DNA of 64,000 nt. It comes from Candidatus Bathyarchaeota archaeon. GTDB taxonomy: Archaea > Thermoproteota > Bathyarchaeia > Bathyarchaeales > Bathycorpusculaceae. A program made the position numbers and the translations under genes. Shown here piece after piece: positions 1 through 64,000 of the stretch. The DNA is taken from NCBI GenBank assembly GCA_963828195.1, contig CAWHDT010000008.1, forward strand, positions 1-64,000, given 5' to 3'. Below the pieces are notes generated by a model. That model ran no database searches, was not told the origin of the DNA, and saw nothing but the letters and a program-made list of their open reading frames with translations. Every line of letters begins with the position of its first letter. Position 1 is the stretch's first letter.

Positions 1-48
1 TCATTTGCCTGTTGATTCAAACGAAATTGATGCGTTAGAAAGGTTGAG

Positions 49-414
49 TTAACCTAAAAGGAAGGGCAATTGGGTTTTTAGTTGGGTTATGTGTTTTTGA
101 ACGATTTTTACAAGTTGGCGTCTAAGCTTTTCTCCCGAAATATTGGGCTGAATGAAGCACAAGCGTTCAGTTAATTCCTCGTCGCCAAGAGTATCTTGTA
201 CCCATTTTTGAAAATCGCCACGCGGATAATGGAACAATAGAGATTGTTCGTCGATTGTTTCCAGTTTTGCCGCGAAGTCAGGCAGACTTGTGGCAGTTAT
301 CCCAGTGTAGACACCGTTCGCCGCGGTGAAGTGAAAGCCACTATCGAAAGAAACAGGCTTCAGGATTTTTGAAGCATCCTCTTTAGAAATTTCTTGTTGC
401 ATATTTATAACCAC
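49..414 (-). CDS. DUF5752-family protein
   Basis: GFHF...TGITATSLPDF...IDEQSLLFHYPRGDFQKWVQDTLGDEEL pattern typical of DUF5752; the start may be the ATG at 402. Confidence 0.75.
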   Translation of the reverse strand: MVINMQQEISKEDASKILKPVSFDSGFHFTAANGVYTGITATSLPDFAAKLETIDEQSLLFHYPRGDFQKWVQDTLGDEELTERLCFIQPNISGEKLRRQLVKIVQKHITQLKTQLPFLLG

Positions 415-554
415 CAGCGGTTAGCAACTGTGTCTTGGCAATTGATATATCGATATGTGATTGTGCTAGTACAGTCACAAATTTGTGTATTCAATTTTTC
501 GCGGTTTTTTTTTATCAAGACAGGTGGGTAACATGGTCAACGTCTGAAGCACAT

Positions 555-1562
555 CTACTCAATTCGGAAAAGCCTTGCGGCGTTTCCGCCAAGAATCATT
601 TCTTTCTCTTCTTCAGATATATTGAGCGCTTTTATGTTCTCGATGATTTTGGGTGTATCTCCCCAAGGATAGTCAGTACCAAAAAGCATGTGAGAAGAAC
701 CGTAGAAGCCGTAGGCAAGATCCATCGCTGGTTTCCACATTCCTTCTGCAGTGTCAACGTAGAACATTTTCAGGTATTCAATAGGCGTCTTTTTCAGCGG
801 GGTCGGTGGAGCGCCATTCTTGCCTTGTCCCAGTACGAACCCGTTGATTCTTCCAGCCATCAGCGGGATAAGTGTTCCCAAATGGTGAGTTACAATTTTC
901 AGGTCAGGATGCCTTTCCAAAACGCCACCTCGGAAAACGCGAAATGTGGCAAGAGTAGTATCTATGCCCCAACCCATCATCATGTTCATGTTGTAATCGT
1001 CATTCATCCAATCATAAATTGTCCTGATGTACGAGGGATGAATCCACAGCCCGCAGCCAAGCTGGCTGACCTTTGCGTAGAACGGCTCAAACTCTGGCAA
1101 GTCAAGCGGTTTACCCCTCACGTTCGAGAGAATCTGGACACCGAGCAAGCCAAGATCTTTAACCGCTCTTTGCGTTTCCTCAACCGCCGCCTCTACATCA
1201 AGAAGAGAAACCGTGGCTACCCCCTTGAAACGCCCACCTGAATTTTTGGCGATCTTGGCGATGCCGTCGTTTGCTGCCTTGTATATCTTATTGAAATCTT
1301 CAATGGGAACATTTAAGGGCAAATCGTCAAACGTTGGTCCTGGAAGAGAAAGAATCTGCTTATCTATTCCGAACTTTTTCATTTGGCTTATGCGATAATC
1401 CAAGTCAGTTATTGACTTTCCTTTCCCTCCTGCGGGATTGTCGGAAGAGAGAAAAGTTACCATTTGGGGAAGCGGCTTGGGCAATGCGTCCAAATACTCT
1501 TTAGGATAAAAATGGTTGAACACATCAATAATCAAGGACAACATCTCCCTTGTAGTAAACAA
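555..1562 (-). CDS. Amidohydrolase_2 family protein (ACMSD/decarboxylase-like)
   Basis: IIDVFNHFYP, LWIHP, HHLG, FYVDTA and LFGTDYPW metal-binding motifs; LGGNAARLF C-terminus. Confidence 0.85.
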   Translation of the reverse strand: MFTTREMLSLIIDVFNHFYPKEYLDALPKPLPQMVTFLSSDNPAGGKGKSITDLDYRISQMKKFGIDKQILSLPGPTFDDLPLNVPIEDFNKIYKAANDGIAKIAKNSGGRFKGVATVSLLDVEAAVEETQRAVKDLGLLGVQILSNVRGKPLDLPEFEPFYAKVSQLGCGLWIHPSYIRTIYDWMNDDYNMNMMMGWGIDTTLATFRVFRGGVLERHPDLKIVTHHLGTLIPLMAGRINGFVLGQGKNGAPPTPLKKTPIEYLKMFYVDTAEGMWKPAMDLAYGFYGSSHMLFGTDYPWGDTPKIIENIKALNISEEEKEMILGGNAARLFRIE

Positions 1563-1591
1563 AAACAGGAAACTTGAACAAAGATTTAAAG

Positions 1592-3058
1592 TTAATTGAT
1601 GTTTGCATCTTTAAAGAAAAGCCGTGTTTCCCCCATTGTTTTGATGTCTAAAGCTCTGACGCGGGCTACTATGGGGAAGTCGCTTACGACTTTGCCAAGT
1701 GTGAGGCAGTGGTGGGGAGGGAGGTCTCGGGCGATTGACCGCACGGTTTCTGCGTCTACCCTTGCGGCTCGGCTGACGACGTCTAGGTCGTGTTCGTTGG
1801 TGAAGTTGAAGAGGAAGATGTTGTCGGCTTGGCGGTAAATTGTTTCTTGAATGGTGTCGGGCTGGTTGGTGATGAAGGTGGTGAATATGCCGAAGTGGCG
1901 CATGCGGGTCACGATGTCATCCCAGTACGTCTCACGCAGATAGAGATGTGCTTCTTCAGCGAAAAGGAACACAGCTTTAAGCTTCCAGTTTGAGAGGGAA
2001 TCAACCAGTTTTCCAAGAGCGTATTCAACTACGATTTGGCGGTCGATATTTGAAGTGTTTTTGAGGTTTATGACGATGGCGCCGCCTTGATCCTTCGCTT
2101 TCAAGATGCTTTCATCCAGCAGCGTCGCTTCGCCTATAGAGTCGGTGAAGAAGCCCGAGTTGGCGAGAGAATGGAAGCGGGAAGCTAACGCGTCGCGTAC
2201 ATGCTGGTTGCAGTTTAAGTCGCGGATGGCTTCACCTAAATTCTGCATGTTTAGCTTGCCTTGTTCTTTAAGCATTTTCCATATTCGGCGGAATTCGCGG
2301 GCTGAAGTTCCCGGCAGATGCAGCGCATTTACCAGTATCCCCATTACAGTGTTTAAGTGGAGTTGCTCAAGGGCGACTTTGAAGTTCTGACCCGGAGTTA
2401 AAGTGTGGATTTTGTCGTAGTACATGTTTCTTTTGCCGTCGTTACTCATGCCTAAACTGGTGTATTCACCGTTCAAATCGAAGATAACGACTGTCGCCTT
2501 GTACCCCACGAGATTAACCATTAAAAGCTTGGACAAGTGGGATTTGCCGCATCCCTTCTTCCCCGTAATAATGTTTAACGTGCCGTCTATCGCAGATGCA
2601 TCAATCGTTAAAAGCGATGCGTCTTTGGTGCCGCCCAAAATAATCGGAAGCTTACCGTCAACCTTTGCCAGCTTCATAAGCATGGGGATGGAGAGTTTTT
2701 TTATGGTTGATTGGGATCTGCTGGGAAGCCAGCTGCTGCTTGGACTCAACATTCCGTTCTCCAGTGTCGCCCTAATCTTGCAAATCAGTAAGCTGGCGTC
2801 TTGGATGTAGGTGATGTGGGGAGCGATTTCCATGGGGTCGATGTCTTCGCCCTGTAGGGGTTCGCCTCCGTCCGGCAAGGTTCGCAAAAGCTCCTCAAGC
2901 ACGCCTGGAACCGCCGCAAACTGGACATCGATGACCTGCGCGATTAAAGCTTTAGCAGCATCCTGATCCTCCACCAGCAAGTAATCTCCTTTTTCAGCGC
3001 TCTCAGTCGGGAAACTGATGATTTGCAGTACGTTGCCTTCTTTTCTGTAGAGTTTCAT
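1592..3058 (-). CDS. herA: HerA/FtsK-family ATPase (DUF87 type) with N-terminal HAS-barrel-like region
   Basis: Walker A GKKGCGKS, IFDLNGEY, Walker B FLFAEEAH, arginine-finger region TRMRHFG, ITNQP; 4-bp overlap with the upstream nurA. Confidence 0.85.
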   Translation of the reverse strand: MKLYRKEGNVLQIISFPTESAEKGDYLLVEDQDAAKALIAQVIDVQFAAVPGVLEELLRTLPDGGEPLQGEDIDPMEIAPHITYIQDASLLICKIRATLENGMLSPSSSWLPSRSQSTIKKLSIPMLMKLAKVDGKLPIILGGTKDASLLTIDASAIDGTLNIITGKKGCGKSHLSKLLMVNLVGYKATVVIFDLNGEYTSLGMSNDGKRNMYYDKIHTLTPGQNFKVALEQLHLNTVMGILVNALHLPGTSAREFRRIWKMLKEQGKLNMQNLGEAIRDLNCNQHVRDALASRFHSLANSGFFTDSIGEATLLDESILKAKDQGGAIVINLKNTSNIDRQIVVEYALGKLVDSLSNWKLKAVFLFAEEAHLYLRETYWDDIVTRMRHFGIFTTFITNQPDTIQETIYRQADNIFLFNFTNEHDLDVVSRAARVDAETVRSIARDLPPHHCLTLGKVVSDFPIVARVRALDIKTMGETRLFFKDANIN

Positions 3059-4134
3059 GCGTAGAGTTCCCCCGAGCCGAAAGGTCCGAAAAGCAGCCGA
3101 TGCATATCTGGGCGATTAATCATTTGTATGCCGTGTTTGCGGGTAATGAAGTGTTTAATTGCTAAGACTTCGTTGGCGGTGAAAGCGCAAAGGATATGTG
3201 AGAGCCGCAGGGTTTCAGGGTAGCTCTGCGTGTAGAGGTCATTGCCGATTAACTTCTGCAAAGCAACCATTCTCTGCTCCACCGGCGTCTCTTTGTCAAT
3301 ATCTAAGCGGAAAGCAAAGTTTGCCCTGTTAAGCCGCGCCACATAAACCTCGCCCAGCAAAATTATCGGCGATTTAAAATGCAAGCCCGAGGTTTCAAGC
3401 AGGTACGGCGGTTCATGGTTGGGAAGCTGCTCAGTTATCAAGATGCCGTTTGCCCTAAGCGTTGTGGCTTTTGAGAAGGCAAGTACGGTGCTGCCGTTTC
3501 TTCGGGCATAACTTAGAATTTCCCTGAGGCGCTGAGCGGGCGTGTCAAGAGTGCCTGAGATCAAAGAGCCATCAAAAAGTATTACGCCGTGACTCACGGT
3601 TTTCGCAAGCATCGTTTGCATCCACCGCTCCAGCAGGCTGGCGAGCCGCGTGGGCATCTGCATAATGTTCGGGGAGGCTTGGTGAATGCTGCTGTAAGTT
3701 GTGCTGAAATAGGCATGTTCCAGCGTGTTGTAGACAGCGTTTTTGTTGTCTTCGGTTATGTGGAATATGAAGGGTCCCAGTCGCGTGTATTTGTAGGCTC
3801 GGTTTTGGCGCCACGTGATTGCGCCTCGAATGGCGATTATCATGCCGGTGCTTGTTTCCCCGATTTTTATTGTTGAGGTGTCTACGGCGGCGACTAGGGT
3901 TTCTTGGTGGTCTGGTTTTATGGGGATTGGTTCTGGTTTGAGCTGTAGGCTGGATGGGTATTGTTCGGTTACACTGAATTGTTGGAGGTTTGGGGGGGTT
4001 AGCTGGAAGGGTTGGTGCTGTACTTGTTTGAGGGAGTTGAGGCTTTGCTCCAGAAAGCGTTGTGGGAGTGCTGTGTCGATGGTTGGTTGTGGAAAGTTAT
4101 ATTTGTCAGTAATTGTATATTGTTCAATCACCAT
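3055..4134 (-). CDS. nurA: NurA-family nuclease
   Basis: AAVDTS, ILFDGSL, LAFSKAT and C-terminal SYPETLRLSH motifs of the NurA RNase H-like fold; P/Q-rich N-terminal extension. Confidence 0.8.
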   Translation of the reverse strand: MVIEQYTITDKYNFPQPTIDTALPQRFLEQSLNSLKQVQHQPFQLTPPNLQQFSVTEQYPSSLQLKPEPIPIKPDHQETLVAAVDTSTIKIGETSTGMIIAIRGAITWRQNRAYKYTRLGPFIFHITEDNKNAVYNTLEHAYFSTTYSSIHQASPNIMQMPTRLASLLERWMQTMLAKTVSHGVILFDGSLISGTLDTPAQRLREILSYARRNGSTVLAFSKATTLRANGILITEQLPNHEPPYLLETSGLHFKSPIILLGEVYVARLNRANFAFRLDIDKETPVEQRMVALQKLIGNDLYTQSYPETLRLSHILCAFTANEVLAIKHFITRKHGIQMINRPDMHRLLFGPFGSGELYA

Positions 4135-4136
4135 GA

Positions 4137-4202
4137 TTCACCAATATTCAATATCTTATTGGTGAAATATTTAAATATTGTGCATGCGCATCTTGCACAA
4201 TA
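4137..4202. promoter_or_regulatory. Bidirectional promoter with a palindromic TATA core flanked by two inverted repeats
   Basis: TTCACCAATA-N10-TATTGGTGAA (4137-4166), palindrome AATATTTAAATATT (4166-4179), TATTGTGCA-N9-TGCACAATA (4176-4202), all between divergent genes. Confidence 0.65.
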
Positions 4203-4223
4203 CAATATACAACAAGTGAGAAC

Positions 4224-4631
4224 TTGACAGAAAAACAGCAAAACCCTCCAATACGCGTAAAAATGAAAATCGGCGACATAGAATTCGAAATCGAAGCCCA
4301 ACCAGACCAAATCCAAACAGCCGTAGACAGAATACTCGCCACAGTCACCGAACGCCTAAAAAACACCAACCTCGCCCAAGTAGCCGAACGCCCAGCCCCG
4401 CCCCCCCGAGCCGAAACCTGCAAAGGCATAATCCAAAAACTCTGGGAAGAAAACTGGTTCAGCGAACCCAAAGGCCTCGACGATGTCCACACCGAACTCG
4501 CCAGACGCGGATTCCACTACGACCGCACTGCAGTAGCCCACGCACTAGTAGACCTCGTCAAAGACAACATACTCACACGCATAGGCAAACCACGCAGATA
4601 CCAATACGCACAAAAAAGACCACCAACCTGA
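4224..4631 (+). CDS. Small DNA-binding protein: N-terminal beta-hairpin/coiled segment plus C-terminal winged helix
   Basis: WFSEPKGLDDVHTELARRGFHYDRTAVAHALVDLVKDNILTRIGKPRRYQY has helix-turn-helix plus wing spacing; Pro-rich linker. Confidence 0.7.
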   Translation: MTEKQQNPPIRVKMKIGDIEFEIEAQPDQIQTAVDRILATVTERLKNTNLAQVAERPAPPPRAETCKGIIQKLWEENWFSEPKGLDDVHTELARRGFHYDRTAVAHALVDLVKDNILTRIGKPRRYQYAQKRPPT

Positions 4632-4693
4632 CAGATGTAAAAAAAAATCTACGGTTGCCAAATTTTAAATAGTAATTTTACCTACACCGTTTC

Positions 4694-5185
4694 ATGCAAA
4701 TTACTGATTTAATGCGTTACAATCACGTTGTTCGTGGACTCTACCTTGATGCTATGGCAAAGTTGCCTTGGGCGGCAGTGGTTGAGCCTAAGGGGTTAAG
4801 TTTTGATTCGATGCGTAATGTGTTTTTGCATTTAACGTTTGTTGAAGACAGGTGGATAAACTACATCATCCCTGGCCGTTTCGGTGATTGGGTTGACCTA
4901 AACTTTGACGATTTCAAAGACATCAACTCACTGAAAAAATACGTGCAGCAAACAGAAATTAAGACTGAAAAGTACTTGGAGAAACTCCCGCATGAAGAAT
5001 TGAGTAGGCAAATCAGTATTCCTTGGGGAAATATTCCGGGCACAAGCATCAGCATCGAAACGTCTCTTTGCCAAATAGTCATGGAAGACATGATTCACTA
5101 TGGCGAATTATCAGCGCTTTTGTGGCAAATGAACCTCGAAGCCCCATACCTTGGCTTTTGGCGATACAAACACCTGCACCCATAG
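4694..5185 (+). CDS. DinB/YfiT-family protein
   Basis: YNH, SMRNVFLHL..VEDRW and HYGELSALLWQM motifs. Confidence 0.8.
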   Translation: MQITDLMRYNHVVRGLYLDAMAKLPWAAVVEPKGLSFDSMRNVFLHLTFVEDRWINYIIPGRFGDWVDLNFDDFKDINSLKKYVQQTEIKTEKYLEKLPHEELSRQISIPWGNIPGTSISIETSLCQIVMEDMIHYGELSALLWQMNLEAPYLGFWRYKHLHP

Positions 5186-5259
5186 ATTCGCAAGGAGGTT
5201 TATGGTTTTTTTGTCCTATTTGATTAATATGACTTTGAAAAGTTAATTGTAAGTCGAAG

Positions 5260-5763
5260 TTAAAATTTACTGATGTTTGCAGCTTGCTGAATACCGGATG
5301 CGAGTTCAGGGTAGACTGTCTCAGGATCAGCATATTTGTTAAGGTATTTGAACGCGCCGAGATTCAGTGCTTTGGTTGCGACCTCTCGTCCATTTCTTGT
5401 GAAAAGTATGAAGGGCGTGTTTTGCGTGTTCTTTTTTAATTCTTCGAGAAATTTGAGTCCATTTTTTCCAGGCATTTCGTACTCTGAAACAACAACGTCA
5501 TAATGAAATTTCTGTAGTTTCTCGAAGGCTTCATAAACGTTGGTGGCTGTTTCAACCTTAATTTTGCCGTCCATTTCCAAAATTCGTTTGGAAACCTTTA
5601 AGAAAATGTCGTCGTTGTCGACATACAATACTCTGAGGAAACATTCAGTATTTGTTAACTGCAATTCGACCAATGGCTGAAAAGCTGTCTCACCCATTAT
5701 GCTTAAGGGTTTGATTTTTCCTGCCGTGTCTTGGTTTTTCTGTAGTTGTGTTGTACTGTTCAT
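5260..5763 (-). CDS. Stand-alone receiver (REC) domain protein, atypical
   Basis: RVLYVDND, YDVVVSEYEMPGKNGLKFL, PFILFT, ALNLGAFKYLNK; the phospho-acceptor Asp position reads Glu; start uncertain. Confidence 0.8.
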   Translation of the reverse strand: MNSTTQLQKNQDTAGKIKPLSIMGETAFQPLVELQLTNTECFLRVLYVDNDDIFLKVSKRILEMDGKIKVETATNVYEAFEKLQKFHYDVVVSEYEMPGKNGLKFLEELKKNTQNTPFILFTRNGREVATKALNLGAFKYLNKYADPETVYPELASGIQQAANISKF

Positions 5764-6027
5764 TTGTTGCACTCCCCTACAGTAACGTGCTATAGTAAGT
5801 CTCAATATATGCATTGTTTTGAGATTTGATGTATTCTAAAAACCGATATATATCCAAATCTAATCTAACAAGTAGACGAATAGGTTCACCTAAGAAAAAT
5901 GGAACGGTTGAACCACTTTACTTTGGCTTTTGTCGCCACAAATGCAGGCATTTTTAGATTAGCAAGGTTTATAGTTTAATCTTTTCATTGTATTCATGCG
6001 ATTTCTAAAGGTTAATTGTAGGCGGAG

Positions 6028-6483
6028 GTGAAATTTATGGCTGATATTATAGATACTGCCATGGGTTCAGACATGTTCAAGACACTTGTAATGGCAATAA
6101 AAACTGCAGGACTAGTTGACACCCTCAAAGGTCCTGGTCCATTCACGGTTTTTGCTCCCACAGATGAAGCATTCGCCAAAGTCCCTAAAGCTGACCTTGA
6201 CATGCTAATGAAAGACACAATGAAGTTGAAGGATGTTCTCTCTTTCCACGTGACTGAAGGCAAAATGATGGCTGCGGACTTGGCGAAGCACGAGTACCTG
6301 CAGGCGATTCAGGGCGGCGAATTAAAGATAGACGCAAAAACCTGGCACCTGCACAGAAACATGAAGATTAACGGTGCAAACATCATAAAACCAGACATGG
6401 TCGTTGACAACGGAGTTATCCACGCAATCGACAAAGTCTTAATGCCCAAAATGGCAATGATGAAAGAACCGCAAAAAATGTAG
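6028..6483 (+). CDS. Fasciclin (FAS1) domain protein
   Basis: GPFTVFAPTDEAF and DNGVIHAIDKVLMP signatures; GGAGGTG RBS suggests a start at the ATG near 6037. Confidence 0.92.
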   Translation: MKFMADIIDTAMGSDMFKTLVMAIKTAGLVDTLKGPGPFTVFAPTDEAFAKVPKADLDMLMKDTMKLKDVLSFHVTEGKMMAADLAKHEYLQAIQGGELKIDAKTWHLHRNMKINGANIIKPDMVVDNGVIHAIDKVLMPKMAMMKEPQKM

Positions 6484-6639
6484 TTAAATCCTGTATAATG
6501 CACAGGAACCTCAATTTTTTTTAAAAATAGTTTCTAATCGGAAAAATGGTCCATTATTAACCCTTATTTGGTGGCTAAATAACAAGCTACACTTATTGGA
6601 TCTGTAAAAAAAAGAAAAGTGAAATTTGGGGTTTATTTA

Positions 6640-6819
6640 CTATTTTTTCGGAGCTGGTTTTTCGCTTGCTTTAGGTTTCGGTTTCGCCGTTGCCTTGACG
6701 GGTTTCATTGGTTCGCCGCAGCAAACTATTTCGGTTGTTTCGCAACCGCATGGTTCCTCAACTAAAAGCACTAGCCCACAATCTTCACATTGATATTTGT
6801 CGCCTTTTTTATTTGCCAA
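6640..6819 (-). CDS. Desulforedoxin-like small Cys-rich metal-binding protein (59 aa, absent from the ORF track)
   Basis: Hand translation MANKKGDKYQCEDCGLVLLVEEPCGCETTEIVCCGEPMKPVKATAKPKPKASEKPAPKK; YxCxxCG...CCGxPM signature; AGGTG RBS before the TTG start. Confidence 0.85.
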   Translation of the reverse strand: MANKKGDKYQCEDCGLVLLVEEPCGCETTEIVCCGEPMKPVKATAKPKPKASEKPAPKK

Positions 6820-6944
6820 AAAATTACACCTGCCTTAAAATTTCGCTACAATATAATGTGACAAACATTCTAATAAAAATATCCAAATTGATCCCGAGCA
6901 GAGGGGGTTTTTTCGGGGATGACCTTACATGAGGTGTGCCAAGT

Positions 6945-7370
6945 TTAGGTTTTGAGTTGTTGTTTTATCTTGTTTGCGGTGACGTCAAGTTTTGCTCTCT
7001 CAACCTCTTTGAGGCTGCTGAAACTTGGCAGTTTCTGGCCTTCGAACCTGGGAACAACGTGGACATGGATGTGAAAAATGTCCTGTCCGGCTGCTTTTCC
7101 GTTTTGCTGAATTATGGTGATGCCATCGCTGTTTATGGCTTTTTTAACTGCTAAAGAAACTTGTTTTGCCGCCTTGTAAATTTGGGTGACGACTTCTTCT
7201 GGGGTGTCAAAGATGTCAACGTAATGTTGTTTTGGAATAACAAGCGTATGCCCCTCGTTTAAAGGTCGTATGTCCAGGAAAGCCATTACTGTTTCATCCT
7301 CATAGATGATGCTTGCCGCAGCCTGTTTTCTCATTATTTTACAAAATATACAGGATTCATCAAAGCCCAA
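6945..7370 (-). CDS. HIT-family nucleotide hydrolase
   Basis: CIFCKI, AFLDIRP, GHTLVIPK and the HIHVHVVPR histidine triad. Confidence 0.93.
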   Translation of the reverse strand: MGFDESCIFCKIMRKQAAASIIYEDETVMAFLDIRPLNEGHTLVIPKQHYVDIFDTPEEVVTQIYKAAKQVSLAVKKAINSDGITIIQQNGKAAGQDIFHIHVHVVPRFEGQKLPSFSSLKEVERAKLDVTANKIKQQLKT

Positions 7371-7458
7371 ATCAACTCACCACTAAGCTAGCGCTTCTGC
7401 AATCAGTTTATATGTTATGGCACTTCATATTTATTTCACTGAACCCGAGGTTAAAAAA

Positions 7459-7746
7459 ATGACCGAGTTAGAAGATAAAGTACGCACAGAAGTAGGCAAA
7501 GTGCAAGACCCAGAAACGGGACAAACATTCGAAGAAATGCAGATGATCCAAAGCGTAAAAGAAACCGAGCCGGGCACAGTCACAGTGGAGTTCGTACCGA
7601 CCAGCCCATTCTGCCCCATAGCCTTCAAACTTGCTGCAGACATCAAAGCCGCAGCAAAATCAGTTCCAGGCATAAAAAAAGCAGTAGTTTACTGCCGCGG
7701 ACACGCGATGGAGCAGCAAATCAACGAAATGACCAACAAGCAATAA
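7459..7746 (+). CDS. DUF59 / SufT-PaaD-like Fe-S cluster assembly protein
   Basis: VQDPE and PTSPFCP motifs; GAGGT RBS before the ATG at 7459. Confidence 0.8.
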   Translation: MTELEDKVRTEVGKVQDPETGQTFEEMQMIQSVKETEPGTVTVEFVPTSPFCPIAFKLAADIKAAAKSVPGIKKAVVYCRGHAMEQQINEMTNKQ

Positions 7747-7802
7747 AACAAATTTTTCTTCAGTTCTTTTTCGATTACTTTAAAAAAACAAAAAAAATTG
7801 GA

Positions 7803-8102
7803 TTATCTGATGAATCCGCAGTTTCGGCTATGAGATTCTTCGATGTCCGTGGAGTCACTATAATCTTTGAAGCCCGTGTGAAGCTTCGCCCTGATTTCAA
7901 AGCGCAGTCTGGAAACATTTTTTGCGTAACGCTTCATCATTGCAAATAGTCTATAGAAGTTCATTTGGCTAGCAATCGCCAAGAAAGCAAACATGCTGAT
8001 TACTGCAAACATGTAGAGCGGATTTATTAGAACGACGATTAACCCCGTTGTCGCCAGCAGGGCAAGATAAACAATGCTTCTCAGTTTTCGCATATTTATC
8101 AC
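7803..8102 (-). CDS. Small hypothetical membrane protein (two N-terminal TM helices)
   Basis: Hydrophobic N-terminal hairpin followed by a basic tail; GGTGA RBS-like sequence. Confidence 0.5.
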   Translation of the reverse strand: MINMRKLRSIVYLALLATTGLIVVLINPLYMFAVISMFAFLAIASQMNFYRLFAMMKRYAKNVSRLRFEIRAKLHTGFKDYSDSTDIEESHSRNCGFIR

Positions 8103-8198
8103 CGAAACTGGATAAGGGGATGTTGCTTAAAGGCTTTATGACCCCAAAAGTCTTTGCGCCTAGAAAGAAAAGAAGAAGAAGAATCGTCAGTTCAAGTG

Positions 8199-8969
8199 CT
8201 ATTTCATTCTGGAGAACGCCCATGTGCCGATGATGACCATAATGCCGTCGAAGAGCGCGATGACTCCAATGTCAACCCATAATGATTGAATTTGGAAAGG
8301 CGTCCAAGCGGCACCCAAAGTAACGTGTCTGAGTGCGTCGACGCCATAAGTTAGGGGGTTCCACACCGCGATGTCCGTCAGCCAACTTGGAAGTCCGCCG
8401 CCTTTAAGGAGAAACAATGCACCGCTTAGAAAGAACAATGGCAGGTTCACGAATGTCTGGATGGCGCCGAACCCCTCAAGGTTGTTCATGAAGCTTGCAA
8501 TCGTTAATCCGATGCTTACCAAGCCAAAACTGATAAGCAGCATAATGGGTAGAGCGTACAGAATCGTTATTGGGCTTATTGGGATACCGATGGCTAAGCC
8601 GATGGCGAAAACAATTATCCCCTGCATAAAAGCATCGGTACTGTCCCCAACCATCTTTCCCAGAAAAATTGTCAATCTGGAAACTGGTGCAACCAACGTT
8701 TCTTTCATGAAGCCGAATTCTTTGTCCCAAATAACGTTTATGCCCATGAACATGGCCGTGAAAAGCATTGTCTGACCCACTATGCCTGGAAGCAGCACCT
8801 GCAGGTAGTTTAAGCCAGGCGGCAAAACGATTCGTGCGGCGAAAGCTGCGCCGAAAATTATGAGCCACAGCAGAGGCTGAACGAAGCTTGTTACAAGCCG
8901 CGTTCTGTCACGGATGAACCGTTTGATTTCTCTTAGCCACAGACTATAGAAGCCGCGGGTTTCGCTCAT
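8199..8969 (-). CDS. ABC-2 type exporter permease (DrrB-like)
   Basis: WDKEFGFMKETLVAPVSR, PLFFLSGA and NPLTYGVDALR motifs; overlaps the ATPase gene. Confidence 0.9.
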   Translation of the reverse strand: MSETRGFYSLWLREIKRFIRDRTRLVTSFVQPLLWLIIFGAAFAARIVLPPGLNYLQVLLPGIVGQTMLFTAMFMGINVIWDKEFGFMKETLVAPVSRLTIFLGKMVGDSTDAFMQGIIVFAIGLAIGIPISPITILYALPIMLLISFGLVSIGLTIASFMNNLEGFGAIQTFVNLPLFFLSGALFLLKGGGLPSWLTDIAVWNPLTYGVDALRHVTLGAAWTPFQIQSLWVDIGVIALFDGIMVIIGTWAFSRMK

Positions 8970-9955
8970 TTTATTGCTCTCCTCCGTGCAGCAGCGGCTC
9001 CATGCAGTTCTTTGGTTGTGTCTTCCCTGATGTTTCTGCCCGTGTAATGCAAGAATACATCTTCAAGGTTGGGTTCACGCAGCAGCAAAGACTCTACATA
9101 AATGTTGTTTTGGGTTGCTAACTCCATGATTCGAGGCATCACGGTTTGCCCGCTGCGAACTGTTATTTCTAATGCCCCATCAACGACTTGTTTATTATTG
9201 AACCCTAATGATTTTGCGATAAGCTCTGCAAGCTCATCAACTTTGTTTGTTCTAACAACCACCACGTCGCCTTCAAGAGTGTCCTTAAGTTTGGGAGGCG
9301 AATCTAAAATAACGATTTTTCCATGGTCCATTATGCCGATGCGGTCGGAAAGCCGATCCGCCTCATCCATGTAGTGAGTGGTTAAAACCACGGTGATGTC
9401 ATGTGCCTCTTTCAACTCGCGAATGTACTTCCAAATGTGGTCGCGAGTCTGGGGGTCAAGACCGACTGTCGGCTCATCCAGAAAAAGCACCTTAGGATAA
9501 TGGATTAAGCCGCGGCCAAGCTCAAGCCTGCGTCTCATGCCGCCTGAATAAGTGCGCATTAAATCGTCTGCTCTGTCCTCAAGCTCAATGAGTTTCAAAA
9601 TGCGGTCGATGCGTTCTTTCTGCTCCGAAGCTGGAACACCATACAGGTTAGCGTGTATGTACAGGTTCTCCCTGCCTGTTAAACGGTCATCAATGCTTGG
9701 GTCTTGAAAGACAATCCCGATTGATTTACGCACATTATGCGGTTCTTTAATTATGTCAAAGCCGTTTATGACGGCGGATCCAGAAGTCGGCTTAAGAATG
9801 GTGCATAGCATAGATATGACTGTGGTTTTTCCCGCGCCGTTGGGACCGAGCAGCCCGAAGATTTCGCCCGAGTCCACCGTTATATTTAATTTATCAACTG
9901 CGGTGAAAGAACCGTAGGATTTTGTTAGCTGAAGAGTTTCAATGACATGAGGCAT
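8966..9955 (-). CDS. ABC exporter ATP-binding subunit (DrrA-like)
   Basis: GPNGAGKTT, YSGGMRRRL, LDEPT, TTHYM; C-terminal PNLEDVFLHYTG. Confidence 0.93.
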   Translation of the reverse strand: MPHVIETLQLTKSYGSFTAVDKLNITVDSGEIFGLLGPNGAGKTTVISMLCTILKPTSGSAVINGFDIIKEPHNVRKSIGIVFQDPSIDDRLTGRENLYIHANLYGVPASEQKERIDRILKLIELEDRADDLMRTYSGGMRRRLELGRGLIHYPKVLFLDEPTVGLDPQTRDHIWKYIRELKEAHDITVVLTTHYMDEADRLSDRIGIMDHGKIVILDSPPKLKDTLEGDVVVVRTNKVDELAELIAKSLGFNNKQVVDGALEITVRSGQTVMPRIMELATQNNIYVESLLLREPNLEDVFLHYTGRNIREDTTKELHGAAAARRRAIK

Positions 9956-10188
9956 TTTTTGATTTCTCGTCCAACAGTTGAAACGCAGGGAAGATTTAAG
10001 GTTATTTAGGGACGGACATGGGTTGAGACGAAAAATACAGCTCTCTTTTTTGCAGGTTGAAGAGGCGTTCTTGGAAGGAAGATAAAGCCTAAGTCTCAGC
10101 TTTTTTTGCCTTAATTTATTTGGAAACTTGACAGACCCAGAAAATACGCATTAGCCTTAAATACACAGGCTTTTCTATTTGCTGTCGG

Positions 10189-10977
10189 GTGCCACCATTG
10201 AGCGGATACAGCGCATACGCGGTTGAACTCAAAGACGTTACTAAACGTTACAATGAGATTGTAGCAGTAAACAACCTCAATTTAACATTAGGTACAGGGG
10301 AAATCTTTGGCCTTTTGGGACCTAACGGTTCAGGAAAATCAACCACCCTCAAAATGCTTCTCGGATTGGTTACACCCGACAAAGGAACCGTTAACGTATT
10401 AGGGTTAGATGCGTTGAAGCAGCCTGTGGAGGTTAAGCGCCTTGTTGGCTACGTTCCTGAATCAGCGAACCTCTACGAGTTTCTAACAGGAATAGAATAC
10501 TTAGATTTCATAGCTGACATTTATGGTGTGCCGCCGGAAGAGAAGAAACAGAGGATAACAGAGTACCTTAAAGCGCTACAGCTTGAAGGCAGAGAAGGCG
10601 ACATGATAAACAGCTACTCAGACGGCATGAAAAAGAAAATCAGCCTTATCTCAGCATTTGTTCATAAGCCCAAGCTTCTGATTCTTGATGAGCCCCTTAA
10701 TGCACTTGACCCCCGTTCCGCAAGGATAGTTAAAGAGTTCCTTCATGAACTGAAAAATCAAGGCGTAACCACCATAATGTCAACTCACGTGCTTGAGATC
10801 GCCGAGGCAATATGCGACCGAATCGGCATAATGTATCAGGGGCAACTTTTAGCGCTTGGCAACATGGATGAACTGAGAAAAACCGCGAGGCTGCCAGGCT
10901 CAGGTTTAGAAGATGTTTTCCTCAAGCTGACAGGCACTGAAGATTTGAGAGCTGTTGTTGAGGAACTAATGAAATGA
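10189..10977 (+). CDS. ABC transporter ATP-binding subunit
   Basis: GPNGSGKST, YSDGMKKK, LDEP, STH, LEDVFLKLT. Confidence 0.92.
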   Translation: MPPLSGYSAYAVELKDVTKRYNEIVAVNNLNLTLGTGEIFGLLGPNGSGKSTTLKMLLGLVTPDKGTVNVLGLDALKQPVEVKRLVGYVPESANLYEFLTGIEYLDFIADIYGVPPEEKKQRITEYLKALQLEGREGDMINSYSDGMKKKISLISAFVHKPKLLILDEPLNALDPRSARIVKEFLHELKNQGVTTIMSTHVLEIAEAICDRIGIMYQGQLLALGNMDELRKTARLPGSGLEDVFLKLTGTEDLRAVVEELMK

Positions 10978-12659
10978 ACTGGAAAAACGTCCTCTACCTG
11001 CTGAAGGTTGAACGCAAATCTGCCAGGCTAATTAGGGGAATAAAAGCCACAAAGTACAAGGAAAACCTTTTCATCGCGTATTGGCCTTACTGGGTAGCGT
11101 TAATAATCGGTGTAATAGGGGGTTATGGGGCAAGCGTTTTTGCGCACGCCGCTTATAGTTCAGGAGCACTACCAACTGGAATAAAGCCTTTAAATGTCGA
11201 AGCACTTGGCTTTTTTGCGGTATTGCCGACTCTTGTTTTAGGCATCTGCATAGTGTTTACGTTGTTTCAGCAAGTCCAGGTGGCTGGAAAGGCATCAAGT
11301 CAAGTTGAGTATTGGCTTCCGGTGACATGGCAGGAGCATACTTTGGCTTCAATTTTAGCTAACTTGATAGGGTGGCCAGCTGGACCAGCTGCTATAGTTG
11401 TTGGATTAAGCTCCGGAGTGATTGTTTTTTCAGCGTTTAACGGGTTAATTCTCCAGGCACTATTAACTGTGATCATTCTGTTTGCCGCAGCTTTCTTTGC
11501 AAGTTCCATAACTGAATGCGTGAGAGTTTCGCAAGTGCGTTTTACAGGCGCCGTCTATAAATCAAGCGGAAGAGCAGCCATATGGGTACGACTTGTAACT
11601 TACATATTAGTCATAGCATTATTTTACGTGGCTTATTTTTACGTGGTTTCTGGATTTAGTTCTTTCATTACAGGCTTAACTGCAGTTCAGTCCGCCGTTT
11701 GGTACATTCCCTTTATTTGGCCTGCCCTGATAATTTCTTATGTTGTTAAAGGCTTGTATTTACAAGCTCTTCTATTCACAGCTTTATCCGGTCTTCTTAT
11801 TGCAGGTTTGTATTACCTTGCTGTCGAGTTAAACACGCGGTTGGGACTCTATGAGCCCCCCGCAATAACGGTTCAGAAAAGCGGCATTTACGCGCCGAAA
11901 ACCGGGATTTTAGGTAAATTTGGCTTTTCTACCGTTGAGGCAGCATTGATCCGAAAGGATTTAAGAGCGTTCACTCGACGCCGGGAGTTGCTGTCCATCT
12001 ATATTTTCCCAATTATCTTAATTATTCTTGCCCTGATCAATTCATCAAGCGCCAGTGGCGGTGCAAACACCTCAGGCAACCTGATATACACGGGCCTTAT
12101 CTTTTTGTTTCCCGCTTGTGGCATGGCAATGCTGCTGGGGGAAATTTTGATAGGTGAAGAAGGGCCGGCAATATGGCGAATTTATGCTTCCCCAATTTCG
12201 CCTAAAAATTTGGTTAAGAGCAAATATTTCATTACGGTTCTCTTTTCAATCATCATATTGATCCCGTGTGGCGCGTTAGGCATAGTATTTTTCCACCCAA
12301 GTATGCGAAGGGCAATCGTCGCGCTAGTTGAAACCTTCCTTCTGGTTATTGCTTTAGCTTCAGTATCGCTTTACGTCGGGTTTAAGGGAGCTGATTTTTC
12401 GCAAACCCGAAGAGCAAGAATGGTGCGTCAAGAATGGTCATTGCTAGGCTTTGTCTACTGCATCATTACGGGGGCGGCGGTGTTTGCGCCTGTGCTGGTG
12501 CCATATGGCTTATCTTTAGCTTCTATAACATCTGTCAGCATTTTCGATTACGTCATTGGAATTGCCATAAGCGCAGCAATCTCAATTTCTATCACCGTCC
12601 TCTTCTACAGAATCAACATTGGCAGTGCAAAGGAGCTTCTGCGGAAAGCCGAGGTTTAA
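10974..12659 (+). CDS. Multi-pass ABC exporter permease
   Basis: Many TM helices in two repeated halves; LIRKDLRAFTR and EEGPAIWRIYASPISPKNLVKSK coupling motifs; ATGA overlap with the ATPase gene. Confidence 0.8.
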   Translation: MNWKNVLYLLKVERKSARLIRGIKATKYKENLFIAYWPYWVALIIGVIGGYGASVFAHAAYSSGALPTGIKPLNVEALGFFAVLPTLVLGICIVFTLFQQVQVAGKASSQVEYWLPVTWQEHTLASILANLIGWPAGPAAIVVGLSSGVIVFSAFNGLILQALLTVIILFAAAFFASSITECVRVSQVRFTGAVYKSSGRAAIWVRLVTYILVIALFYVAYFYVVSGFSSFITGLTAVQSAVWYIPFIWPALIISYVVKGLYLQALLFTALSGLLIAGLYYLAVELNTRLGLYEPPAITVQKSGIYAPKTGILGKFGFSTVEAALIRKDLRAFTRRRELLSIYIFPIILIILALINSSSASGGANTSGNLIYTGLIFLFPACGMAMLLGEILIGEEGPAIWRIYASPISPKNLVKSKYFITVLFSIIILIPCGALGIVFFHPSMRRAIVALVETFLLVIALASVSLYVGFKGADFSQTRRARMVRQEWSLLGFVYCIITGAAVFAPVLVPYGLSLASITSVSIFDYVIGIAISAAISISITVLFYRINIGSAKELLRKAEV

Positions 12660-12841
12660 AGAAGAAATATCTTGAGCGATTTTGCCAATTGCCTATTTTA
12701 CCCCAGCAGAGTACTAATTTGAAGACTTTAATCATGACCTATATTGGTCTAACTTAAAAGCGGGGCGGGCATAACCCAAAAGTAACTAGATAAAAAGTTT
12801 AAAAACTGAATAATAACATAATATTCCCGGAGGCAGATAAT

Positions 12842-13465
12842 TTGAGGCAACCTTCAAGAAAACTGGTTTATGTCTTGATTATGGTTGCGGTTTTTTTAGT
12901 ATCTTACGCTGCCGCTTTCTTTGTAGTTTCGCTTACGCCTTATGGACATTACAAAGCCCGCGTGTATTCTATGCCCAAAGATGCTCCACCTGAGCAAATT
13001 AATTCTTCTTATTGGGGAGGGGCATGGCCATATGATTATCTTTATCTTGGGCCAGAGGTAGGTGCAACCAATGTCCCTCGTGACACTGCAATCGTAATTG
13101 AAGGAGTAAGACCTGTGGGACCCTTCAATTTTAGCTTCAGCCCTGAGGTACCCATCGACAAAGTAGCTTACAAGGTTTATCCAGGTGTTGGTCCTTCCTC
13201 TACTCAAGTAATCTATCCTGTTGGTCTTTTACAGCCCAACACAACCTATAATGTATCATCAATAGTGGTTGGCACATCGTCCTGGTGGACTTTCACCACG
13301 TCGTCAGAACCGTCCCAGCTTAAGTTCAGCACTCAATTAGAACCCTACAACTTTTTGATCGCGTTTACGGCAGCGATTCTTGCAACATCAATAGTTTCCG
13401 CTACACTGTTTATTGGGAAAAAACAGGAAAACCGAGCCACACAATTAAATCAAAAAGTTAATTAA
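12842..13465 (+). CDS. Membrane-anchored protein with an Ig-like (Big_5/SbsA-like) domain
   Basis: N- and C-terminal TM helices; GATNVPRDTAI and LQPNTTYNV...WTFTT Ig-like motif. Confidence 0.6.
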   Translation: MRQPSRKLVYVLIMVAVFLVSYAAAFFVVSLTPYGHYKARVYSMPKDAPPEQINSSYWGGAWPYDYLYLGPEVGATNVPRDTAIVIEGVRPVGPFNFSFSPEVPIDKVAYKVYPGVGPSSTQVIYPVGLLQPNTTYNVSSIVVGTSSWWTFTTSSEPSQLKFSTQLEPYNFLIAFTAAILATSIVSATLFIGKKQENRATQLNQKVN

Positions 13466-13595
13466 AAATTACAAAGCCAACCGCACAATAATTAAGTTCT
13501 GGAATTGTGGCGAAGTGGAAAGAGCTAAATCCAGAACTTCAATCACGGCAAACTTTTATTTAACAGAGGCAACATTTGTTTTTTAGTGAAGTTTT

Positions 13596-14036
13596 ATGAA
13601 GGATTTATCTGTTAAGAGCCAGGCGTTTGAATCAGGCAAACCCATTCCTAAAAAATACACCTGCGACGGGCAAGACATTAGTCCACCGCTGACCATCGAG
13701 GGCATACCTAAAGAAGCAAAAACGCTTGCCCTAATAATGGATGACCCTGACGCGCCAAGCGGTACCTTTGACCACTGGGTCGTCTGGAACATCCCAGCGT
13801 CAAGCAGCAAGATTGGTGAAAATACTGTGCCCGGTATGGAGGGAGTGAATGGTTCAAGACAAACGGGGTATATGGGTCCTTGTCCGCCTTCTGGAACGCA
13901 TAGATATTTCTTTAAGGTTTACGCGCTGGACACGGCGCTCAGCTTGGGGGTCGGCTCGAAAAAGAGAGATGTTGAAAAAGCGATGCAGGGCCATATTTTA
14001 ACCAGCGGCGAATTAATGGCTGTGTACAGCAGGTAA
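13596..14036 (+). CDS. YbhB/YbcL (PEBP/Raf kinase inhibitor-like) protein
   Basis: YTCDG..ISPPL, MDDPDAP, HWVVWNIP, YMGPCPPSGTHRYFFKVYALD. Confidence 0.93.
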   Translation: MKDLSVKSQAFESGKPIPKKYTCDGQDISPPLTIEGIPKEAKTLALIMDDPDAPSGTFDHWVVWNIPASSSKIGENTVPGMEGVNGSRQTGYMGPCPPSGTHRYFFKVYALDTALSLGVGSKKRDVEKAMQGHILTSGELMAVYSR

Positions 14037-14169
14037 ATTTGTTTTGGAAAAATTTTGATCACACTTCAACGTGCCAGTTCATTGCTTAGTTTTCTCTTTT
14101 TTGTTTATATGCGCCGCTTATTCAAATGCTAGTTGACTAAGGGTTGATATGACGGTTGGTTGAACACTT

Positions 14170-15363
14170 TTGAAACGCAAATACGCCGTATTAGCCGCGG
14201 CGTTCGTTATCCTGTTGCTTTCTGCAGCGATTTTATTAGCCGTCAACAGTTTTCAGCAACCTTCTCCAGCTAGGCCATTTTATGTAGGCGTTGAATTTGC
14301 GTACGGCAGCCAGTTTAGCCAGCTGAAAGCCTTGGTTGACCAGGTTAAGAACTACACGAATCTTTTGGTCATAGGCTCGGTTCAGTTAACGTTTAACAGA
14401 ACAGCCCTCGACGAATCCTGCGACTACATTTTTAATGCAGGATTGTACTTCATCGTTCTATTCACGTCTTACCTCATGTATAATGCAACTAACGGCTGGG
14501 CTAATTACACCATTTTTGATTGGATCGTAAACGCATCAAAAACTTATGGTAACCAGTTCTTGGGCATTTACAGGTTCGACGAACCTGGAGGAAACCAGCT
14601 TGACCAAGGCTCATCCGCGATCATCAGCAACAACAGCACTTTCAGTTACCCCGCCACACCCGCTGGCTTTGCTGAAGTAACTGCAGGCTACGTTGGAAAC
14701 TTATCAACCATTGTAAATTACTATTTCAGCCACACAAACTATACAACAAAAATATACACAGCTGACTACGGGCTCTACTGGTACGATTACGGCGCAGATT
14801 ACAGTACTGTTTTCGCAGAGTTCGTCGGAAACCAAAGCAGACCAGGCATCATCGCGTTGGACAGAGGCGCCGCCCAATCTTTCAACGAGGATTGGGGAGT
14901 AATTATTGACTGGAAATATGACCAAGCGCCTTACCTTGAGAACGGCACAGAATTGTACAGTGACCTGTCCCTGGCTTACAGCGCCGGAGCCACCTACGCC
15001 ATAATCTTCAGCTACCCAAACATCACCGCTTACGGCACTTTAACGCCGGCTCATTTCGCCGCTTTACAGAAATTCTGGACCGCCATCCACACCAACCCCG
15101 GCAGCTTCTCTTCCAGCCCCGCAGAGGTAGCCTACGTGGTTCCTGCAGATTTCGGGTTTGGCTTCCGCAGCCCAAGCGACAACATTTGGGGTTTATTCCC
15201 AGCTGACAGCAACCCTTACACCCAAAAAATATGGGATTACACCCAAGATTTACAAGCCATATACGGTGACAAAATAAACATAATTTATGATAACTCCACA
15301 GTAATTGACCCTACGCTCAAAAATTACGGTAAGATTTTCTATTGGAACCAAATAATTTCATGA
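14170..15363 (+). CDS. Secreted or membrane-anchored hypothetical protein, possibly with a glycoside-hydrolase-like barrel
   Basis: N-terminal signal anchor; GIYRFDEPGG motif; many NxS/T sequons; aromatic-rich. Confidence 0.55.
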   Translation: MKRKYAVLAAAFVILLLSAAILLAVNSFQQPSPARPFYVGVEFAYGSQFSQLKALVDQVKNYTNLLVIGSVQLTFNRTALDESCDYIFNAGLYFIVLFTSYLMYNATNGWANYTIFDWIVNASKTYGNQFLGIYRFDEPGGNQLDQGSSAIISNNSTFSYPATPAGFAEVTAGYVGNLSTIVNYYFSHTNYTTKIYTADYGLYWYDYGADYSTVFAEFVGNQSRPGIIALDRGAAQSFNEDWGVIIDWKYDQAPYLENGTELYSDLSLAYSAGATYAIIFSYPNITAYGTLTPAHFAALQKFWTAIHTNPGSFSSSPAEVAYVVPADFGFGFRSPSDNIWGLFPADSNPYTQKIWDYTQDLQAIYGDKINIIYDNSTVIDPTLKNYGKIFYWNQIIS

Positions 15364-15498
15364 AACAACCCTGAATCACCTTAGAAATTTTAGAGTGTTG
15401 ATGAAGCTGACCAGTCAATTCTCGAAATATTCCAAAAGTTAAAACTTGCCTTATATTCTTAGCAAAAACAAGTGGTTAGTCGCTGGAGGAAGGGGAGA

Positions 15499-15600
15499 GT
15501 GGAAGGAGAAAATTCAATTAAAGTATGGTTAGGTCTAATTGGGGTTTGCGTGGTTCTTGCGGTTATAGGCTACTTTGGTTTTTTAGTGTTCTCGCGATAA
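15499..15600 (+). CDS. 33-aa single-TM micro-protein (absent from the ORF track)
   Basis: GGAGG RBS, GTG start, MEGENSIKVWLGLIGVCVVLAVIGYFGFLVFSR-stop. Confidence 0.55.
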   Translation: MEGENSIKVWLGLIGVCVVLAVIGYFGFLVFSR

Positions 15601-15708
15601 TCTAAAATGAGATCAGCAAGCAACCGGTTTTTTGGATACCGCTTGAAACGTGAGTACAACATTTAAGCAACCACTCTGCTTATTCATGCAAGTTGGGAGA
15701 GCCTGGGG

Positions 15709-18700
15709 TTGGAAGAGAAAGCAAGCAACGAAGCTACGGATTTGCCTTCACTTGACGCATCAGGCATAGCTGAATACATCCGTTTCGACTGTTGTCCCCG
15801 CTACTTTAAACTTAGATTTGAGGGAAAAGAGGAAAGCAGCCACAAATGGCCTGAAGCTTTCAAGCCTCTGAGCCCGCTACTATACGGTGCCGGCAAAGAC
15901 TTGGAAGAAAAAACCGTGCAGAACCTCAGGGCAAAAGCGGCTGGTTACCGGGATTTAAGATGCTTCAACCCCCGAGAAGACGGGTGGGAGAACGCTTGGC
16001 CCAAGTCAGTTCAAGCTATAAAAGAAATTCTGCAAAGCCAGCTTTTGTCTTCTGGCGCAGAGTACAAGCCTGTTTTGGTTTATCAAGCTCCAATACGGGG
16101 CTCTATCGGCATGTGGAACATCAAGGGAATAGCCGACCTTATCGGCATATGGCCCAGCCGAGACGGCAAAGTTAAGATTCGAATTTTTGAAATAAAATCG
16201 TCTTGGAAAGAGCAGACGGCTCACCGCGTACAAGTTGCAATTTATGTGCAGTTGCTATCCGACGCCTTAGGAGATTTGGCATCTAAAGTTGAGTTTGAAG
16301 GCGGCGTGATTAACAAGGAGTCGGATTTAGAGAAGCTGGATCCACAGAGTCTTCCCTCGTTTAGGCTTGAACCCTTAATCCAAGATGTACAAAGATTGCT
16401 CAGCGTAAACGGGGAGCTGTACCGAATCCACCAAAAAGCGCTGTCGGAAGTTGAGTATCAGCTTTCTTGGAGATGCGACAACTGCGGCTTTAACGAATGC
16501 TGCGTGGTTCGCTCCATTGAGAAAGAAAGCGTCGCGCTTCTTAACTTGACCCGGGGAGAACAAAAAGCGCTGCGGCAACGCGGCATTACCAAATTAAGTG
16601 ACCTTGCAAAATTGAAAACGGTGCCATCCACGGATGACTTGCGCCCCTATAACTTTAAGGAGATACGGGCGTTGGAGCCTGAAAAAGTCCACCTGTTATC
16701 CGCTGACCCAGTGATAGGCGGCAAACTTGACAAGCTGATCCAGAGAGCGCAGTACATGCTGTTTGGAATACGACCTGACGGCAAATACGCAAACAAGGTT
16801 AGGTCGATGCCGTGGCTAACGGGAACGGGCTACGGAACCCTGCCTGAGGACAGCCCGCAGGATGGAGCCAACACCGCGCTTCTGTTTAGACCCGATGGCA
16901 TGATAAGAGTTTATTTCCATATTGAATGGGACTACATGATTGACATTCTTTCGATGGTTACTGCAAGAGTCAGCTGCACACGGTACAGAGGAGAACCAAT
17001 AACTGTATCAAAAATTGTTTCTTCTCTTCCTGAGCAACAAAAAGATTGCTTAGCCCAAGAAAGAGACATGCTGGAGACGTTCTTTTCTGATCTTACAGCC
17101 GCCATCAACACCGTCGCGTCGGATGTTGGAAGCCCAGATGAGGCGCCTATTCATCTTTACTTCTACACTCGCCATGAACGCGACCACCTTATGGATGCTG
17201 TGCGACGCCACTTTTCTTTAGCTACTGCTCGTGCAGTTCAGGATCTTTTGGGGCTAAGGCAAGCAATCGACCAGCCAATGTTCTCTATAATTCAGGATGA
17301 ACTCTCGTTGAGGAAAGCTGTGGGTTACCACAGTACGGGGCTGTTGCCTGTTCTAAAACAATGCGGCTACTTCGACAACAACCTGTGGACAGTTAAACGC
17401 AAAGACGGCTCAAAGCTGGATATGCGATTAGTTTTCCGCGACGGCTTTTTTAACTTCGAGTTGCCTTACACCAGAAACCCCGACGGCTCAATGTCATTCG
17501 TGCTCAGCCGCGATGACCAAAGACCCAAAGAAGCCTATTATCCAGCCCGTTCACGGTTCGGAGACCAAATCCCCATCGAGTACATTTGGTCAGCAAAAAA
17601 CCGCCTTGACAGCTGCGAAGAGAAAGGCTTTGCAAAAATTATGGTCGAGAAACGTACATGGTGCGATTATCCGCATAACACTCGAAGAATCAGCGATGAA
17701 GATTTAACGCTGTTGGGCGGAGGGCTTTGCTTAGCTCTTGAACATATAGAGCGGTTTCTAACTATACGTAACCGACGGTTAGGCAAAAAACCAATACCAA
17801 TCCCGCAGATTCCAAAGTTTACCTTGGGAAACGCCACTTTGGAGAGAAGCTGCAGGGAATTTTTGGATTTGGAATATTTTGCTAAGCGGCAAGATCTTTA
17901 CCAGCATTATGCGTTGCTTCCCTGCCAGCGTGTCTCTACGGGGCGATCAGTAATTTTTCAGTGTTTGACTGTTGAGGAGACAGAACGGGATTTTCTGGTC
18001 AAGGGTAAACTGGTTTATGAAGGGCTCGGGCTGCCAAAATCCGAATGCGTCGTTAACGCTTGCAGAGTTAAAGGCTCTGACGATTCAGGCTCTGGCGACT
18101 GGATGGTTGCCACGGAAATACGGAAAAACGAGCAGGGAGAGTTTGAGGAAGCACAGAGAAGGTCGCCTTCGGAAGTAGAAAAATCCGCCCTTGTCATCAT
18201 CGAAAACGTTAACCTGCCCAAAATGGAAGTAGCCATCAAAGTTCTCAGCTGGCCCAGCGGAAAAACAAGGCGATACCGAAGCTGGCATAACCTTCCAACC
18301 AGCGACAAAGACAAAGCCAAAGATGGCAAACAGCAGCTCTTCGAAGCTGGCAGAACCTACATCTTAGACGAATTAGCAGACGACATCATTTCTGAGCGTG
18401 CAGCAAAATGCCTTGATTACGCAGCCGACAACGCGCTCTATTGCTTGCTGGAAGGTTTTTTGGCAGGTACAACCAAACCCTCACAACGTCGTGCTTTAGC
18501 CAAAGACCCCGCGAAGCCCCTGTTGAGTTGGGTTGAGGGTACCCGTTTTCCACCTAAACCCGAGCAAAGCCGTTTCATACAGCGGGTTTTCGGTAAAGAA
18601 CAGGTTGTTATGCTTCAGGGTCCGCCGGGCACGGGGAAAACTGAGACCTTGCAGTTAGCCGTGCTTGCCCACATAGCTGCTCACAAAGCTGTTGGCAAGT

Positions 18701-20031
18701 GCCGCGTGTTGATGGTGGCGCCAACGCACAAAGCGATTCACGAATTTGTCAGCAAGCTAGCTAAGTCATGGAGAAACTACTGTAAAGACGGCGGCAGCGA
18801 CTTAGCTAATCTGCGGATTTACCGTGTTGTAAACAGCACCTTAGTTAAAGACCGCATCGACGGCGTAAACTACGTAAATTATAACGAAGATGAAGCAATC
18901 GTTAATGAGATAAAAGAAGCAATATCAAGCCAAGGCAAGCTGGTTGCTGACGCCTCGGATGATTTTCCTTTGGTTCTGTGTGTTACCCCGCCTGGCTTGT
19001 TTGGTCTTATGAAGAAAATCGGCGGAAAAGAGCCGCCTTGGGACGAAGGCTTCTTTGACCTCCTCGTCGTCGATGAAGCAAGCATGATGCGGCTTCCCGA
19101 ATTGATCCTGTCAGGCGCCTTCGTCGATAAGAACGCTCAGATTCTGGTGGCAGGCGACCACCGCCAGCTTCCGCCAATTCAAGCGCACAACTGGGAAAAA
19201 GAAGACAGGCGAACCATTGAAGAAATGGCTTCGTTTCTGTCAGCTATGGATTTCCTTCGGCTGCTGCGCCAAGAAGACCTCGGACTTGAACATATCGAAG
19301 CTAAACATAAAGCTGATATTCCCACTGAACGCCTAAGTGAAACGCACAGGTGCCACCGAGTTGTTGCGGAGTTTCTAAGAGACTGGGTGTACAACAAAGA
19401 CGGCATCGATTTTCGCAGCGACCAAACAGAAACTCTAGCTTTTGTTTCGGCGTCAACTGAGGGGTTGAAGGTGGTTTTGGAGCCAGAGAACGTTTTTGTT
19501 TTGGTTGTTCATGATGAGCAGGAAAGTTTTCAATCTAATTTGGTTGAGGCGCGGCTTGTTGAAGCTATAGCGGGCGGGGCAAATTCTGGAAGCGTCGGCA
19601 TAGTTACTCCGCATAATGCCCAGCGGGGAGTGGTGACTAATTTGCTGCTTCAAGGCAACAGAAAAGTGCGGGTTGACACCGTTGAGCGTTACCAAGGTGG
19701 CGAAGCAGACTTCATAATCATCTCGTCAACCGTCAGCGACCCCGACTACGTGCGGATAGAAAGCGACTTCTTGCTAAACCTAAACCGCATAAACGTCGCC
19801 ATCAGCCGAATGAAAAAGAAACTCGTCATCATCGCAAGCAGATCAATCTTCGAATTCATGCCGCAGGACGCCAAAGACTACGACAAAGCCCTGCTGTGGA
19901 AAGGCATCGCCCAAACCGTAGGCTTCACCGCAAACGCCAACCCCAAATGGAAAGGCTCCCTGTCTGACTTTTTGGGGAAAACCGCCCAAGAAGTGGGGAT
20001 TGAAGTCTACGTTAAACCCAGCGGCGACTAG
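15709..20031 (+). CDS. Large RecB/Cas4-like nuclease plus SF1 (Dna2/Upf1-like) helicase fusion, TM0106-type architecture
   Basis: DCCPR, GIADLI...FEIKSS...QVAIY, CDNCGFNECC; HhH-like LRQRGITKLSDLA; helicase motifs QGPPGTGKT, VVDEASM, AGDHRQLPP, VTPHNAQ, DTVERYQGGE, NVAISRMK. Confidence 0.88.
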   Translation: MEEKASNEATDLPSLDASGIAEYIRFDCCPRYFKLRFEGKEESSHKWPEAFKPLSPLLYGAGKDLEEKTVQNLRAKAAGYRDLRCFNPREDGWENAWPKSVQAIKEILQSQLLSSGAEYKPVLVYQAPIRGSIGMWNIKGIADLIGIWPSRDGKVKIRIFEIKSSWKEQTAHRVQVAIYVQLLSDALGDLASKVEFEGGVINKESDLEKLDPQSLPSFRLEPLIQDVQRLLSVNGELYRIHQKALSEVEYQLSWRCDNCGFNECCVVRSIEKESVALLNLTRGEQKALRQRGITKLSDLAKLKTVPSTDDLRPYNFKEIRALEPEKVHLLSADPVIGGKLDKLIQRAQYMLFGIRPDGKYANKVRSMPWLTGTGYGTLPEDSPQDGANTALLFRPDGMIRVYFHIEWDYMIDILSMVTARVSCTRYRGEPITVSKIVSSLPEQQKDCLAQERDMLETFFSDLTAAINTVASDVGSPDEAPIHLYFYTRHERDHLMDAVRRHFSLATARAVQDLLGLRQAIDQPMFSIIQDELSLRKAVGYHSTGLLPVLKQCGYFDNNLWTVKRKDGSKLDMRLVFRDGFFNFELPYTRNPDGSMSFVLSRDDQRPKEAYYPARSRFGDQIPIEYIWSAKNRLDSCEEKGFAKIMVEKRTWCDYPHNTRRISDEDLTLLGGGLCLALEHIERFLTIRNRRLGKKPIPIPQIPKFTLGNATLERSCREFLDLEYFAKRQDLYQHYALLPCQRVSTGRSVIFQCLTVEETERDFLVKGKLVYEGLGLPKSECVVNACRVKGSDDSGSGDWMVATEIRKNEQGEFEEAQRRSPSEVEKSALVIIENVNLPKMEVAIKVLSWPSGKTRRYRSWHNLPTSDKDKAKDGKQQLFEAGRTYILDELADDIISERAAKCLDYAADNALYCLLEGFLAGTTKPSQRRALAKDPAKPLLSWVEGTRFPPKPEQSRFIQRVFGKEQVVMLQGPPGTGKTETLQLAVLAHIAAHKAVGKCRVLMVAPTHKAIHEFVSKLAKSWRNYCKDGGSDLANLRIYRVVNSTLVKDRIDGVNYVNYNEDEAIVNEIKEAISSQGKLVADASDDFPLVLCVTPPGLFGLMKKIGGKEPPWDEGFFDLLVVDEASMMRLPELILSGAFVDKNAQILVAGDHRQLPPIQAHNWEKEDRRTIEEMASFLSAMDFLRLLRQEDLGLEHIEAKHKADIPTERLSETHRCHRVVAEFLRDWVYNKDGIDFRSDQTETLAFVSASTEGLKVVLEPENVFVLVVHDEQESFQSNLVEARLVEAIAGGANSGSVGIVTPHNAQRGVVTNLLLQGNRKVRVDTVERYQGGEADFIIISSTVSDPDYVRIESDFLLNLNRINVAISRMKKKLVIIASRSIFEFMPQDAKDYDKALLWKGIAQTVGFTANANPKWKGSLSDFLGKTAQEVGIEVYVKPSGD

Positions 20032-20108
20032 CAAATTTTAAGTTAAAATAAAACGACCTTCCAATTTGCGGATAAACCTTTTCTAAAGATTACAAAAGTA
20101 GCGGCATA

Positions 20109-20246
20109 TTATAGAGGGCAATTCTTAAAAGTTTCCGTTGCCCTTTTGTATCGTTTTTCATCTGTTTCAGTTGGCTTCCGCTTGATTTCTTTCTCAACAG
20201 CTTTCCACTGTTCTGAATCAAGTACGGGAATAGGTTTGGGTGACAT
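20109..20246 (-). CDS. 45-aa charged peptide, antitoxin-like (absent from the ORF track)
   Basis: Hand translation MSPKPIPVLDSEQWKAVEKEIKRKPTETDEKRYKRATETFKNCPL; amphipathic helical pattern. Confidence 0.5.
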   Translation of the reverse strand: MSPKPIPVLDSEQWKAVEKEIKRKPTETDEKRYKRATETFKNCPL

Positions 20247-20571
20247 CTTGTTCACGTTCTGGAAACTATCAATTTTGCTAACTGTTATCTACCACGGATA
20301 ATCGATTAATTAAATTTTGTGTACTTAGGTTCTTTTTAGTTCTTAAGGGATGGATTTATCCGTTAAGTTCCGTTGAATAACTTACTTTATAGGGTTTTCT
20401 TGATAACTTGCTAAAGCATGAATCAAATTATCCGTTGATTTCTCAGTAAACCATTTTTTAAACCAATACCATTTCCTTGATGTTATCAAAAGGATCCTGA
20501 CCTTTGGAGATTCTTAGGGCAAGCAAGATAATGCCCCGCATGGTTGAGGGCGCATTTTTTGGGTTTTGTAA

Positions 20572-20946
20572 TTAACTAGCTTGAATTAGCCCTATTTCGT
20601 GTTGCAGTTCAAAGTGCTCTGGAGCGTTCCCTGTTTCCAAGGTTTTGCAGATAGTTTTGAGTGAATGTGCCGTGTAGTCTAGTGTAGTTTTTCCGTTGTT
20701 TGTGAGTTTATAGATTTTTTTCGGTCTGTCGCCGTCCATTTTCCACTCGCTTTTTATGCAGCTTTTTTTCTCCATCATGTTTAGCAGAGGGTATACTGTG
20801 CTTGGGCCAAGGTAAACTCCGAAGTTTTTGCGAATTGTGGTTATTATTTGGTAGCCATGCATTGGGCTGTTTTCGAGCAGTTGCAGGATTATCAGGTCTA
20901 TTAGGCCTTTTGTGAGTTTGGTTTGTATGATTTTGTTTGTGTCCAT
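20572..20946 (-). CDS. PadR-family transcriptional regulator
   Basis: IILQLLENSPMHGYQI, STVYPLL, RPKKIYKLTNNG; AGGAG RBS. Confidence 0.92.
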   Translation of the reverse strand: MDTNKIIQTKLTKGLIDLIILQLLENSPMHGYQIITTIRKNFGVYLGPSTVYPLLNMMEKKSCIKSEWKMDGDRPKKIYKLTNNGKTTLDYTAHSLKTICKTLETGNAPEHFELQHEIGLIQAS

Positions 20947-20970
20947 TTTTGTGTTTCTCCTGTATTTTTG

Positions 20971-20986
20971 TTGTACAGGTGTACAA
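20971..20986. promoter_or_regulatory. Candidate PadR operator
   Basis: Inverted repeat TTGTACA-GG-TGTACAA 25-40 bp upstream of the padR start codon. Confidence 0.5.
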
Positions 20987-22229
20987 TATGTCTTTTTTCA
21001 GACCTATTATTGTATGAGTATTCATATACACGACGCAGATATAAACCCTAATACATACCACCAGCATACCCATGCATAACAAAAAAGCCAAATCACAAAC
21101 AAACATGCCCAAAAACAACGCTGCAACCATCAAAAACAACCCAAGAAACCAATCCAACTCGAAAAAAACAGCAAAAAAGAAACTGTACAACAACAAAACA
21201 TAAAACCTTAGCCCAGATTCAGATTCAGTGTCTAAAGAACCTCTTTGACCGGCGTTTATTGCTCTCATTGTTCCCCCCAAAATTTTTTGCTTTTTCGGTT
21301 TTTCTTTCTCCCATGGATTTCTAGGCTATCCCGTACCTTAATGGTAACGTTTCAGGTCGCGCGGGATGAAACAGTCGGAGAAGTAACAGAACCTCTCTTA
21401 TCAAAAATAGGATTAAACTAATATATTGAAAGATCAATAGTTTAATCAGGCGCTTGCATGCTAAGAATAAAGGGAGCAGTTACTGGTTTTCAAGACAGGC
21501 TTGACGGCTTTTTTTACAAGTGCGAGTATTTGAAAGAATGCGACAAAGTTACACCGCAATGCAGGCACGGCGGCAATAGTTATTGTGGCGAATATAAAAA
21601 AAGAAGCAGCAATAGACTCAAGAACAGTTAGGCACGTTGTCAGAAATTCCATGTTTAATCTCGCTTAAGGTTGCCGGCGCCTTAAGGTTTAATCAGTTCA
21701 GAAATCCGGTTGTAGTTGTAGTTTTACAATCACATATTTTCATAGCGCTTGAAAAGAAATATCATATTAGAGATTGCTTTTTTCAGAGGAATTAAAACGG
21801 TTTAACGTTTCGTTGTTTGTTTTTTTGATATGTTATGGTTTTTGAAATATGGTTTAAAAGCTTTTTTTCAGTTGCTTGTTTAGCAAGAATTAAGAGATGG
21901 GCAAAGTTGGCTTCAATCCGGGGATCAGTTAATCAGAAAGAACATCGGTCTGCAAGCAACGTTTGTGGTCAGCTTGGGCTTTTTTGGTTCAGTCGTGCTT
22001 TCGGTTCTTGGTTTTCCAAGCGGTTTATCGCATGTTGTATAGAAAAGTTTAATAGAAGTTCTATTGTCAGAGGCTATTTCACAAACGGGGGAACCTAAAG
22101 AGGAATTTGCAGCACAGTTAACGCTCTTTTGTTTCATATCCACTTCCTTCAGGAAGGGATTCGTTAGCACTGCTGTTTTTTGGTGCTTAAGAGCTTTTTA
22201 GTTTTGAAGTACTTTGTCGGAGGGTTTGT

Positions 22230-22577
22230 TTGGTTAAAAATCGTGACAGATTGGACATTGTTGCCTCTGTTCTGGAAGCTGCACATTTAGGTTCCAACAA
22301 GACCCGTATCATGGTTGTTGCCAAACTGAGTTTTAAGCTTCTTGAGAAATATTTGGATGTTGTAGTGAGTGTAGGCTTTGTTCAGGTGGATGATTCCCTT
22401 TATTCAGTGACCGAAAGCGGTTGCGAGTTCCTTAGACTATACAGCGATTTTCATGATCGGTCTATGAAAGCTGCGGCGTTACTTGAAACTTTAGATTCTG
22501 AGCATTTGAAGCTTTCTCGGTTGCTGGAGAGGTCTGAGCATGCTGGATCATTTGAGTCCATAGATGGTTCCGTGTAG
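22230..22577 (+). CDS. Archaeal winged-helix regulator (ArnR1-like/HTH_45 type)
   Basis: RDRLDIVASVLE...NKTRIM..AKLSFKLLEKYL...YSVTESG; sits at the head of the glycan locus. Confidence 0.8.
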   Translation: MVKNRDRLDIVASVLEAAHLGSNKTRIMVVAKLSFKLLEKYLDVVVSVGFVQVDDSLYSVTESGCEFLRLYSDFHDRSMKAAALLETLDSEHLKLSRLLERSEHAGSFESIDGSV

Positions 22578-22681
22578 AATGCTTTTGCAGACTTTCTCAA
22601 TGATATATATCGTTTTTTTTAGTATGCCTTAATAAGAGCTGAAGTGCTTAGCGATTGGCAGAGTAGTAAGGAGAAGGTCGC

Positions 22682-23413
22682 ATGTTACTAGATGAAAGAG
22701 AACAGCGTATGCCATTCGCAGTAATTGGCAGTTGGAGTATTCCAGACATCAGCGTCGTTGTTCCAGTTTATAATGAAGAGAAGAATATAAGCGTAGTTTT
22801 GAGAATCTTGTCGCAGATTGATTGGTCCCCCTATAATGTAGAGATTATTGTGGTCGATGATGGTTCCACAGATAATTCGGCAAGTGAGATTGCTGCCTTT
22901 CCCTTCGTCAAGTATATTCATCATAAGAAGAATATGGGTAAGGGTGCTGCATTGAAAACTGGATTTCAGCATTCTGCTGGAAAAGTAGTTGTAGTTCAAG
23001 ATGCGGACATGGAGTATTCACCCGAATCTATTCCTGAGTTGGCGAAACCGATTTTGGATGGTCACGCAGACGTCGTGTTCGGATCCAGATTTACCGGAAA
23101 AAATGAGGGAATGAGCGTCTCCCATTACATGGGCAACAGACTATTGTCTCTGACTGCACGGATACTTTTTGAGGCCCCAATAACAGATATTATGACAGGA
23201 TCTAAAGCGTTCAATCGCGAAGTTGTCGATTCATTTGAATTGCATGAGCGCGGTTTCGGCGTTGAAATAGAGATGACCTCTGAGAGCCTACAGAACGGCC
23301 GGAGATATCAAGAAGTACCTATCGGATATTCCTATCGCACAGTAGGCGCCTCCAAAATACGCTTTTCAGACGGCCTCAAAAGCATGATTAAACTTTTTTC
23401 AAGTATCGTTTAA
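22682..23413 (+). CDS. GT2 glycosyltransferase (polyprenol-phosphate glycosyltransferase/DPM1-like)
   Basis: SVVVPVYNE, VDDGSTD, NMGKGAA, QDADMEY, VFGSRF. Confidence 0.9.
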   Translation: MLLDEREQRMPFAVIGSWSIPDISVVVPVYNEEKNISVVLRILSQIDWSPYNVEIIVVDDGSTDNSASEIAAFPFVKYIHHKKNMGKGAALKTGFQHSAGKVVVVQDADMEYSPESIPELAKPILDGHADVVFGSRFTGKNEGMSVSHYMGNRLLSLTARILFEAPITDIMTGSKAFNREVVDSFELHERGFGVEIEMTSESLQNGRRYQEVPIGYSYRTVGASKIRFSDGLKSMIKLFSSIV

Positions 23414-23631
23414 GCAGGCGTTTGTTAACGTAAACCAGAGCAATCTTTCTCATCCTTGAAATAGATATAGCTCCATAAATGTTAAAACAATTTCTTATCC
23501 ATTCATTTAGAGTACAAAGACTCCTCATGAAACATTCCAAAGCTTATAGTTCGCGGTCAAAGATTCATCAGCCCTCCTAACTTAAACTAACTTTAGGATA
23601 GCTTTCAGTAATGTTAGGATGTAGTTCTTAA

Positions 23632-24597
23632 ATGCCAAACTTATTCTTGACTTTTGATGTTGAAGATTTTATTAACGAGCAATCGTTTTTTGCGCTAAAA
23701 AAAATACTCGACATATTGGACAAGGCTGAGCTTAGAGGGCTTTTCTTTATAACTGGCCACATGGCGGATAAGCTGAAAAGCTATCCTGAAATTACCACTC
23801 GTTTGGAAAATCACGAAATTGGGTATCATTCCACGGCTCACTCGGTCAGACCCATAATCACAGAATATACCGATGTTGAAAATTATCAAAAATCGATTGA
23901 AATATCGCTAAAAAGAGAAACTTCGCGTATTTCTCCAACTACAGGCGAAGTTTTAGGTTCTGGAGGGTTATTGTCCCTTAGAGCCCTCTTTCCAAAGAAA
24001 TCGATCACATCATTTAGGGCACCAGGCTTCAGTTGGTCTCCTCCCTTATTAGAAGCTTTAAGAAAACTTGAAGTCATACATGATTTTTCAACATGTCTGA
24101 AAACCGGTCCATTATTTTACAAAGGAATATTTTTTTATCCTTTCCCAATGGTTCTTTGTCCGCCGGACGGTTATTACCCATTAAATTTAAGAACTGCAGC
24201 TACATCTCTCAAGAATGCTTTGACAAAGGGTACAGTAGTTCTTCTCTTGCACCCCACTTCATTAAGCCTCCAAGATCACTGGGATTCTATTTATTTCCAA
24301 GGAAATCCTGGAATATTAGTTCCAGCTAAGCCTCGCGATGAAGAGGAAGAAAAACGCCTAATCAAAGCTTTTTCTCTGTTGGTTGAAAGGATAAAAGGCT
24401 TCAAGAGAATTGGGCTGCTTGATGTTACGCCGTCATTTACGTTGACTGTAAAAGGTCTTGAGCCCACAGAGGAACTGGAGGAAAAATTGTATTTTTTCGG
24501 AATTCGATGGGGCATTGAAAACTTCAATTATAATCCTCGTTTCCTTCATGCTCATTACAAGAGATTTTTTAATTTAATTGATGAATCAAAGAAATAG
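23632..24597 (+). CDS. Polysaccharide deacetylase (CE4/NodB-like)
   Basis: LTFDVED, FFITG, HEIGYHSTAH, SFRAPGFS, LLHP. Confidence 0.85.
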   Translation: MPNLFLTFDVEDFINEQSFFALKKILDILDKAELRGLFFITGHMADKLKSYPEITTRLENHEIGYHSTAHSVRPIITEYTDVENYQKSIEISLKRETSRISPTTGEVLGSGGLLSLRALFPKKSITSFRAPGFSWSPPLLEALRKLEVIHDFSTCLKTGPLFYKGIFFYPFPMVLCPPDGYYPLNLRTAATSLKNALTKGTVVLLLHPTSLSLQDHWDSIYFQGNPGILVPAKPRDEEEEKRLIKAFSLLVERIKGFKRIGLLDVTPSFTLTVKGLEPTEELEEKLYFFGIRWGIENFNYNPRFLHAHYKRFFNLIDESKK

Positions 24598-24704
24598 TCC
24601 TAACTCAAATAATCGTGTTCTAAGTGGCATTATTTTGTCCTTTAATTTCCTTCGGGTAATGCATTTGGGGCAGACGAATAAATGAGGCGCTAAAGGGTCT
24701 TTAA

Positions 24705-25868
24705 ATGAGAGTCTTAATTTTGTCGCATCACTTCTACCCAAATTGGGGCGGAACCGAGAGTTACGTATCGACTCTTGCAAAATACCTAAACCGAGACCAT
24801 TACCCGACAGCCGTCTATTCATATGGTTGGAGTTCTCCCTCAAACACTGAGTACAGAATATATCGAAACGTAATTCAGCCCTCTGCCGCTTGTCCTCAAT
24901 ATTTAAAACCGTTCTTGCTTGGTTTTCAACAAGTTACCGACATCTTCAAGCTACAAATTATTAAAAAAGATATTGATCTTCTTCATGTTCAGGGGTTAAC
25001 TAGAGGGTTTGAATTCTACATAAATCCTGTCCGTTCGCTTTCACTTTTGCAGGGTTGGACTTTTTTAAAAGGAATCCCAAAAGTAATTACATTTCACGAA
25101 GCCATAACGGAAAGAAACGTTGATTCATACTTAAAAGAAGCAAGACATTGCGACTCAGTTATTTGTGTCAACGAAAAAAGCGCAGCTCTGATAAAATCTA
25201 AGGTAGCCAACGCTCGGGTCCATTTTGTTCCAAACGGCGTTGATATTGAGCTGTTTGACCCGAAAAAATTCAAAAGAAAGCAGAATCAATGCTTTACCGT
25301 TCTTTGTCCTTCACGTACTACTAAACAAAAAGGCATTTTAGAACTGATTAATGCTGCACAAATAATTGTGCATGAACGCGGGATCAAAGACATACAATTC
25401 TTTTTGATGGGTGAAGGCTATTTTAGTCCTGGTTATCGCGATCTAAGTTTCTATCAATATGTACAAAATCGTTTGGATAAATTGGGACTCAATGAATATT
25501 TTAAGTTTAAGCAAGGTCGGCCTTTCTACAAAATGCCCGATTTATACGCCAGCTGCGATATCGTTGTTCTTCCTTCTCACGATGAAGGATTTAGCCTTGT
25601 AGTTCTTGAAGCAATGGCGATGGAGAAACCTGTTGTTGCAACGCCCGTGGGGGAAACACTTCGTTTAATAACCGATGGCAAAGAAGGTTTTATTGTTCAA
25701 AAAGGCGAATCGGTAAGTTTAGCTGAGGCAATTTTGGATTTATATCAAAGCATCTCGCTTAGAAAGCAGATGGGCGATTGTGGAAGGAAAAAGGTTGAAG
25801 ATCAATTTGAATGTGGCAAGACATCCAGAGAAGTGGAGCGAGTTTATGAGAGTGTTAGCAAGCGATAG
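24705..25868 (+). CDS. GT4 glycosyltransferase
   Basis: GGTE, PNGVD, EGFSLVVLEAMAMEKPVVAT. Confidence 0.92.
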   Translation: MRVLILSHHFYPNWGGTESYVSTLAKYLNRDHYPTAVYSYGWSSPSNTEYRIYRNVIQPSAACPQYLKPFLLGFQQVTDIFKLQIIKKDIDLLHVQGLTRGFEFYINPVRSLSLLQGWTFLKGIPKVITFHEAITERNVDSYLKEARHCDSVICVNEKSAALIKSKVANARVHFVPNGVDIELFDPKKFKRKQNQCFTVLCPSRTTKQKGILELINAAQIIVHERGIKDIQFFLMGEGYFSPGYRDLSFYQYVQNRLDKLGLNEYFKFKQGRPFYKMPDLYASCDIVVLPSHDEGFSLVVLEAMAMEKPVVATPVGETLRLITDGKEGFIVQKGESVSLAEAILDLYQSISLRKQMGDCGRKKVEDQFECGKTSREVERVYESVSKR

Positions 25869-25871
25869 GAT

Positions 25872-26669
25872 ATGAGATGCAAAATGGAATTGATTGATAA
25901 ATCTGAAATTTGCTTTATCGTCTCTGCTAGAACACATGAAGGCGTTGCAGAAAAGGCGGCTGAGCTAAGAACGATAGGTGTACCGTTCATTATAATTTGC
26001 GCAGAAAAAATTGATCACCCGGATGTGATTTATCGGCCGAAGAAAGGAAAATTTGACGCAATAAATTTCGCATCTAAATTTGTAGGTGAAAACGTAAAAA
26101 TTATTTGCTTAAATGATGTTGACTCTAAGATATTTAATTTCGAAAAGGCAGTTCAGAAAATGATTGATGATAAAGCTGGTTTAGTTTTCTGTAAAATTAA
26201 GGTTGATTCTGGGCCTCAGTTTCAATTTTATTCATTGATGGATAAAATTAGAGCTATTGTACCGATCGCATCAAGTGGCGACTTGATGTTAATTCGAAAA
26301 ACAGTTTTTGACCAGCTGTTACCTATTCCGGCATGTAAAACGGAAGACAACTTTATTTCGTTTAAGGCGGCGGAGTTAGGTTATAAAGTTCTTTTCTGCG
26401 ATGATTGCTGGGTTGAAACGAAGAAAACTAGCACTTTGGAAGAGGAAGAGCAATATAAAACTAGAACTGTGACTGGCCTTTACCAAGCTCTCTCCCTTAC
26501 TAAAACGACACCTTTAATTCGTGTCTTTTACCTTGGTCTCCCGCTTATTACTCCGCTTTTGCTGCTTCAAGGGAAAAGAGGTGCCGCTTGGACCAAGGGT
26601 ATACTTTTGGGGTTCACAAACTTTCTTCAAGGAGACAAAGAAGGAGCCTTCGAGAAAATCGGCGGCTAA
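25872..26669 (+). CDS. GT2-like glycosyltransferase
   Basis: GKFDAINFA, LNDVD (DxD), SGDLMLIR, TED. Confidence 0.75.
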   Translation: MRCKMELIDKSEICFIVSARTHEGVAEKAAELRTIGVPFIIICAEKIDHPDVIYRPKKGKFDAINFASKFVGENVKIICLNDVDSKIFNFEKAVQKMIDDKAGLVFCKIKVDSGPQFQFYSLMDKIRAIVPIASSGDLMLIRKTVFDQLLPIPACKTEDNFISFKAAELGYKVLFCDDCWVETKKTSTLEEEEQYKTRTVTGLYQALSLTKTTPLIRVFYLGLPLITPLLLLQGKRGAAWTKGILLGFTNFLQGDKEGAFEKIGG

Positions 26670-26684
26670 ATAAGTCAACAACAC

Positions 26685-28496
26685 GTGCTTTTCAAGCGAA
26701 ATATTAACGGGAATTCTGATGTGAGTGGCTATATGAAAGGTGTACCTAAAGAGCTTAATGGTGCTCTATCGATTTTATCGATAATTCTAACTACTTTAGG
26801 TATAATTGTTCTTGTGTTTTTCTTAAGGAATGTTGATAATGGAGTTTCCGTGATTCTTCTTTTCGCTGGCACAATTATTCTTGCGGCGGGCAATGTTTTA
26901 GCTTTTCTAACAGTTACTTATCATAAGGCACATTTCTTTTTTGTTCTTTTCGTTACGTCCTTCTTTTTGATGACGATGTACGATATTAGATTTAACGTTT
27001 TGCAAGGTTCCGACATTGTTTGGGAGTATACTTCGGCAAAGACCACGTTAGAAAGTAATATATGGTCACTTTCCAGAGCGGCGACTGGAGACCGGTATTT
27101 TACTGCGGCTTCAATTTCTTTGTTTCCTGCAATAGTTTCTAAGGTAACTGGCTTAGATTTAATGCCTATTTTCCAGTGGGGTATGCGTGCGGTTTTAGCC
27201 ATTCTTCCGCTTGTTATTTTTCAGACTGTTCAAGAAATCTTTGGTGAGGTTAAGCTTTCAGCTCTTTCAGCTTTGATTTTTGTTCAGTTTTATTATAACT
27301 TCAATCTCCTTAATTTTCTAATACGCCAAGGAGTCGCCGAATTATTTCTTGTTTTGATAATTTATTCATTGGTGAAAGTTTACAAAGGTAAAAATAAACT
27401 TACGTACACTGCGTTGTCTGTTTTTTCAATGTTAGGTATAGCGGTTAGCCATTACACTATGGATTATTGGGGCATCATGATATTTGTCGGTATTTTCATT
27501 TTGTGCTGGGTGGTTAGTTATTTTCCTCCGAAATTGCTGTCTTTTTTCAAGTTCTCCAGCTTTAAAGGGGAAAAGCAAGTTATCGATAGTGTTTTTTTGA
27601 TATTTTTTATTTGTGTAAGTTTATTTTGGATTTACTTTACAAATATGCTTCCTTTTCTTACGGACATTCATAATGAAATTTATTTAATTACCAATTCGAT
27701 TGTTCATACTCCCGGAGCAGTTGCCGCGACTATCCCTACGTCTTCTTGGTTTCTGAATAATCCTGCTGGGCCAGTGGTAGGTTTTTGGCTTGATTTTACG
27801 TTGGTTTTAATTCCTGTTGGCTTCTTATGCTTGTTGTTTACGGTTCGCAAGGAACCTATCCACATGCCGTTGATAATGGGCGGATTAGTCATGATGGGGT
27901 TCGTGGCGATATGGGTTTTAGCTGGAACAGCAATGCTGGGCGTTTTTATTGATAGAGTAATCACAATGGGCATGCCTTTCTTCGTAACTTTTATGGCTGC
28001 AAGCATTTTATTTTTAAATAAGAAGCTGCTTTCAAACAAGAAGCGCGCGCTGCGGATTTTTGCAACCATCTTTGTGATTGTGTTTTTGATGATAAATCTT
28101 CCAATGAATATGATTATTCCAAGTTATCAGAGATACCTTTTATATTCACCTATGGAAGCGGTTAATCCAGCGGTTTCTATAAATCAAAATATTATTGGAG
28201 TAAACGAATATACAACCTCAGTGTGGTTAGAGCAACATGCTTCAGAAAATGCAACATATTGGACAGATTTTACTAACCAATGGTTTTATGCCATATGGAA
28301 TGTGAATATTCAGTATAGCGGAGCTCCGCCTATTAATAATACAGGCACTTATTTTTTGCTTGATAACTATAATTTACAACTAGGCATGTGGCAAGGACCA
28401 GTTTCAACTCTGTATTTTCCAGTTAACGATGTATTAGGCAATAGCAGTATCGTTTATAGTAATGGCGATTCAGCCATTATAGCGACAGAAGGTTAG
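26685..28496 (+). CDS. DUF2206-like multi-pass membrane protein (GT-C / Wzy-like polymerase candidate)
   Basis: About 13 TM segments; GSDIVWEY, RQGVAELF, VSHYT motifs; C-terminal IVYSNGD. Confidence 0.7.
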   Translation: MLFKRNINGNSDVSGYMKGVPKELNGALSILSIILTTLGIIVLVFFLRNVDNGVSVILLFAGTIILAAGNVLAFLTVTYHKAHFFFVLFVTSFFLMTMYDIRFNVLQGSDIVWEYTSAKTTLESNIWSLSRAATGDRYFTAASISLFPAIVSKVTGLDLMPIFQWGMRAVLAILPLVIFQTVQEIFGEVKLSALSALIFVQFYYNFNLLNFLIRQGVAELFLVLIIYSLVKVYKGKNKLTYTALSVFSMLGIAVSHYTMDYWGIMIFVGIFILCWVVSYFPPKLLSFFKFSSFKGEKQVIDSVFLIFFICVSLFWIYFTNMLPFLTDIHNEIYLITNSIVHTPGAVAATIPTSSWFLNNPAGPVVGFWLDFTLVLIPVGFLCLLFTVRKEPIHMPLIMGGLVMMGFVAIWVLAGTAMLGVFIDRVITMGMPFFVTFMAASILFLNKKLLSNKKRALRIFATIFVIVFLMINLPMNMIIPSYQRYLLYSPMEAVNPAVSINQNIIGVNEYTTSVWLEQHASENATYWTDFTNQWFYAIWNVNIQYSGAPPINNTGTYFLLDNYNLQLGMWQGPVSTLYFPVNDVLGNSSIVYSNGDSAIIATEG

Positions 28497-28516
28497 TCAA
28501 TAGGAGACATATCAAA

Positions 28517-28723
28517 TTGCTCAATCTTTCTCTTATTATCGAATGCCTCTTTTTCTTGTTCCTGATATCTTTTCTTATAAATATGTTGTCACAATACTCG
28601 TCAGCGTTAAAAAAATTCTTTGGAACAGAAACCACCCGATTTTTTGTTATTTTGTCGGGCTCAATTTTTATAGGATTTGTCATTTACGCAATTGTAATTC
28701 AATATATTATTTTAGGCTTATGA
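28517..28723 (+). CDS. Small two-TM membrane protein
   Basis: Two hydrophobic helices, co-oriented within the operon; AGGAG upstream. Confidence 0.5.
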   Translation: MLNLSLIIECLFFLFLISFLINMLSQYSSALKKFFGTETTRFFVILSGSIFIGFVIYAIVIQYIILGL

Positions 28724-28754
28724 TTCCTAAAAAAGATTCAAAAGTAACGGATAG

Positions 28755-29936
28755 GTGATCGAGAAAATGCGTGTTGCTATGGTTCTTGAGAATCCGCTTT
28801 TCTTTGGTGGCGCAGAAACTCATGCGTATGAACTTTCCCGGCAATTAGTAATGTTGGGGCATGAAGTGGATTTTATCCAAATGTATGGATTACCAAAGAA
28901 ACGTACGATACATAAAAATGAAAAAATGAATCCATCATATTGGGTCCCAGCTCCAAAATCTCGATATTTAAATGCTTTACATGCACGTCTGTTGTGGTTA
29001 TACGGCTACTTGGACATCCCTTTTACTTCAAGAGAGATCCGTAAAGGCAAATATGACATTATACATCTTCATGGCTTTGGCTATTCATGCACTTTGATAG
29101 CAGCTTATTTGGCGAAATCAAATTCAAGCAAAATTGTGTGCACACTACATAACGATACGGCGCGCCACATCGATCGTAAAATAATCAAGCAACTTGCACC
29201 TTCCGTAGACGCTTTTATCGGAGTCAGTAAAGCAATAACTATTAAGTGGTTAGATGCTTATGGTCGAGAATCTTATTTAATACCTAATGGTGTTGAAAGT
29301 GAACGTTTTACTCCAGAAGTGGATGGCTCTAAAATCCGTCGAAAGCTGGGACTGGAAAATAAGTTCATCGTGCTTTCAATCTCCCGCTTGTCATACCAGA
29401 AAGGCCTAAAATACCTTATTAGGTCAGCCACAATACTTAAAGAAAAAAACCTTGATTTTGTCATTTTAATTTGTGGAACTGGGGAAGACGAAGAATATTT
29501 GAAAAAGTTAACGAAAAACCTCCATTTGGACAATTATGTGAGATTTCTAAAATATGTACCCTTTGCCCAACTTCCTGAATTATATGCTGCTTGCGATGTG
29601 TTTGTCATTGCTTCTATTTTTGAAGTTTTCAGTTTAACAATGCTCGAAGCTGTTAGTTCTGGAAAACAGATTATAACCACCAATGTAGGAATAGCTAAAG
29701 AGTCCGCTAAAGAACTTAAAGATGTTTGTGACGTTAAAATTGTTAAGTCAAGAAGCTCCGACGAAATTGGAAATGCAATTTTAGAGATTTATTATAAAAG
29801 AAAAGTTGGCGAGCTATTCGAAAAAGCCATGATCTGTCATGAGTATGCAGCTAAGAAATATTCTTGGCAAAATATTGCTCAACAAACTGAAAAAGTTTAT
29901 CTGTCAAAACTAGGTCGAGCAAATAATACATATTGA
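28755..29936 (+). CDS. GT4 glycosyltransferase
   Basis: GGAE, PNGV, QKG, EVFSLTMLEAVSSG. Confidence 0.9.
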   Translation: MIEKMRVAMVLENPLFFGGAETHAYELSRQLVMLGHEVDFIQMYGLPKKRTIHKNEKMNPSYWVPAPKSRYLNALHARLLWLYGYLDIPFTSREIRKGKYDIIHLHGFGYSCTLIAAYLAKSNSSKIVCTLHNDTARHIDRKIIKQLAPSVDAFIGVSKAITIKWLDAYGRESYLIPNGVESERFTPEVDGSKIRRKLGLENKFIVLSISRLSYQKGLKYLIRSATILKEKNLDFVILICGTGEDEEYLKKLTKNLHLDNYVRFLKYVPFAQLPELYAACDVFVIASIFEVFSLTMLEAVSSGKQIITTNVGIAKESAKELKDVCDVKIVKSRSSDEIGNAILEIYYKRKVGELFEKAMICHEYAAKKYSWQNIAQQTEKVYLSKLGRANNTY

Positions 29937-30081
29937 GAATTCTTGTTTTTTTTAATCATGACCCAGTATTATAAGGGATACTTCGTCTCAACCAAATCTA
30001 ATTGTCACGGTGAAAGCCAGCACGCAACAAGCCTTTATAAAAAAGCAATAAGTTTTATGATGGAAAGGAAACTGTGAATAA

Positions 30082-30579
30082 ATGAAAGCTAATTCTAATG
30101 TAAGAAAAGTCCGTGACTTTTTTGGCAAGATAATTGCAATACCAGTTGATCGCGCGCTTAAAAGGTATCTTTCCAACTTCCTTCTCAGACAGTATTTAGT
30201 CTGGGGAGATGAATCGAAATTAAAAATTGCGCCAACCGCATTTGTAGATAATACTTTATTTAATGTCGAATCAGGGAAAATCATAATTGAAGACTATGTT
30301 TTTTGTGGCCACAATGTATGCATAATAACCGCAACACATGACTATAAAAAAACTGGAATAGAACGAATGTACACAATTCCTCAGTCTGGGAGAGATGTTA
30401 TAATCAAAAAAGGTGCTTGGATAGCAAGTAACGCAACAATTTTAGGCCCGTGCATTATTGGGGAAAACTCTGTTATTAGTGCGGGTTGTCTAATCCGTAA
30501 AGATGTACCACCTAATACTATCTGTTTTTCTGACAATACAATAGTTATGAAAAAAATAAAATATGCCGACGAAAGTTAA
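30082..30579 (+). CDS. Hexapeptide-repeat O-acyltransferase
   Basis: GHNVCIITATHD, VIIKKGAWIASNATILGPCIIGENSVISAG. Confidence 0.88.
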   Translation: MKANSNVRKVRDFFGKIIAIPVDRALKRYLSNFLLRQYLVWGDESKLKIAPTAFVDNTLFNVESGKIIIEDYVFCGHNVCIITATHDYKKTGIERMYTIPQSGRDVIIKKGAWIASNATILGPCIIGENSVISAGCLIRKDVPPNTICFSDNTIVMKKIKYADES

Positions 30580-30655
30580 AGCTGCGTTGAAGAAGGTATT
30601 AAATCCAAGCTTCAAATTACTACTTTTGGAATGAGATTGATTCGGGGGGTATTTA

Positions 30656-31546
30656 ATGGCTTCATTTAAAGATAAAATCGATGTTTGCATACCGACGTGG
30701 AATAGCGGTAAAACGCTTGAGGTATGTTTGAAAAGCATATTAAAAGAAGTGCCCGTTAAAAACATTCGAATAATCGATAATTTCAGTGAGGATGCCACCC
30801 TTCAGATAGCTAAAAAATACAAAGCTATAATCGTTCAGAAAAAAGGTGGTATCGGTAAAGCTCGTCAATGCCTAATTGATAGTGTTACCACTGATTATTT
30901 TGCTTTCATAGACAGCGATGCAGTTCTAAGGAGTGGGTGGTTCGATAAAGTGATGAGCAAAATGGAAAGCGATGTAAAAATAGGCGAGGTTTGTGGTCTA
31001 TGGTTTTCTGACAATCCTCAAGACCGTCATTTCTGGGAAGTGTGCTGGAAAAGAATACGGCCTGATCATCCCATGTGGACCAGAGGCTACCTCATAGAAA
31101 CCCTAATCAAGACTGAAGCTGTCAAGGGCATTCACATTCCAGAGCAAATGAACAACTATGAAGATAAATTTATCAGAGATTACGTTGTATCTAAGGGGTA
31201 TCAATGGGCCGTTGCATACGACGCTTTCTGTGACCATCTTATTGGAGAAACGAGCTTCTGGAAAACATGTATTGGCCGGAAGTATTATGGCGCGGGTTTA
31301 AAAGAGTGGAAAGACGCAGACACAAAAGCATCAGCAAAAAAACTAATATTGAGTGCACCAATCGATTTGGCACGAGGATCCGCTATATCAATAAAAGCAA
31401 GAGACCCCTTAATTATTCCATTTAAGTTTTTCAGCGAGTTATTTACAATTATGGGTTATTTTGGTTCCAGTAATGGGCTTTTATTGAAAGAAATTGAGAA
31501 GGATTCTGATTATAAGAGGCAATACACTAAATTCAAAAAGCACTGA
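30656..31546 (+). CDS. GT2 glycosyltransferase
   Basis: VCIPTWNS, IIDNFSEDAT, FIDSD, YED. Confidence 0.88.
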   Translation: MASFKDKIDVCIPTWNSGKTLEVCLKSILKEVPVKNIRIIDNFSEDATLQIAKKYKAIIVQKKGGIGKARQCLIDSVTTDYFAFIDSDAVLRSGWFDKVMSKMESDVKIGEVCGLWFSDNPQDRHFWEVCWKRIRPDHPMWTRGYLIETLIKTEAVKGIHIPEQMNNYEDKFIRDYVVSKGYQWAVAYDAFCDHLIGETSFWKTCIGRKYYGAGLKEWKDADTKASAKKLILSAPIDLARGSAISIKARDPLIIPFKFFSELFTIMGYFGSSNGLLLKEIEKDSDYKRQYTKFKKH

Positions 31547-31710
31547 AAAGGTTTTTTAACATAAAACCTTGTTTCCCTCACCCCTTCTCAACCTGTAAAT
31601 CATTGTTTTTTCTGGTCTTTCAGAAAATATTATGAGAAAAGTGTGAACATCAAATTAAGTGATAACCAGAACAGATTATGATTTTTAGAGCATAACAGAG
31701 TTTTCTCAAT

Positions 31711-32829
31711 TTGATTCCAGCTTTCTCGGTTAATTTTATCTCAAGGTTATATCCCAACAGGAAGTTTCGGTTAAAGATGCTCAAATATTTCAGCAACGTG
31801 GTTGAGGAACCCATCAATACAGGTGGTCGCAAAGCGATACATGATATGCAATCAATTATCAAAAATTTTCTTGTGAACGAAAAAATTTCGTATCAAGAAT
31901 ATTGCTTTAGAAAACTTAGTTCGCGTGCACATCTGCTTTTGCCGAGCCCTCATTCTAAATACATGTTTTTTGGATACTTGGGCGATCCTTTTTTCAAGCC
32001 ACCGCTTGTCGTTGGATACACTTTTTTCTTTTTCTTGGTTGCTATTAAGAAAAGAATAGTCAAGGAAAAATACTACATTATCGTACCCGACTTAATTGAA
32101 TTGCAGTCAACAGTTTTATATGGCAAAAAAGGTTGGTTATCCAGTTTTTTTAAGAATTTCCAGTGCTTTCTCGAACGATTTTTACTATCTAACGTAGCAG
32201 ATGAAGTTATTTCTTTGGCAGAAAAAAATTTCATGCAAGAAAAATATGGGACAAAGCAAATATGGGAACTTGAATTTCTTGATCATTGCACCGACGTTAC
32301 ATCTAGTTCGAACTCTAAAAACATTCGAGTGCTTTACTGCGGCGATTTGGGCAGTAGGAAAGGAGTGCGTATAGAGTTTTTTGAAGAAGTTTTGAATAAT
32401 TTGCCTATCTCTTCGGAGTTCTGGTTAGCTGCTAGCGGAATAGATAAAAAAGATCTTAAACGTTTGGAAAAATTCAAGAATTTTAGGTTCTTAGGGCAAA
32501 TGGAAATTGAAGAAATGAATAATATTGCGAAACAATGCAACTTCGGGCTCATCTATTACTTGCCAGAAATTCTTTACTACAATATTCTGCCTTCAATGAA
32601 ACTTAGTTTTTACATTTCCAATGGATTAACTGTGGTTTCTTCTAATTTGGAAAGAACCAAGCAACTGAATGACAAATATGATTTCGGTTACGTGTTGAAG
32701 ACCGAAGAAATGCTGGGATTCTTCAGAAACTTGACGATAGATATGGCCAAACAAAATCACGCACTCCAAGAAAAAATAGCCACTGGACAGTTTCTTTACG
32801 AAGCTTTGCAGAATTTAGATCTATCATAA
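31711..32829 (+). CDS. GT-B fold glycosyltransferase (galactofuranosyltransferase-like)
   Basis: TGGRKA..D, LYCGDLG.RKG, FGLIY, PSMKLSFYISNGL; true start probably later than 31711. Confidence 0.65.
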   Translation: MIPAFSVNFISRLYPNRKFRLKMLKYFSNVVEEPINTGGRKAIHDMQSIIKNFLVNEKISYQEYCFRKLSSRAHLLLPSPHSKYMFFGYLGDPFFKPPLVVGYTFFFFLVAIKKRIVKEKYYIIVPDLIELQSTVLYGKKGWLSSFFKNFQCFLERFLLSNVADEVISLAEKNFMQEKYGTKQIWELEFLDHCTDVTSSSNSKNIRVLYCGDLGSRKGVRIEFFEEVLNNLPISSEFWLAASGIDKKDLKRLEKFKNFRFLGQMEIEEMNNIAKQCNFGLIYYLPEILYYNILPSMKLSFYISNGLTVVSSNLERTKQLNDKYDFGYVLKTEEMLGFFRNLTIDMAKQNHALQEKIATGQFLYEALQNLDLS

Positions 32830-33180
32830 TAATGTGCTCGTTGATGATCTGCCTTAGAATTTTATTCATGAACCTATTTGAACGGTGATGCTTTTTCGCT
32901 AAAGAATTGCCTGCGGATTTTGCTCGGTCAGGAAAATTCCCGATTTTTCTTGCTCAGTCATATTTATATTACAATGTTTTCCGAGAAATAAATGTCAGCG
33001 GCCTTAATTTTTTGGCAATCTGCAAAGCCGTGACCTGCGGAAATTTAAAATAATTGAGTAATTCGGGATAACCCAAATCAATTGGCAATAGTCGGAATCC
33101 CGTTAAAGTCGCCGGCGAAGGTTGTTTGCTTGTCCTATCTGCTTAATAATATGATTATTGCACCATTTACATCTAATTGC

Positions 33181-33811
33181 TTAGCTAAAAACAGACTCGC
33201 TAGAAGCTTTAGGAACATTTTTGATGAATTTGGCGGGGTTTCCCGCCCAAATTTCTTTTGCAGGCACTTTTTTAGTAACAACCGACCGAGCTCCAATCAC
33301 CGCTTCCTCGCCGATCGTGACGCCTTTAAGTATTAGAGCGTCTGCACCAATGAAGACGTGATCTTTAATAATTACAGGCATTGACTTTATGTTTGTGTCA
33401 TTTTGTTTTCGGTCAAAGTAGCTTGGGGAATGAAAATCGCTATCAAAAAATTTTGGTGCCGCCTCCAATGTTAACGTTGCAGCCTATTTGGATGCTATTA
33501 TGAGCTGCTATGATTACGTTAGATAATCCTGCGCCGTCACCTATTTCTATGCTGGCATTCTCTTTCAATATCGCCAAAACTGAACGTGTGCCCCCAATTA
33601 ATCCAGATTCAAAACTTGAATTGAAAATTACGTTTCGACCTAGTTTAATTGATCCATCAGCCAACTTGACAATGAGAATGCGGCCGTAGATTTTTGGGAA
33701 TGTTTCGTAAGTAACTTTATTTTTTGACAGCATCCAACGATTGTTAAGAGCAGAGTAACAATAACTGGGTTTAGCAGCCAGTTGGGAGATTACGTTAAAC
33801 ATATTTGTCAA
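33181..33811 (-). pseudogene. Hexapeptide O-acyltransferase split by a 1-nt frameshift in a T6 run
   Basis: 33443-33811 ends IGGGTKIF-stop; 33181-33468 continues FDSDFH...VIIKDHVFIG...GNPAKFI; removing one T at 33445-33450 restores KIFDSDFH. Confidence 0.85.
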
Positions 33812-34249
33812 CCTTCATAATGGCTATTAGAACCATTATGAAGTAGTCTATTAAGAATTTGTTAAAATCCCCTCCCTTGCGATGTTGCCCTTTACTGAAT
33901 GTTCAATTTTTTTAACAATCATTGGTTAAAGTCTTTTGGCTACAAAGCACTGGAGGTTACAAGGAGAACTGGCAAGGAAAATATTCAAGTTTACTTTGGT
34001 ATCTATAATTCGGAGAGCATCTTTCAGAGCCCGTCCGTGTTCTTTTTGTTCTCCGCAGGTTAATAGGTAAGCGTGTAAATGAAGTTGCGGAATCGAATTT
34101 TTGAAAAGTAGATCGCCTTTTCCAAAATTTTGTTGGAAGAACTGTTTGCGGAAAATAAACTCTCGTAGCTTTCCCTTTCGCTCCGAACATTGCCCTTTAA
34201 ATAGCGAAAAAGCTCTAAATGAAGAAACATAACCTTGCAGATATTGTAT

Positions 34250-36466
34250 TTAAGTAAAGTAAGCTGTTGCCGTTTGGTTTGTGTTCATTTCCAATGATGT
34301 ACTCTGAGTGGTCTGGTTTACTCCGTTGATTTTCCATTCATCAAAGCTATAGCCTGTGTTTGGATAGGCCGTGATTTCAACATTTGCTCCATTTGGAAAT
34401 TGCCAATTACCAGTAGTTGTAGTAATATTGCTATTATTGTATGACCAGCCAACTGTACCGGGACCGTTACAATTCTCGGTTAATACATAATATCCAGATA
34501 AACCTGTATTGCCTTGAAGTGTAGTGTTGTAGCTTGCACTCATGCTGATTGGTGTTCCTGTAACTCCTGAGAAATTGCAGTTTGCAATGTAAGTATTGTT
34601 CGCCGGGGAACCTGTATCTGTTATGCCTGAGCTGCAGTCTAAAAATGTGTTGCCTACGAAGTTAACGTCGAAGCCAGCGATAACAACAGGCTCATAAAAA
34701 ACGTTGTTTGTAATTTGTGCTCCGATAGTTTGGGTTGCTGGGTAGGTGCCTAAAGCATAGGCGGAGCATCCAGTTATTGTATTGTTGTTTACGATAGTAT
34801 TGACTGCTCCTTGAATCTGTATACCGTATAGTGAACTGCCCCCGCCGTTTAAGGTGTTACCCTGCATTAGGACATTGTTACTCGTCGATACAATGTTATA
34901 TGGACACAGAGACACTGTGTTGTTTAGAATATTCACATAATTACTGTTTTCAGCGGCTATTCCCCAGTGGCTTGCTCCTGAATACTGCGTGACGTTTTGG
35001 ACGTTGCAGTTTTCAATAGTGCAGTTTGATGCTTGAAAAGTGTTTATGCCGACGTCTTGACCTCCTATGTCTGTGCAAGCGTTTATGATGGAGTTAGATG
35101 AGCTTACATCAAGTGTTATTGGGTTGTCACCATCATTTATCGTGGTGCAATTTTGGACCAGTGAGTTGGCGCAGTTGAGAAGGTCTATTCCCTGCCCAAC
35201 AACGTTTTCTACGACAGCATTTTCCACTATAATACCGCTGTCTGCACCACCATAAAAACCGATTCCAAAATATATGCCAAAGTTGGCGTTCCAAGTACCT
35301 GTGTTTCTGAAATCGCTGAGGCTTCCTTTGTTACCGTTCCAAATTCCGCCATCAACAATAAAATTTTGAACCTGACCGCCAGTTAACATTAACGATATAC
35401 TGTCATTAAGGGCAGCTGGTGGGTTTTGGCTGATTGTTATTCCAGTTGCATTGAAGAAAACGTTACTTTGAGGAATCAAAGTTCCATCGAGAATGATAGT
35501 GCCATTAACTAATGTTACATCACCACCGCCAAGGGAACTAACCCAAGAAATAGCGTTGTTTATTATGGTTGAACTTGAACCTAAAGTGTATAAGCCATCA
35601 TCGCTGAAGTAAGTCCCGTTACCTAATTGCCCGCAATAAACATTTGTCGCAGAACCAACCCCGAGAGATGGCGTGCCAGCACGGAAAGTAACTATACAAC
35701 CGCTGTAATAACAGCCTCCAAGCGTTGTTCCTGAATCAGCTGCACCTGCACTGCTAACAACTTTGTAAAGATCTGCAAAGCTAATATATTCACCACTACT
35801 GCTATTGTCTAAAACGTTACCTGCACCTCCAACCATTTTGAAACTATTAGTAGAATTCGACTGCGCCGCGCCAGCCGCACTACTGCCCAAGCCGAAGATT
35901 CCACCTATCCACAATTCATCAGCTTGCGTAGTTACATTTGTCGTTCCTGTATCTGCGGTTTGAGTCAAACCGCCACTATTGTAAGCGGTTTGGTCAACAC
36001 AATTTGAAACGGCTAAACCAGACCATTCAAACACACTCGCCATTACCTCTGGATAACTGCCATACCCATTATCAACATTTATCGTTATGTTTGTACCGGC
36101 TTCAGGTAAAACTATACCGTACCAAACAGCTACAGACCCCTCATCAGTCGCTGGGCTCCAAATCACATTAACTTGTTTTATAATTGATATAGACGGGCTG
36201 CCTCCCCCGTAATCGATCCCGCCATAACAGAGAATAAGTACATCGCCACAAACTGGACTCTGCGATAGAGCGAGGTTGAAGGCGCCGCTGGCGATATTGG
36301 CTGTTGTTGTCTCTGGACCCTGAACTAATGTTATACCGCCATTGCCAATCACGCCGGAAGATTGAATGTTCACCGAAGTGGTTATCAGCGAAAAACCAAC
36401 TGTCGAAGCAATAAGTAGACATAACGTTAATGCTACAACTGTGTAAACGAAGCTGCGCTTTTTCAT
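34250..36466 (-). CDS. Secreted right-handed parallel beta-helix (pectin-lyase-like) protein with an N-terminal beta-rich domain and a C-terminal B-repeat-like domain
   Basis: Signal peptide MKKRSFVY...TVGFS; cap INNAISWVSSLGGGDVTLVNGT; stacked N/C/I repeats; C-terminal VEITAYPNTGYSFDEW. Confidence 0.8.
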   Translation of the reverse strand: MKKRSFVYTVVALTLCLLIASTVGFSLITTSVNIQSSGVIGNGGITLVQGPETTTANIASGAFNLALSQSPVCGDVLILCYGGIDYGGGSPSISIIKQVNVIWSPATDEGSVAVWYGIVLPEAGTNITINVDNGYGSYPEVMASVFEWSGLAVSNCVDQTAYNSGGLTQTADTGTTNVTTQADELWIGGIFGLGSSAAGAAQSNSTNSFKMVGGAGNVLDNSSSGEYISFADLYKVVSSAGAADSGTTLGGCYYSGCIVTFRAGTPSLGVGSATNVYCGQLGNGTYFSDDGLYTLGSSSTIINNAISWVSSLGGGDVTLVNGTIILDGTLIPQSNVFFNATGITISQNPPAALNDSISLMLTGGQVQNFIVDGGIWNGNKGSLSDFRNTGTWNANFGIYFGIGFYGGADSGIIVENAVVENVVGQGIDLLNCANSLVQNCTTINDGDNPITLDVSSSNSIINACTDIGGQDVGINTFQASNCTIENCNVQNVTQYSGASHWGIAAENSNYVNILNNTVSLCPYNIVSTSNNVLMQGNTLNGGGSSLYGIQIQGAVNTIVNNNTITGCSAYALGTYPATQTIGAQITNNVFYEPVVIAGFDVNFVGNTFLDCSSGITDTGSPANNTYIANCNFSGVTGTPISMSASYNTTLQGNTGLSGYYVLTENCNGPGTVGWSYNNSNITTTTGNWQFPNGANVEITAYPNTGYSFDEWKINGVNQTTQSTSLEMNTNQTATAYFT

Positions 36467-36728
36467 TCTGACGCAATCCTTAGTTAACCTACTTAAACAA
36501 CATGAAATCAAGTCAGTTCACGATATAAGTTTTTGTTTATTTCTGTTCACCAGATATACAGTACAACAGATATACAAAAAACTATAAGTAAAACTTAGGA
36601 AAAAATTCCATATTTAAACTTAAAAAGAACATCCTTTTACTAATTTTTATGATTAATAAAAACTCACAACGAAAAGCAGTCTTTTATATGATAAAATTTA
36701 AGTAATCAAGAAGTGAAGATGGTAGCAA

Positions 36729-37274
36729 ATGCTAAGTAAAGAAGAAGTACGTTTAGCACTGGTTATAGTCATTTGCTCAGCCATATTAGTATCTTCATGT
36801 GTTTATATATTCGTTTTTGCATCCGAAAAAACCACCTTTTTCCAGTTATCGTTAACTGGTCCTGATGGAGCTATTTTAGCGCCAGAATTAAACGTGGCAT
36901 CAAATGAAAATTGCTCTATGTTGTTAACTGTTCAAAACTCCATGGGCAATAATGAACAGTGCAGATTGGACGCTGAGCTTTCAATTTTAAATTCCACAGG
37001 TAACTTGGTAAATTCCACAGCCCTTAATGGCTACACTTTTAGCATAAACCAAAATGGCACTTGGAACCAAACTTTCACTTGTCAAATTAACAATAGCACA
37101 AATGATAATGTAAACATAATAACATTTGATAATACCTCATTTTCAGCAGGTCAATACAACGAAAATTTAATTTTCCAGTTTAGATTTGACTTATGGGCAT
37201 ATAATGACACTATTGGTACTTACTCTTACACAAATACCTGGGTTTCATCTCCATTCCTTGATCCAACAAGTTAA
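36729..37274 (+). CDS. DUF1616 C-terminal-like membrane-anchored protein
   Basis: One TM, then FFQLSLTGPDG, LTVQNSMG, FRFDLW; many sequons. Confidence 0.55.
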   Translation: MLSKEEVRLALVIVICSAILVSSCVYIFVFASEKTTFFQLSLTGPDGAILAPELNVASNENCSMLLTVQNSMGNNEQCRLDAELSILNSTGNLVNSTALNGYTFSINQNGTWNQTFTCQINNSTNDNVNIITFDNTSFSAGQYNENLIFQFRFDLWAYNDTIGTYSYTNTWVSSPFLDPTS

Positions 37275-37294
37275 ATTATAACATCGGCGATTGA

Positions 37295-38227
37295 ATGTTT
37301 AAAAAAAACAAGTTTCCTTCAGTTTCAATCGTTGTCATAGTTAGAAATATGCAAGGTACAATTAGCAGCTGTTTACAAAGTTTAACAAACCAAAACATAG
37401 CCCAAGATAAATACGAAATAATTGTCGTCGATAACAATTCAACCGACAATACAAAACAAATCATCCAGCAATACCCTGTAAGACTCTTTTCGGAGAAAAC
37501 TGTCGGCAATTTTGGAGGCGCAAGAAATAAAGGCATCAAAGAATCGAGGGGAGCAATAGTAGCCTTTGTCGATGCAGATTGCACTGTTGACAAAGGCTAT
37601 ATCCGCAAAATATTGAATTTTCATTCACTAAATCCCGACATTACCGGCATGTGCGGATCACTAATTAATCCATATCCCAAAAACAAAGTGGCTCGAACTC
37701 TCTGCTACGGCCAATGCGGTTTTTGGTCTCCCAAAGCTCCTAAGCGTCTTGTAAATTTCCTGCCAGGATGCAACAGCAGCTATCAAAAAGCTGCTTTGCT
37801 CGAGGTCGGTATGTTTCCTGAAGAAACTGCATCAGAAGATATTATTCTGGGACAAAAGCTAATAGCGAATGGTAAACGATTACTCTTTGACCCCTCCTAT
37901 CCGATTGTACATAATTTTGACAAATCGCTACAGATCTTGTCCAGAAAAGAAGAACGATGCGGGACAGCACATTTCAACATGTATTCGTCAAAGAAAAATA
38001 TGAATACGGCAAGATTAGCGGGCATAGTGTTTTTTATGCCAATATTCATTGTAGGTAGAACAATGACGGGTTTTCAAAGAATGCTGAAATTCTCGCTTGA
38101 TAAAAAAGATGCGATTCTGCTATTTCATTATTTAGTTTACTCAGGTGTTTTTTGGACAAGAGGATACCAAAAGCAGGCTTTCCGAGTGAGAAAAACTCAA
38201 CTAATTAATCAGAAGGTCGGAAAATGA
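37295..38227 (+). CDS. GT2 glycosyltransferase
   Basis: VVDNNSTD, ARNKG, FVDADC, SED. Confidence 0.9.
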   Translation: MFKKNKFPSVSIVVIVRNMQGTISSCLQSLTNQNIAQDKYEIIVVDNNSTDNTKQIIQQYPVRLFSEKTVGNFGGARNKGIKESRGAIVAFVDADCTVDKGYIRKILNFHSLNPDITGMCGSLINPYPKNKVARTLCYGQCGFWSPKAPKRLVNFLPGCNSSYQKAALLEVGMFPEETASEDIILGQKLIANGKRLLFDPSYPIVHNFDKSLQILSRKEERCGTAHFNMYSSKKNMNTARLAGIVFFMPIFIVGRTMTGFQRMLKFSLDKKDAILLFHYLVYSGVFWTRGYQKQAFRVRKTQLINQKVGK

Positions 38228-39306
38228 AGGTAGCGGTACTGTACTGGCAACTTGCCCATTTCGGAGGAGCTGAGAGGGTCGTTCTGTCAATTGCAAAAAA
38301 TTTCAATTCAACAATCTTCACAGGGAATTTCGACGCTTCCAAGACTTACCCAGATTTTCAAAAAACCAAGATTAAAACATATGGGAATCTGTTAATTAAC
38401 AGCCCGTTCAGAATGTATGAAGGCGCCCTTAATTCATTTTTACTGGACTTGAAAGAATTTGACATTATTAATCCTCACAATTTTCCAAACAATTCTGTGT
38501 CCTTACGATATGGTGACCGAACAGTCTGGTATTGCCATGCACCTCTGAGAGCTGTTTATGACCTTAAAGCGTACTATGCCAGTAAATTAAAAGTGGCTCA
38601 GAAGATCTTTTTTTGGTCACACCACTCAATGCTTGAAATAGTTGATAAAATAGCACTACAACGGATTAATAAGATACTGACAAATAGCCATGTTGCTGAA
38701 AAAAGAATAAAAAAGTATTACAAAAGAGACTCAGTTGTGGTATATCCTGGGGTAAATACTGATTTATATAAGAACGAAGAGTTTGGCGATTTTTTTCTTT
38801 TTGTAGGCGGTTTATCGAGATATTCGAACGAGTCTAACAAGAGAGTTGAACTTGCGATTGATGCCATGAGACTTCTCAAGGATAAGCAACTATACGTTGT
38901 AGGGGGAGGTACTCACAAGGCATATTTAGAAGCACATGCACCCAGTAATGTGAAGTTCCTTGGAAATGTCAGCGAAAAATCTCTTGCTGATTTGTATTCC
39001 CGATGTTCAGCAGTAATCTATCCTTCCTTTGATGAAGAATTCGGATATGTACCGGTCGAAGCTATGGCTTCGGGTAAACCTGTAATCGCCTGCAAAGACG
39101 GCGGTGGTGTATGCGAAACAATAATTGATAAGAAAACCGGTTTTATAGTGGAACCTAATCCTGCAGCTATCGCTCTTGCAGCTAATAAGCTAAAAGATAA
39201 AAAACTCCTATACGAAATGAGCGAGAATTCGCTGCAGCGAAGTTTAATGTTCTCTGAAAAAAAGTTTATTGAAGGCATTAAACAGAATTTTGATTTTTCC
39301 CAATAA
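38224..39306 (+). CDS. GT4 glycosyltransferase (WbaZ-like)
   Basis: GGAERV, WYCHAP, EEFGYVPVEAMASGKPVIA. Confidence 0.9.
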   Translation: MKVAVLYWQLAHFGGAERVVLSIAKNFNSTIFTGNFDASKTYPDFQKTKIKTYGNLLINSPFRMYEGALNSFLLDLKEFDIINPHNFPNNSVSLRYGDRTVWYCHAPLRAVYDLKAYYASKLKVAQKIFFWSHHSMLEIVDKIALQRINKILTNSHVAEKRIKKYYKRDSVVVYPGVNTDLYKNEEFGDFFLFVGGLSRYSNESNKRVELAIDAMRLLKDKQLYVVGGGTHKAYLEAHAPSNVKFLGNVSEKSLADLYSRCSAVIYPSFDEEFGYVPVEAMASGKPVIACKDGGGVCETIIDKKTGFIVEPNPAAIALAANKLKDKKLLYEMSENSLQRSLMFSEKKFIEGIKQNFDFSQ

Positions 39307-39405
39307 AGCTATAACGTCTAACGATATCATAGTTTCATTTCATTATCTCAGAAAGGTTTACTATTTGCAAAAGTATATGTTTGAACGACATCAGGAAGAT
39401 AGAAA

Positions 39406-39804
39406 TTGAATTCATCTAAAAATCACCCAAATGTGCAACGCCTTTCTATCTATTCGGCTCTTTGGTACATAGGGGTGATAGTAGTTATTGCGCTGTCAAT
39501 TGATTCTATGGTTTTAATATCTCCCACAAATTTTCCTTTAGCAATATTAAGATGGTTCTCTGGTTTAATCATGCTTACATGGGTTCCCGGCTTCTGTTTT
39601 GTAAAATTACTTTTCCCCTTTAAGACAGCAGGAAGCCCCGAAACAATCACCTTAAGCGTCGCATTAAGTATTCTCTTTACGATTTTAATCGCCTTACTCT
39701 GTAACTTCACCCTTTTGGGGCTCTCCGAAACACCGATAATGGGTATTTTATTTGCAGTTTCAGTTACGTTTGCCAGTGCTGCAATTTACAGGCAAAATAA
39801 ATAG
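39406..39804 (+). CDS. DUF1616 N-terminal-like four-TM protein
   Basis: LRWFSGLIMLTWVPGFCFVKLLFP...ETITLSVALSI...LCNFTLLG. Confidence 0.7.
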   Translation: MNSSKNHPNVQRLSIYSALWYIGVIVVIALSIDSMVLISPTNFPLAILRWFSGLIMLTWVPGFCFVKLLFPFKTAGSPETITLSVALSILFTILIALLCNFTLLGLSETPIMGILFAVSVTFASAAIYRQNK

Positions 39805-39821
39805 CGCGCGCTTGTGGGATT

Positions 39822-40859
39822 ATGGGGAAATATGAAATAGTTATCAATCCCGTTCGTCGAGTCTGGGACTCATTCTATGATCAACTTGGTTCAGGAAACC
39901 TTCAGCAGTCGTACGAGTACCGTGAGGTAGTGAAGGCGTCGGAGCATAGCAAAGAATTTGTAAGTATTTTTGCGATGAGCGAACAAAATCCAGTTGGGTT
40001 AGTTCAATGCGAATATCGAAAATGGCTGGGTGTTGGAGCTAAAGTTGAGGTGGGCGGGAGACATGGATATGGACCCGTGGTTCGCGACATAGAGGACAAA
40101 CAACTTGTTTTTAGAGATTTAGTTTCTGCCATGGAGAAACATTTCATTCACAATAATATCGCTCAAGCTTTTGTTCATCAGTCTGAAGCCAGCCCCATCT
40201 TGGAGTCTTTCGGTTATCGCCAACTTCAATGTTTTAACACCTACAGAATTTATATTGGTGACGGTGATGAGAAACTTTGGAAGAACATTGCTCAAAACAA
40301 AAGAAAAAATATCAGAAAAGCCCAAGAGCGAAATGTTCAAGTGGTTGATGGAGAAAGCTACGAGGATTTTCTTTCTTTTTATCAATTACTAATGGCCAGG
40401 TCAAAACAAGCCCATTTTGATACTCTTTCATTCAGAATTTTGAGATCGTATTTCGAAGTTTTTGGCAAAGAGAAGAAGACGAAAATATTTTTGGCCACTC
40501 TTAATAATCAATCGATTGCAGGGGTTTTCGTGGTTATTCATGGGGATGTTGCATATGCATTAGGCGCGGGTTCAAATGATGTATTCTGGGATGTTAGGCC
40601 CAACGATATTTTGCATTGGAAAGCAATGGAGTGGTGCAGTAAAGCGGGGCTTTCTTTTTATAATCTGGGTACTGTGCCTAATCCTGTTCCTGTTGAGGCG
40701 TCAAAAATGTGGGGGTTATGGAGATGGAAGCGGGAGTGGAATGGCGAACTTAACAAAACGTTTCTGTACTACAAGATTTTTATGCCCAAGTTCACAAAGC
40801 TTGTTTTGACCCCTTACTATAAAATTTATGCTCCTTTGCAGGAGTTGGTTTTCCGTTAA
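39822..40859 (+). CDS. FemAB/FemX-like GNAT (aminoacyl/peptidyl transferase-like)
   Basis: LQQSYEY, YGPV, KRKNIRKAQ, RPNDILHWKAMEW, YNLG, GLWRWKREWNG. Confidence 0.8.
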   Translation: MGKYEIVINPVRRVWDSFYDQLGSGNLQQSYEYREVVKASEHSKEFVSIFAMSEQNPVGLVQCEYRKWLGVGAKVEVGGRHGYGPVVRDIEDKQLVFRDLVSAMEKHFIHNNIAQAFVHQSEASPILESFGYRQLQCFNTYRIYIGDGDEKLWKNIAQNKRKNIRKAQERNVQVVDGESYEDFLSFYQLLMARSKQAHFDTLSFRILRSYFEVFGKEKKTKIFLATLNNQSIAGVFVVIHGDVAYALGAGSNDVFWDVRPNDILHWKAMEWCSKAGLSFYNLGTVPNPVPVEASKMWGLWRWKREWNGELNKTFLYYKIFMPKFTKLVLTPYYKIYAPLQELVFR

Positions 40860-40875
40860 GTGTTGCTAATGACTG

Positions 40876-42027
40876 ATGGATAGTATTTGGAGTTTAAGGT
40901 TGTTGTTTGAGATTAACGAAATTAGGGATTTTCAGACTTTGAGGCCTGTTTGGAATCAGTTGGTAGAGAATAATGTGCTAGGTAGTAACGTTTTTTCGAC
41001 TTATGAATGGCTTTCTACGTGGTGGAAGCATTTCGGAGGAAACAGGCGACTGATAATTTTGACGGTTGAAGATAAAGGGTCAATCTTGGGCGTGGCACCT
41101 CTTATGTTGTCTAAGTATCGGGCGCCTGGTTTTGGCAGCATTAGGAAGGTGGAGTTTGTGGCAGCATCTGATTCAGATTATAGCAGTTTCATAATTTTGC
41201 GTGAAGACGCAGCCGTTATTAAAGCCATTATGAGCCATCTGTTGCATAACGTGCCTGAATGCGATTGGATTGAACTCAAAGAAATTTCAGAAACAACAGT
41301 TAAATCAAGTATCTTGCAAAAATTTTTATCTAATCCTCCATCAGAGCTCAGTTTAGAGAAGCGGGTTTGCAACTGTTGTCCTTACCTGCCTTTGCCTGAC
41401 TCTTTCGATTATCTGTTAGGACAACTGGATACGAAGATGCTGAAAAATTTAAGAAGACGTTTAAAAGGGCTACGTGAAAATCATCGTGTTGGGTTGATGA
41501 GGTTTGACGAGGCGGGTTTCTCAGTAAATGAAGCTACGCAAATCTTCACCAGGTTAAACTCGGATAGGTGGGAATCAAGTGGTTTGCCTGGCACTTTTGG
41601 AAATAATACTGCTTTTCGCGATTTTCAGTTGGAGTTAGCGGTTAATTTTGCCGAAAATGGGTGGCTGGGGCTTTATTTTCTGATGGTTGATGATGAACCT
41701 GTTTCAGCGGAGTATTCATTTCAGTTTGGTAATAAGGTGTATGCTTACCTTTCAGGCTTTGACCCTGCCTATTCAAAGTATTCGGTAGGTAACCTCATAG
41801 TAATGTTACTCTTAGAGCGATTGATAAAAGAAGGTTTTACAGAGTATGATATGCTGAGAGGTGACGAACCCTACAAACATACTTGGACAAGTACGCACAG
41901 GCAAAATTTCGAGATTAGACTTGTGCGTAAGCGATTGTTGAGCAAATATTATGATTGGGTAACGTGGAGTGAACCTGTGGTTAACTTGACCAACAAACTG
42001 GTTGCGCTTCGTCAATCCAAGTTTTAA
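40876..42027 (+). CDS. GNAT Acetyltransf_6 (CelD/BcsL-like)
   Basis: FSTYEWLSTWWKHF, GVAPL, SDY, GFDPAYSKYSVG, YDMLRGDEPYK. Confidence 0.85.
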   Translation: MDSIWSLRLLFEINEIRDFQTLRPVWNQLVENNVLGSNVFSTYEWLSTWWKHFGGNRRLIILTVEDKGSILGVAPLMLSKYRAPGFGSIRKVEFVAASDSDYSSFIILREDAAVIKAIMSHLLHNVPECDWIELKEISETTVKSSILQKFLSNPPSELSLEKRVCNCCPYLPLPDSFDYLLGQLDTKMLKNLRRRLKGLRENHRVGLMRFDEAGFSVNEATQIFTRLNSDRWESSGLPGTFGNNTAFRDFQLELAVNFAENGWLGLYFLMVDDEPVSAEYSFQFGNKVYAYLSGFDPAYSKYSVGNLIVMLLLERLIKEGFTEYDMLRGDEPYKHTWTSTHRQNFEIRLVRKRLLSKYYDWVTWSEPVVNLTNKLVALRQSKF

Positions 42028-42160
42028 GTTGTAAAATTGTCTATTTTTTCAGGATGACGTTTTAAAATGGCTCTCATTAATTAATGGAGCGGATTTCCAA
42101 AATGAATATAGCTCGCCCATATTAAAGAATTGGTGCATTAGGTATAAGGAGTTTATTAAT

Positions 42161-43279
42161 TTGAAATTATCAATTCATGCTATTTCAGATGGAAAAATGT
42201 TAGTTGAAATCCAAAAAGAGTTAGACAATTTCCTAATAAGCAATGGCAGCAATCCATTCGTATTAAGTGAATTTCTGAAAATGAAATTCGAGGATGTGTT
42301 GGTAGAAGATGTAGTTCCATTGATTTTAGTTCTCAGGGTTGACGGTAATATCGTTGGGGTGGCCCCCATTTCAATCAGAAAAAAATTTGGGCTTCGATTT
42401 GTTAAGATGCTTTTCAGTTTTGAATTCTTCCCAGATTTCACATTTGATAAGACATATAGCGAAGATTGTATGCGTTTGGTTTTTGATTACATTTTTAATC
42501 AGTTACACTGCTTTTTTGTGGCATTGGATTTACCTGTTGATTCTTTGAACATGCCAATATTGGAGCGCGAATGCAAGCTCGAACGAGTTTCCATATTTAA
42601 GAAAAATTATCCTTATCTGAATCATTCTATAATTATTGTCGCGGCTACATGGGATGACTTTCAAAAATTGAAAGGTTATCATTTCAAAAAAAGGTTTAGA
42701 AGGATTGAGCAGCGTCTCAGTAATGTAGGCCCATGGCGTCTCTTAGTTTTTGAAAACGAAAATAATGAAGAAGAGGTTCTGCAAAGAATATTAGGTGTTG
42801 AGGAAGCGAGTTGGAAACAAAATTGGAGGTTTCAGCACAACATCACGATTGATGGTGGGTTGTTGAGGTTGTGGCGAGCATCGAGTTTAGCTCTTAAGAC
42901 TTACGATGGTTTTAAGCGGTATGTTTGGCTTCTGGATTTAGGTGGTAAGGATATAGCTTATTCTCTAGTTTTTGAGTACAAAGAAACTGCCTACTTTGTA
43001 AAAACAAGTTTTAATAATGAATTTAGGCGACTGTACCCCGGCATCTATACTAACCATGTGGCGATAGAGAGCTTTTTTACTTCAGGCAATGTTAAGGCGA
43101 TTGATTTTTTGACGAATTTGCCCTTTCATAAAATATGGGCATCCAATTATCTCTCAGGAGTTAGGGTTTTGCTATGTAAAGGTTTTTTGCCAAATTTATT
43201 AGAGTTAACTATTCAACAACCGCAAATAAGAAGGGTTATGTGGCGTTTGATTCCAGGGTTGATGCAACAAATAGAATAG
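42161..43279 (+). CDS. GNAT Acetyltransf_6 (CelD/BcsL-like)
   Basis: VGVAPI, VEEASWK, KTSFNNEFRRLYPG, IDFL. Confidence 0.8.
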   Translation: MKLSIHAISDGKMLVEIQKELDNFLISNGSNPFVLSEFLKMKFEDVLVEDVVPLILVLRVDGNIVGVAPISIRKKFGLRFVKMLFSFEFFPDFTFDKTYSEDCMRLVFDYIFNQLHCFFVALDLPVDSLNMPILERECKLERVSIFKKNYPYLNHSIIIVAATWDDFQKLKGYHFKKRFRRIEQRLSNVGPWRLLVFENENNEEEVLQRILGVEEASWKQNWRFQHNITIDGGLLRLWRASSLALKTYDGFKRYVWLLDLGGKDIAYSLVFEYKETAYFVKTSFNNEFRRLYPGIYTNHVAIESFFTSGNVKAIDFLTNLPFHKIWASNYLSGVRVLLCKGFLPNLLELTIQQPQIRRVMWRLIPGLMQQIE

Positions 43280-43552
43280 GCATAAACTAGAATTCAGTCA
43301 ATCTTGGAGAACGAAAGCTGAAAATATCCCTTTGAACTTTATAAGTTTAATTAGGATTGACTGATCGAATAACCAGAGTTTAAAGACATTCTGGGCAAAA
43401 CGCACAGGGCGGATTAAAATAATTTCCATTTATATTAGAAAAGCTCGACCGCGTTTTATCGATGTTAATGCAGAGGTCAGCACATATTACCGTTGTATGC
43501 GGTCGAATTCTTTGTATGAAAAGATCGTTGAGAGTTTTGCAAATAAAATGAA

Positions 43553-44920
43553 GTGGGGAGAACAATGAGTAAACCAGTTTGCAGCGTTCAGCCCCGACGT
43601 TTTCTTAGCGCGCATGAGCGTCTGATATTATCAGAAATATCGACGCTGAATAGCCTACCGTTCATAATTCTGGATTGGAAGCGGACCCAGGGGCTTAAAG
43701 TCTCCCAGTTGAGAGACCTTCAAAACAAGAGACTGCGTGCACTAATTAAGCACAGCTACGATCATGTCCCATATTATCACAAACTTTTCATTAAAGAACA
43801 CCTAACTCCAGAGGACATAAAAACTATTGATGACTTGGAAAAAATACCAATAACTAAAAAAACCGATATAAGTAGTTTACCCATACAAAACATTACGGCC
43901 AATAACTTTAATCTAAGCAAATGCGAAAAACGGCTAACATCTGGGTCATCGGGTGTTCCTTTAACATGTTACAGAGACGGGAAAGATTTCCTAAAAAGAT
44001 GTTTTGACGAATACCTTTTCCATTTAAGTCACAATGAAAAAATCACCGACAAACGAATTTTAATGGGTGGGATGGTACCCTCGCCTTCAAACATTTTCCA
44101 AAGATTTGGAATGCTTAGGACAAAAGAGGTTTCGCCACTGGGACATCCACGGGAGCAACTCTGCGAGATAAAAGATTATGGCGCTAAAGTCCTTCTTACT
44201 AATCCGTCGAGCGCTTTAGCTATTTCCAAAGAAGTTAGGGAATCTGATTTGAAAGGGATCGAATTATCTTTAATTTTTACAGTTGGAGAACTCTTGCTGG
44301 GAAGTACTCGCCGTTTTATAGAGGAAACCTTTGAAGCGAGAGTGTTTGACCAATATGGAGCTACCGAAGTTGGCAAGATAAGTAGAGAGTGTAATGAGCA
44401 CTCTTATCACATTCATCATAACATTATAGTTCAAACCACGAAGGATGGCGAAACTCTTTCTGCAGGTGAGGAAGGTGAAATAACAGTAACTAACATCGTC
44501 AATTTTGCTCAACCGTTCGTAAGGTATAATCTTCAGGACTCCGGGCTGGTACTTGAAGATGAATGCTCATGTGGTCTCCATCATCCTTTGATGAAGCTAA
44601 CATCGGGACGGGTTAGCGATTTCATTAATCTTCCAAATGGGCGATTTATCTCGGCACTCGAAGCTAATGATTTTTTAAGTTTTATGCAGACGGAGCTCAA
44701 GCAATATCAAGTAATCCAAGAAGCTTCGGATCGGTTAACTGTTAAACTTGTCAAAGGAAAGGGTTTTAAAGATAACATTATAACAGAAATCAAAAAGTCA
44801 TATGGAAAAAGCCTTGGTCCTGAAATGCAAATTGATGTCTTGGTTGTTGATGACATCCCGAGAGAAAAATCGGGTAAATTCAAACTATTTAAAACGAACG
44901 TCCATAAGAAATTAATGTAA
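43553..44920 (+). CDS. Phenylacetate-CoA-ligase/CapK-like adenylate-forming enzyme
   Basis: HVPYY, TSGSSG.P, DQYGATE, PFVRYNLQD, GRVSD, IPREKSGK. Confidence 0.88.
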   Translation: MGRTMSKPVCSVQPRRFLSAHERLILSEISTLNSLPFIILDWKRTQGLKVSQLRDLQNKRLRALIKHSYDHVPYYHKLFIKEHLTPEDIKTIDDLEKIPITKKTDISSLPIQNITANNFNLSKCEKRLTSGSSGVPLTCYRDGKDFLKRCFDEYLFHLSHNEKITDKRILMGGMVPSPSNIFQRFGMLRTKEVSPLGHPREQLCEIKDYGAKVLLTNPSSALAISKEVRESDLKGIELSLIFTVGELLLGSTRRFIEETFEARVFDQYGATEVGKISRECNEHSYHIHHNIIVQTTKDGETLSAGEEGEITVTNIVNFAQPFVRYNLQDSGLVLEDECSCGLHHPLMKLTSGRVSDFINLPNGRFISALEANDFLSFMQTELKQYQVIQEASDRLTVKLVKGKGFKDNIITEIKKSYGKSLGPEMQIDVLVVDDIPREKSGKFKLFKTNVHKKLM

Positions 44921-45329
44921 GCAACAGAAAAATTGTTTGGGGAAGCACCAGAACGACAACAGCGCGATTACGCGTGAAGACGTTAAAGCATGCTGAGAAA
45001 AAGATTTTTACTGCTTCCTTGAATAACTCACCAGACTCCGTTTCTACAATGCCAACACGCTCGAAAGCCCCAGGCATTAGCCATTTTGAAAACTTGGGGT
45101 TCCAGGCGCTCAAAGGGAAACTTCTCAGGGCCCGCTTCGCACATATTCTCTTTTGAACGTTTTTTTAGAAAATTATTTCTAGCCAGTCGTGACTATGAAG
45201 AAGTGCTTTTTAGTTACTATCTGTATTCAGTCCATAAAACAGACAGAATAAGGACGATGCAAATCTTTGAAGCTTACCGCAGCAGACTAAACAAACATAC
45301 TTACAAAATAAGGTCGCGAAAGAAAAAAA

Positions 45330-46913
45330 ATGAGCAAAGCCGCAGAATTGGCTAAAGTTTCAGCAAAAGGTAGCTTTCACCTACTGTGGGGTTTAGTAAT
45401 CTCCACGGGTATCTCCGCAATTGCCACGATTTTCATCGCGAGACTACTCGGTTCAGATCTATACGGCCTATACGGAATCGTGCTGATCACACCCAACCTC
45501 ATAGGAGTATTCCGAGACTGGGGCATAAACTCCGCAATGGTAAGATACACAGCCCAATTCCGCTCAGAAGACAGAGCATCAGAAGTCAGAAGCATACTCA
45601 TCTCCGGAATAGTCTTCGAAATAGCCCTCGGAATGGCATTATCCGCAATATCTTTTTTGCTTTCAGGTTATATTGCGACAGACATATTCCATCGGCCCGA
45701 AATAACATCCTTAATCCAAATAGCCTCAATCACAATCTTAGCCGGCGGACTCATCAATGCAGCCACAGCCGCATTCACCGGCATCGAAAAAATGGAACTC
45801 AACAGTGTCATGCTCGTTTGCCAATCCATCATAAAAACAGTTATCATTATTACACTAGTTATATTGGGATTACGCACATCCGGAGCAGTGATTGGGTATA
45901 CAGTCGCCATGTTAACTGCTGGGCTTATAGGTCTGGCACTTGTGTGGACTCTATACAAGAACCTGCCAAAACTAAGCAATGTTAAACTCAAAATTAGAGC
46001 CTACACAAAATTAATGCTGGCATATGGCACGCCTCTGTCGCTTTCAGCAATCATTGGCGGCTTTCAAAGTCAATTTTACGCTTTTTTGCTGCCAATTTTC
46101 TACGTCACTAACAATTCCGCGATAGGCAACTATGGAATAGCCAGCACTTTCGTAGTTCTAATAGCGTTCTTTGCAACACCGATTACAACGATGCTGTTTC
46201 CAGCGTTCAGCAAGCTCAACCCGCAAAAAGACAAAGAAACCCTGAAAAACGTCTTCCAATTCTCAATCAAATACGCATCACTCCTCGTAGTGCCAGTGGC
46301 AGCGCTCGTTATGTGTCTAGCTGAACCAGCAGTTTCTACACTGTTTGGGAAAACATACTCGACGGCACCACTGTTTTTGACGTTGCTTGCAATCACCTAC
46401 ATCTTCCCAGCCGTCGGAAGCCTAACTGCGGGCAATTTTATCAGCAGTCAAGGAAAAACCACGTTCATCCTGTACCTAAACCTGCTCTCAGCAGTCATCG
46501 GCTTCCCCATGGGTTACATCCTAATTATGAAGTTTGGAGTTTTAGGACTGATTGTAACTACGCTAGTAGATGGGATTCCCTCCACTGTCATATCGCTTTA
46601 TTGGATAAGAAAACATTACGAGCTGAATGTAGACTGGCATTCGTCGGCAAAAATTGTGCTGTCATCCACGATAGCCGCCGCCTCAACCTACATTCTCATC
46701 TCAGAGCTCAGCTTCGCCAACTGGATACGGTTAATTGTAGGCATAATATTCTTCGCATTTGTATTCGTCGCCGCAGCTTTGTTAACTCAAACAATAAACA
46801 AAGCTGACATAGAAAACTTGCGTGGGATGGTAAGCGACCTGGGAATAATTGGCGAAATGTTCAATAGTATTCTAAACATTTACCAAAAACTTATGGAACA
46901 CCTCCGGCATTAA
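45330..46913 (+). CDS. Wzx/MOP-family oligosaccharide flippase
   Basis: ARLLGSDLYGLY, DWGINSAMVRY, LFPAFSK; about 14 TM helices. Confidence 0.88.
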   Translation: MSKAAELAKVSAKGSFHLLWGLVISTGISAIATIFIARLLGSDLYGLYGIVLITPNLIGVFRDWGINSAMVRYTAQFRSEDRASEVRSILISGIVFEIALGMALSAISFLLSGYIATDIFHRPEITSLIQIASITILAGGLINAATAAFTGIEKMELNSVMLVCQSIIKTVIIITLVILGLRTSGAVIGYTVAMLTAGLIGLALVWTLYKNLPKLSNVKLKIRAYTKLMLAYGTPLSLSAIIGGFQSQFYAFLLPIFYVTNNSAIGNYGIASTFVVLIAFFATPITTMLFPAFSKLNPQKDKETLKNVFQFSIKYASLLVVPVAALVMCLAEPAVSTLFGKTYSTAPLFLTLLAITYIFPAVGSLTAGNFISSQGKTTFILYLNLLSAVIGFPMGYILIMKFGVLGLIVTTLVDGIPSTVISLYWIRKHYELNVDWHSSAKIVLSSTIAAASTYILISELSFANWIRLIVGIIFFAFVFVAAALLTQTINKADIENLRGMVSDLGIIGEMFNSILNIYQKLMEHLRH

Positions 46914-47236
46914 CTTGAATCGAACAATGAACAAAACGTTTTTATTAACTGTGCATGGAAAAAATTTAGTTTAACCAATTTACATTTCTGCTATTTCTGC
47001 TTGTTTCACCCTTCAACTTGATAACTTGATTCTAAACCTAATTTTCATGTGCGTAATTTCTAGATAACACTCAATTTTAGGCTCAACCCTTATCCTTCAA
47101 ACATCAAAACGATTTTAATCGGTATTTTTTATTTAAAAAACGACGTTGTGTTCTTTTGCAGCCGCGGCTTCCCGCGCGTTATAGCGATTGTTAAATATTA
47201 GAGTTTTCTGGTGTTTCTGTGGCATAACCATGATTT

Positions 47237-47455
47237 CTAATGCTTAATTTTGGATGAGGCAAAAGAACTGCGAAGGTGAGTTTTTCTGTTTGGTTGTGTA
47301 ATTTTGGTTTTAATTTTTCCCTCTGCTTGTCCGACCCAGCAAAGACTCCATCCTATGAACGCGACTAAAACCCCTACGGGAATCATCAACACTCTGAAAA
47401 ACCGTATTCTTCTTTTTTGTATTACGTACGTATTTCTTTGGACTTTACAGGCCAT
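47237..47455 (-). CDS. Small single-TM hypothetical protein
   Basis: RRIRFFRVLMIPVGVLVAFIGWSLCWVG hydrophobic segment directly downstream of the wHTH gene. Confidence 0.4.
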   Translation of the reverse strand: MACKVQRNTYVIQKRRIRFFRVLMIPVGVLVAFIGWSLCWVGQAEGKIKTKITQPNRKTHLRSSFASSKIKH

Positions 47456-47466
47456 TCGAAATTACC

Positions 47467-47853
47467 TCAGTTAAAGTTTCCGATGTTTGGGTTCTCAATT
47501 GAAACCGTTGCGGTTTTTCGAATATTGTTTTCGGTGATTGCTCGGAAATGTACTGTCTTCGAGATTCGCCGTTTGTTTAGCCAACCCATTCTTGATAGTT
47601 GATTTAGATAATTGCTTTCAATTGCGCGACATCGACCTGTAAGATTAGATACCTGTACCGCGTCGCACTCTCCTTTGGAAGATACGATGACGTAAGTTCT
47701 TCTTAAGTGGTCTGGCAGGGTGATTAGTTCTGATTCAGGTACCTCTACGGCTTGAGGCTTCCAATTTGAAAAGTTGTTTTCAATTTCATCAAGCCGTGAA
47801 CGTATATGCATCATTTCTTTGAATATGTCTTCGAGGATTGACCTTCTAACCAA
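47467..47853 (-). CDS. Coiled-coil plus winged-helix transcriptional regulator
   Basis: LPDHLRRTY...VSNLTGRCRAIESNYLNQLSRMGWLNKRR..KTVHF; GGAAGGGAG RBS before the TTG at 47853. Confidence 0.75.
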   Translation of the reverse strand: MVRRSILEDIFKEMMHIRSRLDEIENNFSNWKPQAVEVPESELITLPDHLRRTYVIVSSKGECDAVQVSNLTGRCRAIESNYLNQLSRMGWLNKRRISKTVHFRAITENNIRKTATVSIENPNIGNFN

Positions 47854-48121
47854 TTTATCTCCCTTCCTATAGCTGTACAAGCGAGCAAGCCCCAAATAAC
47901 GTTTTTTGCAAACTGCATTCGAGCAGTTAGTCAACTCCAATAGAAAGAAGCGAAGGCGACTTCGCAGAATTGCAAAGAAGAATTAACAAGGCTTTTTGGC
48001 GCTCGCCTTTCACTATATTTGTAATAATTTTCAAATATATATGCTTTTATCCAGCCTCCTAAGTCTGCGTTGTTTAGTTGGAGACTAAAGCTTGCTACGT
48101 CGACCGCGCCTGAGCGTGCAG

Positions 48122-48598
48122 CTATGGATTTGTGCCCCCGATGCAGATATTGACGCTGAAGCCTGTGACATCCACTATACTTGAGGATACGATCAGGGTC
48201 AGGGTTGCGGCTGCTGATTGCCCAGGCAAAAGGTCAATGCCTTGTTGATTCCACGTTACACTTATTGATCCACTCGCGTTCGTTGAACTCCAATTATTTG
48301 TCGTCATGCTCAGGGTTAATGAGAGGCCGCTGCTTGTGTTTTTGACATAGATTGTTTGATTTGTGGTTCCCCCAGGGCTTAAGGTTCCCCAGTTTATGGT
48401 GCTTAGGGGTTGTGTGCACGCGCTGTCAGAATACACAGCTAAGTTTGCCGACGTGGTCACTGTGCCAATGGAAGGCACATTTTGAGATGTGGTGATGGCT
48501 GCAAAGGCGTTGAGTGATAAAGCTATTGCTAGTATGATTGCTGCCGCCGTGATGATTATCCATAAAAATCTATTCTTCCCTCTGAAATCTTTTTTCAA
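48122..48598 (-). CDS. Secreted TasA/camelysin-like beta-rich protein (paralogue 1)
   Basis: Signal peptide ending NAFA; INWGTLSPGGTTNQTIYVKNT resembles the TasA/CalY LxPGD..x.xKNxG motif. Confidence 0.6.
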   Translation of the reverse strand: MKKDFRGKNRFLWIIITAAAIILAIALSLNAFAAITTSQNVPSIGTVTTSANLAVYSDSACTQPLSTINWGTLSPGGTTNQTIYVKNTSSGLSLTLSMTTNNWSSTNASGSISVTWNQQGIDLLPGQSAAATLTLIVSSSIVDVTGFSVNICIGGTNP

Positions 48599-48959
48599 AA
48601 ATCTTCCACCCTAAACTCCTTTTCTGTCATCTTTTTCATGACCCTTTTATGCTTTAATCGAAATACGGTTAAACTAGAAGCGAACATAACTTGCATAAAA
48701 AACCCCGAGAAAAACAGAGCATTATTTTCTATAAATTAAAAAATTATTTCTATTTCTAAAACACAGATTATCAAATCAGCAGCTTGCTGAAGCCTAAAAA
48801 TAGCCTACAATGGCACTGCGGTTTATTAATGTCAACTGAAAATTTTAGGTCTGACTGCACAGTAAGCCTAAAAAATCATTTTTCTGCAGACTCTCGTCTT
48901 TGCGCCACTCGAGGCAGCGGCACAGTATCAAGCGGGCTAATCCGCGTCACCTAAGCGAC

Positions 48960-49442
48960 TCACGAGTTCGCCATTCCAGATATTGAAATATCAACGCTGA
49001 AAGACGTAATTCCAGTTGTACTCGCTGCCACTGTCAACGAAATTGTTGCCGCAGTTGATTGCCCAGGTGCAAGCACAACGCCTGCTTGGTTCCAACTTAT
49101 TGTTAACGGCCCATTAGCGCCTGTTGGGCTCCAGTTACTTGTCTGCATACTCAGCGTCAACGGAACGCTTCCTGTATTGTTGACGTAGATTGTTTGGGTT
49201 ACTGTTCCACCTGGCGAAACTGAACCCCAATTTATGGATGTTAAAGGAACAGTGCAAAGACTATCTGAATAAACTCCTAAACTTGGTGAGGCGGTATTTG
49301 AAGTGACGGACACCGATGAGGTAGTGATTGACCCCGACGAAACTATGTTTGCGCTATCACTAACTGTGCCGTAAGCCATCAGAGATAATGCTAACACGAC
49401 TAAAACCAGCGCTATTATTGCAACATACGGGATTCTTCTCAT
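48960..49442 (-). CDS. Secreted TasA/camelysin-like beta-rich protein (paralogue 2)
   Basis: Signal peptide ending MAYG; INWGSVSPGGTVTQTIYVNNTG; clear paralogue of 48122-48598. Confidence 0.6.
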   Translation of the reverse strand: MRRIPYVAIIALVLVVLALSLMAYGTVSDSANIVSSGSITTSSVSVTSNTASPSLGVYSDSLCTVPLTSINWGSVSPGGTVTQTIYVNNTGSVPLTLSMQTSNWSPTGANGPLTISWNQAGVVLAPGQSTAATISLTVAASTTGITSFSVDISISGMANS

Positions 49443-49570
49443 AAACTATCCTTACAATAACAAAATGCAGTTTAGCCTATGAATTTCAGTGTACATGAGA
49501 ACAACAAAAATACACAAGATAGTATTTTGCCCGCTTCTCCAAGCCATGACGCTAAAGCGGACCAGCGTCT

Positions 49571-49909
49571 TCAACCTGGCAAAAAATAATTAGAAACTAA
49601 AAAAGCTATAAAGCCTAACATGACTGTTTTGGGGTGGTTGAATGTATGCCAGATCGCCCGCAGGGCGATGCATGTGGTTTTTCCAGCTTGCCTGCTCCAT
49701 CGAACCACAATGCGTTTGCGGGTGTCGCGAAGAAGCTGCGCTTGATACTGCTTTGCGTCGAAGCCAAATAGGTCCATGGCAAAAACAACAGGGTCATCCG
49801 AAACCACTGATCGTTTCTGTTCATGGTTTGGTTCACGTTCCAGCAGATTTTTCTTCTGTCGCTCGATTTCCTTGCTCGCTTCTTTGAGCCTGCAATTTTT
49901 TGACTTCAT
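49571..49909 (-). pseudogene. N-terminal fragment of a terminase large subunit (ATPase)
   Basis: DPVVF...YQAQLL...RIVVRWSRQAGKTT (Q motif plus Walker A of phage terminases); ends about 30 aa later with no Walker B or nuclease domain. Confidence 0.75.
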
Positions 49910-50234
49910 CGACTAATCGCTCCACTTCAGCTAAATCTTCGTTGAATTGGTGTTCATCGTACCCTTTTGCGAGGTTTCCCATGACCATGGCGATGTGCGC
50001 AGCGATGTGAGCCCACATCTGCCGTTGCTTTGGGGTTATGAACTCTGTTCTGCCGCCGACTCTTTGCCTGTTGACTTCGCCTTTGGCGATTAGGTTGGCG
50101 ATGGTGAAGGTGGCGTCTAGTTTGTCCATCCACATTCTTCGGAGACGCTGCGTGTCGCAATCGGCGGTTTCGCGGAGCTGGGTTATGTGTCTTTGGACAA
50201 AAAATGTGTATCCTCTGTTGGCTCTAGCTCTCAT
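49833..50234 (-). CDS. Helical hypothetical protein overlapping the terminase fragment (small-terminase position)
   Basis: AGGGG RBS; helical/coiled-coil C-terminus; directly upstream of and overlapping the terminase ORF. Confidence 0.55.
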   Translation of the reverse strand: MRARANRGYTFFVQRHITQLRETADCDTQRLRRMWMDKLDATFTIANLIAKGEVNRQRVGGRTEFITPKQRQMWAHIAAHIAMVMGNLAKGYDEHQFNEDLAEVERLVDEVKKLQAQRSEQGNRATEEKSAGT

Positions 50235-50869
50235 AATTTAAATCCCCCTGAAAACTTGATCCCGGTTATGTTTGGAGATCCAGCTGTTTAGCTGCAGGAA
50301 AAAGGCGCTCTACAACGCCACTCGACGGCGGCGAAACAGTCATTTTTCCTTGGCTGATACGTATGAGCGGAAAAAGTATTTAGGCATTGTCAACATCTCC
50401 CGCTCAATCGGCAGCTGAGAAATCTTTGTTTTATATAAGAACACGTTAAACATCTATGACTAACTTTTGAATCATACATGATTCATGATTCAAGGCACAC
50501 TGCAATGCGCTTCACCTATATTAACGTCACCTCAAAATCTCAGGTCCACACTGCACAATAAGCCCAAAACACCCATTACCGTGCACCAGCAAGATGAAAA
50601 AAAGCGCAAATATCATCAAATATATTTACTACCGAAGCATAAGTAAAGAGTTCCCAGGTCATTCATTAGAGGAGTAATTTAGGAAGAGAAGTGACGGTAT
50701 GAAGAGAAATCTTCCATCAGCGAATATGCTCTGCTTTTCAGCAGCGGGTGACATATTCCAGTTCTTGAATTATTCAAGCCATAGAAAACTAGCTTATACC
50801 ACGATGCCCTACTCCAAATTACAATCAAACAAGATCCCACATTATTCCAGAACCCCAATCTAAGTTAAC

Positions 50870-53800
50870 ATGAATCATCAAGATGAAAGAACCGTGAAGA
50901 AACAAAAAATCCTGATAATCGCATTCCTAATTTCGCTGTCAATCTGCGCATTCGCGAGCATGCAAGCCAAAGCTCAACCGACAGTTCCTACAACGACGAC
51001 TACTGTGCTTTCTCAGAATACTATCACTTTTGGCGGTTCTGTAACCGACACTGCGTCTGTTACCTCGGGCGCTACCGGGTCAGTTACTTTCTACGTTTCA
51101 ACCGACGGTGTTTCTTGGACTCAGTTGGATACAGAACCTTTAACTGCTAACATTGCGAGTTCCAATGCTTATTATCCGTCGGCTGCCGGCACCTACTATT
51201 TCATGGCAACTTACAGCGGCGACAGCAATTTCTTGACTTCTTCGAGCGGTGCCTTTGATGAGCTTTTGACGGTTAACCAGGCTTCTTCAACGACGACTAC
51301 TTCGCTCTCTTCGAGCACCATCACTTTGGGAGGTTCTGTAACCGATACTGCGACCGTTACTGGCGTCTCAGGTTTCGCTGTTCCTACTGGGACAGTCCAG
51401 TTCTATGCTTCAACTGATGGTGGTTCTACTTGGAATTTGTTTGATACGGAATCTTTGAATGTTGTGGGCACCGCTACTTCCATTCCTTTTGCTCCGTCGG
51501 CTGCATCGGCTACTGGCGCCTCCTACTACTTCTACGCGGTTTATAGTGGCGACAATAATTATGCGGGTTCTCAGAGCGGTTACACTGATGAGCCTTTGAC
51601 TGTGAATGAGGCTGCGACGACCACTGCTACTTTGCTTTCGCCTCTTGGCCCGATAACTTTGGGCGGTACGGTGGCGGATACGGTAATAATCAGCACTTCT
51701 GCTTCTGGCACTTTGCCTTCTGCTACTGGTACATGGACGATTTATGCGGCTGACAATTCCGCAATGACAGATGAGGTGTCGATTGGTAGTGGAGCCGTTT
51801 CTGGCGCTTTGAGTTTCTCGGCGACTACTGCGCCTTGGACTGCGACGCATGCTGGCACCTGGTACTTCCAAGCTGTTTACAGCGGCGACGGTAACTATGC
51901 CGGTTCAATGAGTACGCCAACTGATGAGGCGCTCGTTGTAAATGTGGCTCCGACTGTGAGTGTGTCACCCAATTCTGGGGCTATGGATGTTAGTCAGTCT
52001 ATGACGCTCACTGCTACGGTTTCTGGCGGCACTTCTCAGTATACGTATCAGTGGCTTCAGATGGCTCCTAGTGCCAGTTCTTACTCCGCGATTAATGATG
52101 CGACTTCATATAGCTATTCTTTTGCTACTACAGGTTCTACAGCGACAGGTGTTTGGAGCTTTGAACTTCAGGTAACTGATAGCGCGGGGGCAGTAATCAC
52201 TTCTTCTGCTGCAACGGTTACGGTGGCTGCTTCGCCGACTGTAAGTATCGCTCCTGTCGGTCCAGTTGCCTTGGATGTAGGTCAGGTACAGGCGTTTACG
52301 GCTACTGCTATTGGCGGTTCTGGTTCTTTGTCTTATCAATGGTATTTAGATGGCTCTGCAGTTGGGTCTGACAACTCTGGTTATTCTTATACTGCTTCGG
52401 GAACTTCGCATACAGTTACTTGCAAGGTGACTGACAGCGCTTCTGTCCCAGTTACGTCTTCTGCTTCAAACGCAGTTACAATTACAGTGGCTGCTTCGCC
52501 GACTGTAATCATCTCTCCTACCGGTCCGCTTACTCTGGATGCTGGTCAGATTCAGACCTTTACTGCGATAGCAAGTGGTGGTTCAGGCACTTTGTCTTAT
52601 CAGTGGTACTTGGACGGCGCCATGCTCAGCTCTAACAGTGCAAGCTATCTCTATACTGCTTTAGCCGGCTTGCATTCGGTTACCTGTAAGGTAACTGACA
52701 GCGCTTCTACCCCAGTTACTTCTCCAGTTTCCAACGCCGTTTTGGTTACGGCAAATTCTGCATTAATTGCCCCAACTGAGACATCCACTCCTAGCACTGT
52801 TGACCAGGGTCAGACTGTCAGTTTGACCTCTACAGCTGTAACTACAGGAACTTCTCCTTATACATATCAGTGGCTCCAGAAAGCTCCTGACGCGAGTTCT
52901 TACTCAGCGATAAGCGGTGCGGTTTCATCTAGCAATTCTTTTGCCACTTCTAGTTCTACAACCACTGGGACATGGAGTTTCGAGCTTCAGGTCACTGACG
53001 CAGCCGCTGCAGTAACCACTTCGAACCCTACGGTGGTTACGGTGAATTCTGACCCGACTGTTACCGTGACACCCACTTCTTGGACGATGGATGTTGGTCA
53101 GAGTAAGACGTTCTCTGCTAGTGCTAGTGGCGGTTCGGGTACTTACACGAGTTATCAGTGGTATGTAGGCGGGTCAGCTCAGTCTGGTAAAACTGCGTCA
53201 ACGATTAGTTTTGCTCCTGGGTCTTCGGGTTTCTACTTGATTACTGTGGCGGCTACAGATAGTTTAGGTGTGACTTCGATTCTATCTTCCCCTGCGACTG
53301 TTGCAGTGAATGTTGCGGGTGACAGCTACTTTGAGGTTTCTGGCTTTCCAAGTTCTGCCACTGCTGGTGTGGATCACACAATCACGGTGACAATTTATAA
53401 CGCGGATGGTAACGTTGACACTAATTATGCGGGTACGGTTGCGATTACATCAAGTGACAGCAACGCGGTTCTGCCTGCCAATTCTGGTCTCACTGATGGT
53501 GTCGGCTCTTTTACTGTAACTTTAGAGACTGCCGGCTCTCAGTCAATCACAGTTACCGACACATCAAATAGCTCGATTACAGGTTTTCAGAGTGGAATAA
53601 CAGTTAATCCGGCTGGTCTAGATCACTTTGTCTTGAGTAATGTTGGAACTCAAACTGCTGGTTCTGCATTCAGCATAACAATTACGGCAGAGGACGTGTA
53701 CGGGAACACGGTTACAGGGTATAGTGGTGAACCGTCTTTGACGTATTCTGCTGGGTCAATTACTCCGTCTTCCGCGACTGGTGGCTTCTCGAGTGGTGTT

Positions 53801-54652
53801 TGGACCGGTATGGTTACGGTGACTGCTGCCAGTTCAGGCGTTACTATTTCCGCAACTGACGGCACTCAAACGGGTACAAGTAACTCGTTTACCGTTACTT
53901 ATGCTGCTGTCGCTAATGTCGTAATTTCTACTGATGCTTCATCGGTTACAGCCGGGGATTCTTTGACTTATTATGCTATGGCTTATGACGTATATAGAAA
54001 CGCTTGGGATGTGACTTCTTCAACGATTTGGAGCATAAACTCCGGCGCTGGCGGTTCATGGAATGGAAACGTTTACACTTCTGTGACTGCTGGTTCCTGG
54101 ACAATTACTGGAACGTACGCTTCAGCGACTTACACTATTGGTTTAAAGGTTAATCCAGCTGGTCTAGATCACTTTGTCTTGAGTAATGTTGGAACTCAAA
54201 CTGCTGGTTCCGCTTTCCGCATAACAATTACTGCCGTTGACGCGTATGGCAACGTAGTTACGGGCTACAATGGCACGCCGACTTTGAATATTTCAACTGG
54301 GACTATTAGTCCAAATTCTCCCGGTTCCTTCTCAAGTGGAGTTTGGACAGGTATGGTTAACATTACTACGGCTGATTCAGGCCTTACCATTACGGTTACT
54401 GATGGCAGTCATTCTGGAACTAGTAACCCGTTTATGGTGACGTTGGCGCCAACATCCACTCCAACTCCCCCAACACCGACCCCCTCCCAAACTTCGACAG
54501 CACCGCCGAAGTCAGCATCATCATTTGGACTTGCGCTTGTCGCCGTCACAACCGTCGCCGAAATCATCATTATCTTCGCAGTAATAGTCATCATACATTT
54601 TAGACGAAAAACTGGCAAAGCAACCCTTTCGGCTCATTTTCTTAGTGTTTGA
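50870..54652 (+). CDS. Large S/T-rich surface protein with tandem Ig-like (Big_3/PKD-like) repeats, PT linker and C-terminal TM anchor
   Basis: Signal peptide; three Y.F.A.YSGD.NY repeats; several YQW repeats; two LDHFVLSNVGTQTAGSAF repeats; PTPTP linker, TM helix and RRK tail. Confidence 0.85.
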   Translation: MNHQDERTVKKQKILIIAFLISLSICAFASMQAKAQPTVPTTTTTVLSQNTITFGGSVTDTASVTSGATGSVTFYVSTDGVSWTQLDTEPLTANIASSNAYYPSAAGTYYFMATYSGDSNFLTSSSGAFDELLTVNQASSTTTTSLSSSTITLGGSVTDTATVTGVSGFAVPTGTVQFYASTDGGSTWNLFDTESLNVVGTATSIPFAPSAASATGASYYFYAVYSGDNNYAGSQSGYTDEPLTVNEAATTTATLLSPLGPITLGGTVADTVIISTSASGTLPSATGTWTIYAADNSAMTDEVSIGSGAVSGALSFSATTAPWTATHAGTWYFQAVYSGDGNYAGSMSTPTDEALVVNVAPTVSVSPNSGAMDVSQSMTLTATVSGGTSQYTYQWLQMAPSASSYSAINDATSYSYSFATTGSTATGVWSFELQVTDSAGAVITSSAATVTVAASPTVSIAPVGPVALDVGQVQAFTATAIGGSGSLSYQWYLDGSAVGSDNSGYSYTASGTSHTVTCKVTDSASVPVTSSASNAVTITVAASPTVIISPTGPLTLDAGQIQTFTAIASGGSGTLSYQWYLDGAMLSSNSASYLYTALAGLHSVTCKVTDSASTPVTSPVSNAVLVTANSALIAPTETSTPSTVDQGQTVSLTSTAVTTGTSPYTYQWLQKAPDASSYSAISGAVSSSNSFATSSSTTTGTWSFELQVTDAAAAVTTSNPTVVTVNSDPTVTVTPTSWTMDVGQSKTFSASASGGSGTYTSYQWYVGGSAQSGKTASTISFAPGSSGFYLITVAATDSLGVTSILSSPATVAVNVAGDSYFEVSGFPSSATAGVDHTITVTIYNADGNVDTNYAGTVAITSSDSNAVLPANSGLTDGVGSFTVTLETAGSQSITVTDTSNSSITGFQSGITVNPAGLDHFVLSNVGTQTAGSAFSITITAEDVYGNTVTGYSGEPSLTYSAGSITPSSATGGFSSGVWTGMVTVTAASSGVTISATDGTQTGTSNSFTVTYAAVANVVISTDASSVTAGDSLTYYAMAYDVYRNAWDVTSSTIWSINSGAGGSWNGNVYTSVTAGSWTITGTYASATYTIGLKVNPAGLDHFVLSNVGTQTAGSAFRITITAVDAYGNVVTGYNGTPTLNISTGTISPNSPGSFSSGVWTGMVNITTADSGLTITVTDGSHSGTSNPFMVTLAPTSTPTPPTPTPSQTSTAPPKSASSFGLALVAVTTVAEIIIIFAVIVIIHFRRKTGKATLSAHFLSV
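53612..54210 (+). repeat. 53-bp exact intragenic direct repeat (53612-53664 and 54158-54210)
   Basis: gctggtctagatcactttgtcttgagtaatgttggaactcaaactgctggttc occurs twice, 546 bp apart. Confidence 0.9.
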
Positions 54653-55422
54653 ACCAAAAAAACGCAGCATACCCCAATGGTAAGAAAGTACCCTTGATTT
54701 AACTAAGACTGAATTGGGCATAGTATTCGCCAATTAACCTGTTGGTTGAGCTTTTAGATGGGTGTCTCTACTGCCACTTGAATCAAGGCAAAGCTCGTTT
54801 TTAATCGATTCTGGAAGTGCAAAAGACTTAACTTTTAAAAGCTACACCAGATACAACCTTTTTTAATCGGTTTTTTGTGTTATTTCTTTCTAGTCAGTCG
54901 TGACTAAGTTCCCAGATAGCTCTTGCTTGTAATGCTTATTCCCAGCGAGAAACATATACATAAATATCATGCTTAAAACAAAGGCAATACTTCCAAGCCT
55001 GATAAAAGTGAAGAACGGTGCATAATTAAGAAACAGGTCATTAAAATCAACTTTATCGATAACTATTCATGCGACAATGTAGAGCCAAAGAAGAAAAGTG
55101 TATAACCAAAGCGTAGCGAACAGCGCTCTCTTTTTCCTAATAATCTTCCTCCAACCATGGCAACATATGCAACACCTACTTGCACACATTCACATTGAAG
55201 AACTTTCACCTATTTTCGTCCTTATAGAAGCTGACCAGCTTTAAGTATCGCGGATTTCAGCATCATTAGAGAGATTTCTCTCAGAAGTTTCTAGGGGGTT
55301 ATTAAAGTTGGCCTCGATTTGAGATTTGGGTATTTTTTGGGAAAACCGAGTTAAATACTTCACGATAGTTTGGTTTCTTTGATTAGAGTGAGATTTGTCA
55401 TGGGTGAGACTCTGAGCTGGAG

Positions 55423-55635
55423 GTGGTAAGGCTGGCTGGTAAGGCTGCGGAGATGGCTAAGGTTTCTGCTAAGGGCGGGTTCTATCTTTTCTGGGGCGTT
55501 GCCGTTTCGGCTGTTGTTTCAGCGGTCGGCGTCATTGTCTTGGCTAGAGTCTTGCAGCCTCAGGATTATGGTTTGTACACGATTGCCTTGGCTGCGCCAA
55601 CCTTGATTGGGACGTTTCGGGATTGGGGGCCTTAA
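55423..55635 (+). pseudogene. 5' fragment of a second Wzx flippase
   Basis: KAAEMAKVSAKGGFYLFWG...FRDWG matches the N-terminus of 45330-46913 and stops right after DWG. Confidence 0.85.
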
Positions 55636-56025
55636 ATCCATTCAAAATAAAAAAAGAGGAAAACTGATGTCTCCACTGGAGGGAGCATTCAAGGTCTACC
55701 GAGGCGAGGCTAATCGTAAAGATGATTTTCAGAAAAATTATACGTGTAATAATTTAAACTAAAACTAAAGATACCTTGTCAAACTTTAATTCAAGAAACA
55801 ACTTAAATAAATAGCGAATGGAACAGATGAAATAATTGTCTAGAACATTAATCTGATTGGTCGGTGGTTTATTGAATCTGGTATGGCTGATTCAGTCGTA
55901 TGATGGCATGAGATGGCTGTATTGGCAATTCTGTAGTTTTGTTGTTCAATTATGCGCTTGTCCCAGATGAGCAATAAGATTTATTAAGACTTAATACACA
56001 ATTTCTTCAAAAGAGGGGAATAAAT

Positions 56026-56487
56026 ACGAAAAAACCTAAACTCCCAGTAACAACAGTTCTCATAGCTTTAGTTGCCATCGCAATAGCCCTGACACTAACA
56101 ACTTATGCGGCTCTAAGCACAAATTCAAACTTGCCATCAAACGGCACGATTTCCTCAACCGCAAACTTAAGTGTGTACTCTGACAGCGGCTGCACCCAGC
56201 CCTTAACTTCCTTAAATTGGGGAACTCTCACTGCGGGAGAAACAACAAATCAAACAATCTACATTAAGAATACAAGCAGCGGCCTCTCATTAACTCTCAA
56301 CATGACAACAAGCAGCTGGTACCCAACAACTGCTAGTGGAGAAATGACTGTAACGTGGAACCAGCAAAATACGGATCTTCAGCCTGGATCATCAGTTCCG
56401 GCGATCATAACCCTGACGGTTTCTCCAACTGAAGTTGACCTCACAACCTTTAGTGTTCAAATAGACATCGGCGGAACAAACCCATAA
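56026..56487 (+). CDS. Secreted TasA/camelysin-like protein (paralogue 3) with an ACG start, or a start-codon-loss pseudogene
   Basis: The frame extends 35 codons upstream of 56131 and encodes a full signal peptide (KKPKLPVTTVLIALVAIAIALTLTTYA); GAGGGG RBS 7 nt before ACG; ends IGGTNP like paralogue 1. Confidence 0.65.
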   Translation, partial: TKKPKLPVTTVLIALVAIAIALTLTTYAALSTNSNLPSNGTISSTANLSVYSDSGCTQPLTSLNWGTLTAGETTNQTIYIKNTSSGLSLTLNMTTSSWYPTTASGEMTVTWNQQNTDLQPGSSVPAIITLTVSPTEVDLTTFSVQIDIGGTNP

Positions 56488-56636
56488 GGTGCATTCAAAA
56501 ACTAATGAGCCCCACTTAACAAAAAAAATAAGCACATTTAAACTGACGCAAGTATTCCCTAATCCAATTTTTTTCAAACTGGTTCATCTGCAGTTGCAAG
56601 AATTGTTTAGACTTTTAAAGAAGTGTTTTACGATTT

Positions 56637-56974
56637 TTAGGCGATTCTGACGATTGTTGTTATGTTGTTTGCTATTAATGCTGTTAGTGCGCAGATTGAG
56701 ATGATGTATCCTGAGTTTAGGAGTTTTTTTGTATATGGTGAGGTGGGGATGTCGGTTTTTGTTTTGGTTTCAGTTTTGTAGAATATGATTCCGGCAGTAT
56801 GACTGCTGATAGTTTTATGAGGCTGAAGATAAGCATGTTTGTCTGTGTGAATCCTGCGAGTAGTGGGTTGGTTTCTGAGGCTCCGAAGAAAACTATGCCT
56901 ATGAGGGTTGTTAGCCAATCTGCGGTTCCGACTAGGATGATTGTTGTACAAAACAGGATTGCTCTTTTAACCAC
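56637..56974 (-). pseudogene. Frameshifted DUF5658-like small membrane protein
   Basis: ADWLTTLIG...ETNPLL in one frame; the TM-rich continuation AGIIFYK...IANNITTIV is in another frame, with the junction near 56795. Confidence 0.65.
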
Positions 56975-57370
56975 GCTGCTTTGCCTCTTCCTGCACTATG
57001 TGGGCAGCGATTTAGTTATTTATTCTCAATGTTGACGTGTACTTACTGATATGCGCCTATACATGAATCTTCACGTGAACACATAAAAAATGGTCTTGAA
57101 CAATTAAATTTTTGAGTATTTCAAAGCAAACCTTGCAGCATATATGTCGAACACAAGCCCAACGCAGTTATGTAGCTGAAGCCAACAACGCCCGCCTTTT
57201 TTAAACTGCGAACTTGCCTGTCTTCTTGGTGCATTATGATGCCTAATTTCAAAGCTGATCCTTCTCCGTTTTGGACAGCCAACGGATCAGCTTTGGAACC
57301 TGCACGTTACTGCATTCTTCAAGCTTACTTTGAAATGTGACTTTTCTATTAAGCGGCATATTGCAGCCCT

Positions 57371-57440
57371 GTTCACTCGACTTTTTCCGGCATTATTCGA
57401 CTTTTTCCGACTTTTATCCACTTTATTCGACTTTTATTCA
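57371..57440. repeat. Degenerate tandem array of 10-bp units
   Basis: gttcactcga ctttttccgg cattattcga ctttttccga cttttatcca ctttattcga cttttattca. Confidence 0.85.
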
Positions 57441-57601
57441 CTCAACCTGCAAACAATTTAAGCTTTGATTCAAAAAAGCAACTCAAACCACGAGAACAAA
57501 AATTTAGAAAGAACTAAAAACTTGGAGCTCCACACGCCTTAAAAATGTAGCCGCGGTAAGGGCTGCGAGATGTCATTTAGGTGTTTTCAAACGTTGCTGT
57601 T

Positions 57602-58459
57602 TCAATGGTGAAAGCGTTTGTAGGATAGCTCTAATGCTGCCCAATATCTTTCGGGGCTGCCGATGTCGAGGTGGGTGTAGCTTTTATCTAGTTTAACGGC
57701 GTACACGTTTAATCCCCATTCAATCAGCTTCTGTATGGCGTCAGTTAACTCGACTTCACCGAATTTTCCAGGTTTAGTCGCTTCTAAGGCTTTAAAAATT
57801 ACGGGGTGAAAACTGTACATGGCCATTATCGCTAAATTGGACGCTGGCTTCTGAGGTTTTTCCTCAGCCGCTTTCACTTTTATAACTCCTGGTTCTACTT
57901 CGTCTCCTTCAACAATTCCGTATTGCTTTGGATTTTCTATTTCAAGAACGATGAAAGCAGCATCAGCATTTAGCCGCTCTGAAACATCTAAGAGTTTCTT
58001 GAGGTAATCCATGTCCTTTGAAATAAGGCAGCTGTCGCCAGCATGAACTACGCAACGTTCATTTTGCACGAACGGCTGAGCATTTAAAACGGCGTTACCG
58101 AATCCCTTGGCTTCAGGTTGATTAACCCACATAATCGTAGACGCCTTAAGTTTATCATAAAAACCGTTTAAGTCATCAGCTTGCCCATGTTTACCAGTGT
58201 TTTGCAGATTATGAATGCAGTTAAAATCGGGGGTAAAATGATCCTCTATCCCGCGTTTTCCTCTGCCTACTACAAAGCAGAACTCTCTGAGCCCTGCGTT
58301 ATGTAGATTTTCAAAGACCATTTGCAGGACAGGCTTAACCGACAATCCGGCGTTGGTGGTTTCTGAGAAGATGGGCAGCATTTCCTTCGGCTGCTCTTTT
58401 GTTGCTGGATATAGACGAACTCCTAAACCTGCGGCTGGGATAATGACTTTGCGAATCAT
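57602..58459 (-). CDS. galU: UTP--glucose-1-phosphate uridylyltransferase
   Basis: KVIIPAAGLGVRLYPATKEQPKEMLP, GRGKRGIEDHF, QPEAKGFGNAV, EKP, GEVELTDAI. Confidence 0.85.
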   Translation of the reverse strand: MIRKVIIPAAGLGVRLYPATKEQPKEMLPIFSETTNAGLSVKPVLQMVFENLHNAGLREFCFVVGRGKRGIEDHFTPDFNCIHNLQNTGKHGQADDLNGFYDKLKASTIMWVNQPEAKGFGNAVLNAQPFVQNERCVVHAGDSCLISKDMDYLKKLLDVSERLNADAAFIVLEIENPKQYGIVEGDEVEPGVIKVKAAEEKPQKPASNLAIMAMYSFHPVIFKALEATKPGKFGEVELTDAIQKLIEWGLNVYAVKLDKSYTHLDIGSPERYWAALELSYKRFHH

Positions 58460-58550
58460 AGTAATCTCTTCAAACTGTTTGCTATGTGCATTTAAGTATA
58501 TAATTGATGTGAATTATAAAAAAGAATTATGACTATGCTGGAGCTGCTGG

Positions 58551-58975
58551 CTAAGATAGATCACGGGTGTGTCGTATTGGATCATCGCTGTGTTTTGAAT
58601 GTTTTAAAGTAGCCTGGTTGATTATTGCGTTTTCGATTATGTAGCCTGAGCCCGTTTTCTGATTCCAACCGCTACTGGTATGTGTGATTATAATTTGCCC
58701 TGCTCCTGTGTTGATTTGGCTGTTGCTACTGCCTACTGCCGTCAAGATGCCGTAACTTGTATGTATTAGCTATTCAGGTTGACGGTGACTACAGGTTCAA
58801 TAGTCAAAGTCACTCCAGCGTTCGCAGCTACGGGTCCAATAAATGTGTATGGGCTGTTTGCTTGCGTCCAAGTAGTATTTGAAGTGATTATGCCATTGAC
58901 TGACGTAGAGGTTTGCGCTTTTCCAGAAGGCACGCTACTAACAAAAGCTAACCGGCAAATCATAAGAGCTATCAA
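58551..58975 (-). pseudogene. Decayed secreted beta-helix-type surface protein
   Basis: Signal peptide plus NGIITSNTTWTQANSPYTF..VTLTIEP; in-frame TAA at 58766-58768, then a frameshift into LTAVGS... Confidence 0.65.
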
Positions 58976-59125
58976 TAATACTGCAGATGCATGTTTGACA
59001 AAAGTATCCCTAACTATATACAGGCAATCAAGGGATAAAAAGTATTACTCTTAATCGATTATTAGCCTAAGAAATCGCTTTATTTGGTGAACAAAATAAA
59101 AAAAATTGGGAAAAGAAAAAGGGGT

Positions 59126-61225
59126 TTAGGTTAGGTTGATTTCGCCTATTTGTGTCATGGTTGTTAGGTCGATCAGTTGTATTTCTGAGTTTGATATTGC
59201 GTAGAGTGTGTTGCCGATGTAGAGTGAGCGTGTTATCTCGTTGTTTTGTGTGTTGACGTAGCTTGTGCTTTCGTTGACGAATCCGTTGCTGTCCAGAATT
59301 GACGAGGGAAGTTGAGTTACGTTGCCTTGAAGTATAAACCCAGTGTTCAAGTTTAGGTTGAAGATGTAGGCTCCTTGCCAATATTCAGAGTAGGAGTTGA
59401 CAATCAGGTTTGGAACTGGAGTCATCACCTGGGGCGCTGCAGGGGGCAAAATCTCGCTGGTGCTGTTGTTGCTGCCTGTCGAGTTTACGTCGCCGATTGT
59501 CGTGTAATAGTAGTTGTTTATCGAAACTGGAATCACCAGCAGCTGGTTTTGGAGGCTAAAGAGGAAAGCGTGGGGATCGTTAAGCGCAGTCGAAGATGAG
59601 TAGTTCCCTACAACATTGTAGCTTGCTATCAGCGTTGGGTTATTCAGGTCTGAAACGTCGAAGAGCGCGAGTTTGAGGGTGTCGTTGACTTCGCCTATGC
59701 CGATAACGTGGGTTGCATCGTAGGGCTGCAGGTAGCTTGAGTAGCCTGGAAGAGAAAGTTCCCCTGCAACTGTGGGGGCAGTGGGGTTGCTTAAGTCAAT
59801 TACGAAGAACGGGTCAGTTTGATTCGATGTGACCAAGTAGCATGTGTTGTTGATGAATCGGGTTGCGTAGAGATTTTCGTTGGGCGCTAAACCCTCCAGT
59901 TCGCCGACGATTGTCAGGTTGGAGTCTAACACGTAAATGTTGTTTGATTCTGTGTTGCCTTGCCACAGGTTGGTTGCTACTCTGAAGTAGCCGTTGTACT
60001 CGTCCATGGAGTACTGGTTAACTGTGTAGCCTGGCACGTTACCTGCAGCTTCAAAAGTCAATTGGGCTCCACTGATGCCGAAGCTGTAAATCGAAGTGTA
60101 CTCGCCGTTGTCAGTGTATGTTGGGTAGGTTACGTACATGTTGTTTTGGGAAACGTACATTGTGCTGGCGCCCCCCATCATAACAGTCATGTTAGTTGGC
60201 TGCTGCGTATCGTCTGCGATGTTGATGCCGTAGAAGCTGGTGAAGGTGTAGTAGCTGGGCTGCACCATGTCAGTATAGTAAATAGCTGTTGCCGGAACGG
60301 CAGATTCACTGGCGCCATTGTAGATCTCTGGAAGAGGCACCGTGTTGTTGTAATTTGTAGCTGGCTGGCTGACAACAGCGTAGACGTAGTTCCCAATCAT
60401 TCGGGAGTCAAAGTAGCTGCCGCTGACTGTAAAATTCTGTGTTAAAACAGGATTAGCTTTGTCTGAAATGTCATAGACGTAAATGAAAGTGTAAACGTTG
60501 GCTTGATAAGCTGGAATCATCGGCATTGAAACGGCACCTGAAGCTGCCCCGCCCGAAGCGCTCGCCGCACCCGGCACAGCGATTAGCTCGTTATAAGGAA
60601 GAATTTGGTAATTGCTCCCTACAACCACAAGTTGGTTGCTGTCTGAGCTTAGGAACAACCCTGCTGGTTCAGTGTCGTTGCCCAGAGGAATTGTAGATAC
60701 AATCTGGGGGTTTTGCGGGTCAGCGCTTATGATGTAAACGGCGTTGCTTGTTTCCGAGTTGAAGCTTTCGAAATAGAACCCTGAGTTTTGAGTTGTGGTT
60801 ACAGTGTAAATGTATTGGCCGTCGGTTTTCACCGTGTCTGCTTCGTCAACTCCAGTAACCTGAACGTTTGTGGTTGAATAACTTTCAGTTGATTGACTGG
60901 AACTAGGGCTCAGCGCATTTGCGAAATTGCCTGTTGACGGGGAAGCCAGGGCTGGCTCGGGCACTGGAGGCTCTGAGCCGAAATACTGGGAGTCTAAAGG
61001 TCCCCCGCTAAAAGAGCTGGTTTGTTGCGACGTGTTGTTTATGTAGTTTGCGAGGTCCTGCATGGAAGAGAACGTTTTCAGTCCTGACACAGACGGAATT
61101 TGATTTTGCGGAAATAGCGACGGGGCTGACCCCAACGCGTAAATCATGCTTACTAAGATTATAGCTGAGAGCACTGCGACGGCTCCGTAAATTTTGGTTT
61201 TTCTCTTAACTTCTTTCTGTACCAT
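59126..61225 (-). CDS. Secreted beta-propeller domain protein (Beta_propel family)
   Basis: YSTTNVQVTGVDEADTVKTDG, NQYSMDEYNGYFRVAT, LYATRF, DPFFVIDLS, PGYSSYLQPYD. Confidence 0.9.
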   Translation of the reverse strand: MVQKEVKRKTKIYGAVAVLSAIILVSMIYALGSAPSLFPQNQIPSVSGLKTFSSMQDLANYINNTSQQTSSFSGGPLDSQYFGSEPPVPEPALASPSTGNFANALSPSSSQSTESYSTTNVQVTGVDEADTVKTDGQYIYTVTTTQNSGFYFESFNSETSNAVYIISADPQNPQIVSTIPLGNDTEPAGLFLSSDSNQLVVVGSNYQILPYNELIAVPGAASASGGAASGAVSMPMIPAYQANVYTFIYVYDISDKANPVLTQNFTVSGSYFDSRMIGNYVYAVVSQPATNYNNTVPLPEIYNGASESAVPATAIYYTDMVQPSYYTFTSFYGINIADDTQQPTNMTVMMGGASTMYVSQNNMYVTYPTYTDNGEYTSIYSFGISGAQLTFEAAGNVPGYTVNQYSMDEYNGYFRVATNLWQGNTESNNIYVLDSNLTIVGELEGLAPNENLYATRFINNTCYLVTSNQTDPFFVIDLSNPTAPTVAGELSLPGYSSYLQPYDATHVIGIGEVNDTLKLALFDVSDLNNPTLIASYNVVGNYSSSTALNDPHAFLFSLQNQLLVIPVSINNYYYTTIGDVNSTGSNNSTSEILPPAAPQVMTPVPNLIVNSYSEYWQGAYIFNLNLNTGFILQGNVTQLPSSILDSNGFVNESTSYVNTQNNEITRSLYIGNTLYAISNSEIQLIDLTTMTQIGEINLT

Positions 61226-61280
61226 ACTTTTTTTCTCCTTGATAGGGTAAGTAAGATTTTTTATTTTATGCTACGTACGC

Positions 61281-61296
61281 GAACAGGTTGTTCTAA
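61281..61296. promoter_or_regulatory. Operator copy upstream of the beta-propeller gene
   Basis: GAACA-GGT-TGTTCTAA matches the palindrome at 61799-61817. Confidence 0.55.
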
Positions 61297-61299
61297 CAT

Positions 61300-61746
61300 T
61301 TAGAATGGCCTCATCGCCCATACCCGATAAGCTTCATACCAGAATATTGCGCAGACGATTGCTCCAAACGAAAGAATAAACAGGTTGTCTCGGGTGAAAC
61401 CGCTAAACAAAACCGCCAAATACGCGATGTAGAAAACTGTGGAGAATAATGCATAAAAGAAGTATCTTGGAAAAAGCAGCTTGCCAAGCTTCACAAAGTG
61501 GCGAAGCACACCAATCTTCACTTCGCTAACCAGCGAGTAATGTCCCCCAATCTCCTGCTTCTGCACCAAACCCAACGCGCAAAGCTGTTCAAGATGGTGA
61601 AAAGCGATGCTTGGGCTGCTGAAATGCAGGGCACGTTGAACTTCGCGTACTCCGACGGGGCTGCCTGTTTTGAGAAGGAACCAGTAAACTTTCCATGCCT
61701 TACCGCGTAGTGCGTACTCGAGCTCTGTTTCTTCCTTCCCATTCAA
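61300..61746 (-). CDS. Membrane-anchored winged-helix regulator (wHTH plus 2 TM)
   Basis: VYWFLLK..PVGVREVQRALHFSSPSIAFHHLEQL..LGLV.K, followed by two TM helices. Confidence 0.8.
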   Translation of the reverse strand: MNGKEETELEYALRGKAWKVYWFLLKTGSPVGVREVQRALHFSSPSIAFHHLEQLCALGLVQKQEIGGHYSLVSEVKIGVLRHFVKLGKLLFPRYFFYALFSTVFYIAYLAVLFSGFTRDNLFILSFGAIVCAIFWYEAYRVWAMRPF

Positions 61747-61798
61747 CCAGCGGAACCCTCAGGGAACATACCTGGCTTGGAGCATATAAGTCCAATTG

Positions 61799-61817
61799 TT
61801 AGAACAGCATGTTCTAA
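61799..61817. promoter_or_regulatory. Palindromic operator upstream of the wHTH-TM gene
   Basis: TTAGAACA-GCA-TGTTCTAA, just upstream of the minus-strand TATA-like CTTATATG (61783-61790). Confidence 0.65.
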
Positions 61818-62251
61818 GCAGCATCATTAGGTTGCAGTTTGAAACGAATCGAATAAAGGTGGCTCACACGTTTGTTTCTAAATTATTGATTTTAGCTTCC
61901 CTAGATTTTTACGTATTAATTAGGGTTTATTTGGCGGAGCCCTACAAATTCGTGAGTTAATTATTTAGGCAGCGCTGTTTAGTTAACCGCTGGTGCTGAC
62001 TTTTGTTTTTAATGTCCTGAATGGGTGAATAGAATGCGCATTCCACATTTTGGGCATTCGTGATAAATTATTTGTTTTTGACTGTTACATTTAGGTTTCA
62101 TTTCAATGTAGCATGAAGGGCAAAGAGGGGCTTTACTCATGGCTTAGTCATCAATTCTTACAATGGTTTTGCCGATATAACTTTTACTGGAAGTCGGGCA
62201 GAGATATGTTGAGAAAAAATAGAGGGATAAAGAGAAGAACCGTTTAGTGCC

Positions 62252-62905
62252 TTAAGTTGTTGATTTGTTGTTTGCTTTGCCGTTTGGCATTCCAGGTGGC
62301 AGATCTGGGAAGTTTGAGCTGACTCTTTGTTCCGCGACGATTGCTGCTTCATCCAGGATTTTTGCTGCATCCTCGTTTACAGAGTTGAAGTTCAGTGACA
62401 TTCCGCTGCTTGTTCCAGCTTCAAACATTAAACCGCTCAGCATGTTGCCGATGTCGCCTAGTTCATTTTCTGCTTCGGGTAAAACACCGCATAATCCACC
62501 GCTGACGCTGCGGAGTACTCCAACGCATGGTCCTAATGCGGCAACGACATCTCCTAGCTCTGATACTGTCTTTATGCGTAGTGATACTTGGTCAAGTGCA
62601 AGTCTTGCGTTCATGACAAGCTTTGACATTTTGCGGATTTCAGCCAGTTCGTTAGCGTAAATGTTAGCGTGCGCCGTGTCATGTTGGGTGTATGCGTTAA
62701 CGAGTTTAGCGAATAGGCTCTTGTCTTTCTCGGTGAAACGTTCATTAGCTTGGTCGAGTTTGGCGATTTGCAAGTCAAGTTTTCTAACGGCTAAATCTAA
62801 AGCTGTCTTCAGCGGAACAGGTGGCGTAATTGTATTGCGTATTGTGCTGCCCATTGATTCTTCTTCTCTTTTCGGTTCCCATTTTTTAGCGAAATTCTCA
62901 GACAT
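62252..62905 (-). CDS. ESCRT-III / Snf7 protein, CdvB1/B2-like (no C-terminal wHTH)
   Basis: ANIYANELAEIRK, LALDQVSLRIKTVSELGD, EDAAKILDEA and a C-terminal MIM2-like FPDLP. Confidence 0.88.
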   Translation of the reverse strand: MSENFAKKWEPKREEESMGSTIRNTITPPVPLKTALDLAVRKLDLQIAKLDQANERFTEKDKSLFAKLVNAYTQHDTAHANIYANELAEIRKMSKLVMNARLALDQVSLRIKTVSELGDVVAALGPCVGVLRSVSGGLCGVLPEAENELGDIGNMLSGLMFEAGTSSGMSLNFNSVNEDAAKILDEAAIVAEQRVSSNFPDLPPGMPNGKANNKSTT

Positions 62906-62997
62906 GTTAACATCCTCTTTAAATGATGATGCAACATCTTAGAGATTTAATTGTTGCTAACATGCACGTATATATGTGCAAAACAACACTGCGTTTT

Positions 62998-63858
62998 TCA
63001 CTTGAAAGTGCCAAAAATGTACGCAAGCAACCCAAAAATGAACCATAAAAGAACCAGGTTTTTTATGCGCCTAGAGTTTTCACGCGAATGATCCTTAAGC
63101 AAAAGCGCTGAAGAAGCAACCAGCCCGCAGTCAGTAACCAGAACAAACGGCACAAACCAAATCGAAACCAAACCTAAAAACCAAGTAACAGGCGTCAAAG
63201 CAACTGCAGAGATATAGAAAACGGTGGCTGAAATAGCAGCTTTCTTTTCTCCATAACGCACAGCTAAGGTTTTCACGCCTTCTGCGCTGTCGCCTTTGAC
63301 ATCAACTATGCCCTTAGTGATTTCGCGCCCTGTGTTTGAAAGAAAAGCCATAGATGCAAATAAAACCACGTTGAACTTTACAACGCCAAAGGCTACTATG
63401 CTGCCGTAAAGAAATGGAATAGCCACACAGACGCTGACTAAAAAGTTCCCAGGCAACCCACTTCGCTTGCCCACTGTAAGGTACGTTGCAGTTATAACCA
63501 AAGAAGCCGCCGCCACAACAAAACATAGGACACTTACCTCTAAAGCGAAAAAGAAGCCTACAGCGCAAAGCCCAACAACGAAAGCCAAAGCTTCGCGAGT
63601 TTTCACTGCGCCGCTTGGAATGGGGCGGGCTGGTTCGTTGATGGCGTCGATGTCGCGGTCATAATAGTCGTTGATAACCATTGCTGCAGCGCAAAAAGTG
63701 AAGCCTGTTAAGAAACCAAAGGTGACGCTTAGCCAGTTTAGTCCTCCAAATTGGGAACTGGCAAGAACTGCACCTACAAACACGGCGAAACCCATCATGA
63801 TGCAGTTTACCGGTCGCATTAACCGTATGAAGCCGCCAAGTTTGTTCATGCTGCTCAA
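62998..63858 (-). CDS. Digeranylgeranylglyceryl-phosphate synthase (UbiA family)
   Basis: LMRPVNC, INDYYDRDIDAINEPARPIPSG, GREITKGIVDVKGD..GVKTLA. Confidence 0.88.
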   Translation of the reverse strand: MSSMNKLGGFIRLMRPVNCIMMGFAVFVGAVLASSQFGGLNWLSVTFGFLTGFTFCAAAMVINDYYDRDIDAINEPARPIPSGAVKTREALAFVVGLCAVGFFFALEVSVLCFVVAAASLVITATYLTVGKRSGLPGNFLVSVCVAIPFLYGSIVAFGVVKFNVVLFASMAFLSNTGREITKGIVDVKGDSAEGVKTLAVRYGEKKAAISATVFYISAVALTPVTWFLGLVSIWFVPFVLVTDCGLVASSALLLKDHSRENSRRIKNLVLLWFIFGLLAYIFGTFK

Positions 63859-64000
63859 ACCATTTAACTGCTAAGTCTCTCCTCGACAAGCGTATAAAAG
63901 CTTATACATATTCTTCTGCATTTACACTCTATCACTTGCAACGCCAACTGAGAACATTTGAACTCTCTGGCTTCTTGTAGAAATGCATTATAATCTCGTT

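Follow-up and report, generated by a model that had tools for sequence, protein, structure and literature searches.

Do the three small secreted proteins encoded at one locus of a Candidatus Bathyarchaeota archaeon build a surface fibre, and does a large beta-helix protein dock onto it? In this work we analysed a window of 64,000 nucleotides, the whole stretch of DNA considered here, for which a preliminary description had proposed four secreted proteins with one N-terminal motif; all four ORFs lie where it had placed them (Table 1). The reading that we favour, with a probability of about one half, is that the three small genes encode a chaperone-free, Sec-exported surface fibre assembled by strand donation, and that the N-terminal tag of the beta-helix protein plugs an end of this fibre. 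Such a system looks like an undescribed relative of the known archaeal and bacterial biofilm fibres.

Table 1. Features of the locus and the evidence for each; a slash marks the predicted cleavage position.
Feature	Position	Strand	Evidence or remark
Secreted beta-helix protein, 738 aa	34250..36466	-	Pfam, homologues, Foldseek of low-confidence model
Tag of beta-helix protein, residues 27-40, LITTSVNIQSSGVI	36347..36388	-	directly after predicted GFS/L cleavage
157-aa protein downstream of paralogue 1, faint TrmB-type HTH	47467..47940	-	TrmB E 0.099, below cut-off
Candidate subunit, paralogue 1	48122..48598	-	predicted cleavage AFA/A after residue 33; strand 34-49; Ig-like body from ~50
Predicted donor strand of paralogue 1, residues 34-49, AITTSQNVPSIGTVTT	48452..48499	-	trimer model; G45 invariant
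Candidate subunit, paralogue 2	48960..49442	-	ORF, alignment, PF22544 match
N-terminal strand segment of paralogue 2, TVSDSANIVSSGSI	49326..49367	-	alignment, regex, profile
Ig-rich surface protein, 1260 aa, Pro/Thr stalk, C-terminal membrane anchor	50870..54652	+	Big_3_5, Ig_3, PKD
Candidate subunit, paralogue 3	56026..56487	+	frame open from 55978; in-frame ATA 56020
N-terminal strand segment of paralogue 3, ALSTNSNLPSNGTI	56110..56151	+	alignment, profile
DUF5658 membrane protein, 85 aa, recurrent neighbour of subunit genes	56717..56974	-	PF18902 3.8e-8

The small proteins and the segment behind their signal peptides

The small proteins are about 155 aa long (158 and 160 aa for paralogues 1 and 2) and 52-59% identical. 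In them, as in the beta-helix protein, the pattern h-x-S-x-G-x-h comes next to a signal peptide of Sec type. The blocks VYSDSxCT, NWG..G..QTIY..NT, WNQ and FSVxIxIxG, which had been read as signs of paralogy, are common to all three in the alignment. Paralogue 2 has a 10-residue insertion separating the strand from the body. Paralogue 3, 59% identical to paralogue 1, retains all invariant residues, and its reading frame stands as described; a conventional start codon does not, since 56026 is ACG and no ATG, GTG or TTG occurs in the frame upstream of the signal peptide, where an ATA follows directly after GAGGGG. The family to which these proteins belong is large and unnamed (3524 representative clusters at E<=1e-3; 205 family matches in a word-index search with paralogue 1) and is present in 27 of 41 related genomes.

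Read by the -3/-1 rule, the four proteins would be cleaved at AFA/A, AYG/T, TYA/A and GFS/L. The segment that follows is short, yet its similarity in the four proteins goes beyond chance in profile and HMM rankings. When the 2.83-Mb genome was translated in six frames (13,302 ORFs, each 60 aa or longer), a regular expression derived from the four matched these and no other ORF, which is a circular test. In a 14-residue profile of the three small proteins, however, the beta-helix protein gave the top non-self window among 1,774,759, scoring 30.7 vs 28.3 for the runner-up, and the match falls exactly on its signal-peptide junction. We also built a 19-position HMM from 58 family members with the beta-helix proteins left out, and the window's beta-helix protein was again the best non-family match (11.2 bits, E 0.4, 19,663 ORFs). 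Applied to seven beta-helix proteins, the family-only HMM gave 9.5 bits for that of the window, 9.9 for that of the related genome G003 and 2.4-3.6 for three others, and missed two; twelve control proteins scored at most 1.1. Pairwise BLASTP found no significant match (E 0.39 and 1.8).

The beta-helix protein, its tag and the gene neighbourhood

The beta-helix protein, for which an alternative upstream TTG start lies at 36511, is composed of a signal peptide, the tag, an unnamed beta-rich domain (~44-290), a right-handed beta-helix (~400-600) and a C-terminal Flg_new_2 repeat. Its likeness to glycan-active right-handed beta-helices, suggested earlier, is borne out by Pfam (Beta_helix 4.7e-14, NosD 4.9e-7, Flg_new_2 7.4e-9) and by Foldseek matches to GH87, AlgE epimerases, the PfbA adhesin and phage tailspikes, the latter obtained with a model of mean pLDDT 57.7, a confidence at which the coil state of the tag says little.

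Is the tag a feature of this one protein? The N-terminal similarity is conserved in its homologues, namely P0122, the orthologues in genomes G265, G267 and G003, and a second beta-helix family, and in orthologues it persists although a whole domain is lost or gained. The four tag positions that face inward keep I, S/F, G and I/V in five beta-helix proteins, which continue variously with a 250-aa domain, with the helix directly or with a Pro/Thr linker. In the second family, h-x-S-x-G-x-h occurs within residues 11-80 in 43 of 53 members, as against 10 of 53 for the same expression in a control stretch, and the linker between tag and helix, sometimes of Pro/Thr type, has 8 to 81 residues. This recurrence on beta-helix proteins, sometimes before Pro/Thr linkers, marks the tag as a separable module, and the keeping of its alternating pattern while signal peptides and downstream architecture diverge points to selection on the tag. 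Homologues of the window's beta-helix protein were found in only 2 of the 41 related genomes, G000 included, and a tag-region profile found one additional credible long carrier in the same genomes, the beta-helix protein of G003. Since the subunit family occurs in 27 of the 41, the beta-helix protein cannot be the obligate nucleator of the family's fibres.

The subunit genes are surrounded by a cluster of glycosylation and surface-protein genes. The gene for the 1260-aa Ig-rich protein sits between them, a position that alone suggests a possible link to the fibre. In G003, the gene for its 1384-aa counterpart, which has the same signal peptide, is flanked by the beta-helix gene and by two subunit genes, all inside 10 kb together with a syntenic DUF5658 gene; in G265 the beta-helix gene lies ~10 kb from the subunit genes. 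A DUF5658 homologue is found ~1.5 kb or less from a subunit gene at the loci of 6 of 21 related genomes, and homologues of the 157-aa protein, a possible regulator judging by its faint HTH, adjoin subunit genes at the loci of 4 of the 21. We found neither an anchor subunit nor a dedicated peptidase at the locus, and no DUF5305 (TafG) homologue in the genome. The SipW-like peptidase that had been envisaged is likewise not encoded beside the subunits; two tandem genes for archaeal-type signal peptidase I are located on a different contig.

Predicted fold and strand exchange

The body of the small proteins scores as an ASH/PapD-type Ig domain. Pfam matched Cep192_D4 in 42, HYDIN_VesB in 38 and CARDB in 10 of the 58 members, and paralogue 2 exceeded the cut-off of PF22544 (HYDIN/VesB-like Ig, 28.2 vs 25.5 bits). 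The AF2 monomer of paralogue 1 has a pLDDT of 84.8. Among the best 50 Foldseek matches listed, the top solved structure was FimA 6r7e (E 7.5e-5), accompanied by 6r74, 5lp9, 5nkt, 2m5g, the self-complemented FimA 6erj and CfaB 4y2l. These are donor-strand pilins of the chaperone-usher type, but at TM-scores of 0.39-0.46 they represent a resemblance and not evidence of kinship. Like FimA and CfaB with the tip adhesin FimH, the proteins studied here would form polymers of Ig-like subunits with an N-terminal extension. However, the strand that chaperone-usher pilins lack is the G strand at the C-terminus, unlike in the small proteins, and their assembly requires a periplasmic chaperone and an outer-membrane usher; an archaeon, to our knowledge, has no outer membrane.

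We modelled a trimer of residues 34-158 of paralogue 1 with a 58-row alignment and obtained a median ipSAE of 0.64 vs 0.01 for the best of three controls. In the calibration of the tool this mark was reached by 20 of 30 same-chain pair structures vs 1 of 23 single-chain structures, counts which apply only roughly here, as we supplied our own alignment and folded three copies. Between runs, 98% or more of the contacts agree, with a partner pLDDT of 91. Residues 34-49 of copy 3 contact residues 49, 51-55, 65-75 and 140-158 of copy 2 and sit between its strands 65-75 and 140-158, the tightest pairs being G45 with W70, G71, F147 and S148, S43 with 148-151, and V47 with 73, 75 and 137. Conservation agrees with this modelled interface: the strand is conserved across the family, G45 is invariant in 58 of 58 sequences, and W70, G71 and F147 are kept in at least 90% of them. 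In silico, then, the small proteins show donor-strand complementation, and passing of the strand in trans, the head-to-tail joining that had been proposed from the first mature strand, is predicted. The monomer model, which had been suggested as a check, gives the opposite sign: its fold is self-complete and residues 41-49 lie in cis with good confidence.

In the mechanism that we propose, signal peptidase I would cut behind the [AT]-[FY]-[AGS] site and the first 14-16 mature residues would depart from their own Ig-like body. With V41, S43, G45 and V47 of paralogue 1 facing inward, the donated strand would insert into the next subunit between its second (65-75) and its last strand (140-158), and repetition would yield a head-to-tail polymer. 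Beta-helix proteins, which have a similar strand and no acceptor domain, would be expected to occupy the groove left free at one of the fibre's ends. There they might start or close the fibre and present a domain that binds or cuts glycans, in the way of TapA for TasA and TafC for Tat-fimbriae. The strand-donating fibre is moderately supported; the docking of the tag and its tip role we infer, as we do the cleavage site, fibre polarity, anchoring and any enzymatic activity. Within the family, L045 has a Pro/Thr linker separating the strand from the Ig body, and fused forms elsewhere have an Ig body without the strand: P0209, P0138 and P0204, the last with a Golvesin_C domain and comparable to the two-domain terminal subunits of chaperone-usher systems. 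Such acceptor-only forms follow the logic of terminal subunits.

Could the common segment be no structural strand but an extended signal or sorting region, which a peptidase or some other export or anchoring factor recognises and which is either cut off behind S-x-G or serves to keep the protein at the surface? In that case the small proteins would be Ig-domain secretory proteins of an ordinary kind that have an export cassette in common with the beta-helix proteins, a reading to which we give a small but real chance. S43 and the invariant G45 are likewise compatible with a -3/-1 signal-peptidase site, so the segment could be absent from the mature protein. The strandless Ig bodies named above begin at about the position of a T46 start, the segment occurs on unrelated cargo where a Pro/Thr linker can come at once after it, and the genome has its two tandem signal peptidase I genes. 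On the other hand, the canonical small-aromatic-small site lies directly behind the hydrophobic core in the four proteins and in the family, and for cleavage 12 residues later the c-region would have to span about 16 residues, which is unusually long for signal peptides. Moreover, both predictors place the segment in the Ig sheet with high confidence, the invariant glycine resting on W70 and F147, and in TasA, AbpA and the threads it is the donor strand that follows the cleavage site as a conserved segment (PMC9245690, PMC9715654).

It is less probable that the small proteins are monomeric ASH/CARDB-type Ig surface proteins with the strand in cis, the trimer being a modelling artefact and the similarity to the beta-helix protein being functionless today, the product of an old recombination of the 5' gene end or of chance. 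The segment might be the plain strand A of a complete Ig domain, as in the self-complete single-chain model, and the predictor may be biased towards strand swaps. Pfam gives generic Ig families only, the same Ig body is embedded in ordinary multidomain surface proteins (P0198 with a dockerin, P0256 with CarboxypepD_reg repeats), and the tag similarity by itself is statistically weak. This is difficult to reconcile with the distance of the homotrimer score from its controls and its consistent interface, with the tag pattern kept on diverging architectures, and with the 1-7 small single-domain paralogues per genome carrying the family, a pattern that pilin genes also show.

Relation to known fibres

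The preliminary description gave TasA a similar TWA/AF cleavage site and an LxPG..KNxG motif and called the small proteins TasA-like. As a statement of homology this is not supported, given the Ig-type body and the FimA and CfaB look-alikes: no family member matched PF12389 (TasA, Peptidase_M73) or PF06510 (DUF1102) above the Pfam cut-offs, no TasA, AbpA, thread or CanA chain came up when PDB sequences were searched with a profile at E<=10, and none of these is among the best 50 Foldseek matches listed. We therefore consider it doubtful that the small proteins are very distant true members of the TasA superfamily (TasA, AbpA, AbpX, CanA, threads, Tafi). Some traces do point that way: Peptidase_M73 appears below threshold in 4 of 58 members (best E 0.0063), the match of P0114 spanning signal peptide, strand and early body (residues 31-112, profile positions 5-79), a BsaA/SipW match is faint (E 0.095), and the nearest named ESM Atlas clusters are DUF1102 (0.88) and camelysin (0.84), both below the 0.9 lead level. 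The AbpX preprint also assigns the FimA-like Tafi to the TasA superfamily. That they are FlaG/FlaF-type archaellum accessory proteins is scarcely credible, since the automatic JGI name 'archaellum component FlaG' on 6 of 120 listed homologues (P0025, P0060, P0070, P0080, P0087, P0088) and a sub-threshold Arch_flagellin match of P0114 (E 5.5e-4, 20.7 bits vs cut-off 29.5) stand against PF01917 being touched, below cut-off, by only 1 of 58 members, no Arch_flagellin match at E<=1 in the window's three proteins, and a glycosylation and surface-protein neighbourhood with archaellum genes not seen among the ORFs read.

For comparison we used the Tat-fimbriae of Haloarcula hispanica (TafA/TafE/TafC), the Sec-dependent DUF1102 clusters of Thermococcus and Archaeoglobus, and the Mth60 fimbriae (PMC11821415). 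As in these systems, one locus encodes two or three subunits, small paralogues of about 150-200 aa (PMC11821415). In Tat-fimbriae, too, the predicted fold is closest to FimA, with 5NKT, 2M5G, 6R74 and 6R7E, top matches here, reported for TafE; assembly is modelled as N-terminal donor-strand exchange, and the initiator at the tip is modelled as a larger protein that combines a donor strand at its N-terminus with an adhesive domain, comparable to the beta-helix protein (PMC11821415). The system described here differs in its lack of a DUF1102 match above cut-off, of a TafG homologue in the genome, of a signal peptidase gene at the locus and of a visible twin-arginine motif in the signal peptides. 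Its tip candidate, sporadic at 2 of 41 genomes, has a right-handed beta-helix instead of a laminin-G-like domain (PMC11821415).

In the TasA/TapA/SipW system of Bacillus subtilis (PMC9245690), the secreted subunit likewise gives its first mature strand, a minor protein provides the first complementing strand, which is the candidate role here, and no chaperone or usher takes part; TasA is, however, a Peptidase_M73 jelly roll, and the subunit genes here adjoin no dedicated SipW-like gene. The same source describes for AbpA/AbpB of Pyrobaculum calidifontis a Sec signal peptide with an assumed generic signal peptidase, an N-terminal donor strand entering the neighbour's sheet, self-complementing AlphaFold monomers, and a larger neighbouring protein proposed as first-strand donor and adhesin, all of which have their likeness here (PMC9245690). 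Unlike the small proteins, which match it neither in sequence nor among the listed structures, AbpA is a jelly roll in which HHpred finds PF12389, conserved only in Thermoproteales and Thermofilales (PMC9245690). The Sulfolobus threads (Saci_0406; PMC9715654) also consist of Sec/SPI-processed subunits joined by donor-strand complementation, with conserved residues starting right behind the cleavage site. Their subunit is built differently, from two beta parts with isopeptide bonds, and our PDB profile search gave no sequence match to it. The putative cap Saci_0405 has the strand and no acceptor site, as does the beta-helix protein, but is a subunit paralogue and not enzyme-like (PMC9715654). 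Thread subunits are heavily glycosylated (PMC9715654), and the locus described here adjoins a glycosylation gene cluster.

The small secreted proteins, their family and predicted fold

The preliminary description of this DNA proposed that three small secreted proteins (paralogues 1, 2 and 3) are TasA-like fibre subunits and that a beta-helix protein bearing the same donor strand is a tip or minor subunit. All four ORFs, and the sequence blocks common to the small proteins, are present as quoted there. A word-index search gave 205 relatives of about 150 aa, two of which carry a source name (both Bathyarchaeia MAGs), and an exhaustive profile search returned 3524 representative clusters at E ≤ 1e-3, a figure that falls to 2159 at 1e-10 and to 359 at 1e-30. 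The family occurs in 27 of 41 related genomes, with 1–7 copies each, and in 20 of 24 within the genus. The segment following the signal peptide is conserved family-wide and its residue G45 (numbering of paralogue 1) is invariant.

Features of the window and of the contigs C3 and C5 of the same genome (G000)
Feature	Position	Description
Beta-helix protein	34250-36466(-)	signal peptide, segment LITTSVNIQSSGVI, domain without a Pfam name (N-domain), right-handed beta-helix (PF13229 4.7e-14, NosD 4.9e-7), C-terminal Flg_new_2 repeat
Small ORFs (paralogues 1, 2 and 3)	48122-48598(-), 48960-49442(-), 56026-56487(+)	mutual identity 52-59%
Glycosyltransferase/deacetylase/flippase cluster	22-47 kb	
DUF1616 parts	36729-37274(+); 39406-39804(+)	profile positions 156-278; 4-118
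157-aa protein	47467-47940	
Two overlapping ORFs	49571-50234(-)	112 and 133 aa, located between the gene of paralogue 2 and that of the Ig-rich protein; no Pfam match
Short open frame	55408-55635(+)	repeats the first ~70 residues of flippase 45330-46913 (AELAKVSAKG...FRDWG), then stops
ATPase-like ORF	1592-4134(-)	488 aa, with overlapping 359-aa partner
Helicase/nuclease-like ORF	15709-20031(+)	1440 aa
Tandem archaeal-type signal peptidase I genes	G000:C5:767652-769068 (L001-L004)	frames 230 and 227 aa
C3 beta-helix gene, start region	L031 6631-6640 (G000:C3, ~396630)	
ORF with spaced motif	L031 13311-13694 (G000:C3, ~403300-403700)	translation with regularly spaced FQFYLSSIST

With regard to Pfam class, paralogue 2 scored 28.2 bits against PF22544 (cut-off 25.5) and was the one small protein of the window above the cut-off, while at E ≤ 1 the 58 aligned family members matched Cep192_D4 (42/58), HYDIN_VesB (38/58) and ASH (14/58), most of them below the respective cut-offs. 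These matches suggest that the subunit body is an Ig domain of the ASH/PapD type (PF22544, PF22073, PF15780). Six relatives among the 120 homologues listed bear the automatic name FlaG, but a FlaG/FlaF identity was rejected on the Pfam results for the window proteins and the 58 members.

The TasA family PF12389 (Peptidase_M73) had no match at E ≤ 1 in the three window proteins or in the whole genome, although the B. subtilis control matched, and it was found in four of the 58 members, always below threshold (at most 16.8 bits, the cut-off being 22.5); in one of these proteins, P0114, the match runs through signal peptide and strand into the first part of the body. Since PF12389 nowhere exceeded its cut-off, the sequence side of the TasA claim was not borne out, and kinship of the subunits with TasA is not shown. 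PF06510 (DUF1102) likewise gave nothing over its cut-off genome-wide, with one sub-threshold match on contig C9, outside the window; it was absent from the best 25 of 48 Pfam families for the 58 members, and in the ESM Atlas it is only a lead (0.88).

The AlphaFold2 monomer (pLDDT 84.8) is an eight-stranded sandwich in which residues 41–49 form the first strand, placed in cis. The best solved structures found with Foldseek are FimA entries (6r7e at E 7.5e-5, then 6r74, 5lp9, 5nkt and 2m5g, up to 9.6e-4), with TM-scores of only 0.39–0.46; self-complemented FimA and CfaB were also found, followed by ASH, PapD and MSP domains. As to a jelly-roll fold like that of TasA (5OF1, 8AUR) or AbpA, no entry for either protein, or for threads, is among the best 50 Foldseek matches listed, and profile A2 searched against all PDB sequences detected no TasA, AbpA or thread chain (Saci_0406 included) at E ≤ 10. 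In PMC11821415, several of the FimA entries found here are named for TafE. A strand placed in cis is also what AlphaFold monomers of AbpA, threads and Tafi give, according to PMC9245690 and PMC11821415.

The first mature strand in a trimer model and on beta-helix proteins

When three copies of residues 34–158 were folded together with the family alignment, the strand was placed in the neighbour's sheet, as the preliminary description had anticipated, with a median ipSAE of 0.64 against 0.01 for the best of three controls. Among the calibration proteins, 20 of the 30 solved as same-chain pairs attained the ipSAE mark, as did 1 of the 23 solved as single chains; our own alignment and the use of three copies differ from this calibration, so that a pass supports binding without demonstrating it. 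At least 98% of contacts agree between runs and the pLDDT of the partner is 91. In the modelled interface the whole of residues 34–49 of one copy lies against residues 65–75 and 140–158 of the next, and G45 packs on W70, G71, F147 and S148, the most conserved residues of the family. The model thus suggests that the first mature strand may be donated to the next subunit, a predicted donor-strand complementation of the kind modelled for AbpA, threads and Tafi. Outside the modelled interface, the single cysteine C61 of paralogue 1 (window 48416-48418, motif VYSDSxC), with its counterparts in the other paralogues, is invariant in 58 of 58 aligned members.

Does the beta-helix protein carry the same strand? 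Pairwise BLASTP was not significant (E 0.39). A 14-residue BLOSUM profile built from the three small proteins only ranked the beta-helix segment as the top non-self window of 1,774,759 six-frame genome windows, and this window falls precisely on the signal-peptide junction. A 19-position HMM from the 58 members also placed the protein as the top non-family match, at 11.2 bits and E 0.4; it was missing among the best 30 matches listed for an HMM built from three strand sequences. An HMM of the family only, applied to the segments (tags) of the beta-helix proteins, gave 9.5 and 9.9 bits for the proteins of the window and of the related genome G003 and 2.4–3.6 bits for three others, and missed two; twelve controls scored at most 1.1 bits. 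Taken alone the tag similarity is weak, and it becomes credible because of its position and its recurrence.

Concerning recurrence, the tags of the orthologues (P0122 and those of G003, G265, which matches P0123, and G267) keep I, S/F, G and I/V as their four inward-facing residues, and the N-terminal similarity first noticed in the window is therefore retained in homologues. In G003 the 250-aa N-domain is missing and the tag runs straight into the helix; there are also proteins consisting of the N-domain only, which lack the tag. On contig C3 the genome encodes a second beta-helix protein, in which SPQTSINIQSNGAV comes after the signal peptide and before a Pro/Thr linker. In the family of this protein the motif h-x-S-x-G-x-h, typically TLxSSGVVQQ, occurs within residues 11–80 of 43 of 53 members, compared with 10 of 53 for a control stretch; five of the ten members without it are N-terminally cut gene calls. 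Pro/Thr repeats of 8 to 81 residues separate the strand from the helix in this family; three of the longer values are too high because the regular expression first matched within the signal peptide. A Pro/Thr linker also separates the strand from the body in the subunit homologue L045. Varied linkers, loss of the N-domain and recurrence together imply that the strand behaves as a separable, tethered module. Among the 41 related genomes the tag-region profile had only two long-frame matches, and G008, considered as a further carrier, was discarded as its match is confined to the signal-peptide part and no tag could be read there. Co-variation of tag and resident subunit looked suggestive in G000 (ITTS/ITTS) and G003 (NVS/NVS) and failed in G265 and G267; it was dropped.

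The Ig body is found in other arrangements too. Forms that lack the strand follow a Golvesin_C domain in P0204 and other N-terminal domains in P0209 and P0138. In P0245 the strand is present, and Big domains and a membrane anchor come after the body; P0198, which also contains the body, is a dockerin protein. At its ends a strand-exchange polymer needs proteins with the strand only and with the acceptor only, but the same facts also fit a generic Ig module.

A candidate donor-strand fibre and its relation to known systems

The best-supported account is that the subunits would form an Ig-type, Sec-exported fibre, chaperone-free and joined via the first mature strand, and that the similar strand of the beta-helix proteins would fill the free groove at one fibre end. 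The main rival is that the shared segment is a sorting or processing signal, since S-x-G fits a cleavage site. The fibre account likens the system to the donor-strand fibre class as a whole, and most closely to Tafi/DUF1102, with which the subunit has its FimA-like predicted fold in common. In Tafi the N-terminal strand of a tip protein is modelled as complementing a subunit, and here the beta-helix proteins appear from their sequences to carry a similar strand. The Tafi locus also encodes TafD, a signal peptidase I, and TafG, a DUF5305 protein; here a genome-wide search with PF17231 (DUF5305) found nothing at E ≤ 1, and the peptidase genes are on C5 only. The TasA operon differs in that it contains genes for a TapA-like protein and for a dedicated peptidase of the SipW type, neither of which is in the subunit locus; a larger strand-bearing protein does exist, but its gene is at a distance of 12 kb and it is not related to TapA. 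As for a SipW-like peptidase elsewhere, which the preliminary description had suggested seeking, TIGR02228 matched solely the two tandem genes on C5 and nothing within the window, so that peptidases were found but no dedicated SipW-type gene beside the subunits. Archaeal threads gave neither a sequence match (to Saci_0406) nor a place among the best 50 structural matches listed in the searches described, and none of the neighbouring ORFs scanned matched the outer-membrane usher or periplasmic PapD-type chaperone families of chaperone-usher pili. The end position proposed for the beta-helix protein parallels roles proposed for TapA, AbpB, Saci_0405 and TafC.

Could the 14-residue strand be a portable tag, part of a general docking system in Bathyarchaeia-type archaea? 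Any secreted protein with the tag (here glycanase-like beta-helices on variable Pro/Thr tethers) would clip by beta-strand complementation onto Ig-type fibre subunits, and lectin-Ig proteins that have only the acceptor would seal the opposite end. We give this roughly one chance in four. The AlphaFold2 model of the beta-helix protein is poor (pLDDT 57.7); its helix part resembles GH87 glucanases, AlgE epimerases, the PfbA adhesin and phage tailspikes by Foldseek. If real, such a docking system would be a pilus-borne, non-covalent display of enzymes, cellulosome-like in function and built on donor-strand exchange, in a lineage whose presumed substrates are plant and sediment polymers. Solved structures of donor-strand fibres exist for Sulfolobus, Pyrobaculum and Pyrodictium, and those of haloarchaea have been either modelled or solved. 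Our literature search found no link between Bathyarchaeia and such fibres in main texts; the supplementary list of archaeal TasA homologues of PMC9245690 could bear on this. Should the prediction hold, a function could be assigned to thousands of unnamed family proteins, polymerisation via the N-terminal strand without chaperone or usher would be established for an Ig body of the ASH/PapD type, and a short transferable tag attaching enzymes to a fibre would be identified. Such a tag would bear on polymer adhesion and processing by largely uncultured soil and sediment archaea (the present genome occurs in soils and bogs), and would be a possible tool for protein display.

Gene starts and neighbourhood

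In the complete genome G003, no more than 10 kb contain the beta-helix gene and two subunit genes together with the genes for a DUF5658 membrane protein and for an Ig-rich anchored protein of 1384 aa, and the signal peptide of the Ig-rich protein is the same as in 50870-54652 of the window. Of 21 related genomes, 6 have loci in which DUF5658 adjoins subunit genes, and 4 have loci in which the 157-aa protein does so. The beta-helix partner is sporadic, with homologues at E ≤ 1e-10 in 2 of 41 related genomes; profile A4 matched 20 of the 301 genomes of the order, most of the matched proteins carrying the N-domain only.

Both paralogue 3 and the C3 beta-helix gene lack a standard start (ATG/GTG/TTG) before a complete signal peptide, and in both an in-frame ATA immediately precedes the charged n-region. 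In paralogue 3 the frame is open from 55978; ATA is at 56020 (window 56020-56028), behind GAGGGG, and the ACG at 56026 is at the alignment position of a homologue's start Met. It could be that a non-standard start codon is in use or that the start was recently lost. For expression, RNA runs covering 47400-50300 were looked for and none was listed. When DNA contigs of four runs were compared with 55300-56700, one contig only (run X2) covered the start region; it is identical to the window and carries no independent weight, since it possibly derives from the same sample as the window assembly.

Just upstream of paralogue 3, the short open frame looks like the remnant of a duplicated flippase gene. 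The two overlapping ORFs next to subunit gene 2 are possibly a mobile-element fragment, because one has a Walker-A-like GKT motif, and the ATPase-like pair and the helicase/nuclease-like ORF resemble DNA-processing or defence genes. Three genes separate the two DUF1616 parts in the glycosylation cluster, and perhaps this membrane protein is therefore split or rearranged. On C3, the regular spacing of FQFYLSSIST suggests that the DNA there is an array of direct repeats, perhaps a CRISPR.
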